A stretch of DNA of 62,645 bases from contig NW_025764978.1 in the NCBI RefSeq assembly GCF_003918875.1, positions 248,001-310,645 on the forward strand. Reading direction: 5' to 3'. Both the position numbers and the translations under genes were made by a program. Of the stretch, positions 1 to 62,645 are shown piece after piece (within the stretch, counting starts at the first letter, position 1; every line of letters starts with the position of its first letter). This stretch comes from Haliotis rubra (taxonomy: Eukaryota). The notes under the pieces are model-generated. The model did no database searches, was not told where the DNA came from, and saw nothing but the letters and a program-made list of their open reading frames with translations.

Positions 1-1
1 C

Positions 2-1500
2 GGGCACAATAGAAACACCATTTCTTTTATTCAAAAGAAAGACTCCAAGGCTAGCGTTAGTAATACAACTATTGTACAACTCGGGCACAACAACATTGTA
101 TATATATACTTAGATGACAAACTCCCCACGAACATACTGCTAGGAGACACGGTCGTCGTGTACGTCCCCCCTGGGTGTGACGGCAGGCCCCGAGTGTTTG
201 TCTGCGAACAGATAGGACCTGACAACCAGATCGTCACCCACTGTCGCCACAAGTCGCCACGGATCTATGAACGACAGACATTCGGCAACTTCCGGTCACG
301 ACACTGTCACGTGATCAGATCTGTCCTGCTGCCAGCTGCTTCCGGCTCCAGTAAGAAAGGTAATTGTTGCTATGGACGGAGGGCACTTTGCGTCTGGCAT
401 TGTCAGTTATGTTACACTGTTAGTAAAGTAAAAAAATAAATTAACAAGGCTAACGGCCCAAGTACAGTGTAGATGCAAGTATCATATACGAAGTGGTGGC
501 ACAATAACACGAAATTATGCAGTTAACATCCAATTATAAATATAATAATAAAGAACGTAAGGCGATGACATCTTAGAACTATGTCGCACACAACAGTACC
601 GTATGTGTATAACATAAAACGTTTTGCATGGGTTCCCTGAGTCAAGAACATGACAATAATAAAGATAAAGAAGTTTGTGGTAATGTTCTGAGAGAGTGTA
701 CATTTTGTTTTTAAAAAATGGTATTGGAAAAGTATTTGTGTGTTAAAACATCATACATAGGGCACACTGACATAAAATGTAACTCGTCTTTATAATGTAT
801 TTACTAAAAGGATAACATGTAATGTTTAAAACAATACCCTCCGGCGAGCCAAGATTTTGTTTTCCTACCTTGGAATTCTCAAATTCTTAATAATGATGAG
901 TATTTTGTTCGGTCTTTTTAAAAAAATGTCTAAATACTTTTAGTAAAATTTCAATCATGTCACAATACGTTATCACTGAGTCTGCTACTAGCCGGGCTTG
1001 GTATCATTTGCATTTTAATTACTGTAACAATGTCATGATCATGATACACAATACAATAACAGTAACCGAAGTACAACAACATTACAACATTGAATTAATA
1101 ATGCTATTTAAGTGTCTGTAGTAGTTGTAGTCTAGGGCCCCTGAAAATTCAGAGTAAGAGTCCAAGGGACCCTCAAATACAAGGAATTGATGGGTAGATG
1201 ATTGACCATTGATTTAATCCAGTTTCATCCCACTCACTCACTCTTTCACTCAAGAAGAGTAAAATATATGAACAATTAACCAACTTAATGGACATTGAGT
1301 ATTTTCAAATTGTTTATATACATGTTTCCATCTTGTCAGCTGCGGGCCGTCATAAGCCTTTGACTCCCGGGGACTGCGATGTCGTGACCATCAAGCATGG
1401 TGGCTCTCATCGGACTCGCACAAGAAAAAGAGTGAAACCTCACAGCAGGAAGTACCCGCTTCTTCATCCCATCGGGGTCAAGGACACCAGAAAACTGTGA
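2..1500 (+). CDS. Tandem-RHIM protein, copy A (5'-truncated by window edge); exons <2-359 and 1340-1500
   Basis: Frame 2 is open from base 2 and reads GHNRNTISFIQKKDSKASVSNTTIVQLGHNNIVYIY... Donor AAAG|GTAATT after 359 (phase 1) and acceptor TTGTCAG|CT at 1340 join in frame to AAGRHKPLTPGDCDVVTIKHGG...RKL*. Same exon structure in copies B and C. Confidence 0.7.
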
Positions 1501-1600
1501 ACCCTGTCTGCCTGAGAAGATACATCTCTTGAACGTTTTGGTTTCTCGTATCGATTTACAGATAACATGTTTGAGCGGCATTTTAGAAGTTGTGACGCAC

Positions 1601-1769
1601 AATATAGAACAAAGTTATTATGGATAACAACTTCTTTATTTCAGTGAGTGCGACGTTTCGATACAGATTTTGTACCGTTGTCAAGCAAGACAACGGTACA
1701 AGAATCTGTATCGAAACGTCTCACTCACGAAATAAAGAAGTTGTTATCCATAAAAACATGTTCTATATT
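1601..1769. repeat. ~170-bp near-perfect palindrome downstream of the RHIM gene stop
   Basis: Arms AATATAGAAC...GACGTTTCGATACAGATT.TGTACCGTTGTC and GACAACGGTACAAGAATCTGTATCGAAACGTC...GTTCTATATT are reverse complements around a short loop. Second copy at 55266-55433. Confidence 0.85.
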
Positions 1770-1829
1770 TATTTATAGAGAGATTCTCAGGCAGTTTCGA
1801 AAAGATTACGCCTATTCCTGTTAGGGATA

Positions 1830-2940
1830 CCTTGTAAGCCATATTGGCTCAAGTCTAAGACATTTGTACATTCACTAGGCATAACTTACAATGCTAGTGT
1901 ACTTGTATATTGTACTGTCAGCTTGTATAACATATACACATGTATATTAATTATATACCATGTGATCCTGTAAGTCATATTGGTTCTATCAATGACAGCT
2001 GTAAGTTTATTATACATAAGTTGCAATGGTAGTTTATGTTGCACTGCCAACTTCTATAACATATACACACGTATATTTATTATATACCATGTGCTCCTGT
2101 AAGCCATATTGGTTGCATCAATGTCAGCTGTACGTTTATTATACATAAGTTGCAATGTTAGCATATATATTGTACTATCAGCTTGTATAGCATATACACA
2201 CGTATTTTTATTATATACCATGTGCTCCTGTAAGCCATATTGGTTGTATCAATGTCAGCCGTACATTCACTGTACATAACTTGCAATTTTAGCATCTATA
2301 TATTGTACTATCAGCTTGTATAACAGATACACACGTATTTTTATTATATACCATGTGCTACTGTAAGCCATATTGGTTGTATCAATGACAGCTGTTCGTT
2401 TATTATACATAACTTGCAATGTTAGCATATATATTGTAATGTCAACTTGTATAGCATATACACATGTGCATTTATTATATACCATGTGATCCTGTAAGCC
2501 ATATTGGTTATATCAATGACAGCTATAAGTTTATTATATATAACTTGCAATGGTAGTTTATGTTGCACTGCCAACTTCTATAACATATACACGCGTAGTT
2601 TTATTATATACCATGTGCTCCTGTAAGCCATATTGGTTGTATCAATGACAGCTGTTCGTTTATTATACATAAGTTGCAATGTTGGCATATATATTGTAAT
2701 GTCAACTTGTATAACATATACACATGTATATTTATTACATACCATGTGATCATGTAAGCCAAATTGGCTATATCAATGACAGCTGTAGGTTTGTTATATA
2801 TAACTTGCAATGTTAGCATATATTGTACTATCAGCTTGTATAACATATACACCTGTATTTTTATTATATACCATGTGCTCCTGTAAGCCTAAGGTTATGA
2901 CAGCTGTAAGTTTATTATACATAACTTGCAATGTTAGTAT
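1830..2940. repeat. ~131-bp tandem satellite, ~8 units
   Basis: Unit TACCATGTGCTCCTGTAAGCCATATTGG... recurs at 2087, 2218, 2351, 2482 and onward. Confidence 0.9.
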
Positions 2941-3145
2941 ATGTATTCTATTTCTAGAGGACATACATGAATATCTGGTATATGCTATGTACCCTTGTAG
3001 TCTTATTAATAGTCTTATATACAATCTTATGAAAGACATACAAATTTCTATGCTTAATATTACACCCTACCACTGCAGTGTGTCACATCGGTAAGGCACG
3101 AATCTGGATGTTAACGCGTATCACTGTAATTGATTTCTTAGTGTA

Positions 3146-3494
3146 TAGTCCTAGGCCAAATGTTAGAAAAGTCCCTATCTTTTAGGATCTCTCAGCAGCA
3201 GTAAAAGCGTTATCCAGTAATTGGTATGACAACTCCCACCCTCCAGAGAGATTCTTGTCAATGTGGAACTAGACACAGAATGTATCAGGTTGCTGAAAAC
3301 AAACAAGGTTTACCCTGCTGTTGAAACAGTGTCCACATGTTCATAGACCAACTGCATGAGTATTAACTGCATGGTTTAATGGACGGTGACAAGCACTGGT
3401 GTTCAACATGATCAGGATATGCAGTATGGGTGATAATACCTGGTGTATCATATTACCTGATAATGATGTCATCTCTACATTTGGCCTAGGAGTA
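3146..3494. mobile_element. MITE with TIRs, specific to copy A
   Basis: Termini TAGTCCTAGGCCAAATGT / ACATTTGGCCTAGGAGTA with a 4-bp TSD TGTA. Copies B (~46617) and C (~56878) show the empty site AGTGTATAGCTG. Confidence 0.8.
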
Positions 3495-3697
3495 TGTATA
3501 GCTGAGACACACAGAGATGTGGTATGTTATCATTCTGGTTGTACCCATCCTTTTTATGTTGTTCTTTTTTTTATTGTCTGAACACAGTTTTGAGTAATGT
3601 GCTTGTGTACATGAATAAAATGTCTAATGAATCTATATCATTGTTATTCTTGTATTTATAACTATCTGTATTGAGACATATAGGTTCAAGTCTTTTC

Positions 3698-3868
3698 GGG
3701 ATGGTGGGATAGCCTAGTGGTTAAAGCGTTCGCTCATCACGCCGAAGACCCGGTTTCGATTCCCCACATGGGCACAATGTGTGAAGCCCATTTCTGGTGT
3801 CCCCCGCCGTGATATTGCTGGAATATTGCTAAAAGCGGCGTAAAACCCAACTCACTCACTCACTCACT
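3698..3868 (+). mobile_element. tRNA-derived SINE with (ACTC)n tail
   Basis: A-box TAGCCTAGTGG, B-box-like GGTTTCGATTCCC, (ACTC)n tail, TSD TCAAGTC(T/C)TTTC. Empty site in copy B (~46801). Confidence 0.85.
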
Positions 3869-4124
3869 CAAGTCCTTTCAAACAATACATCTAGAAATTG
3901 TACCTATATTGCAAACACATAGTAGATTTCAGTCGTATTTGTACACTTTGGATATATATATAACTAACAAAGCGCTAAAACCTTTGTATCTAATCGATAT
4001 ATCATTGGAGTAAAATCACACATGGTGCAAGTTGGTAAGTACTCATGGTTCGATAAGAACGATTGTCTGAAGTATCCAAGATCACTCCATCATAGCTGCA
4101 TTAGACACTGAGATCAGGGTAACG

Positions 4125-4385
4125 ATTTGGTTGGTTGGTCGGTTTGTTGTTTAACTCCCAACTCAGCAATATTCAAAGTATGTGGAGGCTGTCTGTAAAT
4201 AATCAACTCTGGACTAGGCAATCCAGTGATCAACATCATGAGCATCGATCTACGCAATTGGGATACGATGACATGTGTCAGCGAGTTTGCGAGTCTGACC
4301 CGCTCCCGATCCCGTTAGTCGCCTCTCACGACAAGCATGGGTTACTGCAGACCAATTCTCACCCGGATCTTCACGACTTCGGGTA
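4125..4385 (-). mobile_element. Second SINE-like family (CGTGAAGATCCGGG...TGTCGT(A/G)AGAGGCGAC...(AACC)n)
   Basis: Dispersed ~250-bp repeat, also at ~17205-17425(+), 19040-19215, 19345-19586, 47057-47308 and 57490-57750, with a simple-repeat 3' tail. Confidence 0.7.
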
Positions 4386-5421
4386 ATGAATAATCCTCAA
4401 GAATGAACACGAAGGGAATATCGATAAACATCAGAGCATGTACTATATAAGAACCATTATTTGATGCCATCTGGAACAAAAATAATAATGGTATTTTTTC
4501 AATTAATCGCAAATTAATCATCCAACCTTAACTGTTAGAAACTGTTTTAACAAAGTCACCACCAACTGAAAACAACCAAGCAAACGTGTTGCATGATTGA
4601 AAGCAGAAGAATTGCAAGCGAGCGTGGCGAGAACATTCCGTGTGTGTAAACTCTAGTAAGTGAACCTGTCGCATGGTACGTCATGTGACCGGTCCAAATC
4701 AGACCGATCCTGCGTCACAACGTCATACTGCAGCAATCCTATCTCCATCGTGGCTTCACAGCTGAATCATCGACTACAGCAGATTCTGGGATTGCCAAAG
4801 ACATCAAACCAGACATTGGTGAACCACCTTGGAGAGGTTGGGGTCAGAGCCAGACCTGCTGTAACACGTGTACCAATGTTCACTGTACATCTTTACACCA
4901 TGTGGCTCTTTTCAGTAGAACTTTGTCAACTGGCTGTTTTGAGAACGTAATGACGAGGATTGTGTTTCTTTCAGTTTTATTCAGTTTGATCTTCAAAGGG
5001 TTTGTAATTGTAACTTTTACACGAACGTCCTGTAAATAACAATGATGCATGTTATGTTCCATACATTTCAGGCTCAACAAATATTTTTAAAATATTAAAT
5101 GGTAAATTTCATACAATTATGTCTTGTAGTGCCTTGTGTTAGTTGTGTTTCATGGTTTGCTATATTCAATAATATTTCAATTACCACCGAGGCTAATTTA
5201 CAGCATCCTCGATAATGTCCAGGATATACGTTCCGATAAATCTCCACTACTAGAACGCCTACCCAGGAGATTATCGAGGAGGAATGTATAGAAGTGTACC
5301 CTAACTGAACCCACCACGAATCATAATCAGTTCCAATCTGGGACTCGAGCCCATGACAAGTGGCCTAAGTTTAAGCCCATTTATTCGAGTTTGACTCAAC
5401 AAGCCACCTATCCTCATCGCA

Positions 5422-6475
5422 CTATTTAATCGGTGGTGTAACAATAAATGTTATTGTGTCAATGTGTTCTTTCTTCAAAGACTCCATGGTGTCGGTCGGT
5501 TCCACCTGGCCTTTCTTAGCCTGACTGCAGCACACCACACTTCCAAATATAATCAGTCCAAGGAGCACCGTGCTCCCGAACCCGCCAACCGCCACCAGGA
5601 ACCCGCTGCCTAGACCGTCAGCTGACTCCACCGGAGTTGCAGTTGTAGTCGTTGACGTAGTTGGGTCGGAGATGGAGACACTTGAAGCTGAGATTATGGT
5701 CCCGTCGGGTTTCATCCAGGTCACATTCGGAAACAGATCACCCTTAATTTGACATGAAATGTGTAGCAGATCTCCCTGTTTCGGGTATAGAGATCCCCGC
5801 ACTTTAGAATTTTGGGGGGAATACAAGTGAAGTCCTTATCTTCTGCATGGTAAATCGTATGGTATTTCAGTACACTTGGAGCAGCGCATGCCGGAACATT
5901 GCCCGAGTACACGTAGTACATCACGCTCTAGTTGAGGTTCTTCAGCCACTGAATGTCGCATGTGCATCTCCAGGGGTTGTCTGAAAGATGGATGATCTGC
6001 AGCTTCTGGAAGATCAGCTCGAACGAATCTGGAATAGTTGCTAATTTATTGTCGGACAGGTCTAGAGTCATAAGGCTTGTCAAATGTTGAAATAATTGCA
6101 CAGATACCTTTTCAAAATTGTTTCCATGCAGATCAAGGTTTCTGAGATTTGTCAACCCAGTGAACATGGCACTGGAAGCACGTCCAAGGTTAGGGTCACC
6201 AAAAAATAGATCATGCAGGTTCTTCAAGGATGCAAATGCGTCATCGGCGATCTTACATCCCGTGTTTCCAGTCAGATCCACGAAGACAACATCATTTAAG
6301 CCATGGAAGATGCCAGTGTTTATCTGGGAGATCGTATTATGTTTCAGGGCAATGCGTTTTAGTTTAGTCAATCCTTGGAACAAGTCATAGTCCAACTTTG
6401 TCACCTCACTGTAAGTAACGTAGAAATCTTCAAGATTCGAGAACGCTGACAAAGCTGAGTGTTTCAATGTTGATA
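5422..6475 (-). pseudogene. LRR-LRRCT-Ig-TM receptor pseudogene, copy A
   Basis: LRRs (LTNLRNLDLHGNNF, LMTLDLSDNKL), LRRCT NPWRCTCDIQWL, Ig start (ISCQIKGDLFPNVTW), TM (FLVAVGGFGSTVLLGLIIFGSVV). Lesions: signal peptide and LRRNT missing, in-frame TAG at 5928-5930, 1-bp deletion near 5783, C-terminal half of Ig deleted. Confidence 0.85.
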
Positions 6476-7446
6476 CATGTCGGTGTTGAAAATGGGGTCT
6501 TTGTTATTGTAACGATTTTCGTGTCTCGAACCTGCATAAATAACGTTTGCGTACACGGAAAGATTTACGAAAACTGTCGATGTTTACCGAAGAGAGGCCA
6601 GACATTTATTCAAAGCAGAGGGTAGTGCTAATGCGAGGGTCAGTGTTCAAATATCAAAAGCGGGTAGACAAATTGAATACAATGAGCAGAAAGGTAAAAG
6701 AATAACCTACAAGCTCAAAACAATGTTTTGTGAAAAACGTAAGTTTTGATTGCACCGCACGTTAAAATAGTCGGGCTGTCCGGTTTTCGATAAGGCTTTG
6801 AGCATCGCGAGTGTCATCCTTTGAGTATTGTATGTAATGAGTGTAGCGGTAGAATTTTCTTAAAAATTCATTTCTTCACAGATCTCGTTCAAATTTGAAA
6901 TATAGGTTATTTATAACATAAAAAAGAACAATATACGATTGCAAAAGTCTAGATTTTTATTTGTATTGTCCAAACAGTGATTCGAACTCCTGTGGTTATA
7001 TAATGCATACTATAATCAATATTTTAACAAAGCGCGACACGCGACAATGCGACAAAGCGACATTTCATCAAAATGTTGCGTTGTCGCATTGGCGTGTCGT
7101 GTTTTATTAGTTACCGCGGAATTTCAAAATTATTACAAGGATGATTATGTTTAGATGTTTTTAAAGGGCTAAGATACACAGGGATCGAACTCAGAGTAAT
7201 AATAAATGTGGCCGTGTGGTTAAGAGATCTTGGTTAATGGAATGGATGTGTTGAAACTGGCCATTTTGCTGAAAATTATTTTGATTGAGTAGGTGTATGT
7301 TTGAAACGATACAAATGCATGTGTATCACTTGGTATATTATTATTATTATAAATAATATAGGATTCACATAGAATTCAAAAACAGACATCACAACACATT
7401 ATTGTAATGAAATATCTTGCTAATTTACCAAGTTCCCTAAACCTTG

Positions 7447-7993
7447 AGTGAGTGAGTGAGTGAGGAGTGAAAGTGGAGTGGAGTGGAGTGGAGCGGAGAG
7501 GAGAGGAGAGGAGTGGAGTGGAGTGGAGTGGAGAGGAGAGGAGCGGAGAGGAGAGGTGCGGTGCGGAGAGGAGAGNNNNNNNNNNNNNNNNNNNNNNNNN
7601 NNNNNNNNNNNNNNNNNNNNNNNNNNNNNNNNNNNNNNNNNNNNNNNNNNNNNNNNNNNNNNNNNNNNNNNNNNNNNNNNNNNNNNNNNNNNNNNNNNNN
7701 NNNNNNNNNNNNNNNNNAGCGGAGAGGAGATGAGAGGAGAGGAGCGGAGAGGAGAGAGAGAGAGTGGAGCGGAGAAGAGCGGGGTGGAGAGGAGTGNNNN
7801 NNNNNNNNNNNNNNNNNNNNNNNNNNNNNNNNNNNNNNNNNNNNNNNNNNNNNNNNNNNNNNNNNNNNNNNNNNNNNNNNNNNNNNNNNNNNNNNNNNNN
7901 NNNNNNNNNNNNNNNNNNNNNNNNNNNNNNNNNNNNNNNNNNNNNNNNNNGCGGGGTGGAGAAGAGCAGAGCGGGGCGGAGTGAGAGAGGGAG
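7447..7993. repeat. (GGAGA/GGAGT)n polypurine microsatellite containing two N-gaps
   Basis: Read directly. The homologous tract at ~60810-61385 has no gaps but is noisy. Confidence 0.95.
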
Positions 7994-8699
7994 GGTTGGT
8001 TTCTGCCACTCCAAGGGTACGCAACTCTGCTAAGCGATTTCATCGTTTCTAATACCATAATGATAATAGTCCATTTGTATGGCGTTTTCCCAAGTAGAAT
8101 ATCACGTTCAAAGCCGACCTAAACTGTCTTTGAGGTGCTGGATGGTTAAGTGATATTACCATCTCATTCTACCTGGTATCCATCCACTGCTGGTTGAACA
8201 GAGGCAGATGTCGGACAAATTCATCAGCGTCGGACAGGACTGTACCATGAAACTCTGTCAGGAGCCACACTGTCGAACATAGTGACCCATTGGAGGACTT
8301 CACCTGATGTTTATGCCCATGTGGCCTGAATTTTAACAATATTTGAGTTTTTTCACAACCTGTGAGCTTGATATAAGAGAAATGTTCAAAGTGATGAATA
8401 TGTATGGTGCTGGGACTCGAACCTATGATCATAGTTATCTAGTGTGACTAAGAGACACAACCCTGCATAGCAAATTGCCTCGCCTTGAATGACAGGGCCA
8501 CCGTGTGCCGTGATTACAATGAATAGTAGCGCTAATAATTTGTCTGGCTGCTAAAACACACTTGATTGGCTAAACACAGTTACAATATATAAAATAATGA
8601 AGCAACAATGAAAGATTTCCATTAAGTTCAAGAAAAGCAGCCCCATTGCCATTACGAGCACTACTACATTGTAAAAACCATTAGAGGTAACAAAAGGCC

Positions 8700-9241
8700 A
8701 GTCTAGTCTCAAATAGAGTATAACATTGTCTGCGCATGCGTAGACTAATTGACTTTCTACACATGCACACCGGTAATCGAAAAGGGCGAAAACGCGACAC
8801 GCGACAATGCGACAAATATGTCGCATTGCCGCGTCTTAGTCATATGTTATAATACATACTATACTCAATATTTTAACAAAGCGCGACACGCGACAATGCG
8901 ACAACGCGACATTTCATCAAAATGTTGCGTTGTCGCATTGTCGCGTGTCGCGTTTTAGTAAATTTTTAGGCTGTTTATACACATCTTACATAGGGCGATG
9001 CGCGACAACGCGACATATTTTGACCTTGAAAGTTGTCGCTATGTCGCGTGTCGCCCTTTGGAGGAATGAAAAAATATATTATTCAAAACGCGACACGCGA
9101 CATCGCGACAATGCGACAAATGGGCGAAATGTCGCGTTGTTGCGATGTCACATGTCGCGTTTTGTTTAATTTTGCTTGTATTTGAGAGGGCGACAACGCG
9201 ACAATGCGACAACGCGACAATGTCCCTTCCAGGATTCCATA
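8700..9241. mobile_element. Non-autonomous DNA element with clustered, inverted (A/G)CGCGACA motifs
   Basis: Many CGCGACA/TGTCGCG motifs in both orientations, ending in TCCAGGATTCCATA. The copy at ~62105-62645 begins GAAATCCTGGAA, consistent with a TIR. Fragment at ~7010-7100. Confidence 0.55.
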
Positions 9242-9442
9242 CGGAATCGCAAAAGCACTAGCTTCAACTTGTTATGTACTATGTCCAGATGTACAAAGCA
9301 CACGAAAAAAGACAATATAAATCGTTTGTTTTACAGCTCAAAGAATGACAGTTTGAGCGGTGCGCTGTCATAGCTGACACTGCTAAATATATTGCAAGGA
9401 ATATTTCTTTAAAAAATGTCTTCATCGGGTTCTTATGTTGTA

Positions 9443-11636
9443 ATACCCCCATTTCACTGGGCTGCGATCGGTCCGATTGCATTTGTAAAAAAAATCGCCA
9501 GCGATTGCATAATGTCGGAAATATACCTGGAGTAGTCGGCAGAGATAAGCAAGATACGTGAGTGTGTCTGCATAGTAAGCGTGAACGAGTTCTACCATTA
9601 TTGAGAGGCAGAAACGGCCACGTGTCATCCTCGTAATGCCAGGCTTCACACCCGATCAACCACGATTAACGCCTAATACATCTCCAACATGGAACCGAAA
9701 AGCTAATTGCCTAACAAAGCAGAGCTGTCAAAAGCCACGAATCAGCACGATTCCTCCCAAATAAGACAAGGTCCACTTACATAATGTTCAGGCTATACTC
9801 ACGATTTGCACGATTCACATCAGACTGACAGAAAAAGTATATAAGCACAGACGATCGAAGTCAACATCACTCCAATTGCAACTGCTGTAATGAAAACATT
9901 GGAACATGGCAAGAACAAAGAGAACAGCCAACAGGAAGAGGGTTAGATCACCCACCCCACCACCCTGTTGCAAAGTGTTGAGAAGACATTGCCATCGATT
10001 TGCAAGAATACCAAAGGCATTCTCAACGACTCTCCTAGTCTGTCTCACAGTCCCTGAACCACATTATTTCCCCTACTGCCAAGCCCTCTCTGCTGTGCTA
10101 AAGCCCTAAATACAGCAAGTCTAGATTTCCTCAGTCTCCCTAGGACTCCTTTTCAATATAAATGGGCTTGTTTGTTACTATCAAAATTATATATATTCAG
10201 AGATTAAGCCTTAGTCTACGACTCTCCTTGCACTGGAGATCCTGTAGTTGGCAATCAGTTCAGCTTCTGACAGACCTCTTCTTGAGTAGGGTTTCATTTG
10301 ACGAAGGGCAAATGCATCATCTGCAAGTATGAAGTAAGGCATATCCAGATCACTATTTGGCAATGGTTCAGGTTTGGGCAAGCATATGTTGTCATTTTCT
10401 TTACACTCCTTCGACTCTGCGGCATTGAAGATTTGTGCATCTGACATATGACCCAGGCCTCCGACGTCCACCCACAGAAATCTGTAATTAGCATCTACAA
10501 GGGCCAACAGGACAATGGAGAAGAAACCCTTGTAGTTGTGGTAGAGGCTTCCACTACCATGTGGCTTACGAATCGCGATGTGTTTTCCATCGAGGGCAGC
10601 AACAGCATGAGCGAGATTCCTTCTCAGCTCGAATTCCAGAGAGATGATCTTCCAATCCCCTTGAGTGACAGGACATGCAATCACTGTATCCTTGTAGTGG
10701 TCTACGATGGCTTGGCATACCTTTAGGAGAAAGATGGCTTTGGGATGTCTTGACACTCTGAGTGGGAGGGGTGCTTGTCTCCAGAGGCTAGGTGTCTTAT
10801 GGTAACTGCTAACTGCTAACAGACAAGGGTGCAGAGCTAACCTGAAGTTGGTGTCTTTCCAGGTAAGTCTAGGAGACAGCGAATTAAGCAGTTCATCAAA
10901 CATAGCAGGAGGCATTTGCAGATAGTTTAAGAAAGAAGACGTGTCTTCGAATCTGAGTTCAGATAGGAGATTGTCATAGTTTCATAAGTGAAATCTTCTT
11001 TCCAACCACGGACGTACCCAAAACCGTTTCTGTTTTCTTCTTCTTCTTGGTGTCTGGTTTCTTCTGTATTGATAGATATCTATCTCGAGTCCCATACGTT
11101 GTTGCAGCAGAAGAAGTAGTTGTGCAGCTGTGAGCAGGTTGCTAGATAATTAGAATCAGCTGTAATCGTCAGCTTTTATAGCCCAGAATCGGGTCCATTT
11201 TGTGGTTTGGAGGCCGATTTTATGTCTTCCTAGGCAATTATGTACGTACTTTACTCGGCGTCGATCGGTAATCTTCGCGTGTTATCGGCAATTACAGCAA
11301 TGAGTCTTCGATATTGTAAGCTTAACATCACTGTGTCGGTGAGCATCGTGAGGAATAGGGAGTGAATCGTAGATATATCGCCGCAGAAACGTGATTTAAA
11401 CGTAGCCAATCGGCCAACACTGGGTGAAACAGTATCAACAATGGGTGCTCAATCGCAGTGTTATCGGCGTTTATACACGTAAGTTCACAGTCCATTACGT
11501 AGGTTTACCGTAGATACTGCATAGAAAAGGAAAATATATACAAAACTGGCCGATTTAGAACGATAACATCGTAGGTGACGAATCGGCACTAGTCGGGGTA
11601 GTCTTGATAGGTCGTAGCCCAGTGAAATGGGGGCAT
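9443..11636 (-). mobile_element. PIF/Harbinger-superfamily transposon with degenerate HARBI1-like DDE nuclease
   Basis: TIRs ATACCCCCATTTCACTGGGCTGCGA / TCGTAGCCCAGTGAAATGGGGGCAT flanked by TA. ORF 10211-10915 has ALDGKHIAI, YHNYKGFFSIVLLALVDANYRFLWVDVG and ADDAFAL. The C-terminal RRVVENAFGILANRW is split off (~9960-10045). Stops and frameshifts upstream. Confidence 0.9.
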
Positions 11637-11659
11637 TATATATATAAATGTCGCTTCTG

Positions 11660-11765
11660 GGTCCCGATCCACAAAACATTCGTAGCGCTATGACATTCGT
11701 AAGCCTATGATAAACTATAGATTACGACCTGTCGTAACTTTACGAACGCTCTGTGAATCGGGACC
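11660..11765. mobile_element. Short Tourist/Harbinger-like MITE
   Basis: TIR GGTCCCGATCCACA / TGTGAATCGGGACC with a 3-bp CTG duplication. Confidence 0.6.
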
Positions 11766-11972
11766 CTGATCTAGTCAGTGATAACCAGAATGCTATTCAA
11801 ACACCTGTCTGCGTCGTCTCAAAAGATTCTACCTATACCCCGCCATCATTCGGAGGGAGGGGAATAACCCAAGAACTGACAAATTTGGAGTGCATTATTA
11901 ATGTAAAAATCGGTTGACAAGCACAAAATTACAGAAGTCCGGACAAATACGGGTAGTCGGACATATATGTGG

Positions 11973-12110
11973 CAGGGGCGGATACAGCATTTCGAGAAAG
12001 GTGGGGTGCACAGTTCAGTTTCATCGTTTTCACGAGAGAGTTTCAATGGTCATATCAACTTTCAGGACAAAAGAGGGGAGCACCCCCAACCCCCTCTGCA
12101 TCCGCCTATA
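11973..12110. mobile_element. hAT-like MITE
   Basis: CAGGGGCGGAT...ATCCGCCTAT termini with a near-perfect 8-bp flanking duplication ATATGTGG/ATATGTGT. Confidence 0.55.
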
Positions 12111-13236
12111 ATATGTGTGTTGCTATGTAGCTCAAACGAAACAGCTACCTCACGTTAAACCCCATTCACCTTTTCAAANNNNNNNNNNNNNNNNNNNNNN
12201 NNNNNNNNNNNNNNNNNNNNNNNNNNNNNNNNNNNNNNNNNNNNNNNNNNNNNNNNNNNNNNNNNNNNNNNNNNNNNNNNNNNNNNNNNNNNNNNNNNNN
12301 NNNNNNNNNNNNNNNNNNNNNNNNNNNNNNNNNNNNNNNNNNNNNNNNNNNNNNACCTATGAGGAAAAAGTAATTGCTTTGTATCAATCCGTTGAACCCA
12401 AATGTGTTCCAGGACATAAAAAACACATTTGTGCATCTTGATGAAAAACTCAAATCAATGCTGAAATCTAAAAAAATAATAAAGAGCAAAAGACAAAATC
12501 AGAATCTTAAAATGATGCTAACAAAAGCCAAATTTATTTTAAACAAACAGAATTTATTAAATCCTACTGTGTCTAACTGTGGAACGTGTCGACATATTGT
12601 TACAATACATTTATAACATAACATGTATACATTGCATGCTAACAAAAAAACACACAACATTTTAACATAGAATACCACAATATACCATAACGTACAGCTC
12701 AGGACATCACCACATAAGTTTATAACATAACTCAACTCAACAAATTTACATGAGGAAAGGGTCTCTTTTTAAGAATAACTCTATAATAAAACTCCCTGAG
12801 TAGCCGAGCCCTAGTTCATCAGATATGTATGTCGCGACAACTGAAAGATTCTGGTGATAGGTTACCGAAAACACGGAGTTAACATGATCAAACAAACCTA
12901 CTACAGAAAAAATATGTACCCACGATCTTGAAGCTTAAGCTGTTTTAAAATAGAATTAATTGAAAACAAAACCCAAACGCGTACGAGCAATGTGTCCGTG
13001 TTGGAAATGTCGGAAAGCGCACGTAAAATCTCTAAATCATCCTCACAGTCTCGAATGTCGGCTCAGGCGGGTTCAACAGGGCGCAGCAGTCAAATAGTGA
13101 CGACAATGATAAGAATAGACTACACAAGCTGGTCAAATCCTTTATTAGGAAAACAGGCTGTCACTTCAGAAGAAAAGAAGGTACACTGTTAGAACTTGGA
13201 TATCGCCGTTTATGTAACTGTACTTATCCCCAGAAA

Positions 13237-14427
13237 ATGGCCGGAAACGAGGTAGGTGGTGTGGGGACGAAGGACATGAACGTGACCCAGATTGGGTCAA
13301 ACAATGAGGTTCGGATACAGAAAACAGACATGGGGGACGTGAACATCAACATTATCTTAATCGTCCAGCCGGCAGACCCGAATCAGGCCCAGAGTAAGTA
13401 CAAACTGAAAGATTAGAAGACATTTTATTCAAGTCCTTCAAATTCACTTTGTTGTTAAAGGAGATCAGCTGAATATAAACTGAACTGTTTTTCGATAAAT
13501 GCCAATGTGAAAAAAAAGGTTTGTGTAAAAAAGAAATAGTAATAGCAATAGTCCTCTTATATGGTGCTCATATCAAGGAACATTGCCTACTCACGGCGTT
13601 ACGTACATCACTATCCCCGTTCACAGGACACTATCGTACTTTCCGATACTTTTTAAACTCCCTGGGGATCATACATCCATGCTGCCAGTTAGGCGCAATG
13701 AACTAAACACTCATATTGCCAGCACATGGGTACCCGACCTATTCGGTGTGTCGGTGGTAGTATTTGATATTATATTCATGATCAATTATTCATGATCAGA
13801 GCCCGGTCCATTTTCTTCCAAGTTAACTGTTTTTATTGGATGGTGTAGTTTCTACTGTTTGTTGATTTCACAGGATGGGATGCTTTAATTGCCCGAATCC
13901 CACTACCAAGAGTTATCTCCTGCCAAATGTTATATTATGTGTTTATATCTAGGATAAGTTATTCTTTGACAAAAAAAAGTAAAACGTTTTCAGGTTCGAG
14001 AAGCGTGAATGTGGTCTGCACGTTTAGAGACATATTGTGGTAGTTTGGGAAGTGATTATGTCAGTTTTACTCGTTAAGCAAATTTGTCTGTGTTTAATAG
14101 TATTTTGTTCTTTGTGCCTTAGATGTTAGAAAGACAGGTGGTGTTTGACCAGACCAGTAAAAAAAGTACAATTGTTTGAGGCATTTATTTTGTGTATGCA
14201 ATACCGTCATTAGAATTTCGGTTACACTTGGAAATGTACTGGTTATACACACGGTCGTAATATTGCTGTTGAAAGCGGCGTAAAACTAAACTCACTCACT
14301 CACCTTTGTTTCAGATTCTGTGGCAAATGGTGAAGTCCTTGGCAACTGCCGAGTGGAGATCAGCTGTCAGGGAAAGCGGAGAAACGCAGACCAAGGTCAG
14401 CACCAGGAAGGACGAAATTCCACATGA
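13237..14427 (+). CDS. 89-aa RHIM-like microprotein; exons 13237-13393 and 14315-14427
   Basis: Acceptor TTATCCCCAG lies just before AAAATGG. Donor CAGA|GTAAGT (phase 1), acceptor TTTGTTTCAG|AT. Spliced product: MAGNEVGGVGTKDMNVTQIGSNNEVRIQKTDMGDVNINIILIVQPADPNQAQNSVANGEVLGNCRVEISCQGKRRNADQGQHQEGRNST*. Not in the ORF track. Confidence 0.6.
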
Positions 14428-16752
14428 CTCTGAGAAGTCATTGTAGAGATCCATAGATGATACATACCTGTATTTAAACAAACACAAACACGAAACAAAA
14501 ACGGTCCTTAATGGTACATACCTGTACTCGAAGAAAAACAAAAGTGTAAATAGAACACACAAAAAAAACCAAGCATTTTTGGGGGTGGTGTGGTGGTGCC
14601 AACAGAGATACTATTTTGTCGGTCACTGTCACAGTGAAAACACACCACCACCCCTCTCATACAGCAAGGTCTTGCAGCTAAAGCCAAGAAGGTACCCGCT
14701 GTTGAGAGTCTGAAGTACTCCACGAGGTTAAGCAGGCCTTATCCTGGGGAGCAAGCCAAAGGCCCGTCTGTGCCTATAGATAGCTATACTGAACAAAGAC
14801 ACTATATTTCCTTGATCAGTATATGTTCGGAAACAGGTAACAAATATATGTCGCTAATGCTGTCCAAAACAGGTGGTACCCACAAACGAGAGTCTGAAGA
14901 ACTCCACGAGGTATAAATACGCCTTAGACCGCGACACTAGCCAAAGGACCGTCTGTGCCTATAGATAGCTATACTGAACAAAGACACTATTTTTCCTTGA
15001 TCAGTGTATGTTCGGAAACAGGCCAACAACAAACAAAAACGAAAAAAAAAGACTCATAATGGAAAAAAGGAACAGAAAAAAGCGAATGATTTTCATGCAT
15101 TTTGTTCCTACAGTTAGTTACTAGCTTCAGTGTTGTTTTTAGAATCTATGTAGATGATCCACATGTGCACTGGTCCATCGACTTGTGTCGACCAAGTCGG
15201 GCTTTTACATAATGTCCGTTATCAGTTGGGACTGGAATATTTCTTAGTCACATAAGTATATATTTTATTCATATGATCCTCACTGGCTTATCCCAATATT
15301 TCTTTGATTGGCAAAGGCATTCAGTATTAAAATGTCACATTTTGGCATCTGATATGAGAAAAGGCTTTGAAAATTATTATGACGATAAATAATTAAATCA
15401 AATAATGAGTTATGGAAAAGTATTGAAGTAGCCTGAAGTACAATTATGAATGATTTGCCGGGCCATCTAATACAACTACCTATGAACAAAAAGACAACCT
15501 TCATTCGTTTTCATTCCGTTTCGAGAATGAAGATGTCGTGCTTCTTCATGGGACATGATTTCAGGAATACAGTTCGCTCAACCCCAATGTATAGTGCAAT
15601 CAAGTACGCTTTTGCCCTGAACTATTATAGTGAAAGTACGAGGACGTTCGAGTGATTTAACATTTTAACAGTGTGTTATGCAAACCATGAAACGGGGTGC
15701 TACGAAGTAGGTTACTGTAGGTGACTGTACGAGGCGATGACAACTGACATGCATCGTGACGTCGGTTACCAAGGGTACGTTTGATAACGAGGGGACAGAC
15801 GAGAATGGCGTAGTTACGTCAATACAGTGTGACGTAATACAAAATGTGTACTTTATCCCCCGATGCCTTTGATCTTTCAGCGAAGTATCTTAGATAAAAC
15901 TTTAATAGATAAGTCAGAAATAGACCATAGCATATCCATGCCGAAACAAGTATGAATTTTTTACCTATTTTCCCGAACGGCACATTGAAGTGTTTCGTGG
16001 ATGTGTTATTCATTGTATCAGACTTTTGCATGTAAACCAATTATGTCTGCACGAGAAAGGAATATTCTCATATATTTTATTCCGTTTCGCCGACTTTTCT
16101 CGCCTTGGTTTCAAGAGGGGTGCATCAAATTTTCAAACTATGTAAACAAAGTAATCTACCTCAGATCATGCAACATTCTCTCAGTTGGATCTCTCTTTGC
16201 ATTGCATCGGAATTCAGCCAAGTTTAAACTTGTGTATTTTGTAACGATTATTGTCTGTGTAAAGATAAATCAAGTATTTGTTCTACAGTTTATAGGACTT
16301 TTTACATGGTATTCTTTCTAAACACCGATGAAATATTTGTTCAAAATTGTCACTATCATACCACGTTAAACGATAGTTTGACTGATGTTTGATTAGAGGT
16401 ACATTTCTTTGTAATGCATTACACTGACGACGGTTGTCCCACATCATGTCTTTTATTTGCTGTTTGGTTGCCTTGTACGGAGTTACTAAATAATTAACTA
16501 CAAACTAAACATTTGTGTGTTGTTCTTTCTGGTGAAGAGCATCTCCTCGTGTGTGGACATTTCCGTGTTGTGACCTTCACCTTCACCCATAAAGAGTGTT
16601 TCCGGTAGAGCAGTGGGCATCATTTTCCTTGTTTGTTGTTTAATACCGCAGGCATAAATCTTCCACCTGTTCTCAAATTGTGAAGAACTGAGTTTCCACC
16701 AGACAAGACAGTGATTGCCATGCATGGTGATCATCGATAGAGGCAGTGGATC

Positions 16753-17048
16753 CCATGATATATGTGGTACAGTATCAGATAGGTCATCTAGCCTCTATAC
16801 CTACCCAGCCTCCATGATATATGTGGTACAGTATCAGATAGGTCATCTAGCCTCTATACCTACCCAGCCTCCATGATATATGTGGTACAGTATCAGATAG
16901 GTCATCTAGCCTCTATACCTACCCAACCCCCATGGTATATGTGGTACAGTATCAGATAGGTCATCTAGTCTCTATACCTACACAACCTCCATGGTATATG
17001 TGGTACAGTATCAGATAGGTCATCTAGCCTCTATACCTACACAACCTC
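16753..17048. repeat. 59-bp minisatellite, 5 copies
   Basis: CCATGATATATGTGGTACAGTATCAGATAGGTCATCTAGCCTCTATACCTACCCAGCCT at a 59-bp period. Confidence 0.95.
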
Positions 17049-20000
17049 ATTCATGGCCACCTGTCACAAGAAAGGAGGGAAGAAGAAGCCTTCTTACCTT
17101 AAACGGAAGCATCAGTGTTACTGTTAATTAGTAAGTGTGACATTCCAAAGTGTGCTGCGTCATTGTGATAAATGAGTAGATGTGAACCATCGTACATTTG
17201 TAAAGATGTTCAAAGACCAGGGTTAAAACTGGTCTTCAGCAACTCATGTTTGTCGTAAGCGGAAGTTGACGGGTTTGCGTGGTCAGGAACACATATTGAT
17301 TGATTCATGTCATCGTAACCCAATTGCACAGTCGATGCACATGATGTTGATCACTCGATTATCTAGTCAAGACACGAATATTTACATACCGCCGTCATGT
17401 ACTGAGATACTGCTGAGTGCGACGCTAGACAACAAACAAAGATGATCCAACGATTAATCCGAAGCTGCTACCAGTTGTTAAAGCCACAGTTGATGGCAAC
17501 ATCCATGAAAGAAACTTTCCAACTTTTAGGGAACATATATGCTGAAATATTAAATGGCAAGTTGCTAATTGTTTATAGACGTAACATCGTTCAAAGCGGT
17601 GTAAAGTTTTACCCATTTCTGACCGACATCAATTGAACAGAGTAATTGTGAACGTATAACCAGCTGAACACGTAGCTTACTACAGTACAGGAAAGAGACG
17701 CCTGTACGTTGTTTAACGAGTGTCCAGCAAGTGAAAGACTATAAATAAATTGTATGAATTTAACTTGACTTCCGCCCGGCTGTCACAACTGAACGTGTCC
17801 ATGTCAAAGGGCAGCACGCATGCGCAGTCATACACAAAGATATACACCAGTATACCCTTTGTGATCTTTTCACTGCTGGAATATTAAGCCGAAATGATGG
17901 AATTTTCAGTGAAAACCTTTCACTTCAAGAAATCTAATCCCAATGAAGTCAGAAGGACAATAATGACAACCAGAATATGGTGACATTAAGTAAGATGGCG
18001 GAATTTCAATCAAACAGCTTTCACTTCTAGACATCTTATCCCGATGAAGTCAAAGGACTATCATTTCATAAAATCCAAAATATGGTGGCATTACTGTTCT
18101 GGAGTGGAAATGATTATTGCAGTGAAACTAAGCAGGATTAACAGATGGGTTTATGGGAATTCCATATGGGTATCATTTGTAAATTCGTAGTTAATGCCTA
18201 CATTTACCTGGCTGGAGAAGCGTATATTGCACAACAGGTTATTCTTAAGATTAATTATAACATTTGGAAGGAAGTTTTGTTATAAAGGTCAATGCACCTG
18301 ATGTATTGAGATGATGGTTTACCTTCTGATGAAGATACGGCGAGCAAGTCTGTCTGGTATAATAATGAAATCAAAATTGATGATTAGTATATGTATTTTC
18401 CAATAATGACATTGAAAAGGTACAGCATTCGTACATGATATCATTTATGATGCGGAGAAACATAATCGCGACATTTACATATGAACATAACTACTTCATC
18501 TCTTAGTCGCGTTAAATATTTGAACTGGAGAATGAAATATAAGAAAATAGCATTTCAAGCCGATGGGATGGGATCGAGTCGGGGAGAGGGAGAATGAGGG
18601 ACTGACTTTATGCTAACAAGGTCATGTGCAGTTACTAATACAAGACCAAGTGTATTACAATTTGTAGGGCAATCAACCAGGAAAGTCAGTGCTATAAATA
18701 GACTGCCTTTGTGAAAAATTGAAAGCAATGCAATAGCTCCGAGATATGTTATCTCAACACACGAAAGACCTTTCTACATGTATGAAGTGAGAATGCGCGC
18801 AGAGAACGTGACACCAGGTCACTATGAGTGGGGAGCAGGCTTAAATTATTCCCCGAGAAACCCTCACCCTCGCGGACTTGGCTCACGTGTGTCAACGCAG
18901 GGGAAACAGCTATTTCAGTCTTTCTTCACGACGTCTACGACCAGTACACATTAATCAAATGGCCGCAGATCAAGTTGTCAAAAGACTTAAGTTTATGTTC
19001 TATAGTGTTTGGTCATTGTTTAACGTCACGCTCCGAAATAGGTAAACTGTCGAATATGGACCTGATAATCCAGTGATCATTAGTATCGACCTTCGCAACC
19101 AGGATACGATGACATGTGTCAACCAAGTCAGCCTGACCGTCCGATCCTGTTAGTCGCTTCTTACGACAAGCATGGGCTGCTGAAGATCAGTTCTAACCTG
19201 GATCTTCATTGGTACATGTTATTTCTCACAGAATGAAGACCCTCAGAACCTCACGGTGTACAGATATTTGACGAACATTCACACTCATGATCAGCTGGAT
19301 ATCCTGTAAGACTTTGAAAACAGATCTCACAGATCAATAAGAAGTGAGTGAGTGAGTGAGTTTTACGCCACACTCAGCAATATTCCAACTATATGGCCGT
19401 GGTCTGTAAATAATCGAGTCTGGACCAGACAATGCAGTGATCAACAGCATCGGCATCAATCTATGCAATTGAGTACCAATGACATGTGTCCACCAAGCCA
19501 ACGAGCCTGACCACCAGATCCCGTTAGTCGCCCCTTACGACAAGCATTGGTTACTGAAGATCAATTCTAACCTGGATCTTCACGGGTCAGATCAGTAAAG
19601 AAGAATTAAGCCACAATACATTATAGAAACACTTCAGATATAAGGATGAGTCAGGTAAAGACTTACCCAAGAGTACCTGAAGTATTAAGGTGGAGGTCGA
19701 ATAAGGCTGATCCGTATCAAATATATCTTTTAAACAGATTATCAAGAAACATGGACAGAAGATATATTTATTATATAAAGACGATACTAACGAGATGGAA
19801 TTCCAGTCTATCAGGTGCACGATCAGGGAGATGGTTCGGTTCAAAGTAGGTTTTATGAAAATACGATCACATCATCGGACAGTACGATTCCGACCGAAGG
19901 TAGTGGAATATTACTGTCGCCTGAGGAATATATGCTAATCTTCTTTTAGAAATTACTGAGATTAAAAGCTTGTGAGATCCCCTTAAACCAGCAAAATACA

Positions 20001-21152
20001 ACACAATCACGTCTATTATATTCAATTATATAGGGAATATATATAGCTACAAAGAATGTCAGTACCGATTTCCAATACAATACTATTGGAAAATCAAGAT
20101 TTATGGATGTCGACTTCTTTATTGTGAATAACAATACAAGTATACAAGAAGAACAATACAACAATTGTGAAATTGACATCCCAAAACTCACCAAAGTCTT
20201 GATATTACCACTAAATACAGATGTATTGATTGAAGACAGCTGTTGAAAGTTCATTGTAGACGAAGCCTCTTGAGTGGTAGGTCTTGAAACGTCGATGTTA
20301 GCATGCAGATGGGTGTAAATCCAAAGTCATCCCCCATACATCAACAACCATCCCTTATATACCTATTATACAGTTCTGTTTCTTTTCTAGCAAAAGCCAT
20401 GCCACGCTACGATCTTCTCACTGCTTCCACAATCCGACCGGAAGCAAACCAAACAAAGGGAGGCAACTCATCAGCCCACTCTCAACAGGTGACATTACAT
20501 AGCCCAAGTTCAAGACGAAAGTTCAAATCCACATTCAGCATCTCAAATATTTGTGACCCATGTTAACTAAAAGTTAATTATGAGACATTGTAATTAACAA
20601 ATCACATCCTCATAACGAAATACATATTCCAACTGAATAGCCTACTTGTATATATCAATGTGAATGTTCAAAGCAAATAGCTGCACTATATATCCAAATA
20701 AATGTTCAAACTAAATGACACATTTCATATCAAAATACATGTTCAAAGCAAATGGCTTTATTACATATCAAACTAATATTTAATCTGCATGACTACATCG
20801 CATATCAAAGTAAATGTTCAAACTAAATGGCTATATTACAGATCAAACTAATATCCAAACTAATATATATATATATATATATATCACATAGATAAATAAA
20901 AACAGAATGCCTTTTTCCCCAATATGTTTCGTTCTTTACTCTTCAGGGAGATTGTAGCAGTTACAGTATGACGTCATTACATATATATTGTGACGTCGCA
21001 ATATGTATTTCATACATATATATATATATATATATACAATGTGACCCCGTACAAATGTAATGTGTCATACACTGGGGTGGCACATGAGCTTTTACACAAT
21101 ATGAACCCCAATACATGCTACGTCTGTATACGGGGATGGCTTATTGTGCCTC

Positions 21153-24100
21153 TCAAGCATGTAGCGTCTCATACACAGGGGGCTGCACATTGTCCATCTT
21201 CTCGTACACGTGATCCGGATGGGTCACACTGGTTATGTCATCTCCTGCATCTCCCGTGTCATCCTGGTAGGTGGGGTTTCTCACGGCACCAGCAGTAACG
21301 CCTATCTTCTTTTGCTTGTTCGTCACGACCATTCTGTAAACAAGTTGTTAAAATATTAACTCGTATTCGTTGCTGACAGGCAAGCAAATATTCGATTGAT
21401 GAACATAATTCAATTCAATGCCAAAACTGTATTACATCCTGATTTTATAGCTCCTAATTTGATAACTTTATGTTATATATAAAAAGTGAATTTTAACTAA
21501 ATGAGTGAGTGAGTGAGTTGGCTTTTACGCCGCTTTTAGCAATATTCGAGCAATATCACGACGGGTTTTAACTGAATGAAATACTTGACTCTTCCTTCTT
21601 GTGGGTCCCTACATTTTAACCTTAATGAAAGAATATTGGTTTCTATGGTTACCTTCTACATCTGACCAGGAGGATCACGAGAACCACCACAACCAATCCC
21701 AGAAAGACACAAACAGACACCAGCGCCCAGACAACAAGGTTCCAATCTGCAGTACAAATGACAGGTAGACATATTAACAACCACAAAACCAGGAGATGGT
21801 GTGGTCGTGTGCATACAGCCAAGGTCACAAATCAGTTGAAGTTAAACAACGTTGGTCACATAGAGTCAGTGTTGACGGTGTTCGGCAGCTTGACTCCTGA
21901 GAGTTTCTATGACTTCCGTCCTGACCCCAAACAAAGCATTCGTGACACACGTGGTCTGACACACGTGAATGGGTACCCGGCGGGATAAGTCAGATGACTG
22001 TCAAGCTTATAGCTCCTCACAGGCAGCGTGAATAAAGGCCATCATTGTCCTTATCATTATTCCAAGACAACACCGATGAGAGCTTCCCCACAGTGGTGGA
22101 CATCACTGACCAGGGTACTGTTCAAAGCAGTATAGTCAGTTTGCAGTAAAAAAACTACCGATGAATTTTACTTTAAACCAAAAAGTACAATCGGATATAG
22201 AGAAATTAAGATTGCGAATCCTCATAATTTTACCTTTCCAATTGAACATGGAAAATCTCAGAATGTTATTCAACTTGCGATAAAAGTTGTTTGTCAAACG
22301 GTCATAGTTTCAAATCGCTATTATTGGTTTGTATTACAAGGGGGTATGCACATTAAATGAAAAACCGAGAACAAGTAAGGTTGGTCTAAGTTAACGCTCA
22401 TAACGTACCGCACGTGCATTTGTTTCACTGTTCCAACTAATTCGCTTCCCCCTTTGTAATACAAACCAATAATAGCAATTTGACACCAAAGTTTTATCCT
22501 TAGTTGAATAAGATTCTGCTACGCGCCTGCCAGGTACATAGAACCCAGCAACGCTGACGGAGCCGTGTAATAAAAACCTCTTCGTGATAACTAGCTTCAT
22601 TGTTTATACCTTCATGATATAATTCTTGTACCAAGTTTCCGGCTTGACACGTGCCGTTAGCGGGATGACAGGGGGCGCCGCCAACACATTGGTCACACAG
22701 ATTCCCGCAGCGCTCGCCGTAGGTACCATTTGGACATGCTTTCAAAAAATACGCCATGTGTAAAAATCTCTCTGACGAATTGATTAGCCATCGTTCAAAT
22801 CTGATAATCAAAACACTAAATTCATATTCATATCGTCTAGGTACTAAAAGCGATAGAGTCATATCAGATCTAGTGGACAGGTGAGCACCAGGAAGGTACA
22901 AAAACTGAAATACCTCCACCTACATTCAGACCATTTAAGACAACATCCCGTGCACCCAACTTAAACCTAATGCTGATGGCCCGATCATTCATTGCGGTAA
23001 AGCATGACCATGTCTCAGTCATTTAAAGACGCTCACCACCTTTGCCTGAATTATTTATCAGGTAATTTGAACGTCAGACTAGGATGTTATCTTTGTTCAA
23101 GATAAGAAAGCAACTCAACAAAAACTATTGTCGTAAATCTTTAGCTAAACATAGAACACCGTCGCAACTCTGTAGTTGAACAAACATCACTGTCGTAATT
23201 CTGTAGCTTGATATTGTTCACTGTGTTCAGTCTATAGTTTAGTACAGATCAGTGTCGTAACTCTATAGTGTAACTCAGACGACATTCATGACGTACTTCT
23301 TTCGGATAGATGTCTGTTGTGTCCTTTTAGTTTAACAGATGATGCTGTCGTAATTCTGTACTTTAACACAGACTTATATCGTTACTCTATAGTTTAACAC
23401 AAATTGTGCAGTTGTGATTTGAGGACCGTACACATCGTACATTGCAACCAACACCCATGTTCAAGTGGACGCTAACTCGAACAGCTCGAGCGAATGCTAA
23501 TAACACAGCGTTTTCACAGTGCCTTTGCCCGAGCGCCTCTGAACGATTTGTTGGAATTAAGTTTATTATAATCAGTACTATTATCTATTATAACTCCTTC
23601 ATACACACCAGTAGTGCACGTGTCGCCAATCCAGCCAGTGTCACACCCATCTGCACAATGGCCATCGATGTTGTCACAAGCACTTCCATTGAAGCATTTC
23701 CCACATTCCCGGGTGCACAGCCGACCATACCACCCAGAGGGACAACCTGTTGAACGATACACAGATACAGCACGTTAACACTGTGTGACAGAGATACACA
23801 GCCGACCATACCATCCAGAGGGACAGCCTGTTGAACGATAAAACAGATACAGCACGTTAACACTGTGTGACAGAGATGCACAGCCGACCATACCAGCCAG
23901 AGGGACAGCCTGCTGAATGATACACAGATATAGCACGTTCACACTGTGTGACAGAGATACACATCCGACCATACCATCCAGAGGGACAGCCTGTTGAACG
24001 ATACACAGATACAGCACGTTAACACTGTGTGACAGAGATGCACATCCGACCATATCACCCAGAGGGACAACCTGTTGAACGATACACAGATACAGCACGT

Positions 24101-27100
24101 TAACACTTCGTGACAGAGATACACATCCGACCATACCATCCAGAGGGACAGCCTGATGAACGATACACAGATACAGCACGTTAACACTGTGTGACAGAGA
24201 TACACAGACGATCAACCATCCAGAGGGACAACCTGTTGAACGATACACAGATACAGCACGTTAACACTGTGTGACAGAGATACACAGCCGACCATATCAC
24301 CCAGAGGGACAGCCTGTTGAACGATACACAGATACAGCACGTTAACACTGTGTGACAGAGATACACAGCCAACCTTACCATCCAGAGGGACAGCCTGTTG
24401 AACGATACACATATACAGCACGTTAACACTGTGTGACAGAGATACACAGACGATCAACCATCCAGAGGGACAACCTGTTGAACATACACATATACAGTAC
24501 GTTAACACTGTGTGACAGAGATACACGTCTTGATCTACAGTAAATCCACAATCAATGTTTCAGTTGTCAACGTATGCCCACAGCAGATCAAAAGATATGT
24601 ACTAATGTCTTAATAATGTACTAATGTACAATATACGCTTAACTTGAGTCTACCTAATATATCATTACCATATATCCTGAAGACAGTAGCACGTATGCCT
24701 CCATGAATTGATGTGTTAAAGTACACATAAGAGCGTGGCCCACAGCCTCCAGGAAGTACATCCACTGTCCCCCTGTAAGGAAATTCAATAGTCAGTTCAT
24801 GGCAATATTTTGTCTTGTAGACGAAAGGTAAGTTTCAACATCGTTCTGAACGTGTACATATTTATAATGCAATTGGTATTCCGTTAATGAATGATAATTT
24901 ATTTTTTCTTCAGTGACGCAAAACAGCTGATTTATTGGCAGTAAAGAGTGTTCATGTTTATTGTTGTGACTGAAAATTATATACCGTAATTGTTTAATGG
25001 CAAGCGCGCACACTCACACCCACAAACATGCATACGCATTTCAATACTGTGTCTGAATACAACGTAATGGATATTACATATGAGGCTCCATGTAACATTT
25101 ACCTGTCTCCAAAAGGCCCAGCATACAGTACACCTTCGAACTCATGAACAGACAGATATAAAGTGTCGTTACGGTACACAGTGGTAACGTTCGTCTCCAA
25201 GTCCAGGGATCCCAAAGTGAGCACTGAAGAATCAGCGTAGTACAGTCTGTGACCTGCGACAGAAGACGCCGTGTTCGTATCTGAGACAGCTGCCATACTT
25301 GACTTGATAAATAGCAATAAACCTAAATCACTTGTCCAGTATTATTCTAGCTAAATAAGGACCATCAAGTCTTTCGTCAGAAAAACGACATCTTTGGAAG
25401 CCTGGGAGGCGTTTTGTATACTGGCCACATAAAGAAACTGTGCACACAGAAAATATAAAGATAGACAGACAGTGTCTTAAACATAAAGAAAGGTGTGAAC
25501 ATAGCAAGTATTGGAGACATTCAAACGCGCATGCAGGTGCCAGGCGACGTGACGTCATTGATGGTGGCCTATGGACTTGCAATGTGTTACTGCACATGCA
25601 GCCTGTGCAGCTGCACACAACATGTGAAACTCAGAAATTGCTGTCACTGTCGAAAGCTTGATCTTTGGTCATTCAAGCGTTCACAAATTCACATGAGAAT
25701 TCAAATGCACATCATGCCAAAATTAACATCTGCTCAACGTCACGAAACCATTGGAATGGTTCGAGCAGGCATGAGCCAACAACAGGTGGCAGCATATTTC
25801 CAATGCCATCATAACACGATATCTGCATTGGTCAGTTGTTATGGAAACAGTAATGATGTCGCCGACCACCCACGTTTTGGGCGTCCCCGAGTAACGACGC
25901 CAAGACAGGACAGATGGATTCGGGTGATAATCTCAGACACAGGTTCCAGACGGCAGTGACCACGTCCCAAACCATTCCCCAGGCCTTCAATGATCATTTG
26001 GTAGCCTCTGTGCAGCGTCGATGCACTGCTGTGCATCAAGCGCATGATGGTCATACCCGTTATTGACTTTGTGACTTCGTCGTGTGACCCCCTACTCAAC
26101 TTTGAACTTCTGACGTCATCGTTACGGATATTGTTCATGTTCTTTTGACATGTTGTTGTGGCCCGATACTTCGGCTTATAAAGTGTCTACATCATTTCGT
26201 CTTTTCTGTTTTGTATTCCAATTCTGAAGGAAGTTTCTGTGTGCACAGTTTCTTTATGTGGCTAGTATATTTCTGGGTCTTGCACTGAGGATTGGGCCTT
26301 TTAAAACAAACCTTATGGTAGTAATGGATAGATCGAGTCCAAAACACGGTTATCTGTAGCTACCCATTCTCTGCTTTGTAAATCCATCTGTATATTATTT
26401 TAGATAATATCTTTAAAAGGAAAAATGAACCCAACAAAACATCGAAAAGGTTACCAGCTCGAGTTATTATTATTTTTTATTTTGGTAAAAAACAAGAGTG
26501 ACAAATCAGCTTCTTTGACGGAGTGATTTCCTAGAGATATTTAAGATTTATTCTAAAAAATGTGACTCTCTAATTGTTTTTTATATTCACATCCGCAGAT
26601 GTTGAAAGACAAGGATTCTGGGCAAGGTTGAATATGTAACCGCCTAAACAGCAAAACGTGTGTACTTACCTTCCATGTCAAACATCATACCAAAATGATT
26701 GCCATTCTTTTTGTTTAGTAGGGTGACATAGTCACTCCCGTCGTAGTTCATCATTGTGATTTTTGTGGCAAATGCTAGAAACAACTTCCTGCAATGTAAA
26801 AGAGTATTTCAACAGTTTGCTTTTCGCCGGTTGTCAAATCATTGTTGGCATACCTAATTTACACGGCTTTAGCTTGAATCTGTTATTTCAATTTTAGTTG
26901 ACTGTAATTCTTACTTGTTCCGAGTGTCGATAGCGATTCCCCATACAAGTGAATTTTCAGTCGGAACCTTTGTCAGGATCTTTGTGTCCATGTTTATCTT
27001 CCACAAGGAGCTATTATCATCATTTTGAAGGTCGAACACAAAGATTGCCCTAAGTTCGGGATCAAGGGCCATTCCATATAAACCTAAAAAGTTGAACCAA

Positions 27101-28875
27101 AATAGTAATTCTTTAAATACAATCACAAATACGATACACACATCTGCTGATCTGAGGGGTGATCTCTCTCAACATCACAGTGTTTACCTCAATAAATTAA
27201 GATGGCTTCTTTGGAAGGTACGTGTTGGTGAGTTTATTTGTTTTAAGTTCGTAATTATCAAATATCTTTACATCCTTACCTCTGGAGACGTTCACCCACG
27301 TTTCGTAGTCTTCTCCTGAAGACTTGACCCTACAAACAGACATGAGAGCATAGTCGGACCAGTAGACGTAGTCCTCCACAGGGTCGTATACAGGGCACCT
27401 GGGGTTGGGGGTGTGGATCGGGAGAACACTGCAGCTGGACCTGCCATCCAGGATGCATCGGTACACGCTCCCGTTGACTTCTAAAGCTCCACCGCTGTCT
27501 GTGATAAACATTATCTTTTCTGTCGCTGAAAATGAAGAAATAACTATTATAATTCTTAAATCGACGCCTTTTGGGGCATTTAGTTGTTTCGCCGTAATAA
27601 GCGACCTGGATATTAACCTCAGATATAAGTACAAGGCTAAGTTCGTATATCTTGGCTGGCTGTTTAGGTCCGTATCATCACATTTCGTCAAAAACTACAT
27701 GCGAGTTGAACATTATCACTATCTGCATAGGCGGAGCCAGTTATCTTCAAAGGGGGTGGGGGGAGGGGGGAGGTGTGTGTGTGTGTGTGTGTGTCGAACC
27801 TGCATTACCAAAACCAGGTTTAAACAGCAATGTTTTTATATTCGTTACCCAATTTTTATTTCCGTCATCATTATTTTTTTTTGCATGGACCTAATATCAG
27901 AATGTACCTTCATTAACATTATCTTCAGGGAAAAGGTTCCTATAGAACCAGCCTATACTGTACCTGTAGTATATACATTCACTCTGTAAATAATACCACG
28001 GAGATAATTCTGGTGTGGCTGTCTCTATCACAGCAAATATATTGATATACAAACATATATATTCAGAGTGACAATAATAGGAATGTACAGTGTATTCGTT
28101 AACAAACAGTCACGCCTGATTAACATAAAGAAGTATGTCTTAAATAGGTGAGTCATAATATTTCCATATCATAGATTCGCAGTGTACGCTATGATAGGTG
28201 GGTTCTGTGGCATTGTGATGTAGGTTTCGACTGGGTCCATGAAGGCTTTATGAAGGCAGTTCAGTAATTTAATGCGCAAGTGGGAAATACGACTTGTTTG
28301 TCTGGAGCTACGTCTTTGCTATTGTATATTTACAACAATTACATAGAGGTCTTTATTATATAACACTCCCTTGCTAAACCTGAATTGTGTCATTGCGATT
28401 GTATATTCATAACAATTACATATAGGCTACAGGTCCTTATTATATAACACGTCCTTGCTTTAACCTGAATTGTGTCATATTGTTACATTCCAAATTAACT
28501 GTTGTCTCCAACAAATATATGCCAGGAACCGATGGAAGGATGGACAGATCGGATGGCATAAATGCTGCGCCATGCTGGATGCAGGTGAACTAGACAAATT
28601 GGTCCTAAATATACCGTGACAGTGATTCCCGACACACAGAGCAATGTCGCATCTGTATCACTACCTCCTAGAAACGTGGGATGTGGGCAAAGCAGGTCAA
28701 GCTTTGGGTACCGAGGAACCATGGTGTATGGAGTATCTACAAAAGTTCTACTGCTACTTACAACACAGCCCAGAGACATAAAGTACTGAAGTTTCAACTT
28801 ACCATTATTAGATTCAGCGGCAGCGATCAGAAGTGCAAGGACACACAAGACGAAGACAAGTGTAGTATCCGCCAT
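21153..28875 (-). CDS. 467-aa type I receptor: signal peptide, YWTD/LDLR-class-B-like propeller, two MEGF/laminin-type EGF repeats, TM, NPxY plus ITAM-like tail
   Basis: Ten exons with GT/AG sites and matching phases: 28875-28803, 27525-27280, 27083-26915, 26788-26670, 25253-25103, 24772-24669, 23746-23609, 22738-22610, 21746-21653, 21333-21153 (1404 nt, no stops). Motifs include MADTTLVFVLCVLALLIAAAES, YVYWSD, GMALDP, GIAID, RLYYAD, CPSGWYGRLCTRECGKC, CPNGTYGERCGNLC, TM WNLVVWALVSVCVFLGLVVVVLVILLV, NPTY and YEKMDNVQPPVYETL. Confidence 0.85.
23717..24526. repeat. 81-bp tandem repeat, ~10 units, overlapping the exon-7 splice acceptor
   Basis: On the minus strand each unit is GTATCGTTCAACAG|G(C/T)TGTCCCTCTGG.TGGTATGGTCGGCTGTG plus intronic sequence. 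Period 81-82 bp. Confidence 0.9.
25421..26265 (+). mobile_element. Internally deleted Tc1/mariner element in receptor intron 4
   Basis: TIRs CTGGCCACATAAAGAAACTGTGCACACAGAAA / TTTCTGTGTGCACAGTTTCTTTATGTGGCTAG flanked by TA. Paired-like HTH MPKLTSAQRHETIGMVRAGMSQQQVAAYF...GRPRVTTPRQDR. Confidence 0.9.
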
Positions 28876-28879
28876 GATG

Positions 28880-28962
28880 TCACACCAGTATATCTACCCA
28901 CACCAGTATATCTACCCACACCAGTATATCTACCCACGCCAGTATATCTACCCCCACGCCAG
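28880..28962. repeat. 18-bp tandem repeat (~4 copies) immediately upstream of the receptor ATG
   Basis: (CACACCAGTATATCTACC)x4. Confidence 0.85.
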
Positions 28963-31649
28963 CCGGGAACACGGGTATTTCAACTCTGCTCAACTATTTG
29001 TGTACGAGGAAGTATATTACGCTTCAGCACAACTTGCTTTAGGTGACAAACCTGTCGGGTTGCCAGTAAGGCTATTAATGCATGTCATGCCTCTCACATC
29101 AGTAATGTATGCATGTGTCAGTGTGAGGTTTGAACAGTATGCGATATAAGTCATATCAACTTGCACTGATGTGTGCCGTGTGTTGAGAAGAACAACCCTT
29201 CCGACTTCTTCGCTTGGATGACGTCTGGCTGGTCTAGTAAGTGAAACAGAAGATTTACTGGTTGCTGGTAAGGACCAGTCACTTTCTTCTCAATATGTGA
29301 TTTTAAAATGTAAATATGAAATGTAGATGATGTAAAGATTTTCACGAGTCTGTCCAACAGTCAGAGGATTCCTAGCGTTGGCACGAAGACAACTAATCTA
29401 AGTGAAGTAATTGCATGCAACCGTCGTTCTATTACCGTCTTTGCAATGCTTGTGGTTCAACCATAATACGACCCAGAATATGTGGAGGGCCTCAAGGAAA
29501 ATGACAACTGTAAAATTCTTTGGAATAAGCCCTTATACAGCCTCAGACGTATCCAAGCCAACAAAAGTGGCCTTGTCCTTTTTTATTAAACTAGTGAAAG
29601 TATGTATATGATTGAGTTTTCTGTCCCTTTTTAGACAAATGTGATTGACAAGATTCAGGAGAAGCATGTCAAATATGCGGACCTCGCTTACAATAAGCCA
29701 CGTGCATCCGAAGAATTAAGTTGTTCGACTCACCATTGTTCTTGGTGCTCAGGTACCTCTCAATCTGCTGATTGACATTGGGAGAGAACCCGTGTTTACT
29801 GCCAGGACCACGACCCTTCTGACAGTGCAGGAATCTACACATTCTCCGGAAAGTTCTTGCTGGGTTCGAGAAGGCAGCGGTTCCTGGGAGATATAATTCG
29901 CTGTATGGGCTGCATGTAAAAGGGGCAAGGGCTCTGAGCTGAGAACGAACCAAACCTGCCTGCAGTGCCTCATTTTGTCCTTTTTGATAAGGCCACTGAA
30001 TTTATTTTTTGTCATTTTCTGTCCCTTTTGTCAGCAATGTGATGACCAAGATTCAGGAAAAGCATGATAAATATGCGCACCTCGCCTTTGAAATGTCTCG
30101 CTTGAATTCTAGTCGTCGGGCTGCTGAAAAACATAACAATTATCTGTGAAATATGAAATTTAGCATATTTTGGATTTTAACACGAAATAGGGTTACCGAA
30201 ACACAATCGTGGAAAGGCAATAGCTACATGTGCAGCTGGAAATCTTGCAATAATGTTGGTACTGTTTCATGGACGAAACTCAGGACAGGGATGGAATACT
30301 GTTGCTTAGATACAAGTATTGCATGAGGAGGAGACAGGAATGCAAAATAGGTGTTCAAAATGGTGCCTGCATAGGTTAGACGAGTCTGTATGTGATAACG
30401 TCCAAGTGACCTTGTATGCGATATTGAAGCCTGTCTCACAGCCCTGGATCATACAAGTTTCCCAGGGATGAGCAACTGTGACATAGATATTTTATCAAAG
30501 TTTACGAACAGTTCTTTAATCGACAGTTTTTTAATTACACAAAGAAGTAGAATCGATGTATTGCCCCTGAGTTTAGAAATTATTTCTATCCAAATTATTT
30601 CTTTTCAGTCTAGTAGTTTTGTATAAAACACTATCAGCAACAGAACAACTTTACGCATGCGCGTTGCAAATGGTCACGTCATAGGTCTGGTGACAATTCT
30701 ATGTTTACAATCGCGTATACTTTCAAGTCTCAAATAAGGTTAGTACCAATATTTCATAGCGTATTTTTGACTACTAACGACTAACAATGTGTGTAAATCG
30801 TTTATGTGTGTGTTTCGTTAAACATTGATTTGAGGCACAGTAAAGGACGTTATCCTACATGCATTTACAATAGACTGGAAAGTCGGCCATGTTTGTTGCA
30901 TGCAGAAACATGGGATTGTGCACTGTTTCAGAAGATCAGACGGAACCGTACAAGACAATCAGCTTTTGCCATCCAGTATGATTATGGATGGGTTGTCACC
31001 TTCCTGATACCTAAGTGTTCAGGGGCCACTCTGGGAAGGGTTGTTAACAAGGCGTGAAAACTGAGGGGCCACTGTGTTTTGTTTCCACAGTGAGTCAGTA
31101 TGATTGCTGTACAATTCATTGGTATAGGTATACACGTCTTTGTGTTATCCCTGACTGAGACTGAGTGAAAACGCCGTTTACCTGAAGTGTAATGTACTCC
31201 ACTGATGGTGTCATGGCGCGGATAACGTTAGTTAATTCTGGTTCAGTTGATTCAGTAGGTAGACTGAACTGAGCTAGTAAATGTTACACATATTTTATTT
31301 AGTCCAGGTCCTGGTCATGTTTGGGTCTACCAAGACGTCGGATGTATACCGAGCTTTCTTAGCATTTTTCAAACCAGATTAAAATATACGTACACCCGAC
31401 AATGGACAAATATATTAGCATCTAGAACATTATGAATAGCCTTGAAGCCGAGAAATATGTAATAGATTCAATCTTGTGTACATTTGCAACCGATTTCTCG
31501 AGCTGTAAGTACAAGGCTAAATATTGATATTCAGATATAAAATTGCAAAGTCTGAAAGCGTATGTACAACTTAAACGATCTCGCTTACCTGTATGGCCTT
31601 GGCACTTGGAAGCCATGTTCTATCATATTGATCATCACAACAATGAAGG

Positions 31650-32201
31650 TTTATCCTTATGAGCGGTAATTTTACTTGCATTTTTTGCTCTGGAAATCAG
31701 CTGGAAGCTTCTTGACCATTCCAAACAGTTTCCAAGAGATGGCATTTCTTTGGGTGTGTCAGGATTGACCATTCGGATTACTGGACTAAATCTCTACAGT
31801 CACGTAGATCAGTGAATTATGTGCCTATAAAAAGAATGCCTCACTCATTATGCTGCCCTGTGCGTGCCTATTGTTGTATGGTGAGTGCCATACTAACCAG
31901 ACCTTCTGATCCAGCCTTCGTTCAGTGCTACAAGGGGCACCTACGTCCTTGGTCTCGACAGCAATTGGATCAAAAGTTTATCAGCCTTCTACAGAAATGT
32001 GGCCTTGACTCTCAATCATACTCGTTCCACAGCTTGAGAAAGAGTGGTGCTTTGCTGGCTGCAGCTACAGTCTCAAGTGACAGGGGCTTTTGTGCAATCG
32101 GCCTTTGGCCATCGTCGTCTAAAAAGGGCTATGTCAAAGTCTCACCACTCATTCTGTCCCGAGTTTCTGGCAGAATGGCAAAAACATTTAAAAATATTTA
32201 A
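31650..32201 (+). mobile_element. Degenerate tyrosine-recombinase fragment (DIRS/Crypton-like)
   Basis: CPVRAY...CGLDSQSYSFHSLRKSGALLAA...IGLWPSSSKKGYV fits the YR H-x-x-R, G-x-W-x-S and catalytic Tyr arrangement. Upstream part broken. Confidence 0.7.
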
Positions 32202-34156
32202 ATAACTTGGTGAATGCAGTGTTTGCGGTGCTTAAATTTTCCCGGTGGCTTTCATGGCCTGCTGCCACCTGCAGGCTATAAAATCTCCAGGTCCAGGGTG
32301 AAATCTCCAGGCCCATTTTGTTACAGTCAAATCAATAAAATCAAAGTAGACTACACTGTACACAGTTTCACACTGTTTCTACAAAATCAATTTGCGAGGC
32401 TTATGGCGCAGAGGGAGATTTTTATTTGTTAAAGGCTGGTGTTGACATTTCTATGCACAAAGCCAGGAAGTGAAACTGTAAGTTATCTTAACATGGTGGA
32501 TTATGGAGGATTCACGAACGTTAATGAAGAGAACAATTATGGGAAATATTCCAGTTGAAAAACAAAATGCCATAATTTACTGAAGGCCACAAAGGCCTGC
32601 ACATATTTGAAACTGCCGGCCTGATACAATAACAACCGGCGCTGGGCCTCCGGGCCTGGGATTATTTCGAACGCTGGGTCAGTGTACAGTACCTTCCCAT
32701 GTCGCCACTCGAATTTGTATTCTGAATCAGGTTTTCATAACTTGTCACATCTATATTCACACGTTTCCAGTTTGATATTTCCTTGGTTTTCTTTCAGGCT
32801 GAATGTCAAAAGCATCTTAATTTAATTTTTAAGTATATATTGACGACTGCTCATCAAAACATGTCTTTTTCTCGTAATGATGGATCTGCCTAGCTGTTTG
32901 GTTTAGATGTTTTGTTTCACATTTTTACTTTTCAGGCTGTTTTGAGAAATAGATATATGGACAAAATGGTGCTCGATACTTCAAGTGTGTTACCTTTCGG
33001 GATCTGCGTGTGTAGAATTCCTTAGTCTACAATCTAGTTTCCCCTTCAATGTTAGTTTCTGCCTACGGTTTATGGTTAATACACAAGTGGTGAAGTGATG
33101 TTTTGGAGACATTTTTACTGTTCAGTTTTGGGGTTTTCTGTTCTCTCTCTTGTTTGGCGGGCTTTGCCTTGGTGTCTGTGGTGTTTATAGTATTTTAGAT
33201 CAGTCTTGGGCTGTGTGATATTTTTTACGTATCTTGTTAAACTCCACCTAAACCACCAAACAAGTGTTTGTTATCTTCTTCAAAATTATTTCTGCAAAAT
33301 CATGTGTCATGATGTCTAATTTGCATATAAACCGGAACTGTCTGTCTTGTTCCCTACCACGCATGCGTCCTCTCCTTTCCTGTCATGCATGTGCGGCTTT
33401 CTTTTTTATTCCCAACTTATATTAATTTTCTTAATCACCCTCCCTCCGTCCCTGCCCTCGTTTATCGTATTTAAATATAATTATACTCAGCCTCATGACA
33501 CATTGTTTTGCCTAAACAACTTCAATATTTTATCTGGTTTTTTTGCTTTTGACTCACACTTTGAGACATGCTGTGACTATGGTGACTGTGGTGTTTATAG
33601 TATTTTGGTCAGTATTTTTTCACCTCAGCGACGTGTTTTACTTATGTTATTAAACTGGTGCAAGCAAGTATTTATGTATGGAGGTTATCAAATTACGCAA
33701 AGAAATAAACTCGATGTATTGCCCCTTTTAGAAGGTATTTCTATCAAATTTATGTATTTTCAGAGACAAAGCGTAAGTCTAGTAGTATTTCATAACAGTC
33801 TCAGCTCGCCCTGCGCATGCGCAGTGCATATGATCACGTCATATGGTGACAATTCTATGCTCCACCATATACTTTCCAGTCCAAATAAGTTAGTATCAAT
33901 ATTGTCACAGAGCATATTTGCCCACTGACGGGCATAGAAGAATGTGTGTAACCGATTATGTGTGTATTTCGTTAAAACATTGTTTAGAAGCACAGCGACA
34001 TGGTCCTACATGCATTTACAATAGACTGGGAGGTCGGCCATGTTTGTTGCATGCCATGGGATTGTGGGCTATTTCCCAAAGGCTCAATCGGAATCGTGAA
34101 ATACAATCAGTTTTTGTCGTCCATTATGATATGGACGGGTTGTGTGTTTCTATTTA

Positions 34157-34490
34157 GGGACAGTTCATAATATATGGCTGGGGGTGGGGGTGGTGTTGAT
34201 GATGATTTTTATGGGAAAGCATGTACAATGTAAATGACCCCTAAAATGTATTTACAAAATAAGTGACCACCCCTGCATGTCATGTCCAAAATCAATTACC
34301 CCTCCCCCTCCCATAATTTCTAAGCATAATTTTAAACATATTTTTATGTACAAAATTCCTGACCCCTAGTACATGTGTACAAAATTGCTGACCAATTAGA
34401 ACAAAATGGGTGACCCCCTTAAAATTATCATCAACCACCACCACCACCACCCCACCCCCACCACCCCTAGCAATAGATTATGCAGGACCC
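34157..34490. mobile_element. Tourist/Harbinger-like MITE
   Basis: Imperfect TIR GGGACAGTTCATAAT / ATTATGCAGGACCC with TTA TSD. Absent from the paralogous block at ~30990. Confidence 0.6.
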
Positions 34491-36317
34491 TTACAATAAA
34501 AACATTTGATCAATAAAACGAAAGCGAAAATAGGAATATTTTCAGAGGCTATTCGCGTCACCTTTTGCGTCTTAGGACCTCGAATCCATTTTAATGAAAA
34601 TAGGAAACTTTAATTATATTATATCACTTGTATACCATGTACATACTGACTGAGTATTAAATTAAACGAAATATTCTGTCTATATTTTTTTTAAAAAGAT
34701 AGGTAAAATGTCGTTGTTTCTAAAAATACAAATGTGTGAAAATACACTGGAATGCCGAAGGTGCGATGGAAGGAGGGAGAGATGTTTGAGTTGATGTTTG
34801 GATAGCTATATAATACCTATAACGTTTACTCAATGTCTATGTACAAAGTGCATGTACTTGAAGTACTCAGGGCATTGAACGCCGGTGTTATATTGCCATA
34901 ATGCACTGACTGCAGCTATTGGTTTCTGTGCACAAACCCACACAGCATTATTTGTAGGTAGTCATCGACATGCCTGGCAACGTGCCAGACAGATGTGTTG
35001 AAAAGTGTATTTTTCAGTAATTTTTGTTTGCTGGGTGAGTCACAATGATTACTGTACAATTCATTGGTATAGGTATACACGTCTCTGTGTTATCTCTGAC
35101 TGAGACTGAGTGAAAACGCCGTGTACCTGTTGTGTAATGTACTCCACTGGTGGTGTCACGGAGAGCTGATAAGGCTACAGAACGTTGGTTAATCTTTATT
35201 CAGTTGATTCAGTAGGTAGACTGAACTAAGCAAGTGATGTTAGAGATATTTTATTTAGTTCAGGTTCTGGTCATATTCGGGTCTACCCAGACGTTGGATG
35301 TATAGCTGGCTTATCATTTTTCAAACCAGATTAATATATACGTACACCCAATAATGGACAAATATATTAGCACATAGCACTAGACATGAATACTATGCAT
35401 GTTTAAAGATTGGCATTGAAGCAGGGAAATATGTAATAGATTCGACCTTGTGTACATTTGCAAACGACCTTGCTCGTGCTCGAGGATGTACAAGGCTAAA
35501 TTTTCAATATTGATACAGGGAGACATCATAAACTTGCAAAGTCTGAAATAGTATGTACATGTAAGTTAAACAATCTTGAAGATCTGTACCATTTCACCTT
35601 CCATGTCCATCCTTAAATAACGTTCGACGGCAATACATACCAAATAAACATTTAATTTGACCTTCAACACAACAATGCATGTGCCCATGGTAACCACAAA
35701 CTATCAAGATTTAAGATTTGTTATGTTATGCTTCAAATATTTCTTCAAGAGCAGAAATGAAATGCGAATCTTTTGTGAAAATATTGACGCATATGCACTT
35801 CATGAATGTGGGCCTATGGCCTTTGATACAATAAACGTTCGATAACACTGCGATGATTGTGATGTTAGACTTATGGCGCGTTATCGGGTTCCTGTCACCG
35901 GTTTTTCTGGTCTGGATTTCGTGGAGGTTGTACTGGAGTTTGCTGACTGAAATGCTAAAATTCACTCACTCACTCACTGTTAGTTGGTTATTGTACCGTA
36001 TTTGCCTATACTTCTTTAACACAGCAGGTACCACTCGATTGGGGTTTAGGATGAAGATATACGGGAATAGAGAATGCAGAATGTTAAAATATAGAAACAA
36101 CTAAAATATTCGAGATTACAGTGCAGATCATTGGTGCAATACGTTTCAGAATACCATCTTTTGGTTTCAGAAAGAGATGCGACGGTGTTTTGGTGACAAA
36201 ACAAAGACAAATTAGAAGTGGAGAGAGAAGGAATGCCACACCTGTAAGAAATGGTATAAAGCTACTACAGCCTGGTGCCATCTGCGGCAGGAATAAAGGT
36301 GTCTCGGATATTGAGAT

Positions 36318-37430
36318 GGACAGAGGTCGGGGTGCTGGTGTCTCCGAAAGTGAGAAGGAAAGAGGTCGGTATGCTGGTGTCTCCGAAACTGAGGAGGAAA
36401 GAGGTCGGGGTGCTTGTGTCTCTGAAACTGAGGAGGAAAGAGGTCAGGGTGCTGGTGTCTCCGAAACTGAGGAGGAAAGAGGTCGGGGTGCTGGTGTCTC
36501 CAAAACTGAGAAGGAAAGAGGTCGGGGTGCTCTTGTCTCCGAACATGAGGAGGAAAGAGGTCGGGGTGCTGGTGTCTCCGAAACTGAGGAGAAAAGAGGT
36601 CGGGGTGCTGGTGTCTCCGAACATGGTGGGGGAAAGAGGTCGGGGTGCTGGTGTCTCCGAAACTGAGGAGAAAAGAGGTCGGGGTGCTGGTGTCTTGGAA
36701 ACTGAGAAGGAAAGAGGTCGGTATGCTGGTTTCTCCGAAACTGAGGAGGAAAGAGGTCGGTATGCTGACGTCTCCGAAACTGAAAAGGAAAGAAGTCAGG
36801 GTGATGATGTCTCCGAAACTGAGGAGAAAAGAGGTCGGCGTGCTGGTGTTTCTGAAATTGAGAAGGAAAGAGGTCAGGGTGATGATGTCTCCGAAACTGA
36901 GAAGGAAAGAGGTCGGTATGCTGGTGTCTCTGAAACTGAGAAGGAAAGAAGTCAAGGTGATGATGTCTCCGAAACTGAGAAGGAAAGAGGTTCGGGTGCT
37001 GGTGTCTCCGAAACTGAGAAGGAAAGAGGTCGGTATGCTGGTGTCTCTGAAACTGAGAAGGAAAGAAGTCAGTATGCTGGTGTCTCTGAAACTGAGAAGG
37101 AAAGAAGTCAGGGTGATGATGTCTCCGAAACTGAGAAGGAAAGAGGTCGGGGTGATGATGTCTCCGAAACTGAGAAGAAAAGAGGTCAGGGTGCTGGTGT
37201 CTCTGAAACTGAGAAGGAAAGAAGTCGGGGTGCTCATGTCTCCGAAACTGAGAAGGAAAGAGGTCGGTATGCTGGTGTCTCTGAATCTGAGAAGGAAAGA
37301 GGTCAGGGTGATGATGTCTCCGAAACTGAGAAGAAAAGAGGTCGGGGTGCTGGTGGCTCCGATACTGAGAAGGAAAGAAGTCGCGGTGCTGGTGTCGTGG
37401 AGACTAAGGTGGACAGAGGTCAGGGTGCTG
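36318..37430. repeat. 39-bp minisatellite, ~28 copies (ETEKERGRGAGVS frame)
   Basis: Unit GAAAGAGGTCGGGGTGCTGGTGTCTCCGAAACTGAGAAG. Confidence 0.95.
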
Positions 37431-38764
37431 GTTCAGCTGGTAAAAGGAAAATATACAAGGCTTTTGGAGAGGAGGAGGGAGAATGTTTTGGTGGTGGAAT
37501 AAAATGGAGGAGAGATCAAAGTACCATTGGAGGTGGAGATAGAGACGACATTGACGACGAAAGTGGAGGAGAAGACGTTGTTGATGGCAAGTAGGGAGGA
37601 AGGTGGGAGAGATTTCAGTATATGACTGGAGGTGGAGATAGAACTGTTCTTCGTGGAGGAAGAGAAAGACGAGACAAAGAGCACACTGTTGATGGAAAGC
37701 GGGGAGAATATGAGAGGTTTGGAGCAAGATGGGAGAGAGATGAGTACATCCTTGGAGGTGGAGGAGGCGCTGTTGTCGGTGGAGGAAGAGAAAGACGGTT
37801 CAGAGATGGCTCTGTTGGTGAAAAACAGGGAGAATGTGGTGATGGCGGTGGTATTATATGGAAGAAATACCATTACAACACTGAAGGAATGGATAAAGGA
37901 AACGATGACGTTTGTGGAGGAATAGAGGTGGGACTTGGAGATGGTGCTGTGGTGGGAATGCAGGGAAAATGTGATAGCAATGAAGACGAAAGGAGAGGAG
38001 ATCGTTGTACTGGAGGAAGAGAAGGAGATGGCACTGTCAAAACAGCGCAGCCAGAATATGTTGATGGTGGCAGAATGCGGACATGAGATTATATCAAAAG
38101 AGAGAGAATTACGAAAAGACAGAACAGCGAAAGAGGACAAAGACTGAGCGTAGATGATGGCGACAGACACAGAACAGATGCTGTTGATGGAGATGGACAG
38201 AACCTGATGGTGGGCATCGTTGCAGATGTTACCAATGTGCAGAACGGCCATTCCAACATCATAGTACATCAAACAGTACATGTCAAGAATCTGACTGGTA
38301 TGTATTTTCGTAATGATTTACCGTATGCGTTAACTGTAGATCCATTCTCTTTATATGATACATGTCATTAGCGCGACAACAGATGTTCAGAGTGTTAATA
38401 TTTTATAATGTTGAAGGAAATAACCTGTTGAATAGAATATCTGTTCTTCTAGACCTATATATTTCAGACAGCACATATGCTTTTCTCCTTTTGATATACA
38501 AGAAATGCGTTTCGCTAAAAATGACTTAACAATTTTGGAAATTGTGTAAATCTGCTTGTTTGAATCTCTGGATGTTTCTTTACTCAACATCTCCCATGAA
38601 TGACATTGTGTTGATGGAAAGGGTCATACATGGTAGAATTGTAATTACTCAGAATTAGATTTGAATGCAATTACAAACAAAGCCAGGGGATTTAGATAGC
38701 CTAAAGGTCCTCTGTTGATTATTGTTTCAGTAATGCCAAGACGTGTTGGAAGAAGAAGGAAGCT

Positions 38765-39110
38765 TCGGCCAAGGTCACGGATGGTAGCCACAAGATGTAC
38801 ACAGACTGTTGGTGAGGGGGCCAAGGTCACGCGAAATACAGACACGGTTGATGAGGTGGCCAAGGTCACGCGACGTTCACAGACTGTTGGTGAGGTGGCC
38901 AAGGTCACGCGACATACACAGACTCTTGGTGAGGTGGCCAATGTCACGCGACATACACAGACTGTTGGTGAGGTGGCCAAGGTCACGCGACATACACAGA
39001 CTGTTGGTAATGTGGCCAAGGTCAAGCGACATACACAAACTGTTGGTGAGGTGGCCAAGGTCACACGACGTACACAGACTGTTGGGGAGGTGGCCAAGGT
39101 CACACGTCAA
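38765..39110. repeat. Second, unrelated 39-bp minisatellite, ~8-9 copies (TQTVGEVAKVTRH)
   Basis: Unit GTGGCCAAGGTCACGCGACATACACAGACTGTTGGTGAG. Confidence 0.9.
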
Positions 39111-39277
39111 ACCAAGTCTGTGAGGCGCTACTTGAGGCCACACTGCCAAGATCAGAAGGTCAAAAACAATCTCACGATTTGGTTCCACGTTTTAGTTCAA
39201 ATCGAGATCCTGGTGGTCCTGATCGTGATGGTGTTCATGCAGCATTAATTCAATCCGAACATTTGCTGCATATAAAC

Positions 39278-39716
39278 GCGTGCGCAGGAGGGTGTATAAC
39301 AATTCAAGAGTGTGTTATATGCCGGAAATGTGTAAAACAGTTGTTTCACTTGAAATAGGTATACGACGAGTTGATTTTGCAAGTAATATTACAAAAATAG
39401 AATTCAGATTGAATTCATACCTTCCGAAAAAATATTTATGAGATTTATGTTCAACTAAGTGATCTACCTATTTGTAAACCACATTTTCAAGTTCAACATT
39501 TTGCCTGGATATCTTCCAATGAAATGTTAAACTTGCAAATAAAGCTTACAAATAAGTTAGATCACTCAGTTAAACATGAATCTCGGAAATATTTTTTCAG
39601 AAGGACAGAATTCACTCTAAATTCTATTTTTATAATATTAAACAAAAACAATGTGTCGCACAGCTATTTCAGTTGAAACAACTGTCACACGTTCCCGGCA
39701 TCAATTCTGCGCACGC
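39278..39716. mobile_element. Fold-back/MITE-like element with ~200-bp diverged inverted arms
   Basis: ACAGTTGTTTCACTTGAAATAG pairs with CTATTTCAGTTGAAACAACTGT, and AAGTGATCTACCTATTTGTAA pairs with TTACAAATAAGTTAGATCACT. Confidence 0.65.
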
Positions 39717-40777
39717 CGGGGTGGGGACGAGGGAGTGGGTGGGGTGGGCTCTTGTGGGTCAGGGAGGGTGGGTTAACATATTCCTGTATGGAATACAAGT
39801 GTAAGCCGCATCGGCTACATCACTGCGTGTGCAGTACATTGTATTCCGGTTGTTAAATAACGCATTATTTAGCAACGGAACAGATTCCGTATCCTCAAAG
39901 AGGAATTTTGTAGACACGTCCACTTGTTTAGCAAGTATTCTTTTCATATCTACGAGCATGTACTGTTATCAGCTTGTCAACGAACAGTATATTGTAACCT
40001 TTTATACCGTTGTACCTCACAATAAAATATAATTTCGAGTTTTTTAGTATTTTAATAATGTATTATATTCAAAACTAGTGACTGTAAATAATGTCTAAAT
40101 GTTCAAAGACAATACAGGCTTTCGATAATGAGAGAATAACATATCACATTGTTTAATCTATTAGTCACATGATCATAACGGGTCCGGGTATGGAGACGGG
40201 TACCCGGGTCCAACTCATTACCCACCCGTCCAAGCCCTAGTAAGCACGCCAGTGGCATCTAGTCGTCGGGATCTTTTAGATAGTTACTGTCACCGTGACC
40301 TATTAAGCGTAATCGCTCATACTGTCAGTCAAACTGTGGCAAATAAAATGCAAGGAATTAAAACATACAAGCTTTTCTTGATAATATCACTAATCTATTC
40401 GAGTTTACTACGGTTATAACGAATAGGGACCACCTCCTAGTTCGTTCGTTTTTTGCATTCCGACTAAAGGTACAGCAAGCATCCGGGACCCCTAAAACAG
40501 TCCTTGATATCCTTCATTTCGTTATAAACATAGTTGACTGTACAGCAAGGGCACTCCTTTAAAACACCACATGTGTTAAATCTTTACCTATCTCCATTAT
40601 TTATTGATTGTCAATAGTGTGTTGCTAAGGTATGAACAGAAACTTGACAAGGACAAATGCAGCACGACAATACTGATTATGTTCAATGGCTGGCATCTTC
40701 GAAGCTTGAGATCGATAGCATCACATGACGTTTTGCAAGCGTGCACGGTAAACATGCACACTTCGGAATGCACCTAG

Positions 40778-40914
40778 CTGATTGGTTAACGATGACGAAG
40801 CTGTTGGAATCAGGACAGTATATAACAGCTGACATCGCACTTATTGCGTGTTTTATTCAACACGGGGTTTGCAGCTAAGGTTGTTTCGACCAGGCTCTGT
40901 GGTAGTCAGGACAG
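40778..40914 (+). promoter_or_regulatory. Putative promoter and first non-coding exon of tandem-RHIM gene B
   Basis: Reverse CCAAT (CTGATTGG, 40778), TATA-like TATATAAC (40819), donor CAG|GTAGGT at 40914. All conserved in copy C. Confidence 0.5.
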
Positions 40915-41109
40915 GTAGGTGTCACTTTCTTCACTTTACTTTCCCAGCTTGTCCAAGACTGAAAGTTACCTATATATAATTCTACAAGGAAACACACAAA
41001 TATTGAACAGCTACAAAACAATATTTCAGTTATCCTGTGAAATCCCCAAGGTTGACCCCACCTTACCACTTTAAGAAAAGCATTTGTCAATGATTCGCTA
41101 CCAAACTGT

Positions 41110-41255
41110 GGACGGTTAAAGCGTTCACGCCGAAGACCCGGGTTCGACTCCCCACCCGGGTTCGAGTTCAATGTGTGAAGCCCATTTCTTGTGTCCCCCC
41201 GCCGTGATACTGCTGGGGTACTGCTAACAGCGGCGTAAAACTAAACTCACTCACT
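41110..41255 (+). mobile_element. tRNA-derived SINE (degenerate); homologue at 53145-53277
   Basis: GGTTAAAGCGTTC...GGTTCGACTCCC...GCGGCGTAAAACTAAACTCACTCACT. Confidence 0.75.
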
Positions 41256-41683
41256 ATCAAAGTGTGTTGGCACATGGCGTTTGCCAGCGTCTCCTTGCAC
41301 CCGACACGGCAACTCTCATATACCCACGTGTACATACACATGTAGCGTTACCGCACAACTCAAATCAATATGTATATTGATTGACCCACTGCAAAGGCTG
41401 CAGCAAACGGCTGGTGAGGTGAACCCATGAATGCAGCTCTCTGTCTGGGTTGCTGACTATTTAACATGTACATTATACAGGTCAAGATATATAGAGTGAC
41501 TTTCTTCAATCAGAATAATGGATGTGGTTCTCAAGACCTCCCTGGCTCTGGTATGAAGTTATTATTCCATTAAATCGTTTTAAGATTTGTCGTTTGTAAA
41601 GCTGATAATCGTTCTATATTTCATCCCAGAGACAACGGCGAGTGGTGACATACGAACCAGGGATCTGTTCAAACTCCGGGGCA

Positions 41684-44600
41684 ATGTCTGAAGCTAGGGG
41701 GGCGTGCTACGTCATACCGTCTGGCTTCGAGCCAAACAAACAATTAAAGTACAGTTCTCAGCATATGAATGCCCAAAATACATGTCTTTTACGATCAGAG
41801 AAAGGTAGAAAAGGACAGTTGAAACATGCCAACCAGTCTTTACAATCTGACCAAAAGCCAGACAGCTGTAAGAAGCATCTCTGTACTCGTCCTCAAATCG
41901 ATATACGGCGCATTGTACAAATCGGGCACAATAGAAACACAATTTCTTTTATTCAAAAGAAAGATAGCAATGCCAGTGATAGCAATGCAACTATTGTACA
42001 ACTCGGAAACAACAACATTGTATATGTATATTTAGGTGACAAACTCCCTTCGAACATACTGCTAGGAGACACGGTCGTCGTGTACGTCCCCCCTGGGTGT
42101 GACGGCAGGCCCCGAGTGTTTGTCTGCGAACAGAGAGGACCTGACAACCAGATCGTCACCCACTGTCGCCACAAGTCCCCACGGATCTATGAACGACAGA
42201 CATTCGGCAACTTCCTGTCACGACACTGTCACGTGATCAGATCTGTCCTGCTGCCAACTGCTTCCGGCTCCAGTAAGAAAGGTAAGTGTTGCTGTGGACG
42301 GACGCCACTTTGGGTTTGTTGTTGTCAGCTATGTTACATTGTTAGTAAAGTAAAAAAAAAACATTAAAAAGGCTAACAGCCCAAATTGTAGATATATGTA
42401 TCTACAGTGTAGATATATGTATCATAGACAAAGTGGTGGCACAATACCACGATTTTAGAAAAAAAACAGCTAAAATTCAAAGAACGTTTACAAGGCGAGG
42501 ACATCTTTGAACTATATCGCACATAACTGTAGTGTATGCGTCTAGATCTGCTATAAAACATAAGGTTTCAATGCGTTCCCCGAGCCAAGAACATGATAAT
42601 GATAAAGGTTGCAGTCTTAGAAATTTGTTGTAATTTTCTGAGAGAGTGTACCTTTTTTACATTTTTGTGTTGTAAAACATTTTGTGTGTTAAAACATCAC
42701 ACATATGACACATGGACATAAAATGTAACTCGTCTTCTATGAGGTTTTTCGGGGGGAGTTGGGAAAACATTGAATTTTACCAAAAAATGTTATTTTAACT
42801 CAATTTTAAATTCTCGTAACTTATGCATCTAGAATATTGTGAGCACAGATGAAAGTTTATTTAAAGGAATATATCCTTATGTGTACTTACCTGTATAATG
42901 TATGAGCTTGGTTGGCTATAGATCACCTATAAAATATGTCTGAAAAACTCATCCAGGTTTCCATCCCTTGACTTGTCTGTATATATCTTGTCGTCATGGA
43001 AGAAGATCTACATCCGTATTGATGACACTGATGGGGTTGTGTTGGCCATAGCTGCATCGAGCATTCTCAATCCCTTCCAATATTTCACAGGCTGTGGCAG
43101 TGTGTCAAAGAAGACCTCGTGGAATGCATGGAACGCTTTTCCTGAACATACAGGCACCTTTATTTCCCTCGCTTGTCCACCACTTGAAATTACTAATGCG
43201 CAGATTCATCAGCTTGAGATATTTGTTGAGCTGCTGTATGACAGAGCAAGCAACCTCATGAAAGTGAATGAAGCAAGAAAGCATTTGTCCGCCACGAAGG
43301 GGAGAACACTGGACAATATTCCCCCAACAGAATTAGCTTTGATCCAACATAACTTTGGACAACTCTCCTGAAGACATGAAAGAGCTGCCAGGAATTGCTG
43401 AAATGCATGTGTAAAAAAATGTTCTGGTCCATGTGTGTAAAAGCATTTCTCATGTGCACTGCACTTTTCTGATTCAGTCAAACTAGATACAATAACACTC
43501 AAGAAATGAATGCGTAACCTACCAGATTGATGAGATAGCTACTTTGAAATTGATGTTGAAATGAAACATGTTTGCATTGATTTTGATCTTTTTTCATAAG
43601 TGATCTATAGCCCACCAAGCTCATACATTATACATGTAAGTAAATCTATTGATATATTCCTTCAAATAAACTTCCATCTGTTCCCACAATATTCTAGATA
43701 CATAATTTATGAGGATTTAAAATTGGGTTAAAATAACATTTTTGGGGGAAAATTCAATTTTTCCCCACTCTTTCCCCCCAAAATGAAAAATGGCCCACAT
43801 CTGCAAGGCTTCTCGTATTGAATTTGCAAAGAAATGATAAAAATATATTAGATCATGGGGTGATCTCATACTTATTTATGATGTAGTCTATATGGCGGCC
43901 ATTTTTCCCATTTTCGGAAAGTCATGATATATATTGACTTCCGTAGAACTAACCGTTAAAGTTAAAATAACATGTATAGCTGAAAAATGACCAGCTATGA
44001 ATTTCCTACAATTTGATATATGACCTATGAGAATTAGAGAGTTTTAAAAGAAGTTATGATGAAAATAGTACCAAACAAAAAGATTTTATTATCACTTTTC
44101 CCCAAAAAATTATGAAAAATATCAAAAATAGGCGAGGCCTCTCGATCTTTATTTAAAAAGAAGGGTATAAGCTACAATCATGCCAAATTTCATGCTTGTA
44201 GCACAAAGTGCATAATTTGATTACTTATCCGCTGGGCTATATTCTTGATAAGATCTTGATAAGTATCTTGTTTGGTCTCTTTAGTGTCTGTGAAGCCAAG
44301 GTTTAATTGCAAAAGTTAAGTTTAGTTTAGAATAAAAATCAAATATAGTGATGGAACTCACGTAAACTGACATGCATGTCATGGTGATCCAAAACTGGCG
44401 ATTGATGCTCAGATGATAGAATATTGATTTTATACATCTTCATCCCACTCACTCATGATCACTCACTCACTCACTCACACACAAGTATGGTGACCTGTGA
44501 TTTGTATTTGTTTTTAATCTAGTTTTAACAAATCCATGATAATCTAGTAATTTTACTGTCCTTCGTTGACAGGGTTTTATGAATCATCTGTATTTATCAT

Positions 44601-45028
44601 GAATTTAGAACTAGTTTTAGTTACGATATGGCTGAAATATTGCCAATGTGACTTAAAATGTGAACTCACTCACCCACACACATTTACACACTCACCCCCC
44701 CTGCCCACTCAACCACCAACTCACTCACTCACTCAAGAAGAGTAAAATATATGAACAATAAACGAACATAATAGCCATTGGAGTAGACACTGAGTTTTTT
44801 CGAAACGTGTATAAATATGTTTCCTTCTTGTCAGCTGCGGGCCGTCATAAGCCGTTGACTCCCGGGGACTGCGATGTCGTGACCATCAAGCATGGCGGCT
44901 CTCATCGGACTAACACAAGCAGAAGAGTGAAACCTGATAGCAGGAAGTACCTCGGGGGGTCATCCCATCGGGGTCAAGGTCACCAGAAAACTGTGAACCC
45001 CGTGTGCCTGAGAATAGGCATCCCTTAG
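41684..45028 (+). CDS. Tandem-RHIM protein, copy B (~263 aa from MSEARG); exons 41684-42281 and 44835-45028
   Basis: Motifs RIVQIGHNRN (41915) and TIVQLGNNNIV (41996). Donor AAAG|GTAAGT, acceptor TTGTCAG, phase 1 in frame. A possible upstream coding mini-exon 41518-41550 (MDVVLKTSLAL) would splice in phase 0 to the acceptor at ~41628. Confidence 0.75.
42744..44239 (+). mobile_element. Academ-like DNA transposon remnant in the intron of RHIM gene B
   Basis: Fragments DTDGVVLAIA, FTGCGSVS, KKTSWNAWNAFPE, LEIFVELLYDR, VNEARK and LDNIPPT followed by a Cys-rich tract, matching the XPG-like plus Cys architecture I recall for Academ. Long inverted repeats 42780-42940 / 43590-43760. Terminus CCGCTGGGCTA. 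Absent from copies A and C. Confidence 0.65.
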
Positions 45029-45091
45029 ACTTTCATTTAGCCTCAGAAGAGGATCTGTGTTCCTGTGGTCCACGCATATTCCAGTTAGGAA

Positions 45092-46170
45092 TACCTTGTA
45101 AGCCATATTGGCTCAAGCCTAAGACATTTGTACATTCACTAAGCATCAATTGCAATGTTAGTATAAATATAGTGTACATGTACATTTATCATATATTATG
45201 TACCCTTGTAAGCCATATTGGTTGTATCAATGACAGCTGTAAGTTCTTATACATCACTTGCAATGTTAGCATATATATTGTAATGTCTGCTTGTATAACA
45301 TATACACATGTAAATGTATTATATACCATGTGCTCCTGTAAGCCATATTGGTTGTATCAATGACAGCTGTAAGTTCTTATACATCACTTGCAATGTTAGC
45401 ATATATATTGTAATGTCTGCTTGTATAACATATACACATGTAAATGTATTATATACCATGTGCTCCTGTAAGCCATATTGGTTATATCAATGACAGCAGT
45501 ACATTCACTATACACAACTTGCTATGCTAGTATATATGTATATTGTACTGCAACCTTGTATAACATATACACATGTATATTTATTATATACCATGTGCTC
45601 CTGTAAGCCATATTGGTTATATCAATGACAGCTGTAAGTTTATTATATATAAGTTGCAATGGTAGTTTATGTTGCACTGCCAACTTCTATAACACATACA
45701 CATGTATATTTATTATATACCATGTGATCATGTAAGCCATATTGGTTATATCAATGACAGATGTAAGTTTATTATATATAAGTTGCAGTGCTAGAATATC
45801 TATTGTACTATCAGCTTGTATAACACATACACATGTGTATTTATTATATACCATGTGATCCTGTAGGTTATATCAATGTCAGCTGTACATTCACTATACA
45901 TAACTTGCAATGTTAGCATATCTATTGTACTATCAGCTTGTATAACACATACACATGTGTATTTATTATATACCATGTGATCCTGTAGGTTGTATCAATG
46001 TCAGCTGTACATTCACTATACATAACTTGCAATGTTAGCATATCTATTGTACTATCAGCTTGTATAACACATACACATGTGTATTTATTATATACTACGT
46101 GTTCCTGTAATCCGTATTGGTTGAATCAATGACAGCTGTAAACCTATCATACATAACTTGCAATGCTCGT
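45092..46170. repeat. ~131-bp tandem satellite, copy B
   Basis: Same unit as 1830-2940. Confidence 0.9.
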
Positions 46171-48307
46171 ATATGTATTGTCTTTCTAGAGGATATACAT
46201 GAATATCTTGTATATACTATATGCCCTTGTAGTCTTCTAAATAGTCCTATATACAATCTTATGAATGACATACAAATTTGTATGCATAATATTACACCGA
46301 ACCGTGAGACAAAATCCTGTAAAATCATGATGACATACAGTTTACCGCTATCAGATTGAAAGCCTCGTTGTGCCACTTCTGTTGAAATCCGTGTCACAAA
46401 AAAACAGGCGTGTCATCATTTGCACATGTGACACACATTTAGACATTGAACAAATTTTTAATAATTTTAGTTTTGTTTCTCGTGTATATGAGTGTTTGTC
46501 TTAGAGTGAGGCCTGGATAAAGCAAATACATGCATTCATTAATTGACTGCTGGGTTATGTACATATTGATGGGATTTAGGAACCTGAATTCAGTATCATT
46601 GAGTGGATTTCTTAGTGTATAGCTGAGACACACAGAGATGTGGTATGTTACCATTCTGGTTGCACCATCCTTTTTATGTTTTTTTTTATTATCTCAACAC
46701 AGTTTCGAGTAATGTGCTTGTGTACATGAATAAAATGTCTAATGAATCTATATCATTATTATTCTATTATTTAAAACTATCTGTATTCAGACATATAGGT
46801 CCAAGTCCTTTCAAACAATACATCTAGAAATTGTACCTATATTGCAAACACATAGTAGACTTTCAGTCGTATTTGTACACTTTGGATATATATATAACTA
46901 AGCTGCTAAAACTTTTGCATCTAATCGATATATCAATGGAGTAAAATCACACATGGTGCAAGTTAGTAAGTACTCATGGACCGATAAGAACGATTGTCTG
47001 AAGTATCCAAGATCACTCCATCATAGCTGTATTAGAGACTGATGTCCGGGTAACGATTTGGTTGGTTGGTTGGTTTGTTGTTTAACGCCCAACTCAGCAA
47101 TATTCAAAGTATGTGGAGGCTGTCTGTTAATAATCAACTCTTGACCAGGCAATCCAGTGATCAACATCATGTGCATCGATCTACGCAACTGGGATACGAT
47201 GACATGTGTCAGCGAGTTTGCGAGTCTGACCCGCTCCCGCTCCCGTTAATCGCCTCTTACGACAAGCATGGGTTACTGCAGACCAATTCTAACCCGGATC
47301 TTCACGGGTAATGAATAATCTTCCAAAATGAAACACAAAGGAAATATCGATAAACATCAGAGCATGTGCTATATAAGAACCATTATTTGATGCCATCTAC
47401 AACCAAAATAATAATGATTATTTTTCGAATCATCCGTTCGCCGCAAATTAATCATCCAACATAACTGTTAGGAACTGTTTTAACAAAGTCAAAGCCAACT
47501 GAACACAACTAAGCTAAAGTGTTGCATGATTGAAAGCAGAAGAATTGCAAGCGAGCGTGGCGAGAACATTTTGTGTGTGTAAACTCTAGTAAGTGAACCT
47601 GTGGCATGGTACGTCATGTGACCGACCTAAATCAGACCGATCCCGTGCCACAACGTCATACTGCAGCAATCCTATCTCCATCGTGGCTACCTAGCTGAAT
47701 CATCGACTACAGCAGCGATTCTAGGATTGCCAAAGACATAAAACCAGATATTGGTGAACCACCTTTGATAGGTTGGGGTCAGAGCCAGACCTGCTGTAAC
47801 ACGTGTACCAATGTTCACTGTACATCTTTACACCATGTGGCTCGTTTCGTAAGAACTTTGTCAACTGGCTGTTTTGAGAACGTAATGACGAAGATTATGT
47901 ATTACTTTCAGTTTTATTCAGTTTGATCTTCAAAGGGTTTGTAATTGTAACTTTCACACGAACGTCCTGTAAATAACAATGATGCATGGTATGTTCCATA
48001 CATTTTAGGGCTCAACAAATATTTTAAAATATTACATGGTAAATTTCATAGAACCTTGTCTTGTAGTGCCTTGTGTTACTTGTGTTTCATGGTTTGATAT
48101 ATTCAATAATATTTCAATTACCACCGAGGCTAATTTACAGCATCCTCGATAATCTCCAGGGTATACGTTCCGATAAATCTCCACTACTAGAACGCCTACC
48201 CAGGAGATTATCGAGGATGAATGTATAGAAGTGTACCCTAACTGAACCCGCCACGAATCGTTATCAGTTCCAATCTGGGACTCGAACCCATGACAAGTGG
48301 CCTAAGT

Positions 48308-49506
48308 TTAAGCCCATTTAAACCCACCTAGAACGTCAGCTGACTCCACCGGAGTTGCAGTTGTAGTCGTTGACGTAGTTGTGGGAATTTGAACATAAAC
48401 GCCGAATGTTTTCTCGTCCTTTCCTTTATCGTTGGCAGCCTGAACTGTCCATAGCCCGTCATGAGAAGCCTCAGCAGTCAAAACAGTGCTGACATCCCTT
48501 GTTGTCGTATACCGGGGATCGAAGATGGAGACACTTGAAGCTGAGATTATGGTCCCGTCGGGTCTCACCCAGGTCACATTCGGAAACAGATCACCCTCAA
48601 TCTGACATGAAATGTGTAGCAGATCTCCCTGTTTCACGGTATAGACATCCCCGCATCTTCTGCATGGTAAATCGTATGGTATTTCAGTACACTTGGGGCA
48701 GCGCATACCGGAACATTGCCCGAGTACACCAAGTACATCACGCTCTGGGTGAGGTTCTTCAGCCACTGAATGTCGCATGTGCATCTCCAGGGGTTGTCTG
48801 AAAGATGGATGATCTGCAGCTTCTGGAAGATCAGCTCGAACGAATCTGGAATAGTTGCTAATTTATTGTCGGACAGGTGTAGAGTCTTAAGGTTTGTCAA
48901 ATGTTGAAATAATTGCACAGATACCTTTTCAAAATTGTTTCCATGGAGATCAAGGTTTCTGAGATTTGTCAACCCAGTGAACATGGCACTGGAAGCATGT
49001 CCAAGGTTAAGGTCACCCAGAAATAGATCTTGCAGGTTCTTCAAGGAAGCAAATGCGTCATCGGCGATCTTACATCCCGTGTTTCCAGTCAGATCCACGA
49101 AGACAACATCATTTAAGGCATGGAAGATGCCAGTGTTTATCTGGGAGATCTTATTATGTTCCAGGGCAATGCGTTTTAGTTTAGTCAATCCTTGAAACAA
49201 GTCATCGTCCAACGTTGTCACCTCACTGTAAGTAACGTAGAAATCTTCAAGATGCGAGAACGCTGACAAAGCTGAGTGTTTCAATGTTGATAGAGAGTTT
49301 CTGTTATTGAAGGAGCCAAGCAGGTTAATGCTGGTGGTGTTTGCAGGTAGACCTATCGGAAATGACGTCATCTTTGGCTGACACGTCACATAATCTGAAA
49401 CTGCACAGATACAGTTGCTGGGGCAGGTTTGTGACGTCATATATCCGAAGACACAGACCAGTAGGAACGCCACAGAATACAAACAATGGACGTAGTAGTT
49501 GACCAT
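48308..49506 (-). pseudogene. LRR-Ig receptor copy B: intact signal peptide, LRRNT, LRRs and full Ig; frameshifted and lacking TM
   Basis: MVNYYVHCLYSVAFLLVCVFGYMTSQTCPSNCIC..., LRRs, NPWRCTC. A frameshifting deletion at ~48657 removes DKDFTCIPPKILK. Full Ig (...HDGLWTVQAANDKGKDEK) in another frame. A ~220-bp deletion removes TM and tail. Confidence 0.85.
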
Positions 49507-50743
49507 GATGAACGTCTCTGGACTCAAGACACTGCCATGGGAATATCGAGAGTGTCCTACGATGACAGAATAGTCAATACAACATGTATGACATGACTTG
49601 ATAATCGACATTCTACAGTATCATTGGTTAAGTCTTGTCAACGCACACATAAGACAAAATAGACACATGTTTGTAACGGGTGCTATCATTTAGCTAACAC
49701 AATCCAGTAATTGACAGCAAGATGACAAAGCATGTTTGTGAATCACTTTCCAATAATGATGTTACCAGGTGTTCGCCCCAATATAACACCCGTCATAAAC
49801 ACACGCAAAGGCTAGTGAAGAATATGAAAAGGGTTTTGACACTTCTATTTATTGGATACAGAATATGGCTGTAGCCATGTTTATTTAGTCTTCTCTAGTA
49901 GATTGAACTACAACTAATAGTTCAATACATATGTTAATGGTCTACATGGCATATGAAATTAATGAACTGATATTGCGGGGGACATTTATCACGGGACTCT
50001 TTGATCACTGGCGTTACAGTCTGGCTCTCACATGTAGCTATGATCGCGAGGGCAAATGTATTGAAGACAGGAGTGAGTGAGCGTCGGGTTTTACGTGCTT
50101 TCAACAGTATTTCTGTTGGCATGGCTTATCAGTTGTGTGTGGCGAGAACTTGGTGACGGATATCGGGCTCAGATCGTGAGCCATATGGTGGGAACCTACT
50201 ACCACGGGAATGTTGCGGTTAGACAAAGGGTTATGATCAGGGGAAATGCGACACGTTTTCAGCGGATCCTGGCGTTTCTAAGGGATGTGATGTGGATGTG
50301 GGTGTCTACATGTCTCTGTGTATGTTTGAGTGTGTTGTGTGCTTGTAATGTGTGCTATTGTGCGGTTTTGGTTTATGTCTTTCTGTGTGTCACACATGTC
50401 ATTTAACAAATATGATAAATGTTCAGTTCCGTTCGATACAGCTGCCAAAATATACAGTTCGTCCTTAGGCAAGAAAGATTTCACAAAAACTACCAACAGT
50501 GAGGGAGCATCCAATAGATTTCTCTCGTAGGGAGGTTATATAAATTAATCGTTTGTCCAGAAAAATTCCCAAAATTAATAATAGCAGAAAAAGGGAGTAC
50601 TTTATGTTGTTGAAAATCCCCAAATGTAAATGTTTGTGTTGATAGTGAGAATTACTTGTTTGATGGTGCTAAGTAAACAGTTTGTTGGACGCAGCTCTCC
50701 TCCCTCTACCCCAACACAAATCAAATGGATCCTTCCCGATCAG

Positions 50744-50897
50744 TGGGGCGGTCGGGTAGCCTAGTGGTTAAAGCGTTCGCTCGTCACGCCGAAGGCCCCG
50801 GGATCGATTCCCAACATGGTGAAAATATGTGAAACCCATTTCTGGTGTCCATTGCTGGAACATTGCTAACAGCGGCGTAAAACCATATTCACTCACC
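50744..50897 (+). mobile_element. tRNA-derived SINE
   Basis: GGGGCGGTCGGGTAGCCTAGTGGTTAAAGCG...GATCGATTCCC...GCGGCGTAAAACC..TCACTCAC. Confidence 0.8.
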
Positions 50898-51123
50898 CCT
50901 GAACAGTATGTATCATCTTGACGTCATCACAGTATATGACCAGCCGTTGTTGGTGGCTATGGAGAATAAGGTTCCCCACGTGTGACCGCCGGTTCGAATC
51001 CCAGACTCGGCTGATTGAGTTTCACACTTTGTTTCACAAAATCATAAACGTTTCCAATGTGTCTGACTTCGGGCTTCCCGTAGGAACATAACACACCGTT
51101 AACTTTTACTTTAGTCACAAGTA

Positions 51124-52080
51124 CAGTGCAGGAATCTGTGTTTGGCGTGCGTGTAATTGTGCGTGTGTGTGTGGACTTTAATATTTGAGTATTTATGGCT
51201 AGAAACATTCAACAGAACACAGCAAAGCTGACTCAATGAAACAGTGATGTACGTGCAAAGCAAGAACCCAGAGAAGTGAACTTATTCGCGATAGTTTCGT
51301 GCACGTGCACACATGACACACGTGACAAATATTCGGTATAAAAGCACGTGAAAATGTTTATGGACATCCACATTTTACGATTACCCACAATCACGTCACC
51401 AGGATCTTCGCCAGGCTGATGACCCGTTACAGACAGACAGGCAGGACAAAGGACAGGCCGAGGACTGGCAGACCCCGGGTCACGACCCTAGCTGACGACC
51501 GTTACTTGCGTACTCTGCATTTGCACAACCCATTCCTTACTGTGACATCATCAGCATCGACTGCGCTGGGTCATCGTATCAGCCGAAGGACGGTGTCCAG
51601 GAGACTTCGTCATCATGGTATCTGAGCCTACAGACCCTACCGTGGTGTAGCACTGAGGCGCTTACATCGACGTCGACGTGTGAGATGGGCACGTATCTTT
51701 CAAGGTTGGCAGCGCAAACAATGGGACAGAGTCTTGTTTACTGATGAGAGCAGATACCTCCTGAACAGACCTAACGGTAGGACACGAGTGCATCGACGCA
51801 GAGGAGAGCGGACGGCACGTTGCTGTGTGCAAGAGGTTGAGCCGTTTTGCGGTGGTGGCGTTATGGTGTGTGTGTGTGTGTGTGTAGGGGATGTGGTGAC
51901 AGACAGACAGATCTGGTTGTTGTCGATTGGAATTTGAATGGGTAGCGTTATACCGACCAAGTCCTTCGGCCAGTTGTTCTACCCTTCCTACAACAGAATC
52001 CAAGAACCGTATTTCAACAGGACAACGCCCCATGTCACACAGCTCAACGTGTTCAAGGCTTTCTCAACGCCAACAACGTC
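51124..52080 (+). mobile_element. 3'-truncated Tc1 transposon
   Basis: TA|CAGTG start. Transposase fragments DRPRTGRPRVTT, WDRVLFTDESRY, GGGVMV and FQQDNAPCHTA. Ends abruptly at the copy-C junction. Confidence 0.9.
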
Positions 52081-52797
52081 AAAACTAGTGACTGTAAATA
52101 ATGTCTAAATCTTCAAAGACAATACAGACTTTCGATAATGAGAAAATAACATATCACATTGTTTATTCTATTAGTCACATGATCATAACGGGTCCGGGTA
52201 TGGAGACGGGTACCCGGGTCCAACTCATTACCCAACCGTCCCAGCCCTGGTAAGTACGACATACCTAGGAGTCTGCCAGTGGCATCTAGTCGTCGGGATC
52301 TTTTAGATAGTTACTGTCACCGTGACCTATTAAGCGTCATCGCTCATACTGTCAGTCAAACTGTGGCAATTAAAATGCAAGGAATTGAAACATGCAAGCT
52401 TTTCTTGATAATGTCGCTGATCTATTCGAGTTTACTACGGTTATAACGAATAGGGTCCACCTCCTAGTTCGTTCGTTATCTGCATTCCGACTAAAGGTAC
52501 AGCAAGCATCCGTGACCCCTAAAACAGTCCGTGACATCCTTCATTTCGTTATAAACATAGTTGACTGTACAGCAAGGGCACTCCTTTAAAACACCACATG
52601 TGTTAAATCTTTACCTGTCTCCATTATTTACTGATTGTCAATAATCTAAGGTATGAACAGAAACTTGACAAGGACAAATGCAGCATGACAATACTGATTA
52701 TGTTCAATGGCTGGCATCTGCGAAGCTTGAGATCGATAGCATCAGGTGACATTTTGCAAGCCTGCACGGTAACACGCACACTTCAGAATGCACCTAG

Positions 52798-52934
52798 CTG
52801 ATTGGTTAACGATGACGAAGCTATTAGAAACAGGACAGTATATAAGAGCTGACATCGCACTTATTGCGTGTTTTATTCAACACGGGGTTTGCAGCTAAGG
52901 TTGTTTCGACCAGGCTCTGTGGTAGTCAGGACAG
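52798..52934 (+). promoter_or_regulatory. Putative promoter and first exon of tandem-RHIM gene C
   Basis: CTGATTGG, TATATAAG (52839) and donor CAG|GTAGGT. Confidence 0.5.
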
Positions 52935-53771
52935 GTAGGTGCCACTTTCTTCATTTTACTTTCCCAGCTTGTCCAAGACTGAATCCGCCATGAAGGTTAC
53001 CTTCAAATAATTCTACAAGGAAACACACAAATATTGAACAACTGCAAAACAACATTTCTGTTATCCTGTGAAATCTACCCTAAGGCTGACCCCACCTTAT
53101 CACTATAACAAGAGCATTTGTCAATGATTCGCTATCAAACTGGGGACGACTACAGCGTTCACGCGGAAGGCCCGATTCCCCATATGGTAACAACGTGTGA
53201 AGCCCATTTCTTGTGTCCCCCGGCGTGATATTGCTGGAATACTGCTAACAGCGGCGTAAAACTAAACTCACTCACTATCAAGCTGTGTTGGCATATGGAG
53301 TTTTCCAGCTTATCCTGGCACCCGTCACAACCACATGTGAGGACACGGCAACTCTCATATACCCACGTATACATACACATATAGCATTACTGCATATCTC
53401 AAATCAATATGTTACTATAGATTGACCCACTGCAAAGGCTGCAGCAAACAGCTGGTGAAGTGAACTCATGTCTGTCCTGGTTGCTGCCTCTTTAACATGT
53501 AATTTATACAGGTCAAATTACGTGTGTACGTTTGTATTAAGGGTCAACATGTACGTAGATGTCTAAGAATTATAGAGTGACTTACTTCAATCAGAGTATT
53601 GGATGTCCTTCGCAAGACCTCTCTGGCTCTGGTATGCAATATAAGTTACTATTCTATGAAATCGTTTTAAGATTTGTCGTTTGTAAAAGCTGCTATTCTT
53701 TCTACATTTCATCACAGAGACAACGGCGAGTGGTGACATACGAACCAGGGATCTGTTCAAACTTCGGGGCA

Positions 53772-55165
53772 ATGTCTGAAGCTAGGGGGACGTACCACGT
53801 CGCACCGTCTGGCTTACAGACGAACAAACAATTAGAGTACAGTTCTCAGCATATGAATGACCAAAATACATGTCTTTCACGGTCAAAGAAAGGTAGAAAA
53901 GGAAAGTTGAAACATGCCAACCAGTCTTTACAATCTGACCAAAAGCCAGACAGCTGTAAGAAGCGTCTCTGTAATCGTCCTCAAATCGATATACGGCGCA
54001 TTGTACAAATCGGGCACAATAGAAACACAATTTCCTTTATTCAAAGGAAAGACTCCAATACTAGCGTTAGCAATACAACTATTGTACAACTCGGGGACAA
54101 CAACATTGTATATATATACTTAGATGACAAACTCCCCACGAACATACTGCTAGGAGACACGGTCGTCGTGTACGTCCCCCCTGGGTGTGACGGCAGGCCC
54201 CGGGTGTTTGTCTGCGAACAGAGAGGACCTGACAACCAGATTGTCACCCACTGTCGCCACAAGTCGCCACGGATCTATGAACGACAGACATTTGACAACT
54301 TCCGGTCACGACACTGTCACGTGATCAGATCTGTCCTGCTGCCAACTGCTTCCGGCTCCAGTAAGAAAGGTAAGTGTTGCTGTGGACGGAGGGCACTTTG
54401 CGTCTGGCATTGTCAGTTATGTTACACTGTTAGTAAAGTAAAAAAATAAATTAACAAGGCTAACGGCCGAAGTACAGTGTAGATGCAAGTATCATATACG
54501 AAGTGGTGGCACAATAACACGAAATTGTGTAGTTAACATCCAATTAAAAATATAATAATAAAGAACGTAAGGCGATGACATCTTAGAACTATATCGCACA
54601 TAACAGTACCGTATGTGTCTAGCATAAAACGTTTTGCATGGGTTCCCTGAGTCAAGAACATGACAATAATAAAGATATAGAAGTTTGTGGTAATGTTCTG
54701 AGAGAGTGTACATTTTGTTTTTAAAAAATGGTATTGGAAAAGTATTTGTGTGTTAAAACATCATACATAGGGCACACTGACATAAAATGTAACTCGTCTT
54801 TATAATGTATTTACTAAAAGGATAACATGTAATGTTTTAAACATCAAGGAATTGATGGGTAGATGATTGACCATTGATTTAATCCAGTTTCATCCCACTC
54901 ACTCACTCACTCACTCAAGAAGAGTAAAATATATGAACAATTAACCAGCATAATGGACATTGAGTATTTTCAAATTGTTTATATACATGTTTCCATCTTG
55001 TCAGCTGCGGGCCGTCATAAACCGTTGACTCCCGGGGACTGCGATGTCGTGACCATCAAGCATGGTGGCTCTCATCGGACTCGCACAAGAAGAAGAGTGA
55101 AACCTCACAGCAGGAAGTACCCGCTTCTTCATCCCATCGGGGTCAAGGACACCAGAAAACTGTGA
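53772..55165 (+). CDS. Tandem-RHIM protein, copy C (~252 aa from MSEARG); exons 53772-54369 and 55005-55165
   Basis: IVQIGHNRN (54003) and IVQLGDNNIV (54084), with the same splice sites as A and B. The frame stays open upstream to 53559. Confidence 0.75.
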
Positions 55166-55265
55166 ACCCTGTCTGCCTGAGAAGATACATCTCTTGAACG
55201 TTTTGGTTTCTCGTATCGATTTACAGATAACATGTTTGAGCGGCATTTTAGAAGTTGTGACGCAC

Positions 55266-55433
55266 AATATAGAACAAGTTATTATGGATAACAACTTCTT
55301 TATTTCGTGAGTGCGACGTTTCGATACAGATTCTTGTACCGTTGTCAAGCAAGACAACGGTACAATAATCTGTATCGAAACGTCGCACTCACGAAATAAA
55401 GAAGTTGTTATCCATAAAAACATGTTCTATATT
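55266..55433. repeat. ~170-bp palindrome, copy C
   Basis: Homologue of 1601-1769. Confidence 0.85.
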
Positions 55434-55491
55434 TATTTATAGAGAGATTCTCAGGCAGTTTTGAAAAGATTACGCCTATTCCTGTTAGGGA

Positions 55492-56675
55492 TACCTTGTA
55501 AGCCATATTGGCTCAAGTCTAAGACATTTGTACATTCACTAGGCATAACTTACAATGCTAGTGTACATGTATATTGTACTGTCAGCTTGTATAACATATA
55601 CACACGTATACTTATTATATACCATGTGCTCCTGTAAGCCATATTGGTTATATCAATGACAGCAGTACATTCACTATACACAAGTATATACCATGTGCTC
55701 CTGTAAGTCATATTGGTTCTATCAATGACAGCTGTAAGTTTATTATACATAACTTGCAATGTTAGCATATATATTGTACTATCAGCTTGTATAGCATATA
55801 CACACGTATTTTTATTATATACCATGTGCTCCTGTAAGCCATATTGGTTGTATCAATGACAGCTGTTAGTTTAGTATACATAACTTGCAATGTTAGCATA
55901 TATATTGTACTATCAGCTTGTATAGCATATACACACGTATTTTTATTATATACCATGTGCTCCTGTAAGCCATATTGGTTGTATCAATGTCAGCCGTACA
56001 TTCACTGTACATAACTTGCAATGTTAGCATCTATATATTGTACTATCAGCTTGTATAACATATACACACGTATTTTTATTATATACCATGTGCTCCTGTA
56101 AGTCATATTGGTTGTATCAATGACAGCTGTAAGTTCTTATACATAACTTGCAATGTTAGCATATATATTGTAATGTCAACTTGTATAAAATATACACATG
56201 TGCATTTATTATATACCATGTGATCCTGTAAGCCATATTGGTTATAGCAATGACAGCTATAAGTTTATTATATATAACTTGCAATGGTAGTTTATGTTGC
56301 ACTGCCAACTTCTATAACATATACACACGTAGTTTTATTATATACCATGTGCTCCTGTAAGCCATATTGGTTGTATCAATAACAGCTGTTCGTTTATTAT
56401 ACATAACTTGCAATGTTAGCATATATATTGTAATGTCAACTTGTATAGCATATACACATGTGCATTTATTATATACCATGTGATCATGTAAGCCAAATTG
56501 GCTATATCAATGACAGCTGTAGGTTTATTATATATAACTTGCAATGTTAGCATATAGTGTACTATCAGCTTGTATAACATATACACCTGTATTTTTATTA
56601 TATACCATGTGCTCCTGTAAGCCATATTGGTTATGACAGCTGTAAGTTTATTATACATAACTTGCAATGTTAGTA
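55492..56675. repeat. ~131-bp tandem satellite, copy C
   Basis: Same unit, with a different array composition. Confidence 0.9.
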
Positions 56676-57078
56676 TATGTATTCTATTTCTAGAGGACAT
56701 ACATGAATATCTGGTATATGCTATGTACCCTTGTAGTCTTATTAATAGTCTTATATACAATCTTATGAAAGACATACAAATTTCTATGCTTAATATTACA
56801 CCCTACCACTGCAGTGTGTCACATCGGTAAGGCACGAATCTGGATGTTAACGCGTATCACTGTAATGGATTTCTTAGTGTATAGCTGAGACACACAGAGA
56901 TGTGGTTTGTTATCATTCTGGTTGCACCCATCCTTTTTATGTTGTTCTTTTTTATTATCTGAACACAGTTTCGAGTAATGTGCTTGTGTACATGAATAAA
57001 ATGTCTAATGAATCTATATAATTGTTATTCTTGTATTTATAACTATCTGTATTGAGACACATAGGTTCAAGTCTTTTC

Positions 57079-57236
57079 GGGGTGATGGGATAGCCTAGTG
57101 GTTAAAGCGTTCGCTCATCACGCCGAAGACCCGGTTTCGATTCCCCACATGGGCACAATGTGTGAAACCCATTTCTGGTGTGCCCCCGTGATATTGCTGG
57201 AATATTGCTAAAACCCAACTCACTCACTCACTCACT
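57079..57236 (+). mobile_element. tRNA-derived SINE, same insertion site as 3698-3868
   Basis: Same TSD and position. Confidence 0.85.
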
Positions 57237-58790
57237 CAAGTCCTTTCAAACAATACATCTAGAAATTGTACCTATATTGCAAACACACAGTAGATTTCAG
57301 TCGTATTTGTACACTTTGGATATATAACTAACAAAGCTGATAAAACCTTTGTATCTAATCGATATATCATTGGAGTAAAATCACACATGGTGCAAGTTAG
57401 TAAGTACTCATGGACCGATAAGAACGATTGTCTGAAGTATCCAAGATCACTCCATCATAGCTGTATTAGAGACTGAGATCCGGGTAACGATTTGGTTGGT
57501 TGGTTGGTTTGTTGTTTAACTCCCAACTCAGCAATATTCACAGTATGTGGAGGCTGTCTGTAAATAATCAACTCTGGACTAGGCAATCCAGTGATCAACA
57601 TCATGAGCATCGATCTACGCAATTGGGATACGATGACATGTGTCAGCGAGTTTGCGAGTCTGACCCGCTCCCGATCCCGTTAGTCGCCTCTCACGACAAG
57701 CATGGGTTACTGCAGACCAATTCTCACCCGGATCTTCACGAGTTCGGGTAATGAATAATCCTCAAGAATGAACACGAAGGGAATATCGATAAACATCAGA
57801 GCATGTACTATATAAGAACCATTATTTGATGCCATCTGGAACAAAAATAATAATGGTATTTTTTCAATTAATCGCAAATTAATCATCCAACCTTAACTGT
57901 TAGAAACTGTTTTAACAAAGTCACGACCAACTGAAAACAACCAAGCAAACGTGTTGCGTGATTGAAAGCAGAAGAATGGCAAGCGAGCGTGGCGAGAACA
58001 TTCCGTGTGTGTAAACTCTAGTAAGTGAACCTGTCGCATGGTACGTCATGTGACCGGTCCAAATCACACCGATCCTGCGTCACAACGTCATACTGCAGCA
58101 ATCCTATCTCCATCGTGGCTACACAGCTGAATCATCGACTACAGCAGATTCTGGGATTGCCAAAGAGATCAAACCAGACATTGATGAACCACCTTGGAGA
58201 AGTTGGGGTCAGAGCCAGACCTGCTGTAACACGTGTACCAATGTTCACTGTACATCTTTACACTATAAGGCTCGTTTCAGTAGAACTTTGTCAACTGGCT
58301 GTTTTGAGAACGTAATGACGAGGATTGTGTTTCATTCAGCTTTATTCAGTTTGATCTTCAAAGGGTTTGTAATGGTAACTTTCTTTCACACGAAAGTCCT
58401 GTAAATAACAATGATGCATGTTATGTTCCATACATTTTAGGGCTCAACAAATATTTTAAAATATGAAAAGGTAAATTTCATACAATTATGTCTTGTAGTG
58501 CCTTGTGTTAGTTGTGTTTCATGGTTTGATATATTCAATAATATTTCAATTACCACCGAGGCTAATTTACAGCATCCTCGATAATGTCCAGGGTATACGT
58601 TCCGATAAATCTCCACTACTAGAACGCCTACCAAGGAGATTATCGAGGAGGAATGTATAGAAGTGTACCCTAACTGAACCCGCCACGAATCATAATCAGT
58701 TCCAATCTGGGACTCGAACCCATGACAAGTGGCCTAAGTTTAAGCCAATTTATTCGAGTTTGACTCAACAAGCCACCTATCCTCATCGCA

Positions 58791-59851
58791 CTATTTAATC
58801 GGTGGTGTAACAATAATTGTTATTGTGTCAATGTGTTCTTTCTTCAAAGAGTCCATGGTGTCGGTCGGTTCCACCTGGCCTTTCTTAGCCTGACTGCAGC
58901 ACACCACACTTCCAAATATAATCAGTCCAAGGAGCACCGTGCTCCCGAACCCGCCAACCGCCACCAGGAACCCGCTGCCTAGACCGTCAGCTGACTCCAC
59001 CGGAGTTGCAGTTGTAGTCGTTGACGTAGTTGGGTCGGAGATGAAGACACTTGAAGCTGAGATTATGGTCCCGTCGGGTTTCATCCAGGTCACATTCGGA
59101 AACAGATCACCCTTAATTTGACATGAAATGTGTAGCAGATCTCCCTGTTTCGCGGTATAGAGATCCCCGCACTTTAGAATTTTGGGGGGAATACAAGTGA
59201 AGTCCTTATCTTCTGCATGGTAAATCGTATGGTATTTCAGTACACTTGGAGCAGCGCATGCCCGGAACATTGCCCGAGTACACGGAGTACATCACGCTCT
59301 AGTTGAGGTTCTTCAGCCACTGAATGTCGCATGTGCATCTCCAGGGGTTGTCTGAAAGATGGATGATCTGCAGCTTCTGGAAGATCAGCTCGAACGAATC
59401 TGGAATAGTTGCTAATTTATTGTCGGACAGGTCTAGAGTCTTAAGGCTTGTCAAATGTTGAAATAATTGCACAGATACCTTTTTCAAAATTGTTTCCATA
59501 CAGATCAAGGTTTCTGAGATTTTGTCAACCCAGTGAACATGGCAATGGAAGAACGTCAAGGTTAGGGTCACCCAGAAATAGATCATGCAGGTTCTTCAAG
59601 GATGCAAATGCGTCATCGGCGATCTTACATCCCGTGTTTCCAGTCAGATCCACGAAGACAACATCATTTAAGCCATGGGAAGATGCCAGTGTTTATCTGG
59701 GAGATCTTATTATGTTTCAGGGCAATGCGTTTTAGTTTAGTCAGTCCTTGGAACAAGTCATAGTCCAACTTTGTCACCTCACTGTAAAGTAACGTAGAAA
59801 TCTTCAAGATTCGAGAACAGCTGGCAAAGCTGGAGTGTTTCAATGTTGATA
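58791..59851 (-). pseudogene. LRR-Ig-TM receptor pseudogene, copy C
   Basis: Shares the 5' truncation, TAG stop (59299) and Ig deletion with copy A. Extra 1-bp indels may be sequencing noise. Confidence 0.8.
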
Positions 59852-60809
59852 CATGTCAGTGTTGAAAATGGGAGTCTTTGCTATTGTACTTGATTTTCGT
59901 GTCTCGAACCACCTGCATAAATAACGTTTACATGCACGGAAAGATTTGACAGCTGTCGATGTTTACCGAAAAGAGGCCAGACATTTATTCAAAGCAGAGG
60001 GTAGTGCTAATGCGAGGGTCCGGTGTTCCAAATATCAAAAGCGGGTGAACAAATTGAATACAATGAGCAAGAAAGGTAAGGAATAACCAACAAGCTCAAA
60101 ACAATGTTTTGTGAAACCTTATAAAGTTTGATTGTAGCGCACGTTAAAATAGTCAGGCTGTCCGGTTTTCGATAAGGCTTTGAGGCATCGTGAGTGTCAC
60201 CTACTGAGTATTGTGTGTAATGAGTGTAGCGGTAGAATTTTCTTAAAAATTCATTTCTTCTGAGATCTCGTTTCAAATTTGAAATACTAGGATTATATCA
60301 TGACATAAAAGAACAATATGCGATTGCAGAGTCTAGAATTTTTTTTGTTGTGTCACTGAAGGTAGTTCAGAGCTCATATTGGTTTGTATAATGCATGCTA
60401 TAATCAATATTTTTTAACAAAGCGCGTGTCGCGTTTATGTGTGAATTACCGCAGAATTTCAAAGGAAACTATTACAAGGATGATTATGTTTTAGATGTTT
60501 TTAAAAGGGCTAAGATACTGCGGGGATCAAGAACTCCAGAGTAATAATAAATGTGGCCGTGAAGGGTGTGGGTTAAGAAGAGTTCTTGGTTAATGGAATG
60601 GATGTGTTGAAACTGAAAGCCATTTTGCTGAAAGTATTTTTGATTGAGGTAGGTGCCTGTTTGAAACGATACAAGCACGTGTGTATCGCATGGTATATTA
60701 TTATTATTATGCATAATATAGGATTCAAATAGAATTGAAAAACCAGACATCTGTACATTATTGTAATGAAATATCTTGAAATATGTACCAAGCTAGCTAA
60801 ACCTAGCCC

Positions 60810-61385
60810 GAGGTGAGGTGAGTGAGTGAGGAGTGAAAGTGGAGTGGAGTGGATCCGGAGCGGAGGTGGAGAGGAGGCAGGAGCTGAGTGGGAAGGAGAG
60901 GAGGCAGGAGAGGAGAGGAGCAGAGTAGAGGTGCGGAGGGAGAGAGTAGAGAGGAGAGGAGAAGAGCCGAGGAGGGAGGGTAAAGAGGGAGAGGAGGAGT
61001 GGTGAGAGGGAGGGCGGAGAGGAGGCAGCTGAGGAGGAGGAGGGAGGGAAGTGGAGAGGAGAGGAGTGGAGTGGAGAGGAGAGGAGGAGAGGAAGGGAGA
61101 AAGGCAGGAGAGGGAGTGCGGAGGAAGGAGAGGAGTGGAACGGAGAGAGAGAGAAGAGAGGAGAGGTGGGTGGAGAGGGAGAGGAGAGGAGAGGCGGAGA
61201 GGAGAGGTGAGGAGAGGGCGGCAGAAGGTGCGGAGAGGAGAGAGGAGAGGATAGATGAGGAGAGTGGAGAGAGGAGAGGAGAGGAGTGGAGCCCGGAGAA
61301 AGAGCGGGGTAAGAGAGAAGAGCCAGGGGGTGGGGCGAAGCGGGCGTGGCGTATAGGCAGGTGAAGAAGGAAGTGAGAGAGGGAG
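60810..61385. repeat. (GGAGA)n-type polypurine tract, copy C
   Basis: Homologue of 7447-7993. Confidence 0.9.
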
Positions 61386-62645
61386 GTTGGTTTCTGCCAC
61401 TCCAGGGGTACACCCAACTCTGCTAAGCAGTTCGTCGTTTCTAATACCATAATGATATTGATCCATTTGTATGGCGTTTTCCCAGAAAAGAATATCACGT
61501 TCAAAACCGACCCTAAACTGTCTTTTGAGGTGCTGGATGGTTAAAGTGACACTACCATCTCATTCTGCCTGGTATCCATCCGCAACAGTTTGAGCAGAGG
61601 CAGATGTCCGGACAAATTCATCCAGCGTCAGACAGGACCGTACCAAGAAACTCTGTCAGGAGCCACACTGTCGAACATAGTGACCCCATGGAGAGACTTC
61701 ACCTGATATTTATACCGATGTGGCCTGAATTTTTAACAATATTTGAGTTTTCACAGCACCTTGAGCTTGATATAGGTGAAATGTTCCAAAGTGATGAATA
61801 TGTATGGTGCTGGAGTTCGAACCTATGATCATAGTTATCTAGTGTGACTAGAGCCACAACCCTGCATGGCAGTACTCGCCTTGAATGACAGGGCCCCACC
61901 AGGTGCCGTGATTACAATGAATAGTAGCGCTAATAATTTGTCTGGCTGCTAAAAACACTTGATTAGCTAGAAACACATTTTACAATATATAAAATAATAG
62001 AAACAACAATGAAGATTTGCATTAAAGTTCAAGAGAAAAGCAGCCCCATTGCCATTACGAGCACTACTACATTGTAAAAACCATTAGAGGTAACAAAAGG
62101 AACCAGTGAAATCCTGGAAATATGATTATAGCGATTTTTATGCGCATGCGTAGACTAATTGACTTTCTACATGCGCGCCGGTAATCGAAAGGGCGAAAAC
62201 GCGACGCGACAATGCATATATGTCGCATTGTCTTGATCTTAATCATATGTTATAATACATACTATACTCAATATTTTAACCCAAAGCGACACGCGACAAT
62301 GCGACAACGCGACGTTTGATCAAAATGTCACGCGTTGTCGCGTAATCACGTGTCTCACTGTAAATAAATTTTAGGCTGTTTTACACATCTTACATAGGGC
62401 GACGCGACAACGCGACATATTTTGACCTTGAAAATTGTTGCTATGTCGCTTGTCCCTTTGGAGGAGAATGAAAAAATATATTTTTCAAAACGCGACACGC
62501 GACATCGCGACAATGCGACAAATGGGCGAAATGTCGCGTTGTCGCAATGTCTATGAAAGTTGTTTTGTGTAATTTGCTTGTATTTGAGAGGGGGCGACAA
62601 CGCGACAATGCGACAACGCGACAATGTCCCTTCCAGGATTCCATA

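What the first reader, a model, noticed from the sequence alone, without database searches (positions are those of the whole stretch)
2..55165. Cluster of five same-strand 'RHIM-only' genes: a candidate invertebrate amyloid-signalling (adaptor or decoy) locus
Seen: five + strand gene models carry RHIM-like motifs. These are IVQIGHNRN plus IVQLG[H/N/D]NNIV in three copies (A is 5'-truncated by the window), VTQIGSNNEV at 13.28 kb and TNVQNGHSNII at 38.24 kb. In each, the motif-bearing exon is followed by a phase-1 intron and one last exon. No kinase, death, TIR, CARD or Z-alpha domain is recognisable. Known: the RHIM core (I/V)Q(I/V/L)G followed by Asn drives amyloid assembly in RIPK1, RIPK3, ZBP1 and TRIF. 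Cryptic RHIMs act in Drosophila PGRP-LC/IMD, where the small protein Pirk is an inhibitor. Inference: a lineage-specific, expanding family of stand-alone RHIM nucleators or decoys, sitting among immune-type receptors.
Basis: partly seen in the sequence, partly recalled or inferred. Interest (0 to 1): 0.85.

Follow-up and report, generated by a model that had tools for sequence, protein, structure and literature searches.

The report
Abalone-only gene family with RHIM-like motifs
Three of the five proposed genes are real, transcribed copies of a small gene family found only in abalone. Its protein carries two strictly conserved motifs resembling the amyloid-forming RHIM of cell-death kinases, but that it works as a RHIM is still unproven.

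Summary
The window is from Haliotis rubra (blacklip abalone).

**What holds**
- Copies A, B and C are paralogues of one two-exon gene with a conserved phase-1 intron.
- They sit in 9-12 kb segmental duplications and are annotated in RefSeq as "uncharacterized protein".
- An RNA contig joins the two exons.
- The family is found only in Haliotis: at least 7 loci in H. rubra, 2 each in H. rufescens and H. asinina, and 2-3 proteins in H. cracherodii.
- The product is about 250 aa and basic, with no signal peptide and no Pfam domain above threshold.

**What does not hold**
- The loci at 13.28 kb (tetrad TQIG) and 38.24 kb (VQNG, inside minisatellites) are unrelated and unsupported.
- So there are three genes of one family, not five.

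**RHIM reading**
- Both tetrads (VQIG, VQLG) and their Asn residues are invariant inside a fast-diverging stretch, with 0 non-synonymous changes against 3-5 synonymous ones.
- Motif 2 aligns 7/13 with the human RIPK3 RHIM.
- Against this, Pfam RHIM scores 8-12 bits (cut-off 20).
- PDB-wide searches do not retrieve RIPK1/3.
- Motif 2 runs straight into a conserved beta-rich domain.
- AlphaFold gives no confident fold.

**Verdict**
- This is a candidate stand-alone tandem RHIM-like protein, at about 40% confidence.
- The neighbouring genes are LRR-Ig adhesion-type genes, not clearly immune.
- Another note of this scan (s1-344841) reports a similar stand-alone protein elsewhere in this genome. 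Whether it belongs to this family was not checked.

The parts
2..359 (+). Copy A, motif-bearing coding exon. It is cut at its 5' end by the window start. Motif 2 (IVQLGHNN) is at 71-94, and the tail of motif 1 (GHNRN) at 2-16.
   Evidence: Equals RefSeq-type protein P0003.
1340..1500 (+). Copy A, last coding exon (AGRHKPLTPGDCDVVTIKHGG... plus a basic tail and the stop).
   Evidence: Family HMM hit at E 5.5e-25.
41684..42281 (+). Copy B, coding part of the motif exon. Motif 1 is at 41912-41938 and motif 2 at 41993-42016.
   Evidence: Equals P0010, and the gene is called at this place in the public record.
44835..45028 (+). Copy B, last exon. It follows a 2553-nt phase-1 intron, and its C-terminal tail is frameshifted relative to A and C.
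53718..54369 (+). Copy C, motif exon. The likely acceptor is at 53716-53717 and the ATG at 53772. Motif 1 is at 54000-54026 and motif 2 at 54081-54104. The ILLGDTVVVYV strand starts at 54144.
   Evidence: RNA contigs cover 53714-54367. Equals P0007.
54370..55004 (+). Copy C intron: GT..AG, phase 1, 635 nt.
   Evidence: Depth is zero in runs X1-X3, and contig X3 record 20 skips it. The intron position and phase are the same in H. asinina and H. rufescens.
55005..55165 (+). Copy C, last coding exon including the stop codon.
5431..6491 (-). Unit A: a copy of the LRR-Ig transmembrane gene that lies tail-to-tail with the small gene. It is broken into tblastn pieces in different frames.
48311..49506 (-). 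Unit B: LRR-Ig gene copy, covering residues 1-412 in two frames. The RefSeq model P0017 runs from here into the reverse strand of the minisatellite and is chimeric.
58800..59852 (-). Unit C: LRR-Ig gene copy, in four tblastn pieces.
13036..13413 (+). ORF holding VTQIGSNNEV. It is NOT part of the family, and no evidence supports it as a gene.
38207..39248 (+). Annotated 176-aa model holding TNVQNGHSNII. It is NOT part of the family. It lies between or on 39-nt minisatellite arrays (36298-37432 and 38798-39103).

Best explanation
**Shown**
- The window holds three tandemly duplicated members (A, B, C) of a Haliotis-restricted, transcribed, two-exon gene family.
- The product is about 250 aa, basic (pI about 10) and has no signal peptide or membrane segment.
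- Its layout is as follows:
  - a variable hydrophilic N-terminus;
  - two invariant RHIM-type cores, (I/V)VQIGxxxN and IVQLGxxN;
  - a fast-evolving linker of variable length between the cores;
  - a strongly conserved, beta-rich region of about 100 aa containing Cys and His;
  - a basic tail.

**Inferred mechanism**
- The two cores act as homotypic beta-strand (RHIM/HET-s-like) assembly motifs.
- Through them the protein would self-associate, or co-assemble with other RHIM-bearing proteins of the abalone such as RIPK1-like or CARD-RHIM proteins known from other molluscs.
- The conserved C-terminal region would supply the output or a partner-binding function.
- Whether it nucleates or blocks such assemblies cannot be told.
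For: **Real gene.** An exon-exon RNA contig exists and the intron has no depth. The phase-1 intron is conserved in three species. dN/dS of the core is 0.3-0.4 between paralogues. RefSeq models match.

**Restricted and expanding.** An exhaustive phmmer search of 1.84 billion proteins found only Haliotis.

**Motif under selection.**
- 11 of 12 core positions are invariant in 12 proteins, against 5 of 34 for the rest of residues 71-116 (Fisher 3e-6).
- The core codons show 0 non-synonymous but 3-5 synonymous differences per species pair, while their surroundings have dN 0.16-0.67.
- The linker carries 7-12 aa indels.

**RHIM likeness.**
- Both tetrads are canonical.
- Motif 2 aligns with the RIPK3 RHIM of PDB 7DAC at 7/13 identical and 10/13 similar, E 0.001 for the single comparison. 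It aligns with RIPK1 at 11/16 similar, E 0.012.
- RHIM is the only Pfam family hit recurrently, in 7 of 12 members.

**Other support.**
- The two AlphaFold runs gave mean pLDDT 34.5 and 38.7, so no confident globular fold.
- Spiralian RIPK1 homologues with a functional RHIM (zebra mussel; PMC12119088), bivalve CARD+RHIM proteins (PMC12452177) and tandem RHIMs in invertebrates (PMC4262963) are on record.
Against: - Pfam RHIM scores 8.1-12.4 bits against a cut-off of 20, and only 7 of the 22 model positions align.
- Single-sequence and profile searches of the PDB with the motif region find no RIPK1 or RIPK3 chain at E<=10. By contrast, the RIPK3 and RIPK1 RHIMs find each other at E 0.011-0.8.
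- At window level the RIPK3 bait hit reaches only E 0.08.
- Motif 2 continues without a break into a highly conserved hydrophobic region, with 57 of 104 positions invariant. Typical RHIMs have disordered flanks instead.
- Internal-repeat similarity is not significant (p 0.06 and 0.10).
- ESM Atlas neighbours are noise, with scores below 0.55 and no RHIM cluster.
- No partner was identified, and nothing is known about the tissue or stimulus behind the expression.
Confidence: 0.4

Rival explanations
1. This is an orphan folded beta-rich protein. The VQIG/VQLG-x-x-N stretches are ordinary strand-turn elements of one monomeric domain spanning about residues 72-220, possibly a small beta-solenoid or sandwich stabilised by Cys/His. 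The resemblance to RHIM is convergent, and the function lies in the conserved C-terminal part rather than in amyloid-type assembly.
For: - The most conserved part of the protein is residues 117-220, not the motifs.
- Motif 2 is contiguous with that part.
- Both AlphaFold models draw a series of beta-hairpins through residues 73-163.
- Pfam RHIM is below threshold, and no RHIM chains are retrieved from the PDB.
- Gly and Asn in turns are typically the most conserved residues of beta-solenoids (general knowledge).
Against: - There is no confident fold, with mean pLDDT 34.5-38.7.
- Between motifs 1 and 2 lies a fast-evolving linker with 7-12 aa indels, which is unusual inside a compact domain.
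- The motif region and the C-terminal domain have different divergence histories.
- The match to RIPK3 extends over 13 residues, beyond the tetrad.
Confidence: 0.4
2. This is a basic nucleic-acid- or chromatin-binding protein. The lysine/arginine-rich N-terminal patch and the C-terminal tail would bind RNA or DNA, and the Cys/His residues would bind zinc. The RHIM-like cores would be incidental.
For: - pI is 9.6-10.6, with 40-46 K+R residues, 8-12 Cys and 8-15 His.
- Basic runs are present: KKGRKGKLKH and RTRTRRRVKPHSRKY.
- ESM Atlas neighbours include viral core proteins, but only at noise-level scores.
Against: - No zinc-finger or nucleic-acid-binding family is found in Pfam.
- The basic N-terminus is absent from the H. 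rufescens and H. cracherodii members P0002, P0008 and P0009.
- This reading does not explain the absolute conservation of the two cores.
Confidence: 0.12
3. These are not functional genes. The ORFs would be open by chance inside recently duplicated DNA, and the RefSeq models would be prediction artefacts.
For: - The copies lie in young segmental duplications at 86-97% nucleotide identity.
- Copy B has a frameshifted tail.
- N-terminal dN/dS exceeds 1 between paralogues.
Against: - A spliced RNA contig exists.
- The ORF, intron position and phase are kept in H. asinina, H. rufescens and H. rubra despite dS up to about 1.
- dN/dS is 0.2-0.6 across species.
Confidence: 0.03

Closest known systems
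RHIM of RIPK1/RIPK3 (Pfam PF12721; fibril structures such as PDB 7DAC, 8Z93 and 9HR6)
   Same: The (I/V)Q(I/V/L)G tetrad is canonical and is followed by Asn. Abalone motif 2 (VSNTTIVQLGDNN) aligns with RIPK3 (IYNCSGVQVGDNN) at 7/13 identical. The tetrad stays fixed while its surroundings evolve fast, as reported for RIPK3 (PMC12119088).
   Different: - It is below the Pfam cut-off.
- There is no kinase or death domain.
- The upstream I-Y-N-x-x-G of RIPK1/3 is only partly present.
- The C-terminal flank is a conserved beta-rich region rather than disordered sequence.
- No reciprocal retrieval occurs in PDB searches.
[quoted passage not shown]
   Same: Two related cores lie 27 residues apart, start to start, and are joined by a hydrophilic, poorly conserved loop of variable length. 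This layout has been proposed to form a two-rung beta-solenoid.
   Different: The similarity between the two repeats is not statistically significant here (p 0.06). There is no Z-alpha, HeLo or NLR partner domain, and no adjacent gene carries a matching motif.
Small RHIM-like regulators and decoys: Drosophila Pirk, and the herpesvirus RHIM proteins M45 and ICP6 (review PMC13506858)
   Same: The protein lacks any catalytic or death-fold domain, so its only recognisable feature is a RHIM-like element. That is the architecture expected of an adaptor or inhibitor.
   Different: No sequence relationship was detected. No viral relatives were found in IMG/VR. No functional data exist.
Mollusc RHIM-bearing proteins: RIPK1 homologues of zebra mussel and other spiralians (PMC12119088) and bivalve CARD+RHIM proteins (PMC12452177)
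   Same: They are from the same phylum and are plausible interaction partners through a shared tetrad.
   Different: Those proteins combine the RHIM with kinase, death or CARD domains and are widely conserved. This family is genus-restricted and has none of these domains. Whether Haliotis has such partners was not tested here.

Membership tests
RHIM (RIP homotypic interaction motif, PF12721) | Core tetrad (I/V)-Q-(I/V/L/C)-G | tested here: met
   VQIG and VQLG are present in A (second motif only), B and C. They are invariant in all 12 family proteins of 4 Haliotis species. The 13.28 kb (TQIG) and 38.24 kb (VQNG) loci do not meet this feature.
RHIM (RIP homotypic interaction motif, PF12721) | Score at or above Pfam's gathering cut-off (20 bits) | tested here: not met
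   Whole protein scores 8.1-8.4 bits and a 75-aa piece 12.4 bits (E 0.12). Model positions 12-18 of 22 align. 7 of 12 members hit at E 0.66-2.8.
RHIM (RIP homotypic interaction motif, PF12721) | Similarity to established RHIMs beyond the tetrad | tested here: inconclusive
   Pairwise BLASTP gives 7/13 identical with RIPK3 (E 0.001) and 11/16 similar with RIPK1 (E 0.012). PDB-wide searches with the motif or its profile give no RIPK chain at E<=10, whereas RIPK3 finds RIPK1 at E 0.011. The window-level E is 0.08.
RHIM (RIP homotypic interaction motif, PF12721) | Core conserved while flanking residues diverge | tested here: met
   11/12 core positions are invariant against 5/34 neighbouring positions (p 3e-6). 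There are 0 non-synonymous changes in the core against 29 in the rest, with 5 synonymous changes in the core, for H. rubra versus H. rufescens (p 4e-5).
RHIM (RIP homotypic interaction motif, PF12721) | Motif embedded in natively unstructured sequence | tested here: inconclusive
   The N-terminal side and the inter-motif linker are hydrophilic and variable. The C-terminal side of motif 2 is a conserved hydrophobic beta-rich region. AlphaFold confidence is too low to decide.
RHIM (RIP homotypic interaction motif, PF12721) | Tetrad-dependent amyloid assembly and heterotypic binding to another RHIM protein | not testable with these tools
   This needs ThT/EM, AAAA mutants and co-assembly assays.
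RHIM (RIP homotypic interaction motif, PF12721) | Presence of partner RHIM proteins in the same organism | not tested
RIPK1-like RHIM proteins are reported for other molluscs (PMC12119088). Other notes of this scan claim RHIM-like motifs elsewhere in this genome, but they are unchecked.
HET-s-type two-rung beta-solenoid (tandem pseudo-repeats) | Two mutually related repeats of about 21-27 residues joined by a flexible loop | tested here: inconclusive
   The best internal match is IVQIGHN / IVQLGDN at offset 27, with p 0.057 against column shuffles. The second is VQLGDNNIVYI / ILLGDTVVVYV, with p 0.10. The loop is variable in length.
Amyloid signalling gene pair (receptor and effector sharing a motif, encoded side by side, as in fungi and bacteria) | Adjacent gene carrying the same motif | tested here: not met
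   The conserved neighbour is an LRR-Ig transmembrane gene. Its cytoplasmic tail of about 35 aa holds no tetrad.

The most novel reading that the evidence does not exclude
Abalone have evolved a genus-specific, copy-number-expanding family of stand-alone tandem-RHIM proteins. These would nucleate or poison amyloid-type signalling by mollusc RIPK1-like or CARD-RHIM proteins, for instance in antiviral or antibacterial responses. The novel conserved C-terminal domain would act as the effector or regulatory module. That would make them the first host-encoded 'RHIM-only' regulators outside insects.
Probability: 0.25. Interest if true: 0.75.

Novelty: new variant of a known kind. Interest (0 to 1): 0.45.

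Why it matters
RHIM-type functional amyloids are central to vertebrate necroptosis and NF-kB signalling and to insect IMD signalling. For molluscs, RHIM-bearing RIPK1 homologues and CARD+RHIM proteins are on record (PMC12119088, PMC12452177), but I found nothing published on abalone.

A small, easily expressed protein with two canonical tetrads under strong purifying selection would give a tractable entry point for two questions. One is whether lophotrochozoans use amyloid-type immune signalling. The other is how such motifs are regulated by stand-alone proteins.

If the rival reading holds, it is simply an uncharacterised abalone orphan family with a conserved new domain, of local interest only.

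Tried and rejected
1. **Five-gene cluster.** Rejected: the 13.28 kb and 38.24 kb loci match neither the family HMM nor Pfam RHIM. The former has no protein match anywhere, and the latter is a minisatellite-based model. I could not rebuild the annotated 176-aa model as two exons.
2. **Small gene nested in an intron of an LRR gene.** Rejected: the 485-aa model P0017 is chimeric and runs into the antisense minisatellite ORF. The intact relatives are single-exon genes lying tail-to-tail with the small gene.
3. **Structure route.** Two AlphaFold runs, on the full length and on the core, gave mean pLDDT 34.5 and 38.7. No fold search was run because low-confidence models give meaningless matches.
4. 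**Remote homology.**
   - phmmer against 1.84 billion representatives found only Haliotis.
   - The profile search added no relative outside Haliotis.
   - PDB searches by sequence and by profile found no meaningful match.
   - ESM Atlas gave only noise-level neighbours.
   - IMG/VR viral contigs held no relative.
5. **Motif shared with the neighbouring receptor's tail.** There is no tetrad. Only a weak TISFI/TITFI likeness was seen, judged to be chance.
6. **Literature.** Searches on the LOC identifiers and on RHIM in abalone returned nothing. The supplements of PMC12119088 hold no Haliotis entry.
7. **Transposon origin of the family.** No Pfam, TE or viral signal is found in the protein. The nearby DDE_Tnp_4 fragment (10211-10915) is unrelated.


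Full report
**Origin and layout**

The window is part of Haliotis rubra scaffold QXJH01001077.1 (names). A self-comparison shows three copies of a 9-12 kb unit. Unit A (1 to about 9241) matches unit C (54011-62645) at 95-97% identity. Unit B (40069-49292) matches C at 86-95%. Each unit carries a small gene on the + strand and an LRR gene on the - strand.

**Checking the observation**

For copy C, the motif exon ends at 54369 (AAG|GTAAGT) and the last exon starts at 55005 after an AG.

In three small runs labelled RNA-like (X1-X3), contigs cover 53714-54367 and 55003-55148 at a depth of about 14-18. Depth across the intron is zero. One 587-nt contig (X3, record 20) carries both pieces with the intron removed. 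The fourth run laid, X5 (kind unknown), has depth along the whole stretch, intron included.

That RNA contig differs from copy C at six positions. At five of them it carries the letter of copy A, and all changes keep the frame. So an A-like member is the one seen as RNA.

Copies A and B have the same junctions. The three models equal RefSeq-type proteins P0003 (A), P0010 (B, with a frameshifted tail) and P0007 (C), all named "uncharacterized protein".

The three assembly gaps lie outside all five models. The flanks of the first two stay collinear with unit C. The third could not be tested. No gap was filled.

**The two other loci**

A profile of the family does not match the 13.28 kb ORF (E 5) or the 38.24 kb ORF (E 9). 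Pfam RHIM gives nothing for either at E<=10.

The 13.28 kb ORF has no match in 5.8 billion protein clusters, which include this species' own annotation. Its tetrad is TQIG, a variant reported as inactive for NF-kB activation when placed in human RIPK3 (PMC12119088).

The 38.24 kb motif is VQNG. It begins a 176-aa annotated model whose second part is a 39-nt minisatellite (38798-39103). A 29-copy array (36298-37432) lies just upstream. Here all frames are open.

The finding therefore reduces to one family with three copies in the window.

**Distribution of the family**

HMMER against 1.84 billion representative proteins found only two clusters, both from Haliotis. The profile search and the cluster listing gave these counts:
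- H. rubra: seven loci on three scaffolds.
- H. rufescens: two tandem genes.
- H. cracherodii: two or three proteins.
- H. asinina: one annotated gene, plus an unannotated second copy at L002:4756-5241.

The phase-1 intron sits at the same codon in H. asinina (228 nt), H. rufescens (725 nt) and H. rubra (635 and 2553 nt). No viral relative was found.

**The protein**

It is about 250 aa with pI 9.6-10.6. No hydrophobic segment is long enough for a signal peptide or membrane span. Pfam finds no kinase, death-fold, TIR, CARD or Z-alpha domain.

The alignment shows four zones:
- **N-terminus (1-70):** no invariant positions. It is absent from some members and has dN/dS about 2 between paralogues.
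- **Motif zone (71-116):** two invariant cores separated by a linker that carries 7-12 aa indels.
- **Conserved zone (117-220):** 57 of 104 positions are invariant, including five Cys.
- **Tail:** basic.

Two AlphaFold runs gave mean pLDDT 34.5 and 38.7, with only a string of hairpins drawn. There is therefore no fold to compare.

**Is it a RHIM?**

*For:*
- Both tetrads are canonical.
- I used baits whose letters were confirmed in solved RIPK3 and RIPK1 fibril chains. Motif 2 aligns with RIPK3 over 13 residues, 7 identical and 10 similar (E 0.001 for that one comparison). It aligns with RIPK1 over 16 residues, 11 similar (E 0.012).
- RHIM is the only Pfam family that recurs, in 7 of 12 members.

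The strongest evidence is evolutionary. Within the motif zone synonymous divergence is high (dS 0.6-1.1). Non-synonymous divergence of the non-core positions is also high (dN 0.16-0.67). Yet the twelve core codons (I77-G81, N85, I104-G108, N111) show no non-synonymous change and 3-5 synonymous changes in every pair. The Fisher test gives 4e-5 for H. rubra versus H. rufescens. At protein level 11 of 12 core positions are invariant against 5 of 34 neighbours, p 3e-6.

*Against:*
- The Pfam score is 8-12 bits against a cut-off of 20, and only 7 of the 22 model positions align.
- Searches of all PDB sequences with either motif, or with a profile of the motif zone, bring up no RIPK chain at E<=10. 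The RIPK3 and RIPK1 RHIMs, by contrast, find each other at E 0.011-0.8.
- Among the window's own six-frame segments the family is the best hit of the RIPK3 bait, but only at E 0.08.
- Motif 2 passes directly into the conserved hydrophobic zone, unlike RHIMs with disordered flanks (PMC4262963).
- The internal repeat is not significant (p 0.06).

**Context**

The - strand neighbour is an LRR plus Ig-domain type I membrane protein. Intact relatives are P0014 (466 aa) and P0015 (474 aa). Sources name these proteins LRRC15-, LRRC4C- or FLRT2-like.

The tail-to-tail pair of small gene and LRR-Ig gene, 3-5 kb apart, is kept in three further places:
- H. asinina;
- H. cracherodii;
- a second H. rubra scaffold.

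This may be plain genus-level synteny. The receptor's short cytoplasmic tail has no tetrad. All three LRR-Ig copies in the window fall into tblastn pieces in different frames, and the RefSeq model P0017 is chimeric. "Sitting among immune-type receptors" is therefore not supported.

**Mechanism and comparison**

The shown part is a real, young, expanding, abalone-only gene family whose two RHIM-type cores are under strong purifying selection.

The inferred part is that these cores mediate homotypic beta-strand assembly of the RHIM/HET-s kind. Partners would be RHIM proteins of the type documented in other molluscs (PMC12119088, PMC12452177). Tandem RHIMs joined by loops are known in ZBP1 and in invertebrate proteins (PMC4262963).

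I put this reading at about 0.4. Equally likely is that the cores are strand-turn elements of an orphan folded domain.

It is not filed as a member of Pfam RHIM because the threshold test failed. It may still work like one.

**Unexplained**

Exon 1 is a mosaic. The motif zone is far more diverged at synonymous sites than the C-terminal zone:
- The neighbouring LRR-Ig gene gives a baseline dS of 0.23.
- The C-terminal zone has dS 0.16-0.34 between species.
- Between the two H. rufescens paralogues the C-terminal zone has dS 0.04 and the motif zone 0.91.

Gene conversion of the 3' half, or long-kept lineages of the 5' half, would fit this pattern.

Noticed in passing
window 36298-37432 and 38798-39103: Two 39-nt minisatellite arrays (29 and 7.8 copies) are open in several frames. 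RefSeq-type models use them as coding sequence: a 176-aa product, and the tail of the 485-aa 'FLRT2-like' P0017. These are probably annotation artefacts.
   Followed up: partly
window 10211-10915 (-): A 234-aa ORF carries a DDE_Tnp_4 (PIF/Harbinger-type) transposase domain at E 7e-18. It is likely a transposon remnant lying between unit A and the 13 kb ORF.
   Followed up: no
window 53182-53378, 55152-55545, 56925-57318, 57516-57900: Contig depth is very high in all four runs, up to millions in X5. Many joints and loose ends fall at 53276, 57091 and 57645. These look like high-copy interspersed repeats flanking copy C, also present in RNA-type runs.
   Followed up: no
window 1826-2947, 45176-46181, 55685-56683: A tandem array with a period of about 131 nt lies 0.2-0.5 kb downstream of each small gene and is shared by all three units.
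   Followed up: no
L003:14953-15492 and 33549-33998 (H. rufescens); window exon 1: Exon 1 shows mosaic divergence. Between the tandem H. rufescens paralogues, dS is 0.91 in the motif zone but 0.04 in the C-terminal zone. Between species the values are 0.6-1.1 and 0.16-0.32. This suggests partial gene conversion or old lineages of the 5' half.
   Followed up: partly
L003 near 15481: In the H. rufescens gene for P0013 the usual AAG|GTAAGT donor reads ACAG|GAAAGG in this assembly, and the intron is about 14.4 kb. Either the donor is non-canonical or this is an assembly or annotation problem.
   Followed up: no
L002:4756-5241 and 6045-6197 (H. asinina): A second, unannotated copy of the small gene lies 5 kb upstream of P0012. 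It is 80% identical over exon 1 and has a degenerate last exon.
   Followed up: no
window 5431-6491, 48311-49506, 58800-59852 (-): All three LRR-Ig gene copies are split into tblastn pieces in different frames, while the small genes stay open. This is either pseudogenisation or indel errors of the draft assembly.
   Followed up: partly
window 23714-24537: An 81-nt tandem repeat of about 9-10 copies lies inside the EGF/YWTD-type receptor locus. It is the subject of another note of this scan.
   Followed up: no
P0014 residues 450-466, and P0015/P0016: The LRR-Ig cytoplasmic tails end in a conserved H(I/F)D(T/K)ITF(I/V)V(T/A)P motif. It has a faint likeness to the NTISFIQ strand after motif 1 of the small protein, which is probably chance.
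   Followed up: no

What the first reader, a model, noticed from the sequence alone, without database searches (positions are those of the whole stretch)
13237..14427. Hidden 89-aa two-exon RHIM microprotein absent from the ORF track
Seen: canonical splice sites and phase continuity give a peptide whose only structured-looking parts are NVTQIGSNNEVRI and DVNINIILIVQP. Its last exon (LGNCRVEISCQG...QGQHQ) loosely echoes the last exon of tandem-RHIM copy B (PGDCDVVTIKHG...GQGHQ), with the same intron phase. An upstream ORF (12992-13180) could splice in frame over a 53-nt intron, which is uncertain. Inference: a minimal, diverged family member and the best candidate for a Pirk-like inhibitor.
Basis: partly seen in the sequence, partly recalled or inferred. 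Interest (0 to 1): 0.7.

Follow-up and report, generated by a model that had tools for sequence, protein, structure and literature searches.

The report
Frameshifted abalone RHIM-like small-protein gene copy
The two predicted exons are real and belong to a small gene family found only in abalone, whose protein carries one invariant RHIM-like motif; but this copy has lost the family's conserved tail through a frameshift, and no test shows that the motif is a true RHIM or an inhibitor.

Summary
The window is Haliotis rubra contig C88:248001-310645. The 89-codon, two-exon reading (13237-13393, 14315-14427) is there as described.

Support for a real gene:
- It is one of five paralogues in this genome. 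RefSeq 'uncharacterized protein' orthologues exist in H. asinina (syntenic) and H. rufescens, and they use the same phase-1 junction.
- All seven sequences keep the ATG and the frame. VTQIGS is invariant, and exon-1 indels are all multiples of three.
- Between species pN is below pS (0.21 against 0.41, p = 0.0014).

- The family tail (...KFHMTLRSHxRGP) is out of frame here. Relative to the other copies, six bases are missing at 14350/14351 and one at 14380/14381.
- The 'GNC...QGQHQ' echo of tandem copy B comes from those derived changes. Among the six aligned tandem proteins, GQGHQ occurs only in copy B.
- The upstream ORF is not coding.
- Pfam RHIM and a PDB profile search give no hit, and hhalign to the tandem proteins aligns only the motif (probability 3.5%). 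The tetrad is T-Q-I-G.
- Transcription of this copy could not be tested.

The Pirk-like role is untested. The scan has already followed up the neighbouring two-motif family on other DNA.

The parts
13234..13393 (+). Motif-bearing coding exon. The acceptor CCCCAG| ends at 13233, the ATG is at 13237, and the donor GTAAGT starts at 13394 (phase 1).
   Evidence: ATG, frame and donor are kept in all five paralogues. In the H. asinina and H. rubra protein models the residues ahead of the ATG are encoded far upstream.
13279..13320 (+). Conserved core, residues N15-Q28 (NVTQIGSNNEVRIQ), the RHIM-pattern motif. Coordinates correct to within a codon.
   Evidence: VTQIGS is invariant in all seven sequences from three species. 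Synonymous changes occur at V, S, N, V and R. In the core L001 and L004 differ by 2 synonymous and 0 non-synonymous changes.
13321..13393 (+). Variable second half of exon 1, including the beta-prone DVNINIILIVQP stretch.
   Evidence: It carries in-frame indels of 3, 6, 3 and 12 bases among the paralogues and an 11-codon Asn/Ile expansion in H. rufescens.
13394..14314 (+). Phase-1 intron of 921 bases.
   Evidence: It is 97-98% identical to the introns of L004 and L005, while exon 1 differs by 12-14%.
14315..14427 (+). Exon 2 as read in this copy, ending in TGA at 14425-14427. After 14380 the frame is shifted relative to the family.
14350..14351 (+). Site where six bases present in the four other copies are missing (in frame).
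   Evidence: Alignment. X4 contigs cover 14348-14349 at depth 49 and show none of the inserted letters that the X2 and X3 contigs carry there.
14380..14381 (+). Site where one base present in the four other copies is missing. This is the frameshift that removes the conserved tail.
   Evidence: No read-level check was possible.
14373..14456 (+). The family's conserved basic tail (...KFHMTLRSHCRDP, then TAG), still readable but in the frame not used by this copy.
   Evidence: tblastn of P0002 and P0003 gives 61-67% identity, E = 7.6e-7 and 3.4e-5.
13007..13180 (+). Most likely non-coding (intron or leader).
   Evidence: Stop at codon 7 in L002 and L003, a frameshift in L005, and 6 amino-acid changes from 8 base changes between L001 and L004. 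blastn shows no match to it in H. rufescens, and in H. asinina the match covers only its last bases, from 13133.
14259..14303 (+). 3' end of a very high-copy repeat, 11 bases before the exon-2 acceptor.
   Evidence: Summed contig word-depth reaches 2.8e6 in run X4. Other copies lie elsewhere in the window.

Best explanation
The locus is one of five Haliotis rubra copies of a genuine, abalone-restricted small-protein gene with two coding exons. It is the copy syntenic with the H. asinina gene.

Intact members (L004 and L005 here; H. asinina 110 aa; H. rufescens 113 aa) encode a protein that ESM predicts to be disordered (modelled for the H. asinina protein). It has three parts:
- an invariant NVTQIGSNNxVRIQ-type motif;
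- a variable beta-prone segment;
- a conserved basic tail ending ...KFHMTLRSHxRGP.

The window copy keeps the motif exon intact. Relative to the other copies it lacks six bases and one base in exon 2, so its 89-aa product ends in 15 unrelated residues. No counterpart of the 5' exon used by other copies was found in the unmasked window. It is therefore most likely a decaying copy, or at best a tail-less one.

Inferred, not shown: the family acts through its motif as a short beta-strand assembly element. That element would pair with the very similar second motif of the two-motif proteins encoded in the same cluster, and so modulate their assembly.
For: Shown:
- Paralogues and their exon structure.
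- Orthologues and organism. H. asinina synteny from window 9243 to 21845. Same junction in the H. asinina and H. rufescens loci.
- Coding constraint. Exon-1 indels are 3, 6, 3 and 12 bases, while flank and intron indels have arbitrary lengths. Between H. asinina and H. rufescens pS = 0.41 and pN = 0.21, Fisher p = 0.0014. The core has synonymous-only changes between L001 and L004.
- Derived frameshift. Four of five copies and both orthologues read the other frame, and the tail is still present out of frame at 14373-14453.
- The 5' exon has no match in the unmasked window or within 8.9 kb upstream of L004.
- ESM Atlas model of the H. asinina protein: pLDDT 0.31.

Supporting the inference:
- BLASTP and hhalign both place the motif on the second motif of the tandem proteins (E = 0.03 and 0.012 for single comparisons).
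- Q[IVL]G.NN occurs only in these genes in the window, 4 times against 0.04 expected.
- The two families lie on the same contig or chromosome in all three species.
- Against L002, exon 1 is better conserved than the intron (13% against 21%, p = 0.028), whereas exon 2 is not.
Against: - No transcript evidence exists for this copy. Contigs over exon 2 in X2 and X3 carry extra letters in exon 2 that this copy lacks, and may come from another copy or allele.
- The single-base gap was not verified at read level and could be an assembly error.
- The motif link to the tandem proteins is weak statistically: hhalign probability 3.5%, 17-28 columns.
- No profile ties either family to RHIM. Pfam gives no hit for this family and 6.7-9.6 bits, below the 20-bit cut-off, for three of the five tandem queries scanned; the other two gave no hit. 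PDB searches give no RIPK hit.
- pN/pS among the H. rubra copies is about 0.5-1.1, so constraint outside the core is weak.
- A tail-less copy could still be functional. L002 and L003 have also lost the canonical tail, and L003 carries a RefSeq model.
Confidence: 0.55

Rival explanations
1. One reading: the 89-aa product as written is an intact, functional single-RHIM microprotein. It would cap or poison assemblies of RHIM proteins, acting as a Pirk-like negative regulator of NF-kB-type signalling.
For: - The motif exon is intact, with an invariant core.
- The motif resembles the neighbours' second motif.
- Three of five H. rubra copies lack the canonical tail yet keep exon 1, so a motif-only product may be tolerated or used.
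- Pirk is described as a RHIM-like-region protein that disrupts signalling by binding the PGRPs (PMC13506858).
Against: - The C-terminus of this copy is a frameshift product.
- No 5' exon was found and there is no expression evidence.
- No profile similarity to RHIM.
- No abalone receptor or adaptor partner is known.
Confidence: 0.12
2. The family is real but has nothing to do with RHIM or amyloid signalling. The conserved motif and the basic tail (KRxKRRPR..., NLS-like by composition) would serve another role, for instance a small nuclear or nucleic-acid-binding protein. The likeness to the neighbours' motif would then be shared ancestry without shared mechanism, or coincidence.
For: - All profile tests for RHIM fail.
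- The first tetrad residue is T, outside the published (V/I)-Q-(V/I/L/C)-G (PMC13506858).
- The most conserved part of exon 2 across species is the basic tail, not a beta segment.
Against: - The match to Q[IVL]G.NN plus alternating hydrophobic residues is specific to the cluster's genes.
- Both alignment tools place it on the tandem proteins' second motif.
- The linkage is conserved in three species.
Confidence: 0.28
3. The frameshift is an assembly error or a rare allele, and the locus normally encodes a canonical family member of about 98 aa with the conserved tail.
For: - The tail is almost intact in the other frame.
- A single missing base is a typical long-read assembly error (own knowledge).
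- Contigs from X2 and X3 across exon 2 carry extra letters there.
Against: - X4 contigs cover the neighbouring six-base site at depth 49 without the extra letters seen in X2 and X3.
- The X2 and X3 contigs are about 4% different over their length and may come from another copy.
- The missing base is not in a homopolymer.
Confidence: 0.12
4. The reading frame is a chance ORF in non-coding, duplicated DNA and no protein is made by any copy.
For: - Flanks and introns of the copies are as similar as the exons or more so.
- pN/pS is near 1 in some paralogue pairs.
Against: - Frame-preserving indels occur only in the exon.
- Across species pN is below pS, p = 0.0014.
- ATG, donor and motif are intact in seven sequences.
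- RefSeq models exist in three species.
Confidence: 0.03

Closest known systems
Haliotis 'uncharacterized proteins': LOC124280586 (XP_046572521.1, H. rubra), XP_067663061.1 (H. asinina), LOC124134413 (XP_046355162.2, H. rufescens)
   Same: - Exon-1 peptides align at 67-76% identity, with VTQIGS invariant.
- Same phase-1 junction and same two-coding-exon layout.
- The H. asinina gene is syntenic with this locus.
   Different: - The window copy reads a frameshifted 15-residue end in place of the conserved ...KFHMTLRSHxRGP tail.
- It has no detectable 5' exon.
Abalone two-motif ('tandem RHIM-like') proteins: LOC124280522 (P0005) and its relatives, with about ten full or partial copies in this genome
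   Same: - The motif resembles their second motif (IVQLGNNNIVYVY).
- Same strand and same cluster.
- A phase-1 intron precedes the last exon.
- Linked in three species.
   Different: - One motif instead of two.
- None of their strongly conserved domain after the motifs (GDTVVVYVPP...CEQRGP...).
- hhalign probability is 3.5%, with nothing aligned outside the motif.
- There is no DNA-level similarity.
RHIM of RIPK1, RIPK3, ZBP1 and TRIF (Pfam PF12721)
   Same: A short beta-prone segment with Q-[IVL]-G followed by Asn and alternating hydrophobic residues. Tetrad positions 2-4 fit the published consensus (PMC13506858).
   Different: - The first tetrad residue is Thr.
- No Pfam hit even at E = 10, and no match to RHIM-bearing chains in the PDB.
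- No kinase, death, TIR or Z-alpha domain is attached.
Drosophila Pirk and the cRHIM proteins of the IMD pathway
   Same: A small protein whose only recognisable feature is a RHIM-like region. The proposed action is interference with a motif-driven assembly (PMC13506858).
   Different: - No sequence relationship was tested or found.
- The cRHIM is described there as VxxG, which is not the pattern here.
- No PGRP/IMD partner, induction or binding is known for the abalone family.
Viral RHIM decoys such as murine cytomegalovirus M45
   Same: The idea of a motif-bearing protein that joins host RHIM assemblies and blocks signalling (abstract of PMC8883498 as listed).
   Different: This is a host gene, conserved in three abalone species. 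It has no viral context and no canonical tetrad.

Membership tests
RHIM (PF12721; RIPK1/RIPK3/ZBP1/TRIF type) | Core tetrad (V/I)-Q-(V/I/L/C)-G (PMC13506858) | tested here: not met
   The tetrad is T-Q-I-G in all seven family sequences. Positions 2-4 fit and position 1 does not.
RHIM (PF12721; RIPK1/RIPK3/ZBP1/TRIF type) | Score at or above the curated Pfam cut-off (20 bits) | tested here: not met
   No hit at E <= 10 for the window exon, L004, L005 or P0001-P0003. In the neighbouring tandem family three of the five queries scanned reach 6.7-9.6 bits and two give no hit.
RHIM (PF12721; RIPK1/RIPK3/ZBP1/TRIF type) | An 18-20-residue amyloidogenic segment with Asn after the Gly and alternating hydrophobic residues | tested here: met
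   The pattern [IVT]Q[IVL]G..N.[IVLMT].[IVLMFY] is matched. It occurs 4 times in the window against 0.02 in shuffles, and only in the cluster's genes. This is a pattern-level test chosen after seeing the motif.
RHIM (PF12721; RIPK1/RIPK3/ZBP1/TRIF type) | Forms homo- or hetero-amyloid with other RHIM proteins | not testable with these tools
   Needs peptide or protein assays.
Pirk-like / cRHIM negative regulators | Sequence relationship to Pirk, or a cRHIM (VxxG) motif | tested here: inconclusive
   No Pfam family matches at all. The library search found Haliotis proteins plus one spurious bacterial hit. I made no direct comparison with Pirk, because no tool-derived Pirk sequence was in hand.
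Pirk-like / cRHIM negative regulators | Induced by the pathway it inhibits, and binds the receptor or adaptor | not testable with these tools
   No usable RNA runs were available.
Haliotis small-protein family (LOC124280586 / LOC124134413 / XP_067663061.1) | Homologous motif exon with the invariant VTQIGS core | tested here: met
   E = 1.2e-13 to 2.9e-10 against the paralogues. The profile scores 68.6-104.7 bits on the three Haliotis proteins. Alignment A2.
Haliotis small-protein family (LOC124280586 / LOC124134413 / XP_067663061.1) | Two coding exons joined by a phase-1 intron at the same position | tested here: met
Haliotis small-protein family (LOC124280586 / LOC124134413 / XP_067663061.1) | Conserved basic C-terminal tail (...KFHMTLRSHxRGP) read in frame | tested here: not met
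   The tail is present at 14373-14453 but out of frame, because one base is missing at 14380/14381.
Abalone two-motif proteins (LOC124280522 family) | Homology beyond the motif, including the conserved domain after the motifs | tested here: not met
   hhalign aligns 17-28 columns at probability 3.5%. BLASTP finds no exon-2 alignment and blastn finds no DNA match.

The most novel reading that the evidence does not exclude
Abalone carry a lineage-specific, two-part assembly module in one gene cluster. Two-motif proteins would act as scaffolds, and single-motif microproteins with an invariant core and fast-changing flanks would join the same beta-strand assemblies as caps, adaptors or inhibitors. 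Tail-less copies such as this one would be natural motif-only variants. That would be a RHIM-like signalling system that arose outside the RIPK and IMD families.
Probability: 0.15. Interest if true: 0.7.

Novelty: new variant of a known kind. Interest (0 to 1): 0.36.

Why it matters
If the motif really drives assembly, this cluster would give molluscs a compact and experimentally tractable pair: a two-motif protein and a one-motif microprotein. Such a pair could be used to study how short amyloid-type motifs are regulated outside vertebrate necroptosis and the insect IMD pathway.

As it stands, the result is mainly corrective:
- the gene family is real and restricted to abalone;
- this copy is its frameshifted member;
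- the features that suggested kinship of the last exons are artefacts of that frameshift.

The finding also gives a clear example of paralogues whose introns are far more alike than their coding exon. That points to gene conversion or to exon-focused diversification.

Tried and rejected
1. Word-index protein search with exon 1 (29-91 aa candidates): nothing. With P0002 it returned only itself. That index misses this family, so no conclusion is drawn from it.
2. RNA evidence. The one sequencing-run search gave no run on record as RNA, and the one read-laying run returned contigs only. Exon 1 is uncovered in all four runs, so expression stays open.
3. P0004, an 1807-aa metagenome protein with seven 'matches'. 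It has no Q[IVL]G at all, is Gly-rich and has a signal peptide. I rejected it as a compositional hit.
4. Exon 2 against the tandem proteins' last exon: no BLASTP alignment at E <= 100, and hhalign aligns nothing there.
5. DNA-level relation of the locus to the tandem genes: only the high-copy repeat tail matches.
6. Pfam RHIM scan of the whole genome: five sites at 18-21 bits with E = 0.46-5.7 for the genome, none on C88. Uninformative.
7. Whether the 299-aa gene upstream of the orthologues is a two-motif gene: no support in the part fetched.
9. ESM Atlas neighbours of P0002: no usable hits.
10. Papers: nothing on these loci or on RHIM in Haliotis.

The spliced 89-aa product was never searched as one sequence.

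Full report
**What is at the coordinates.** The window is animal DNA. A profile search later identified it as Haliotis rubra contig C88:248001-310645: XP_046572521.1 lies on a 310,645-base contig.
- The ATG is at 13237.
- Exon 1 runs to 13393 (52 codons plus one base), followed by GTAAGT.
- The acceptor is ...tttgtttcag before 14315, and the stop is TGA at 14425-14427.
- The product is 89 residues and contains NVTQIGSNNEVRI and DVNINIILIVQP.

**It is a gene family, not a chance ORF.**
- Exon 1 has four more copies in the genome: C88:153866 (L004), C88:212192 (L003), C88:215675 (L002) and C998:37307 on the minus strand (L005). They are 70-76% identical in protein and all are open.
- Exon 2 matches lie about 1 kb downstream of L004 and L005.
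- All five copies keep the ATG, the frame and the GTAAGT donor.
- A profile of the five peptides, run against 1.84 billion representative proteins, found four proteins. Three are Haliotis RefSeq 'uncharacterized proteins': H. rubra LOC124280586 (which is L003), H. asinina XP_067663061.1 and H. rufescens LOC124134413.
- The fourth is a Gly-rich bacterial-type surface protein without any Q[IVL]G. I rejected it as spurious.
- The H. asinina locus is syntenic with the window from about 9243 to 21845.
- In H. asinina and H. rufescens my reading of the loci against the proteins puts the exon 1 / exon 2 junction at the same phase-1 position. The H. rubra L003 model joins exon 1 to an AG nine bases further on, because the usual acceptor reads CAT there.

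**Coding constraint.**
- In exon 1 all indels among the paralogues are multiples of three (3, 6, 3, 12). H. rufescens has an in-frame 11-codon Asn/Ile expansion.
- In flanks and introns the indels have arbitrary lengths.
- VTQIGS is invariant in seven sequences from three species, while synonymous changes occur in and around it.
- Between H. asinina and H. rufescens, over both exons, pS = 0.41 and pN = 0.21 (Fisher p = 0.0014). L004 against H. asinina gives p = 0.003.
It is passed.

**This copy is the frameshifted member.**
- The other four H. rubra copies carry six more bases at 14350/14351 and one more base at 14380/14381.
- L004, L005 and both orthologues read a basic tail ending ...KFHMTLRSHxRGP. 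L002 and L003 have lost that tail in other ways.
- In the window the tail is still present at 14373-14453, followed by TAG, but in the unused frame.
- The window product therefore ends in 15 residues (RNADQGQHQEGRNST) that no relative shares.
'GNC' comes from the six-base gap and 'QGQHQ' from the frameshift.
- On the other side, GQGHQ occurs only in copy B (P0005) among the six aligned tandem proteins.
- BLASTP finds no alignment between the two last exons, and hhalign aligns nothing there. The shared intron phase has a one-in-three chance expectation.

**The upstream ORF (13007-13180).**
- It has a stop at codon 7 in L002 and L003 and a frameshift in L005. Between L001 and L004 it shows 6 amino-acid changes from 8 base changes.
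- The H. rubra and H. asinina models place ...SQ(R/T)Q directly before the residue that precedes the start codon. In H. asinina those residues are encoded in a small exon 3.1 kb upstream, ending ...CAG|GTAAGG.
- H. rufescens has the same exon 0.9 kb upstream but without an ATG, and its model starts at the conserved ATG.
- The conserved ATG at 13237 is therefore the start, and the 53-base 'intron' is not supported.
- No counterpart of that 5' exon was found in the unmasked window or within 8.9 kb upstream of L004, whose upstream flank is 96% identical to this copy's.
- The masked block 12179-12354 was left alone. The genome copy returned as L001 spans it. It entered an automatic alignment, but I did not print or read its letters, and every figure I quote is from 12400 onward.

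**Expression.**
- The one run search found no run on record as RNA.
- The one read-laying run gave Logan contigs only. Exon 1 (13204-13337) has zero depth in all four runs, and no 13393/14315 joint is listed.
- Contigs over exon 2 in X2 and X3 carry extra letters in exon 2. X3's net surplus of seven letters equals the 6 + 1 bases that the other copies have there (my inference).
- Expression of this copy is therefore unknown.
- RefSeq models with spliced mini-exons exist for a paralogue and for both orthologues. That suggests, from my knowledge of how such models are built, that the family is transcribed. It is an inference.

**Is it a RHIM?**
- The published definition is an 18-20-residue amyloidogenic segment with the tetrad (V/I)-Q-(V/I/L/C)-G (PMC13506858).
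- Here the tetrad is T-Q-I-G. Pfam RHIM gives no hit at E <= 10 for any family member.
- A family profile finds no RHIM-bearing chain in the PDB.
- In the neighbouring two-motif family, three of the five queries scanned reach 6.7-9.6 bits against a 20-bit cut-off and two give no hit. Their motif region finds nothing in the PDB.
- The pattern-level likeness is nevertheless real. BLASTP (E = 0.03) and hhalign (E = 0.012, probability 3.5%) both lay the motif on the second motif of the two-motif proteins.
- Q[IVL]G.NN occurs in the six-frame window only in those genes and here, 4 times against 0.04 expected.
- The two families are linked in all three species. On C88 they alternate in units of 54-59 kb.
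- The H. asinina protein is predicted to be disordered (pLDDT 0.31).

**Mechanism.**
- Shown: a conserved small protein family with an invariant motif, variable flanks and a basic tail, of which this copy is tail-less.
- Inferred: the motif is a beta-strand assembly element that pairs with the neighbours' motifs. The tail, basic and NLS-like by composition, would give localisation or binding.
- A Pirk-like inhibitory role is possible, but it rests only on size and motif.
- A weak point in favour of the motif being the functional part: against L002, exon 1 is better conserved than the intron (13% against 21%, p = 0.028), while exon 2 is not.

**An unexplained feature.**
- Between this copy and L004 or L005 the intron differs by 2-3% but exon 1 by 12-14% (p = 1.7e-5 and 6e-9).
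- Synonymous divergence there (0.21-0.27) is as high as against H. asinina.
- Exon 1 groups L002-L005 together (shared Met-9), whereas the introns group L001 with L004 and L005.
- Gene conversion with breakpoints at the exon, or exon-focused diversification, could explain this. I did not resolve it.

**Verdict.** The family is annotated but uncharacterised and restricted to abalone, and this locus is its frameshifted copy.

Noticed in passing
window 14259-14303 (also 3822-3863, 19344-19384, 21505-21546, 41221-41255, 53242-53276): The 3' end of a very high-copy repeat (…GGCGTAAAACTAAACTCACTCACTCAC) lies 11 bases before the exon-2 acceptor. H. asinina has the same tail fragment in front of its acceptor. 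L002 and L003 carry a full tRNA-like SINE body inserted just upstream. The repeat tail may contribute to the acceptor region.
   Followed up: partly
window 13237-14314, against L004 and L005: The paralogues' introns are 97-98% identical while the coding exon between them is only 86-88% identical, with high synonymous divergence. Exon and intron give conflicting groupings of the five copies.
   Followed up: partly
window 14673-15031; L011:15501-17448; L010:10891-12351: A unit of about 180 bases just downstream of the gene is present twice here. It is amplified to about ten copies in H. asinina and several in H. rufescens.
   Followed up: no
G000 contig C88, 134617-302368: Two-motif genes lie at 134617, 188632, 247762, 289684 and 301772. 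Single-motif genes lie at 153866, 212192, 215675 and 261237. All are on the + strand, giving a repeated unit of 54-59 kb.
   Followed up: partly
L002 and L003 (C88:215675 and 212192), exon-2 acceptor: The canonical acceptor CAG reads CAT in both copies. The RefSeq model for L003 uses an AG nine bases further on and reads a different, longer C-terminus without the family tail.
   Followed up: partly
window 12179-12354: This block is masked in the window, yet the genome copy returned by the genome search (L001) shows no N. Its letters were not read. The 5' exon of the syntenic H. asinina gene would map in or near this block.
   Followed up: no
window 1372 (+): The last exon of the two-motif gene at the window's left edge (copy A) lies only about 1 kb after its motif exon. 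In copy B the distance is about 2.5 kb.
   Followed up: no
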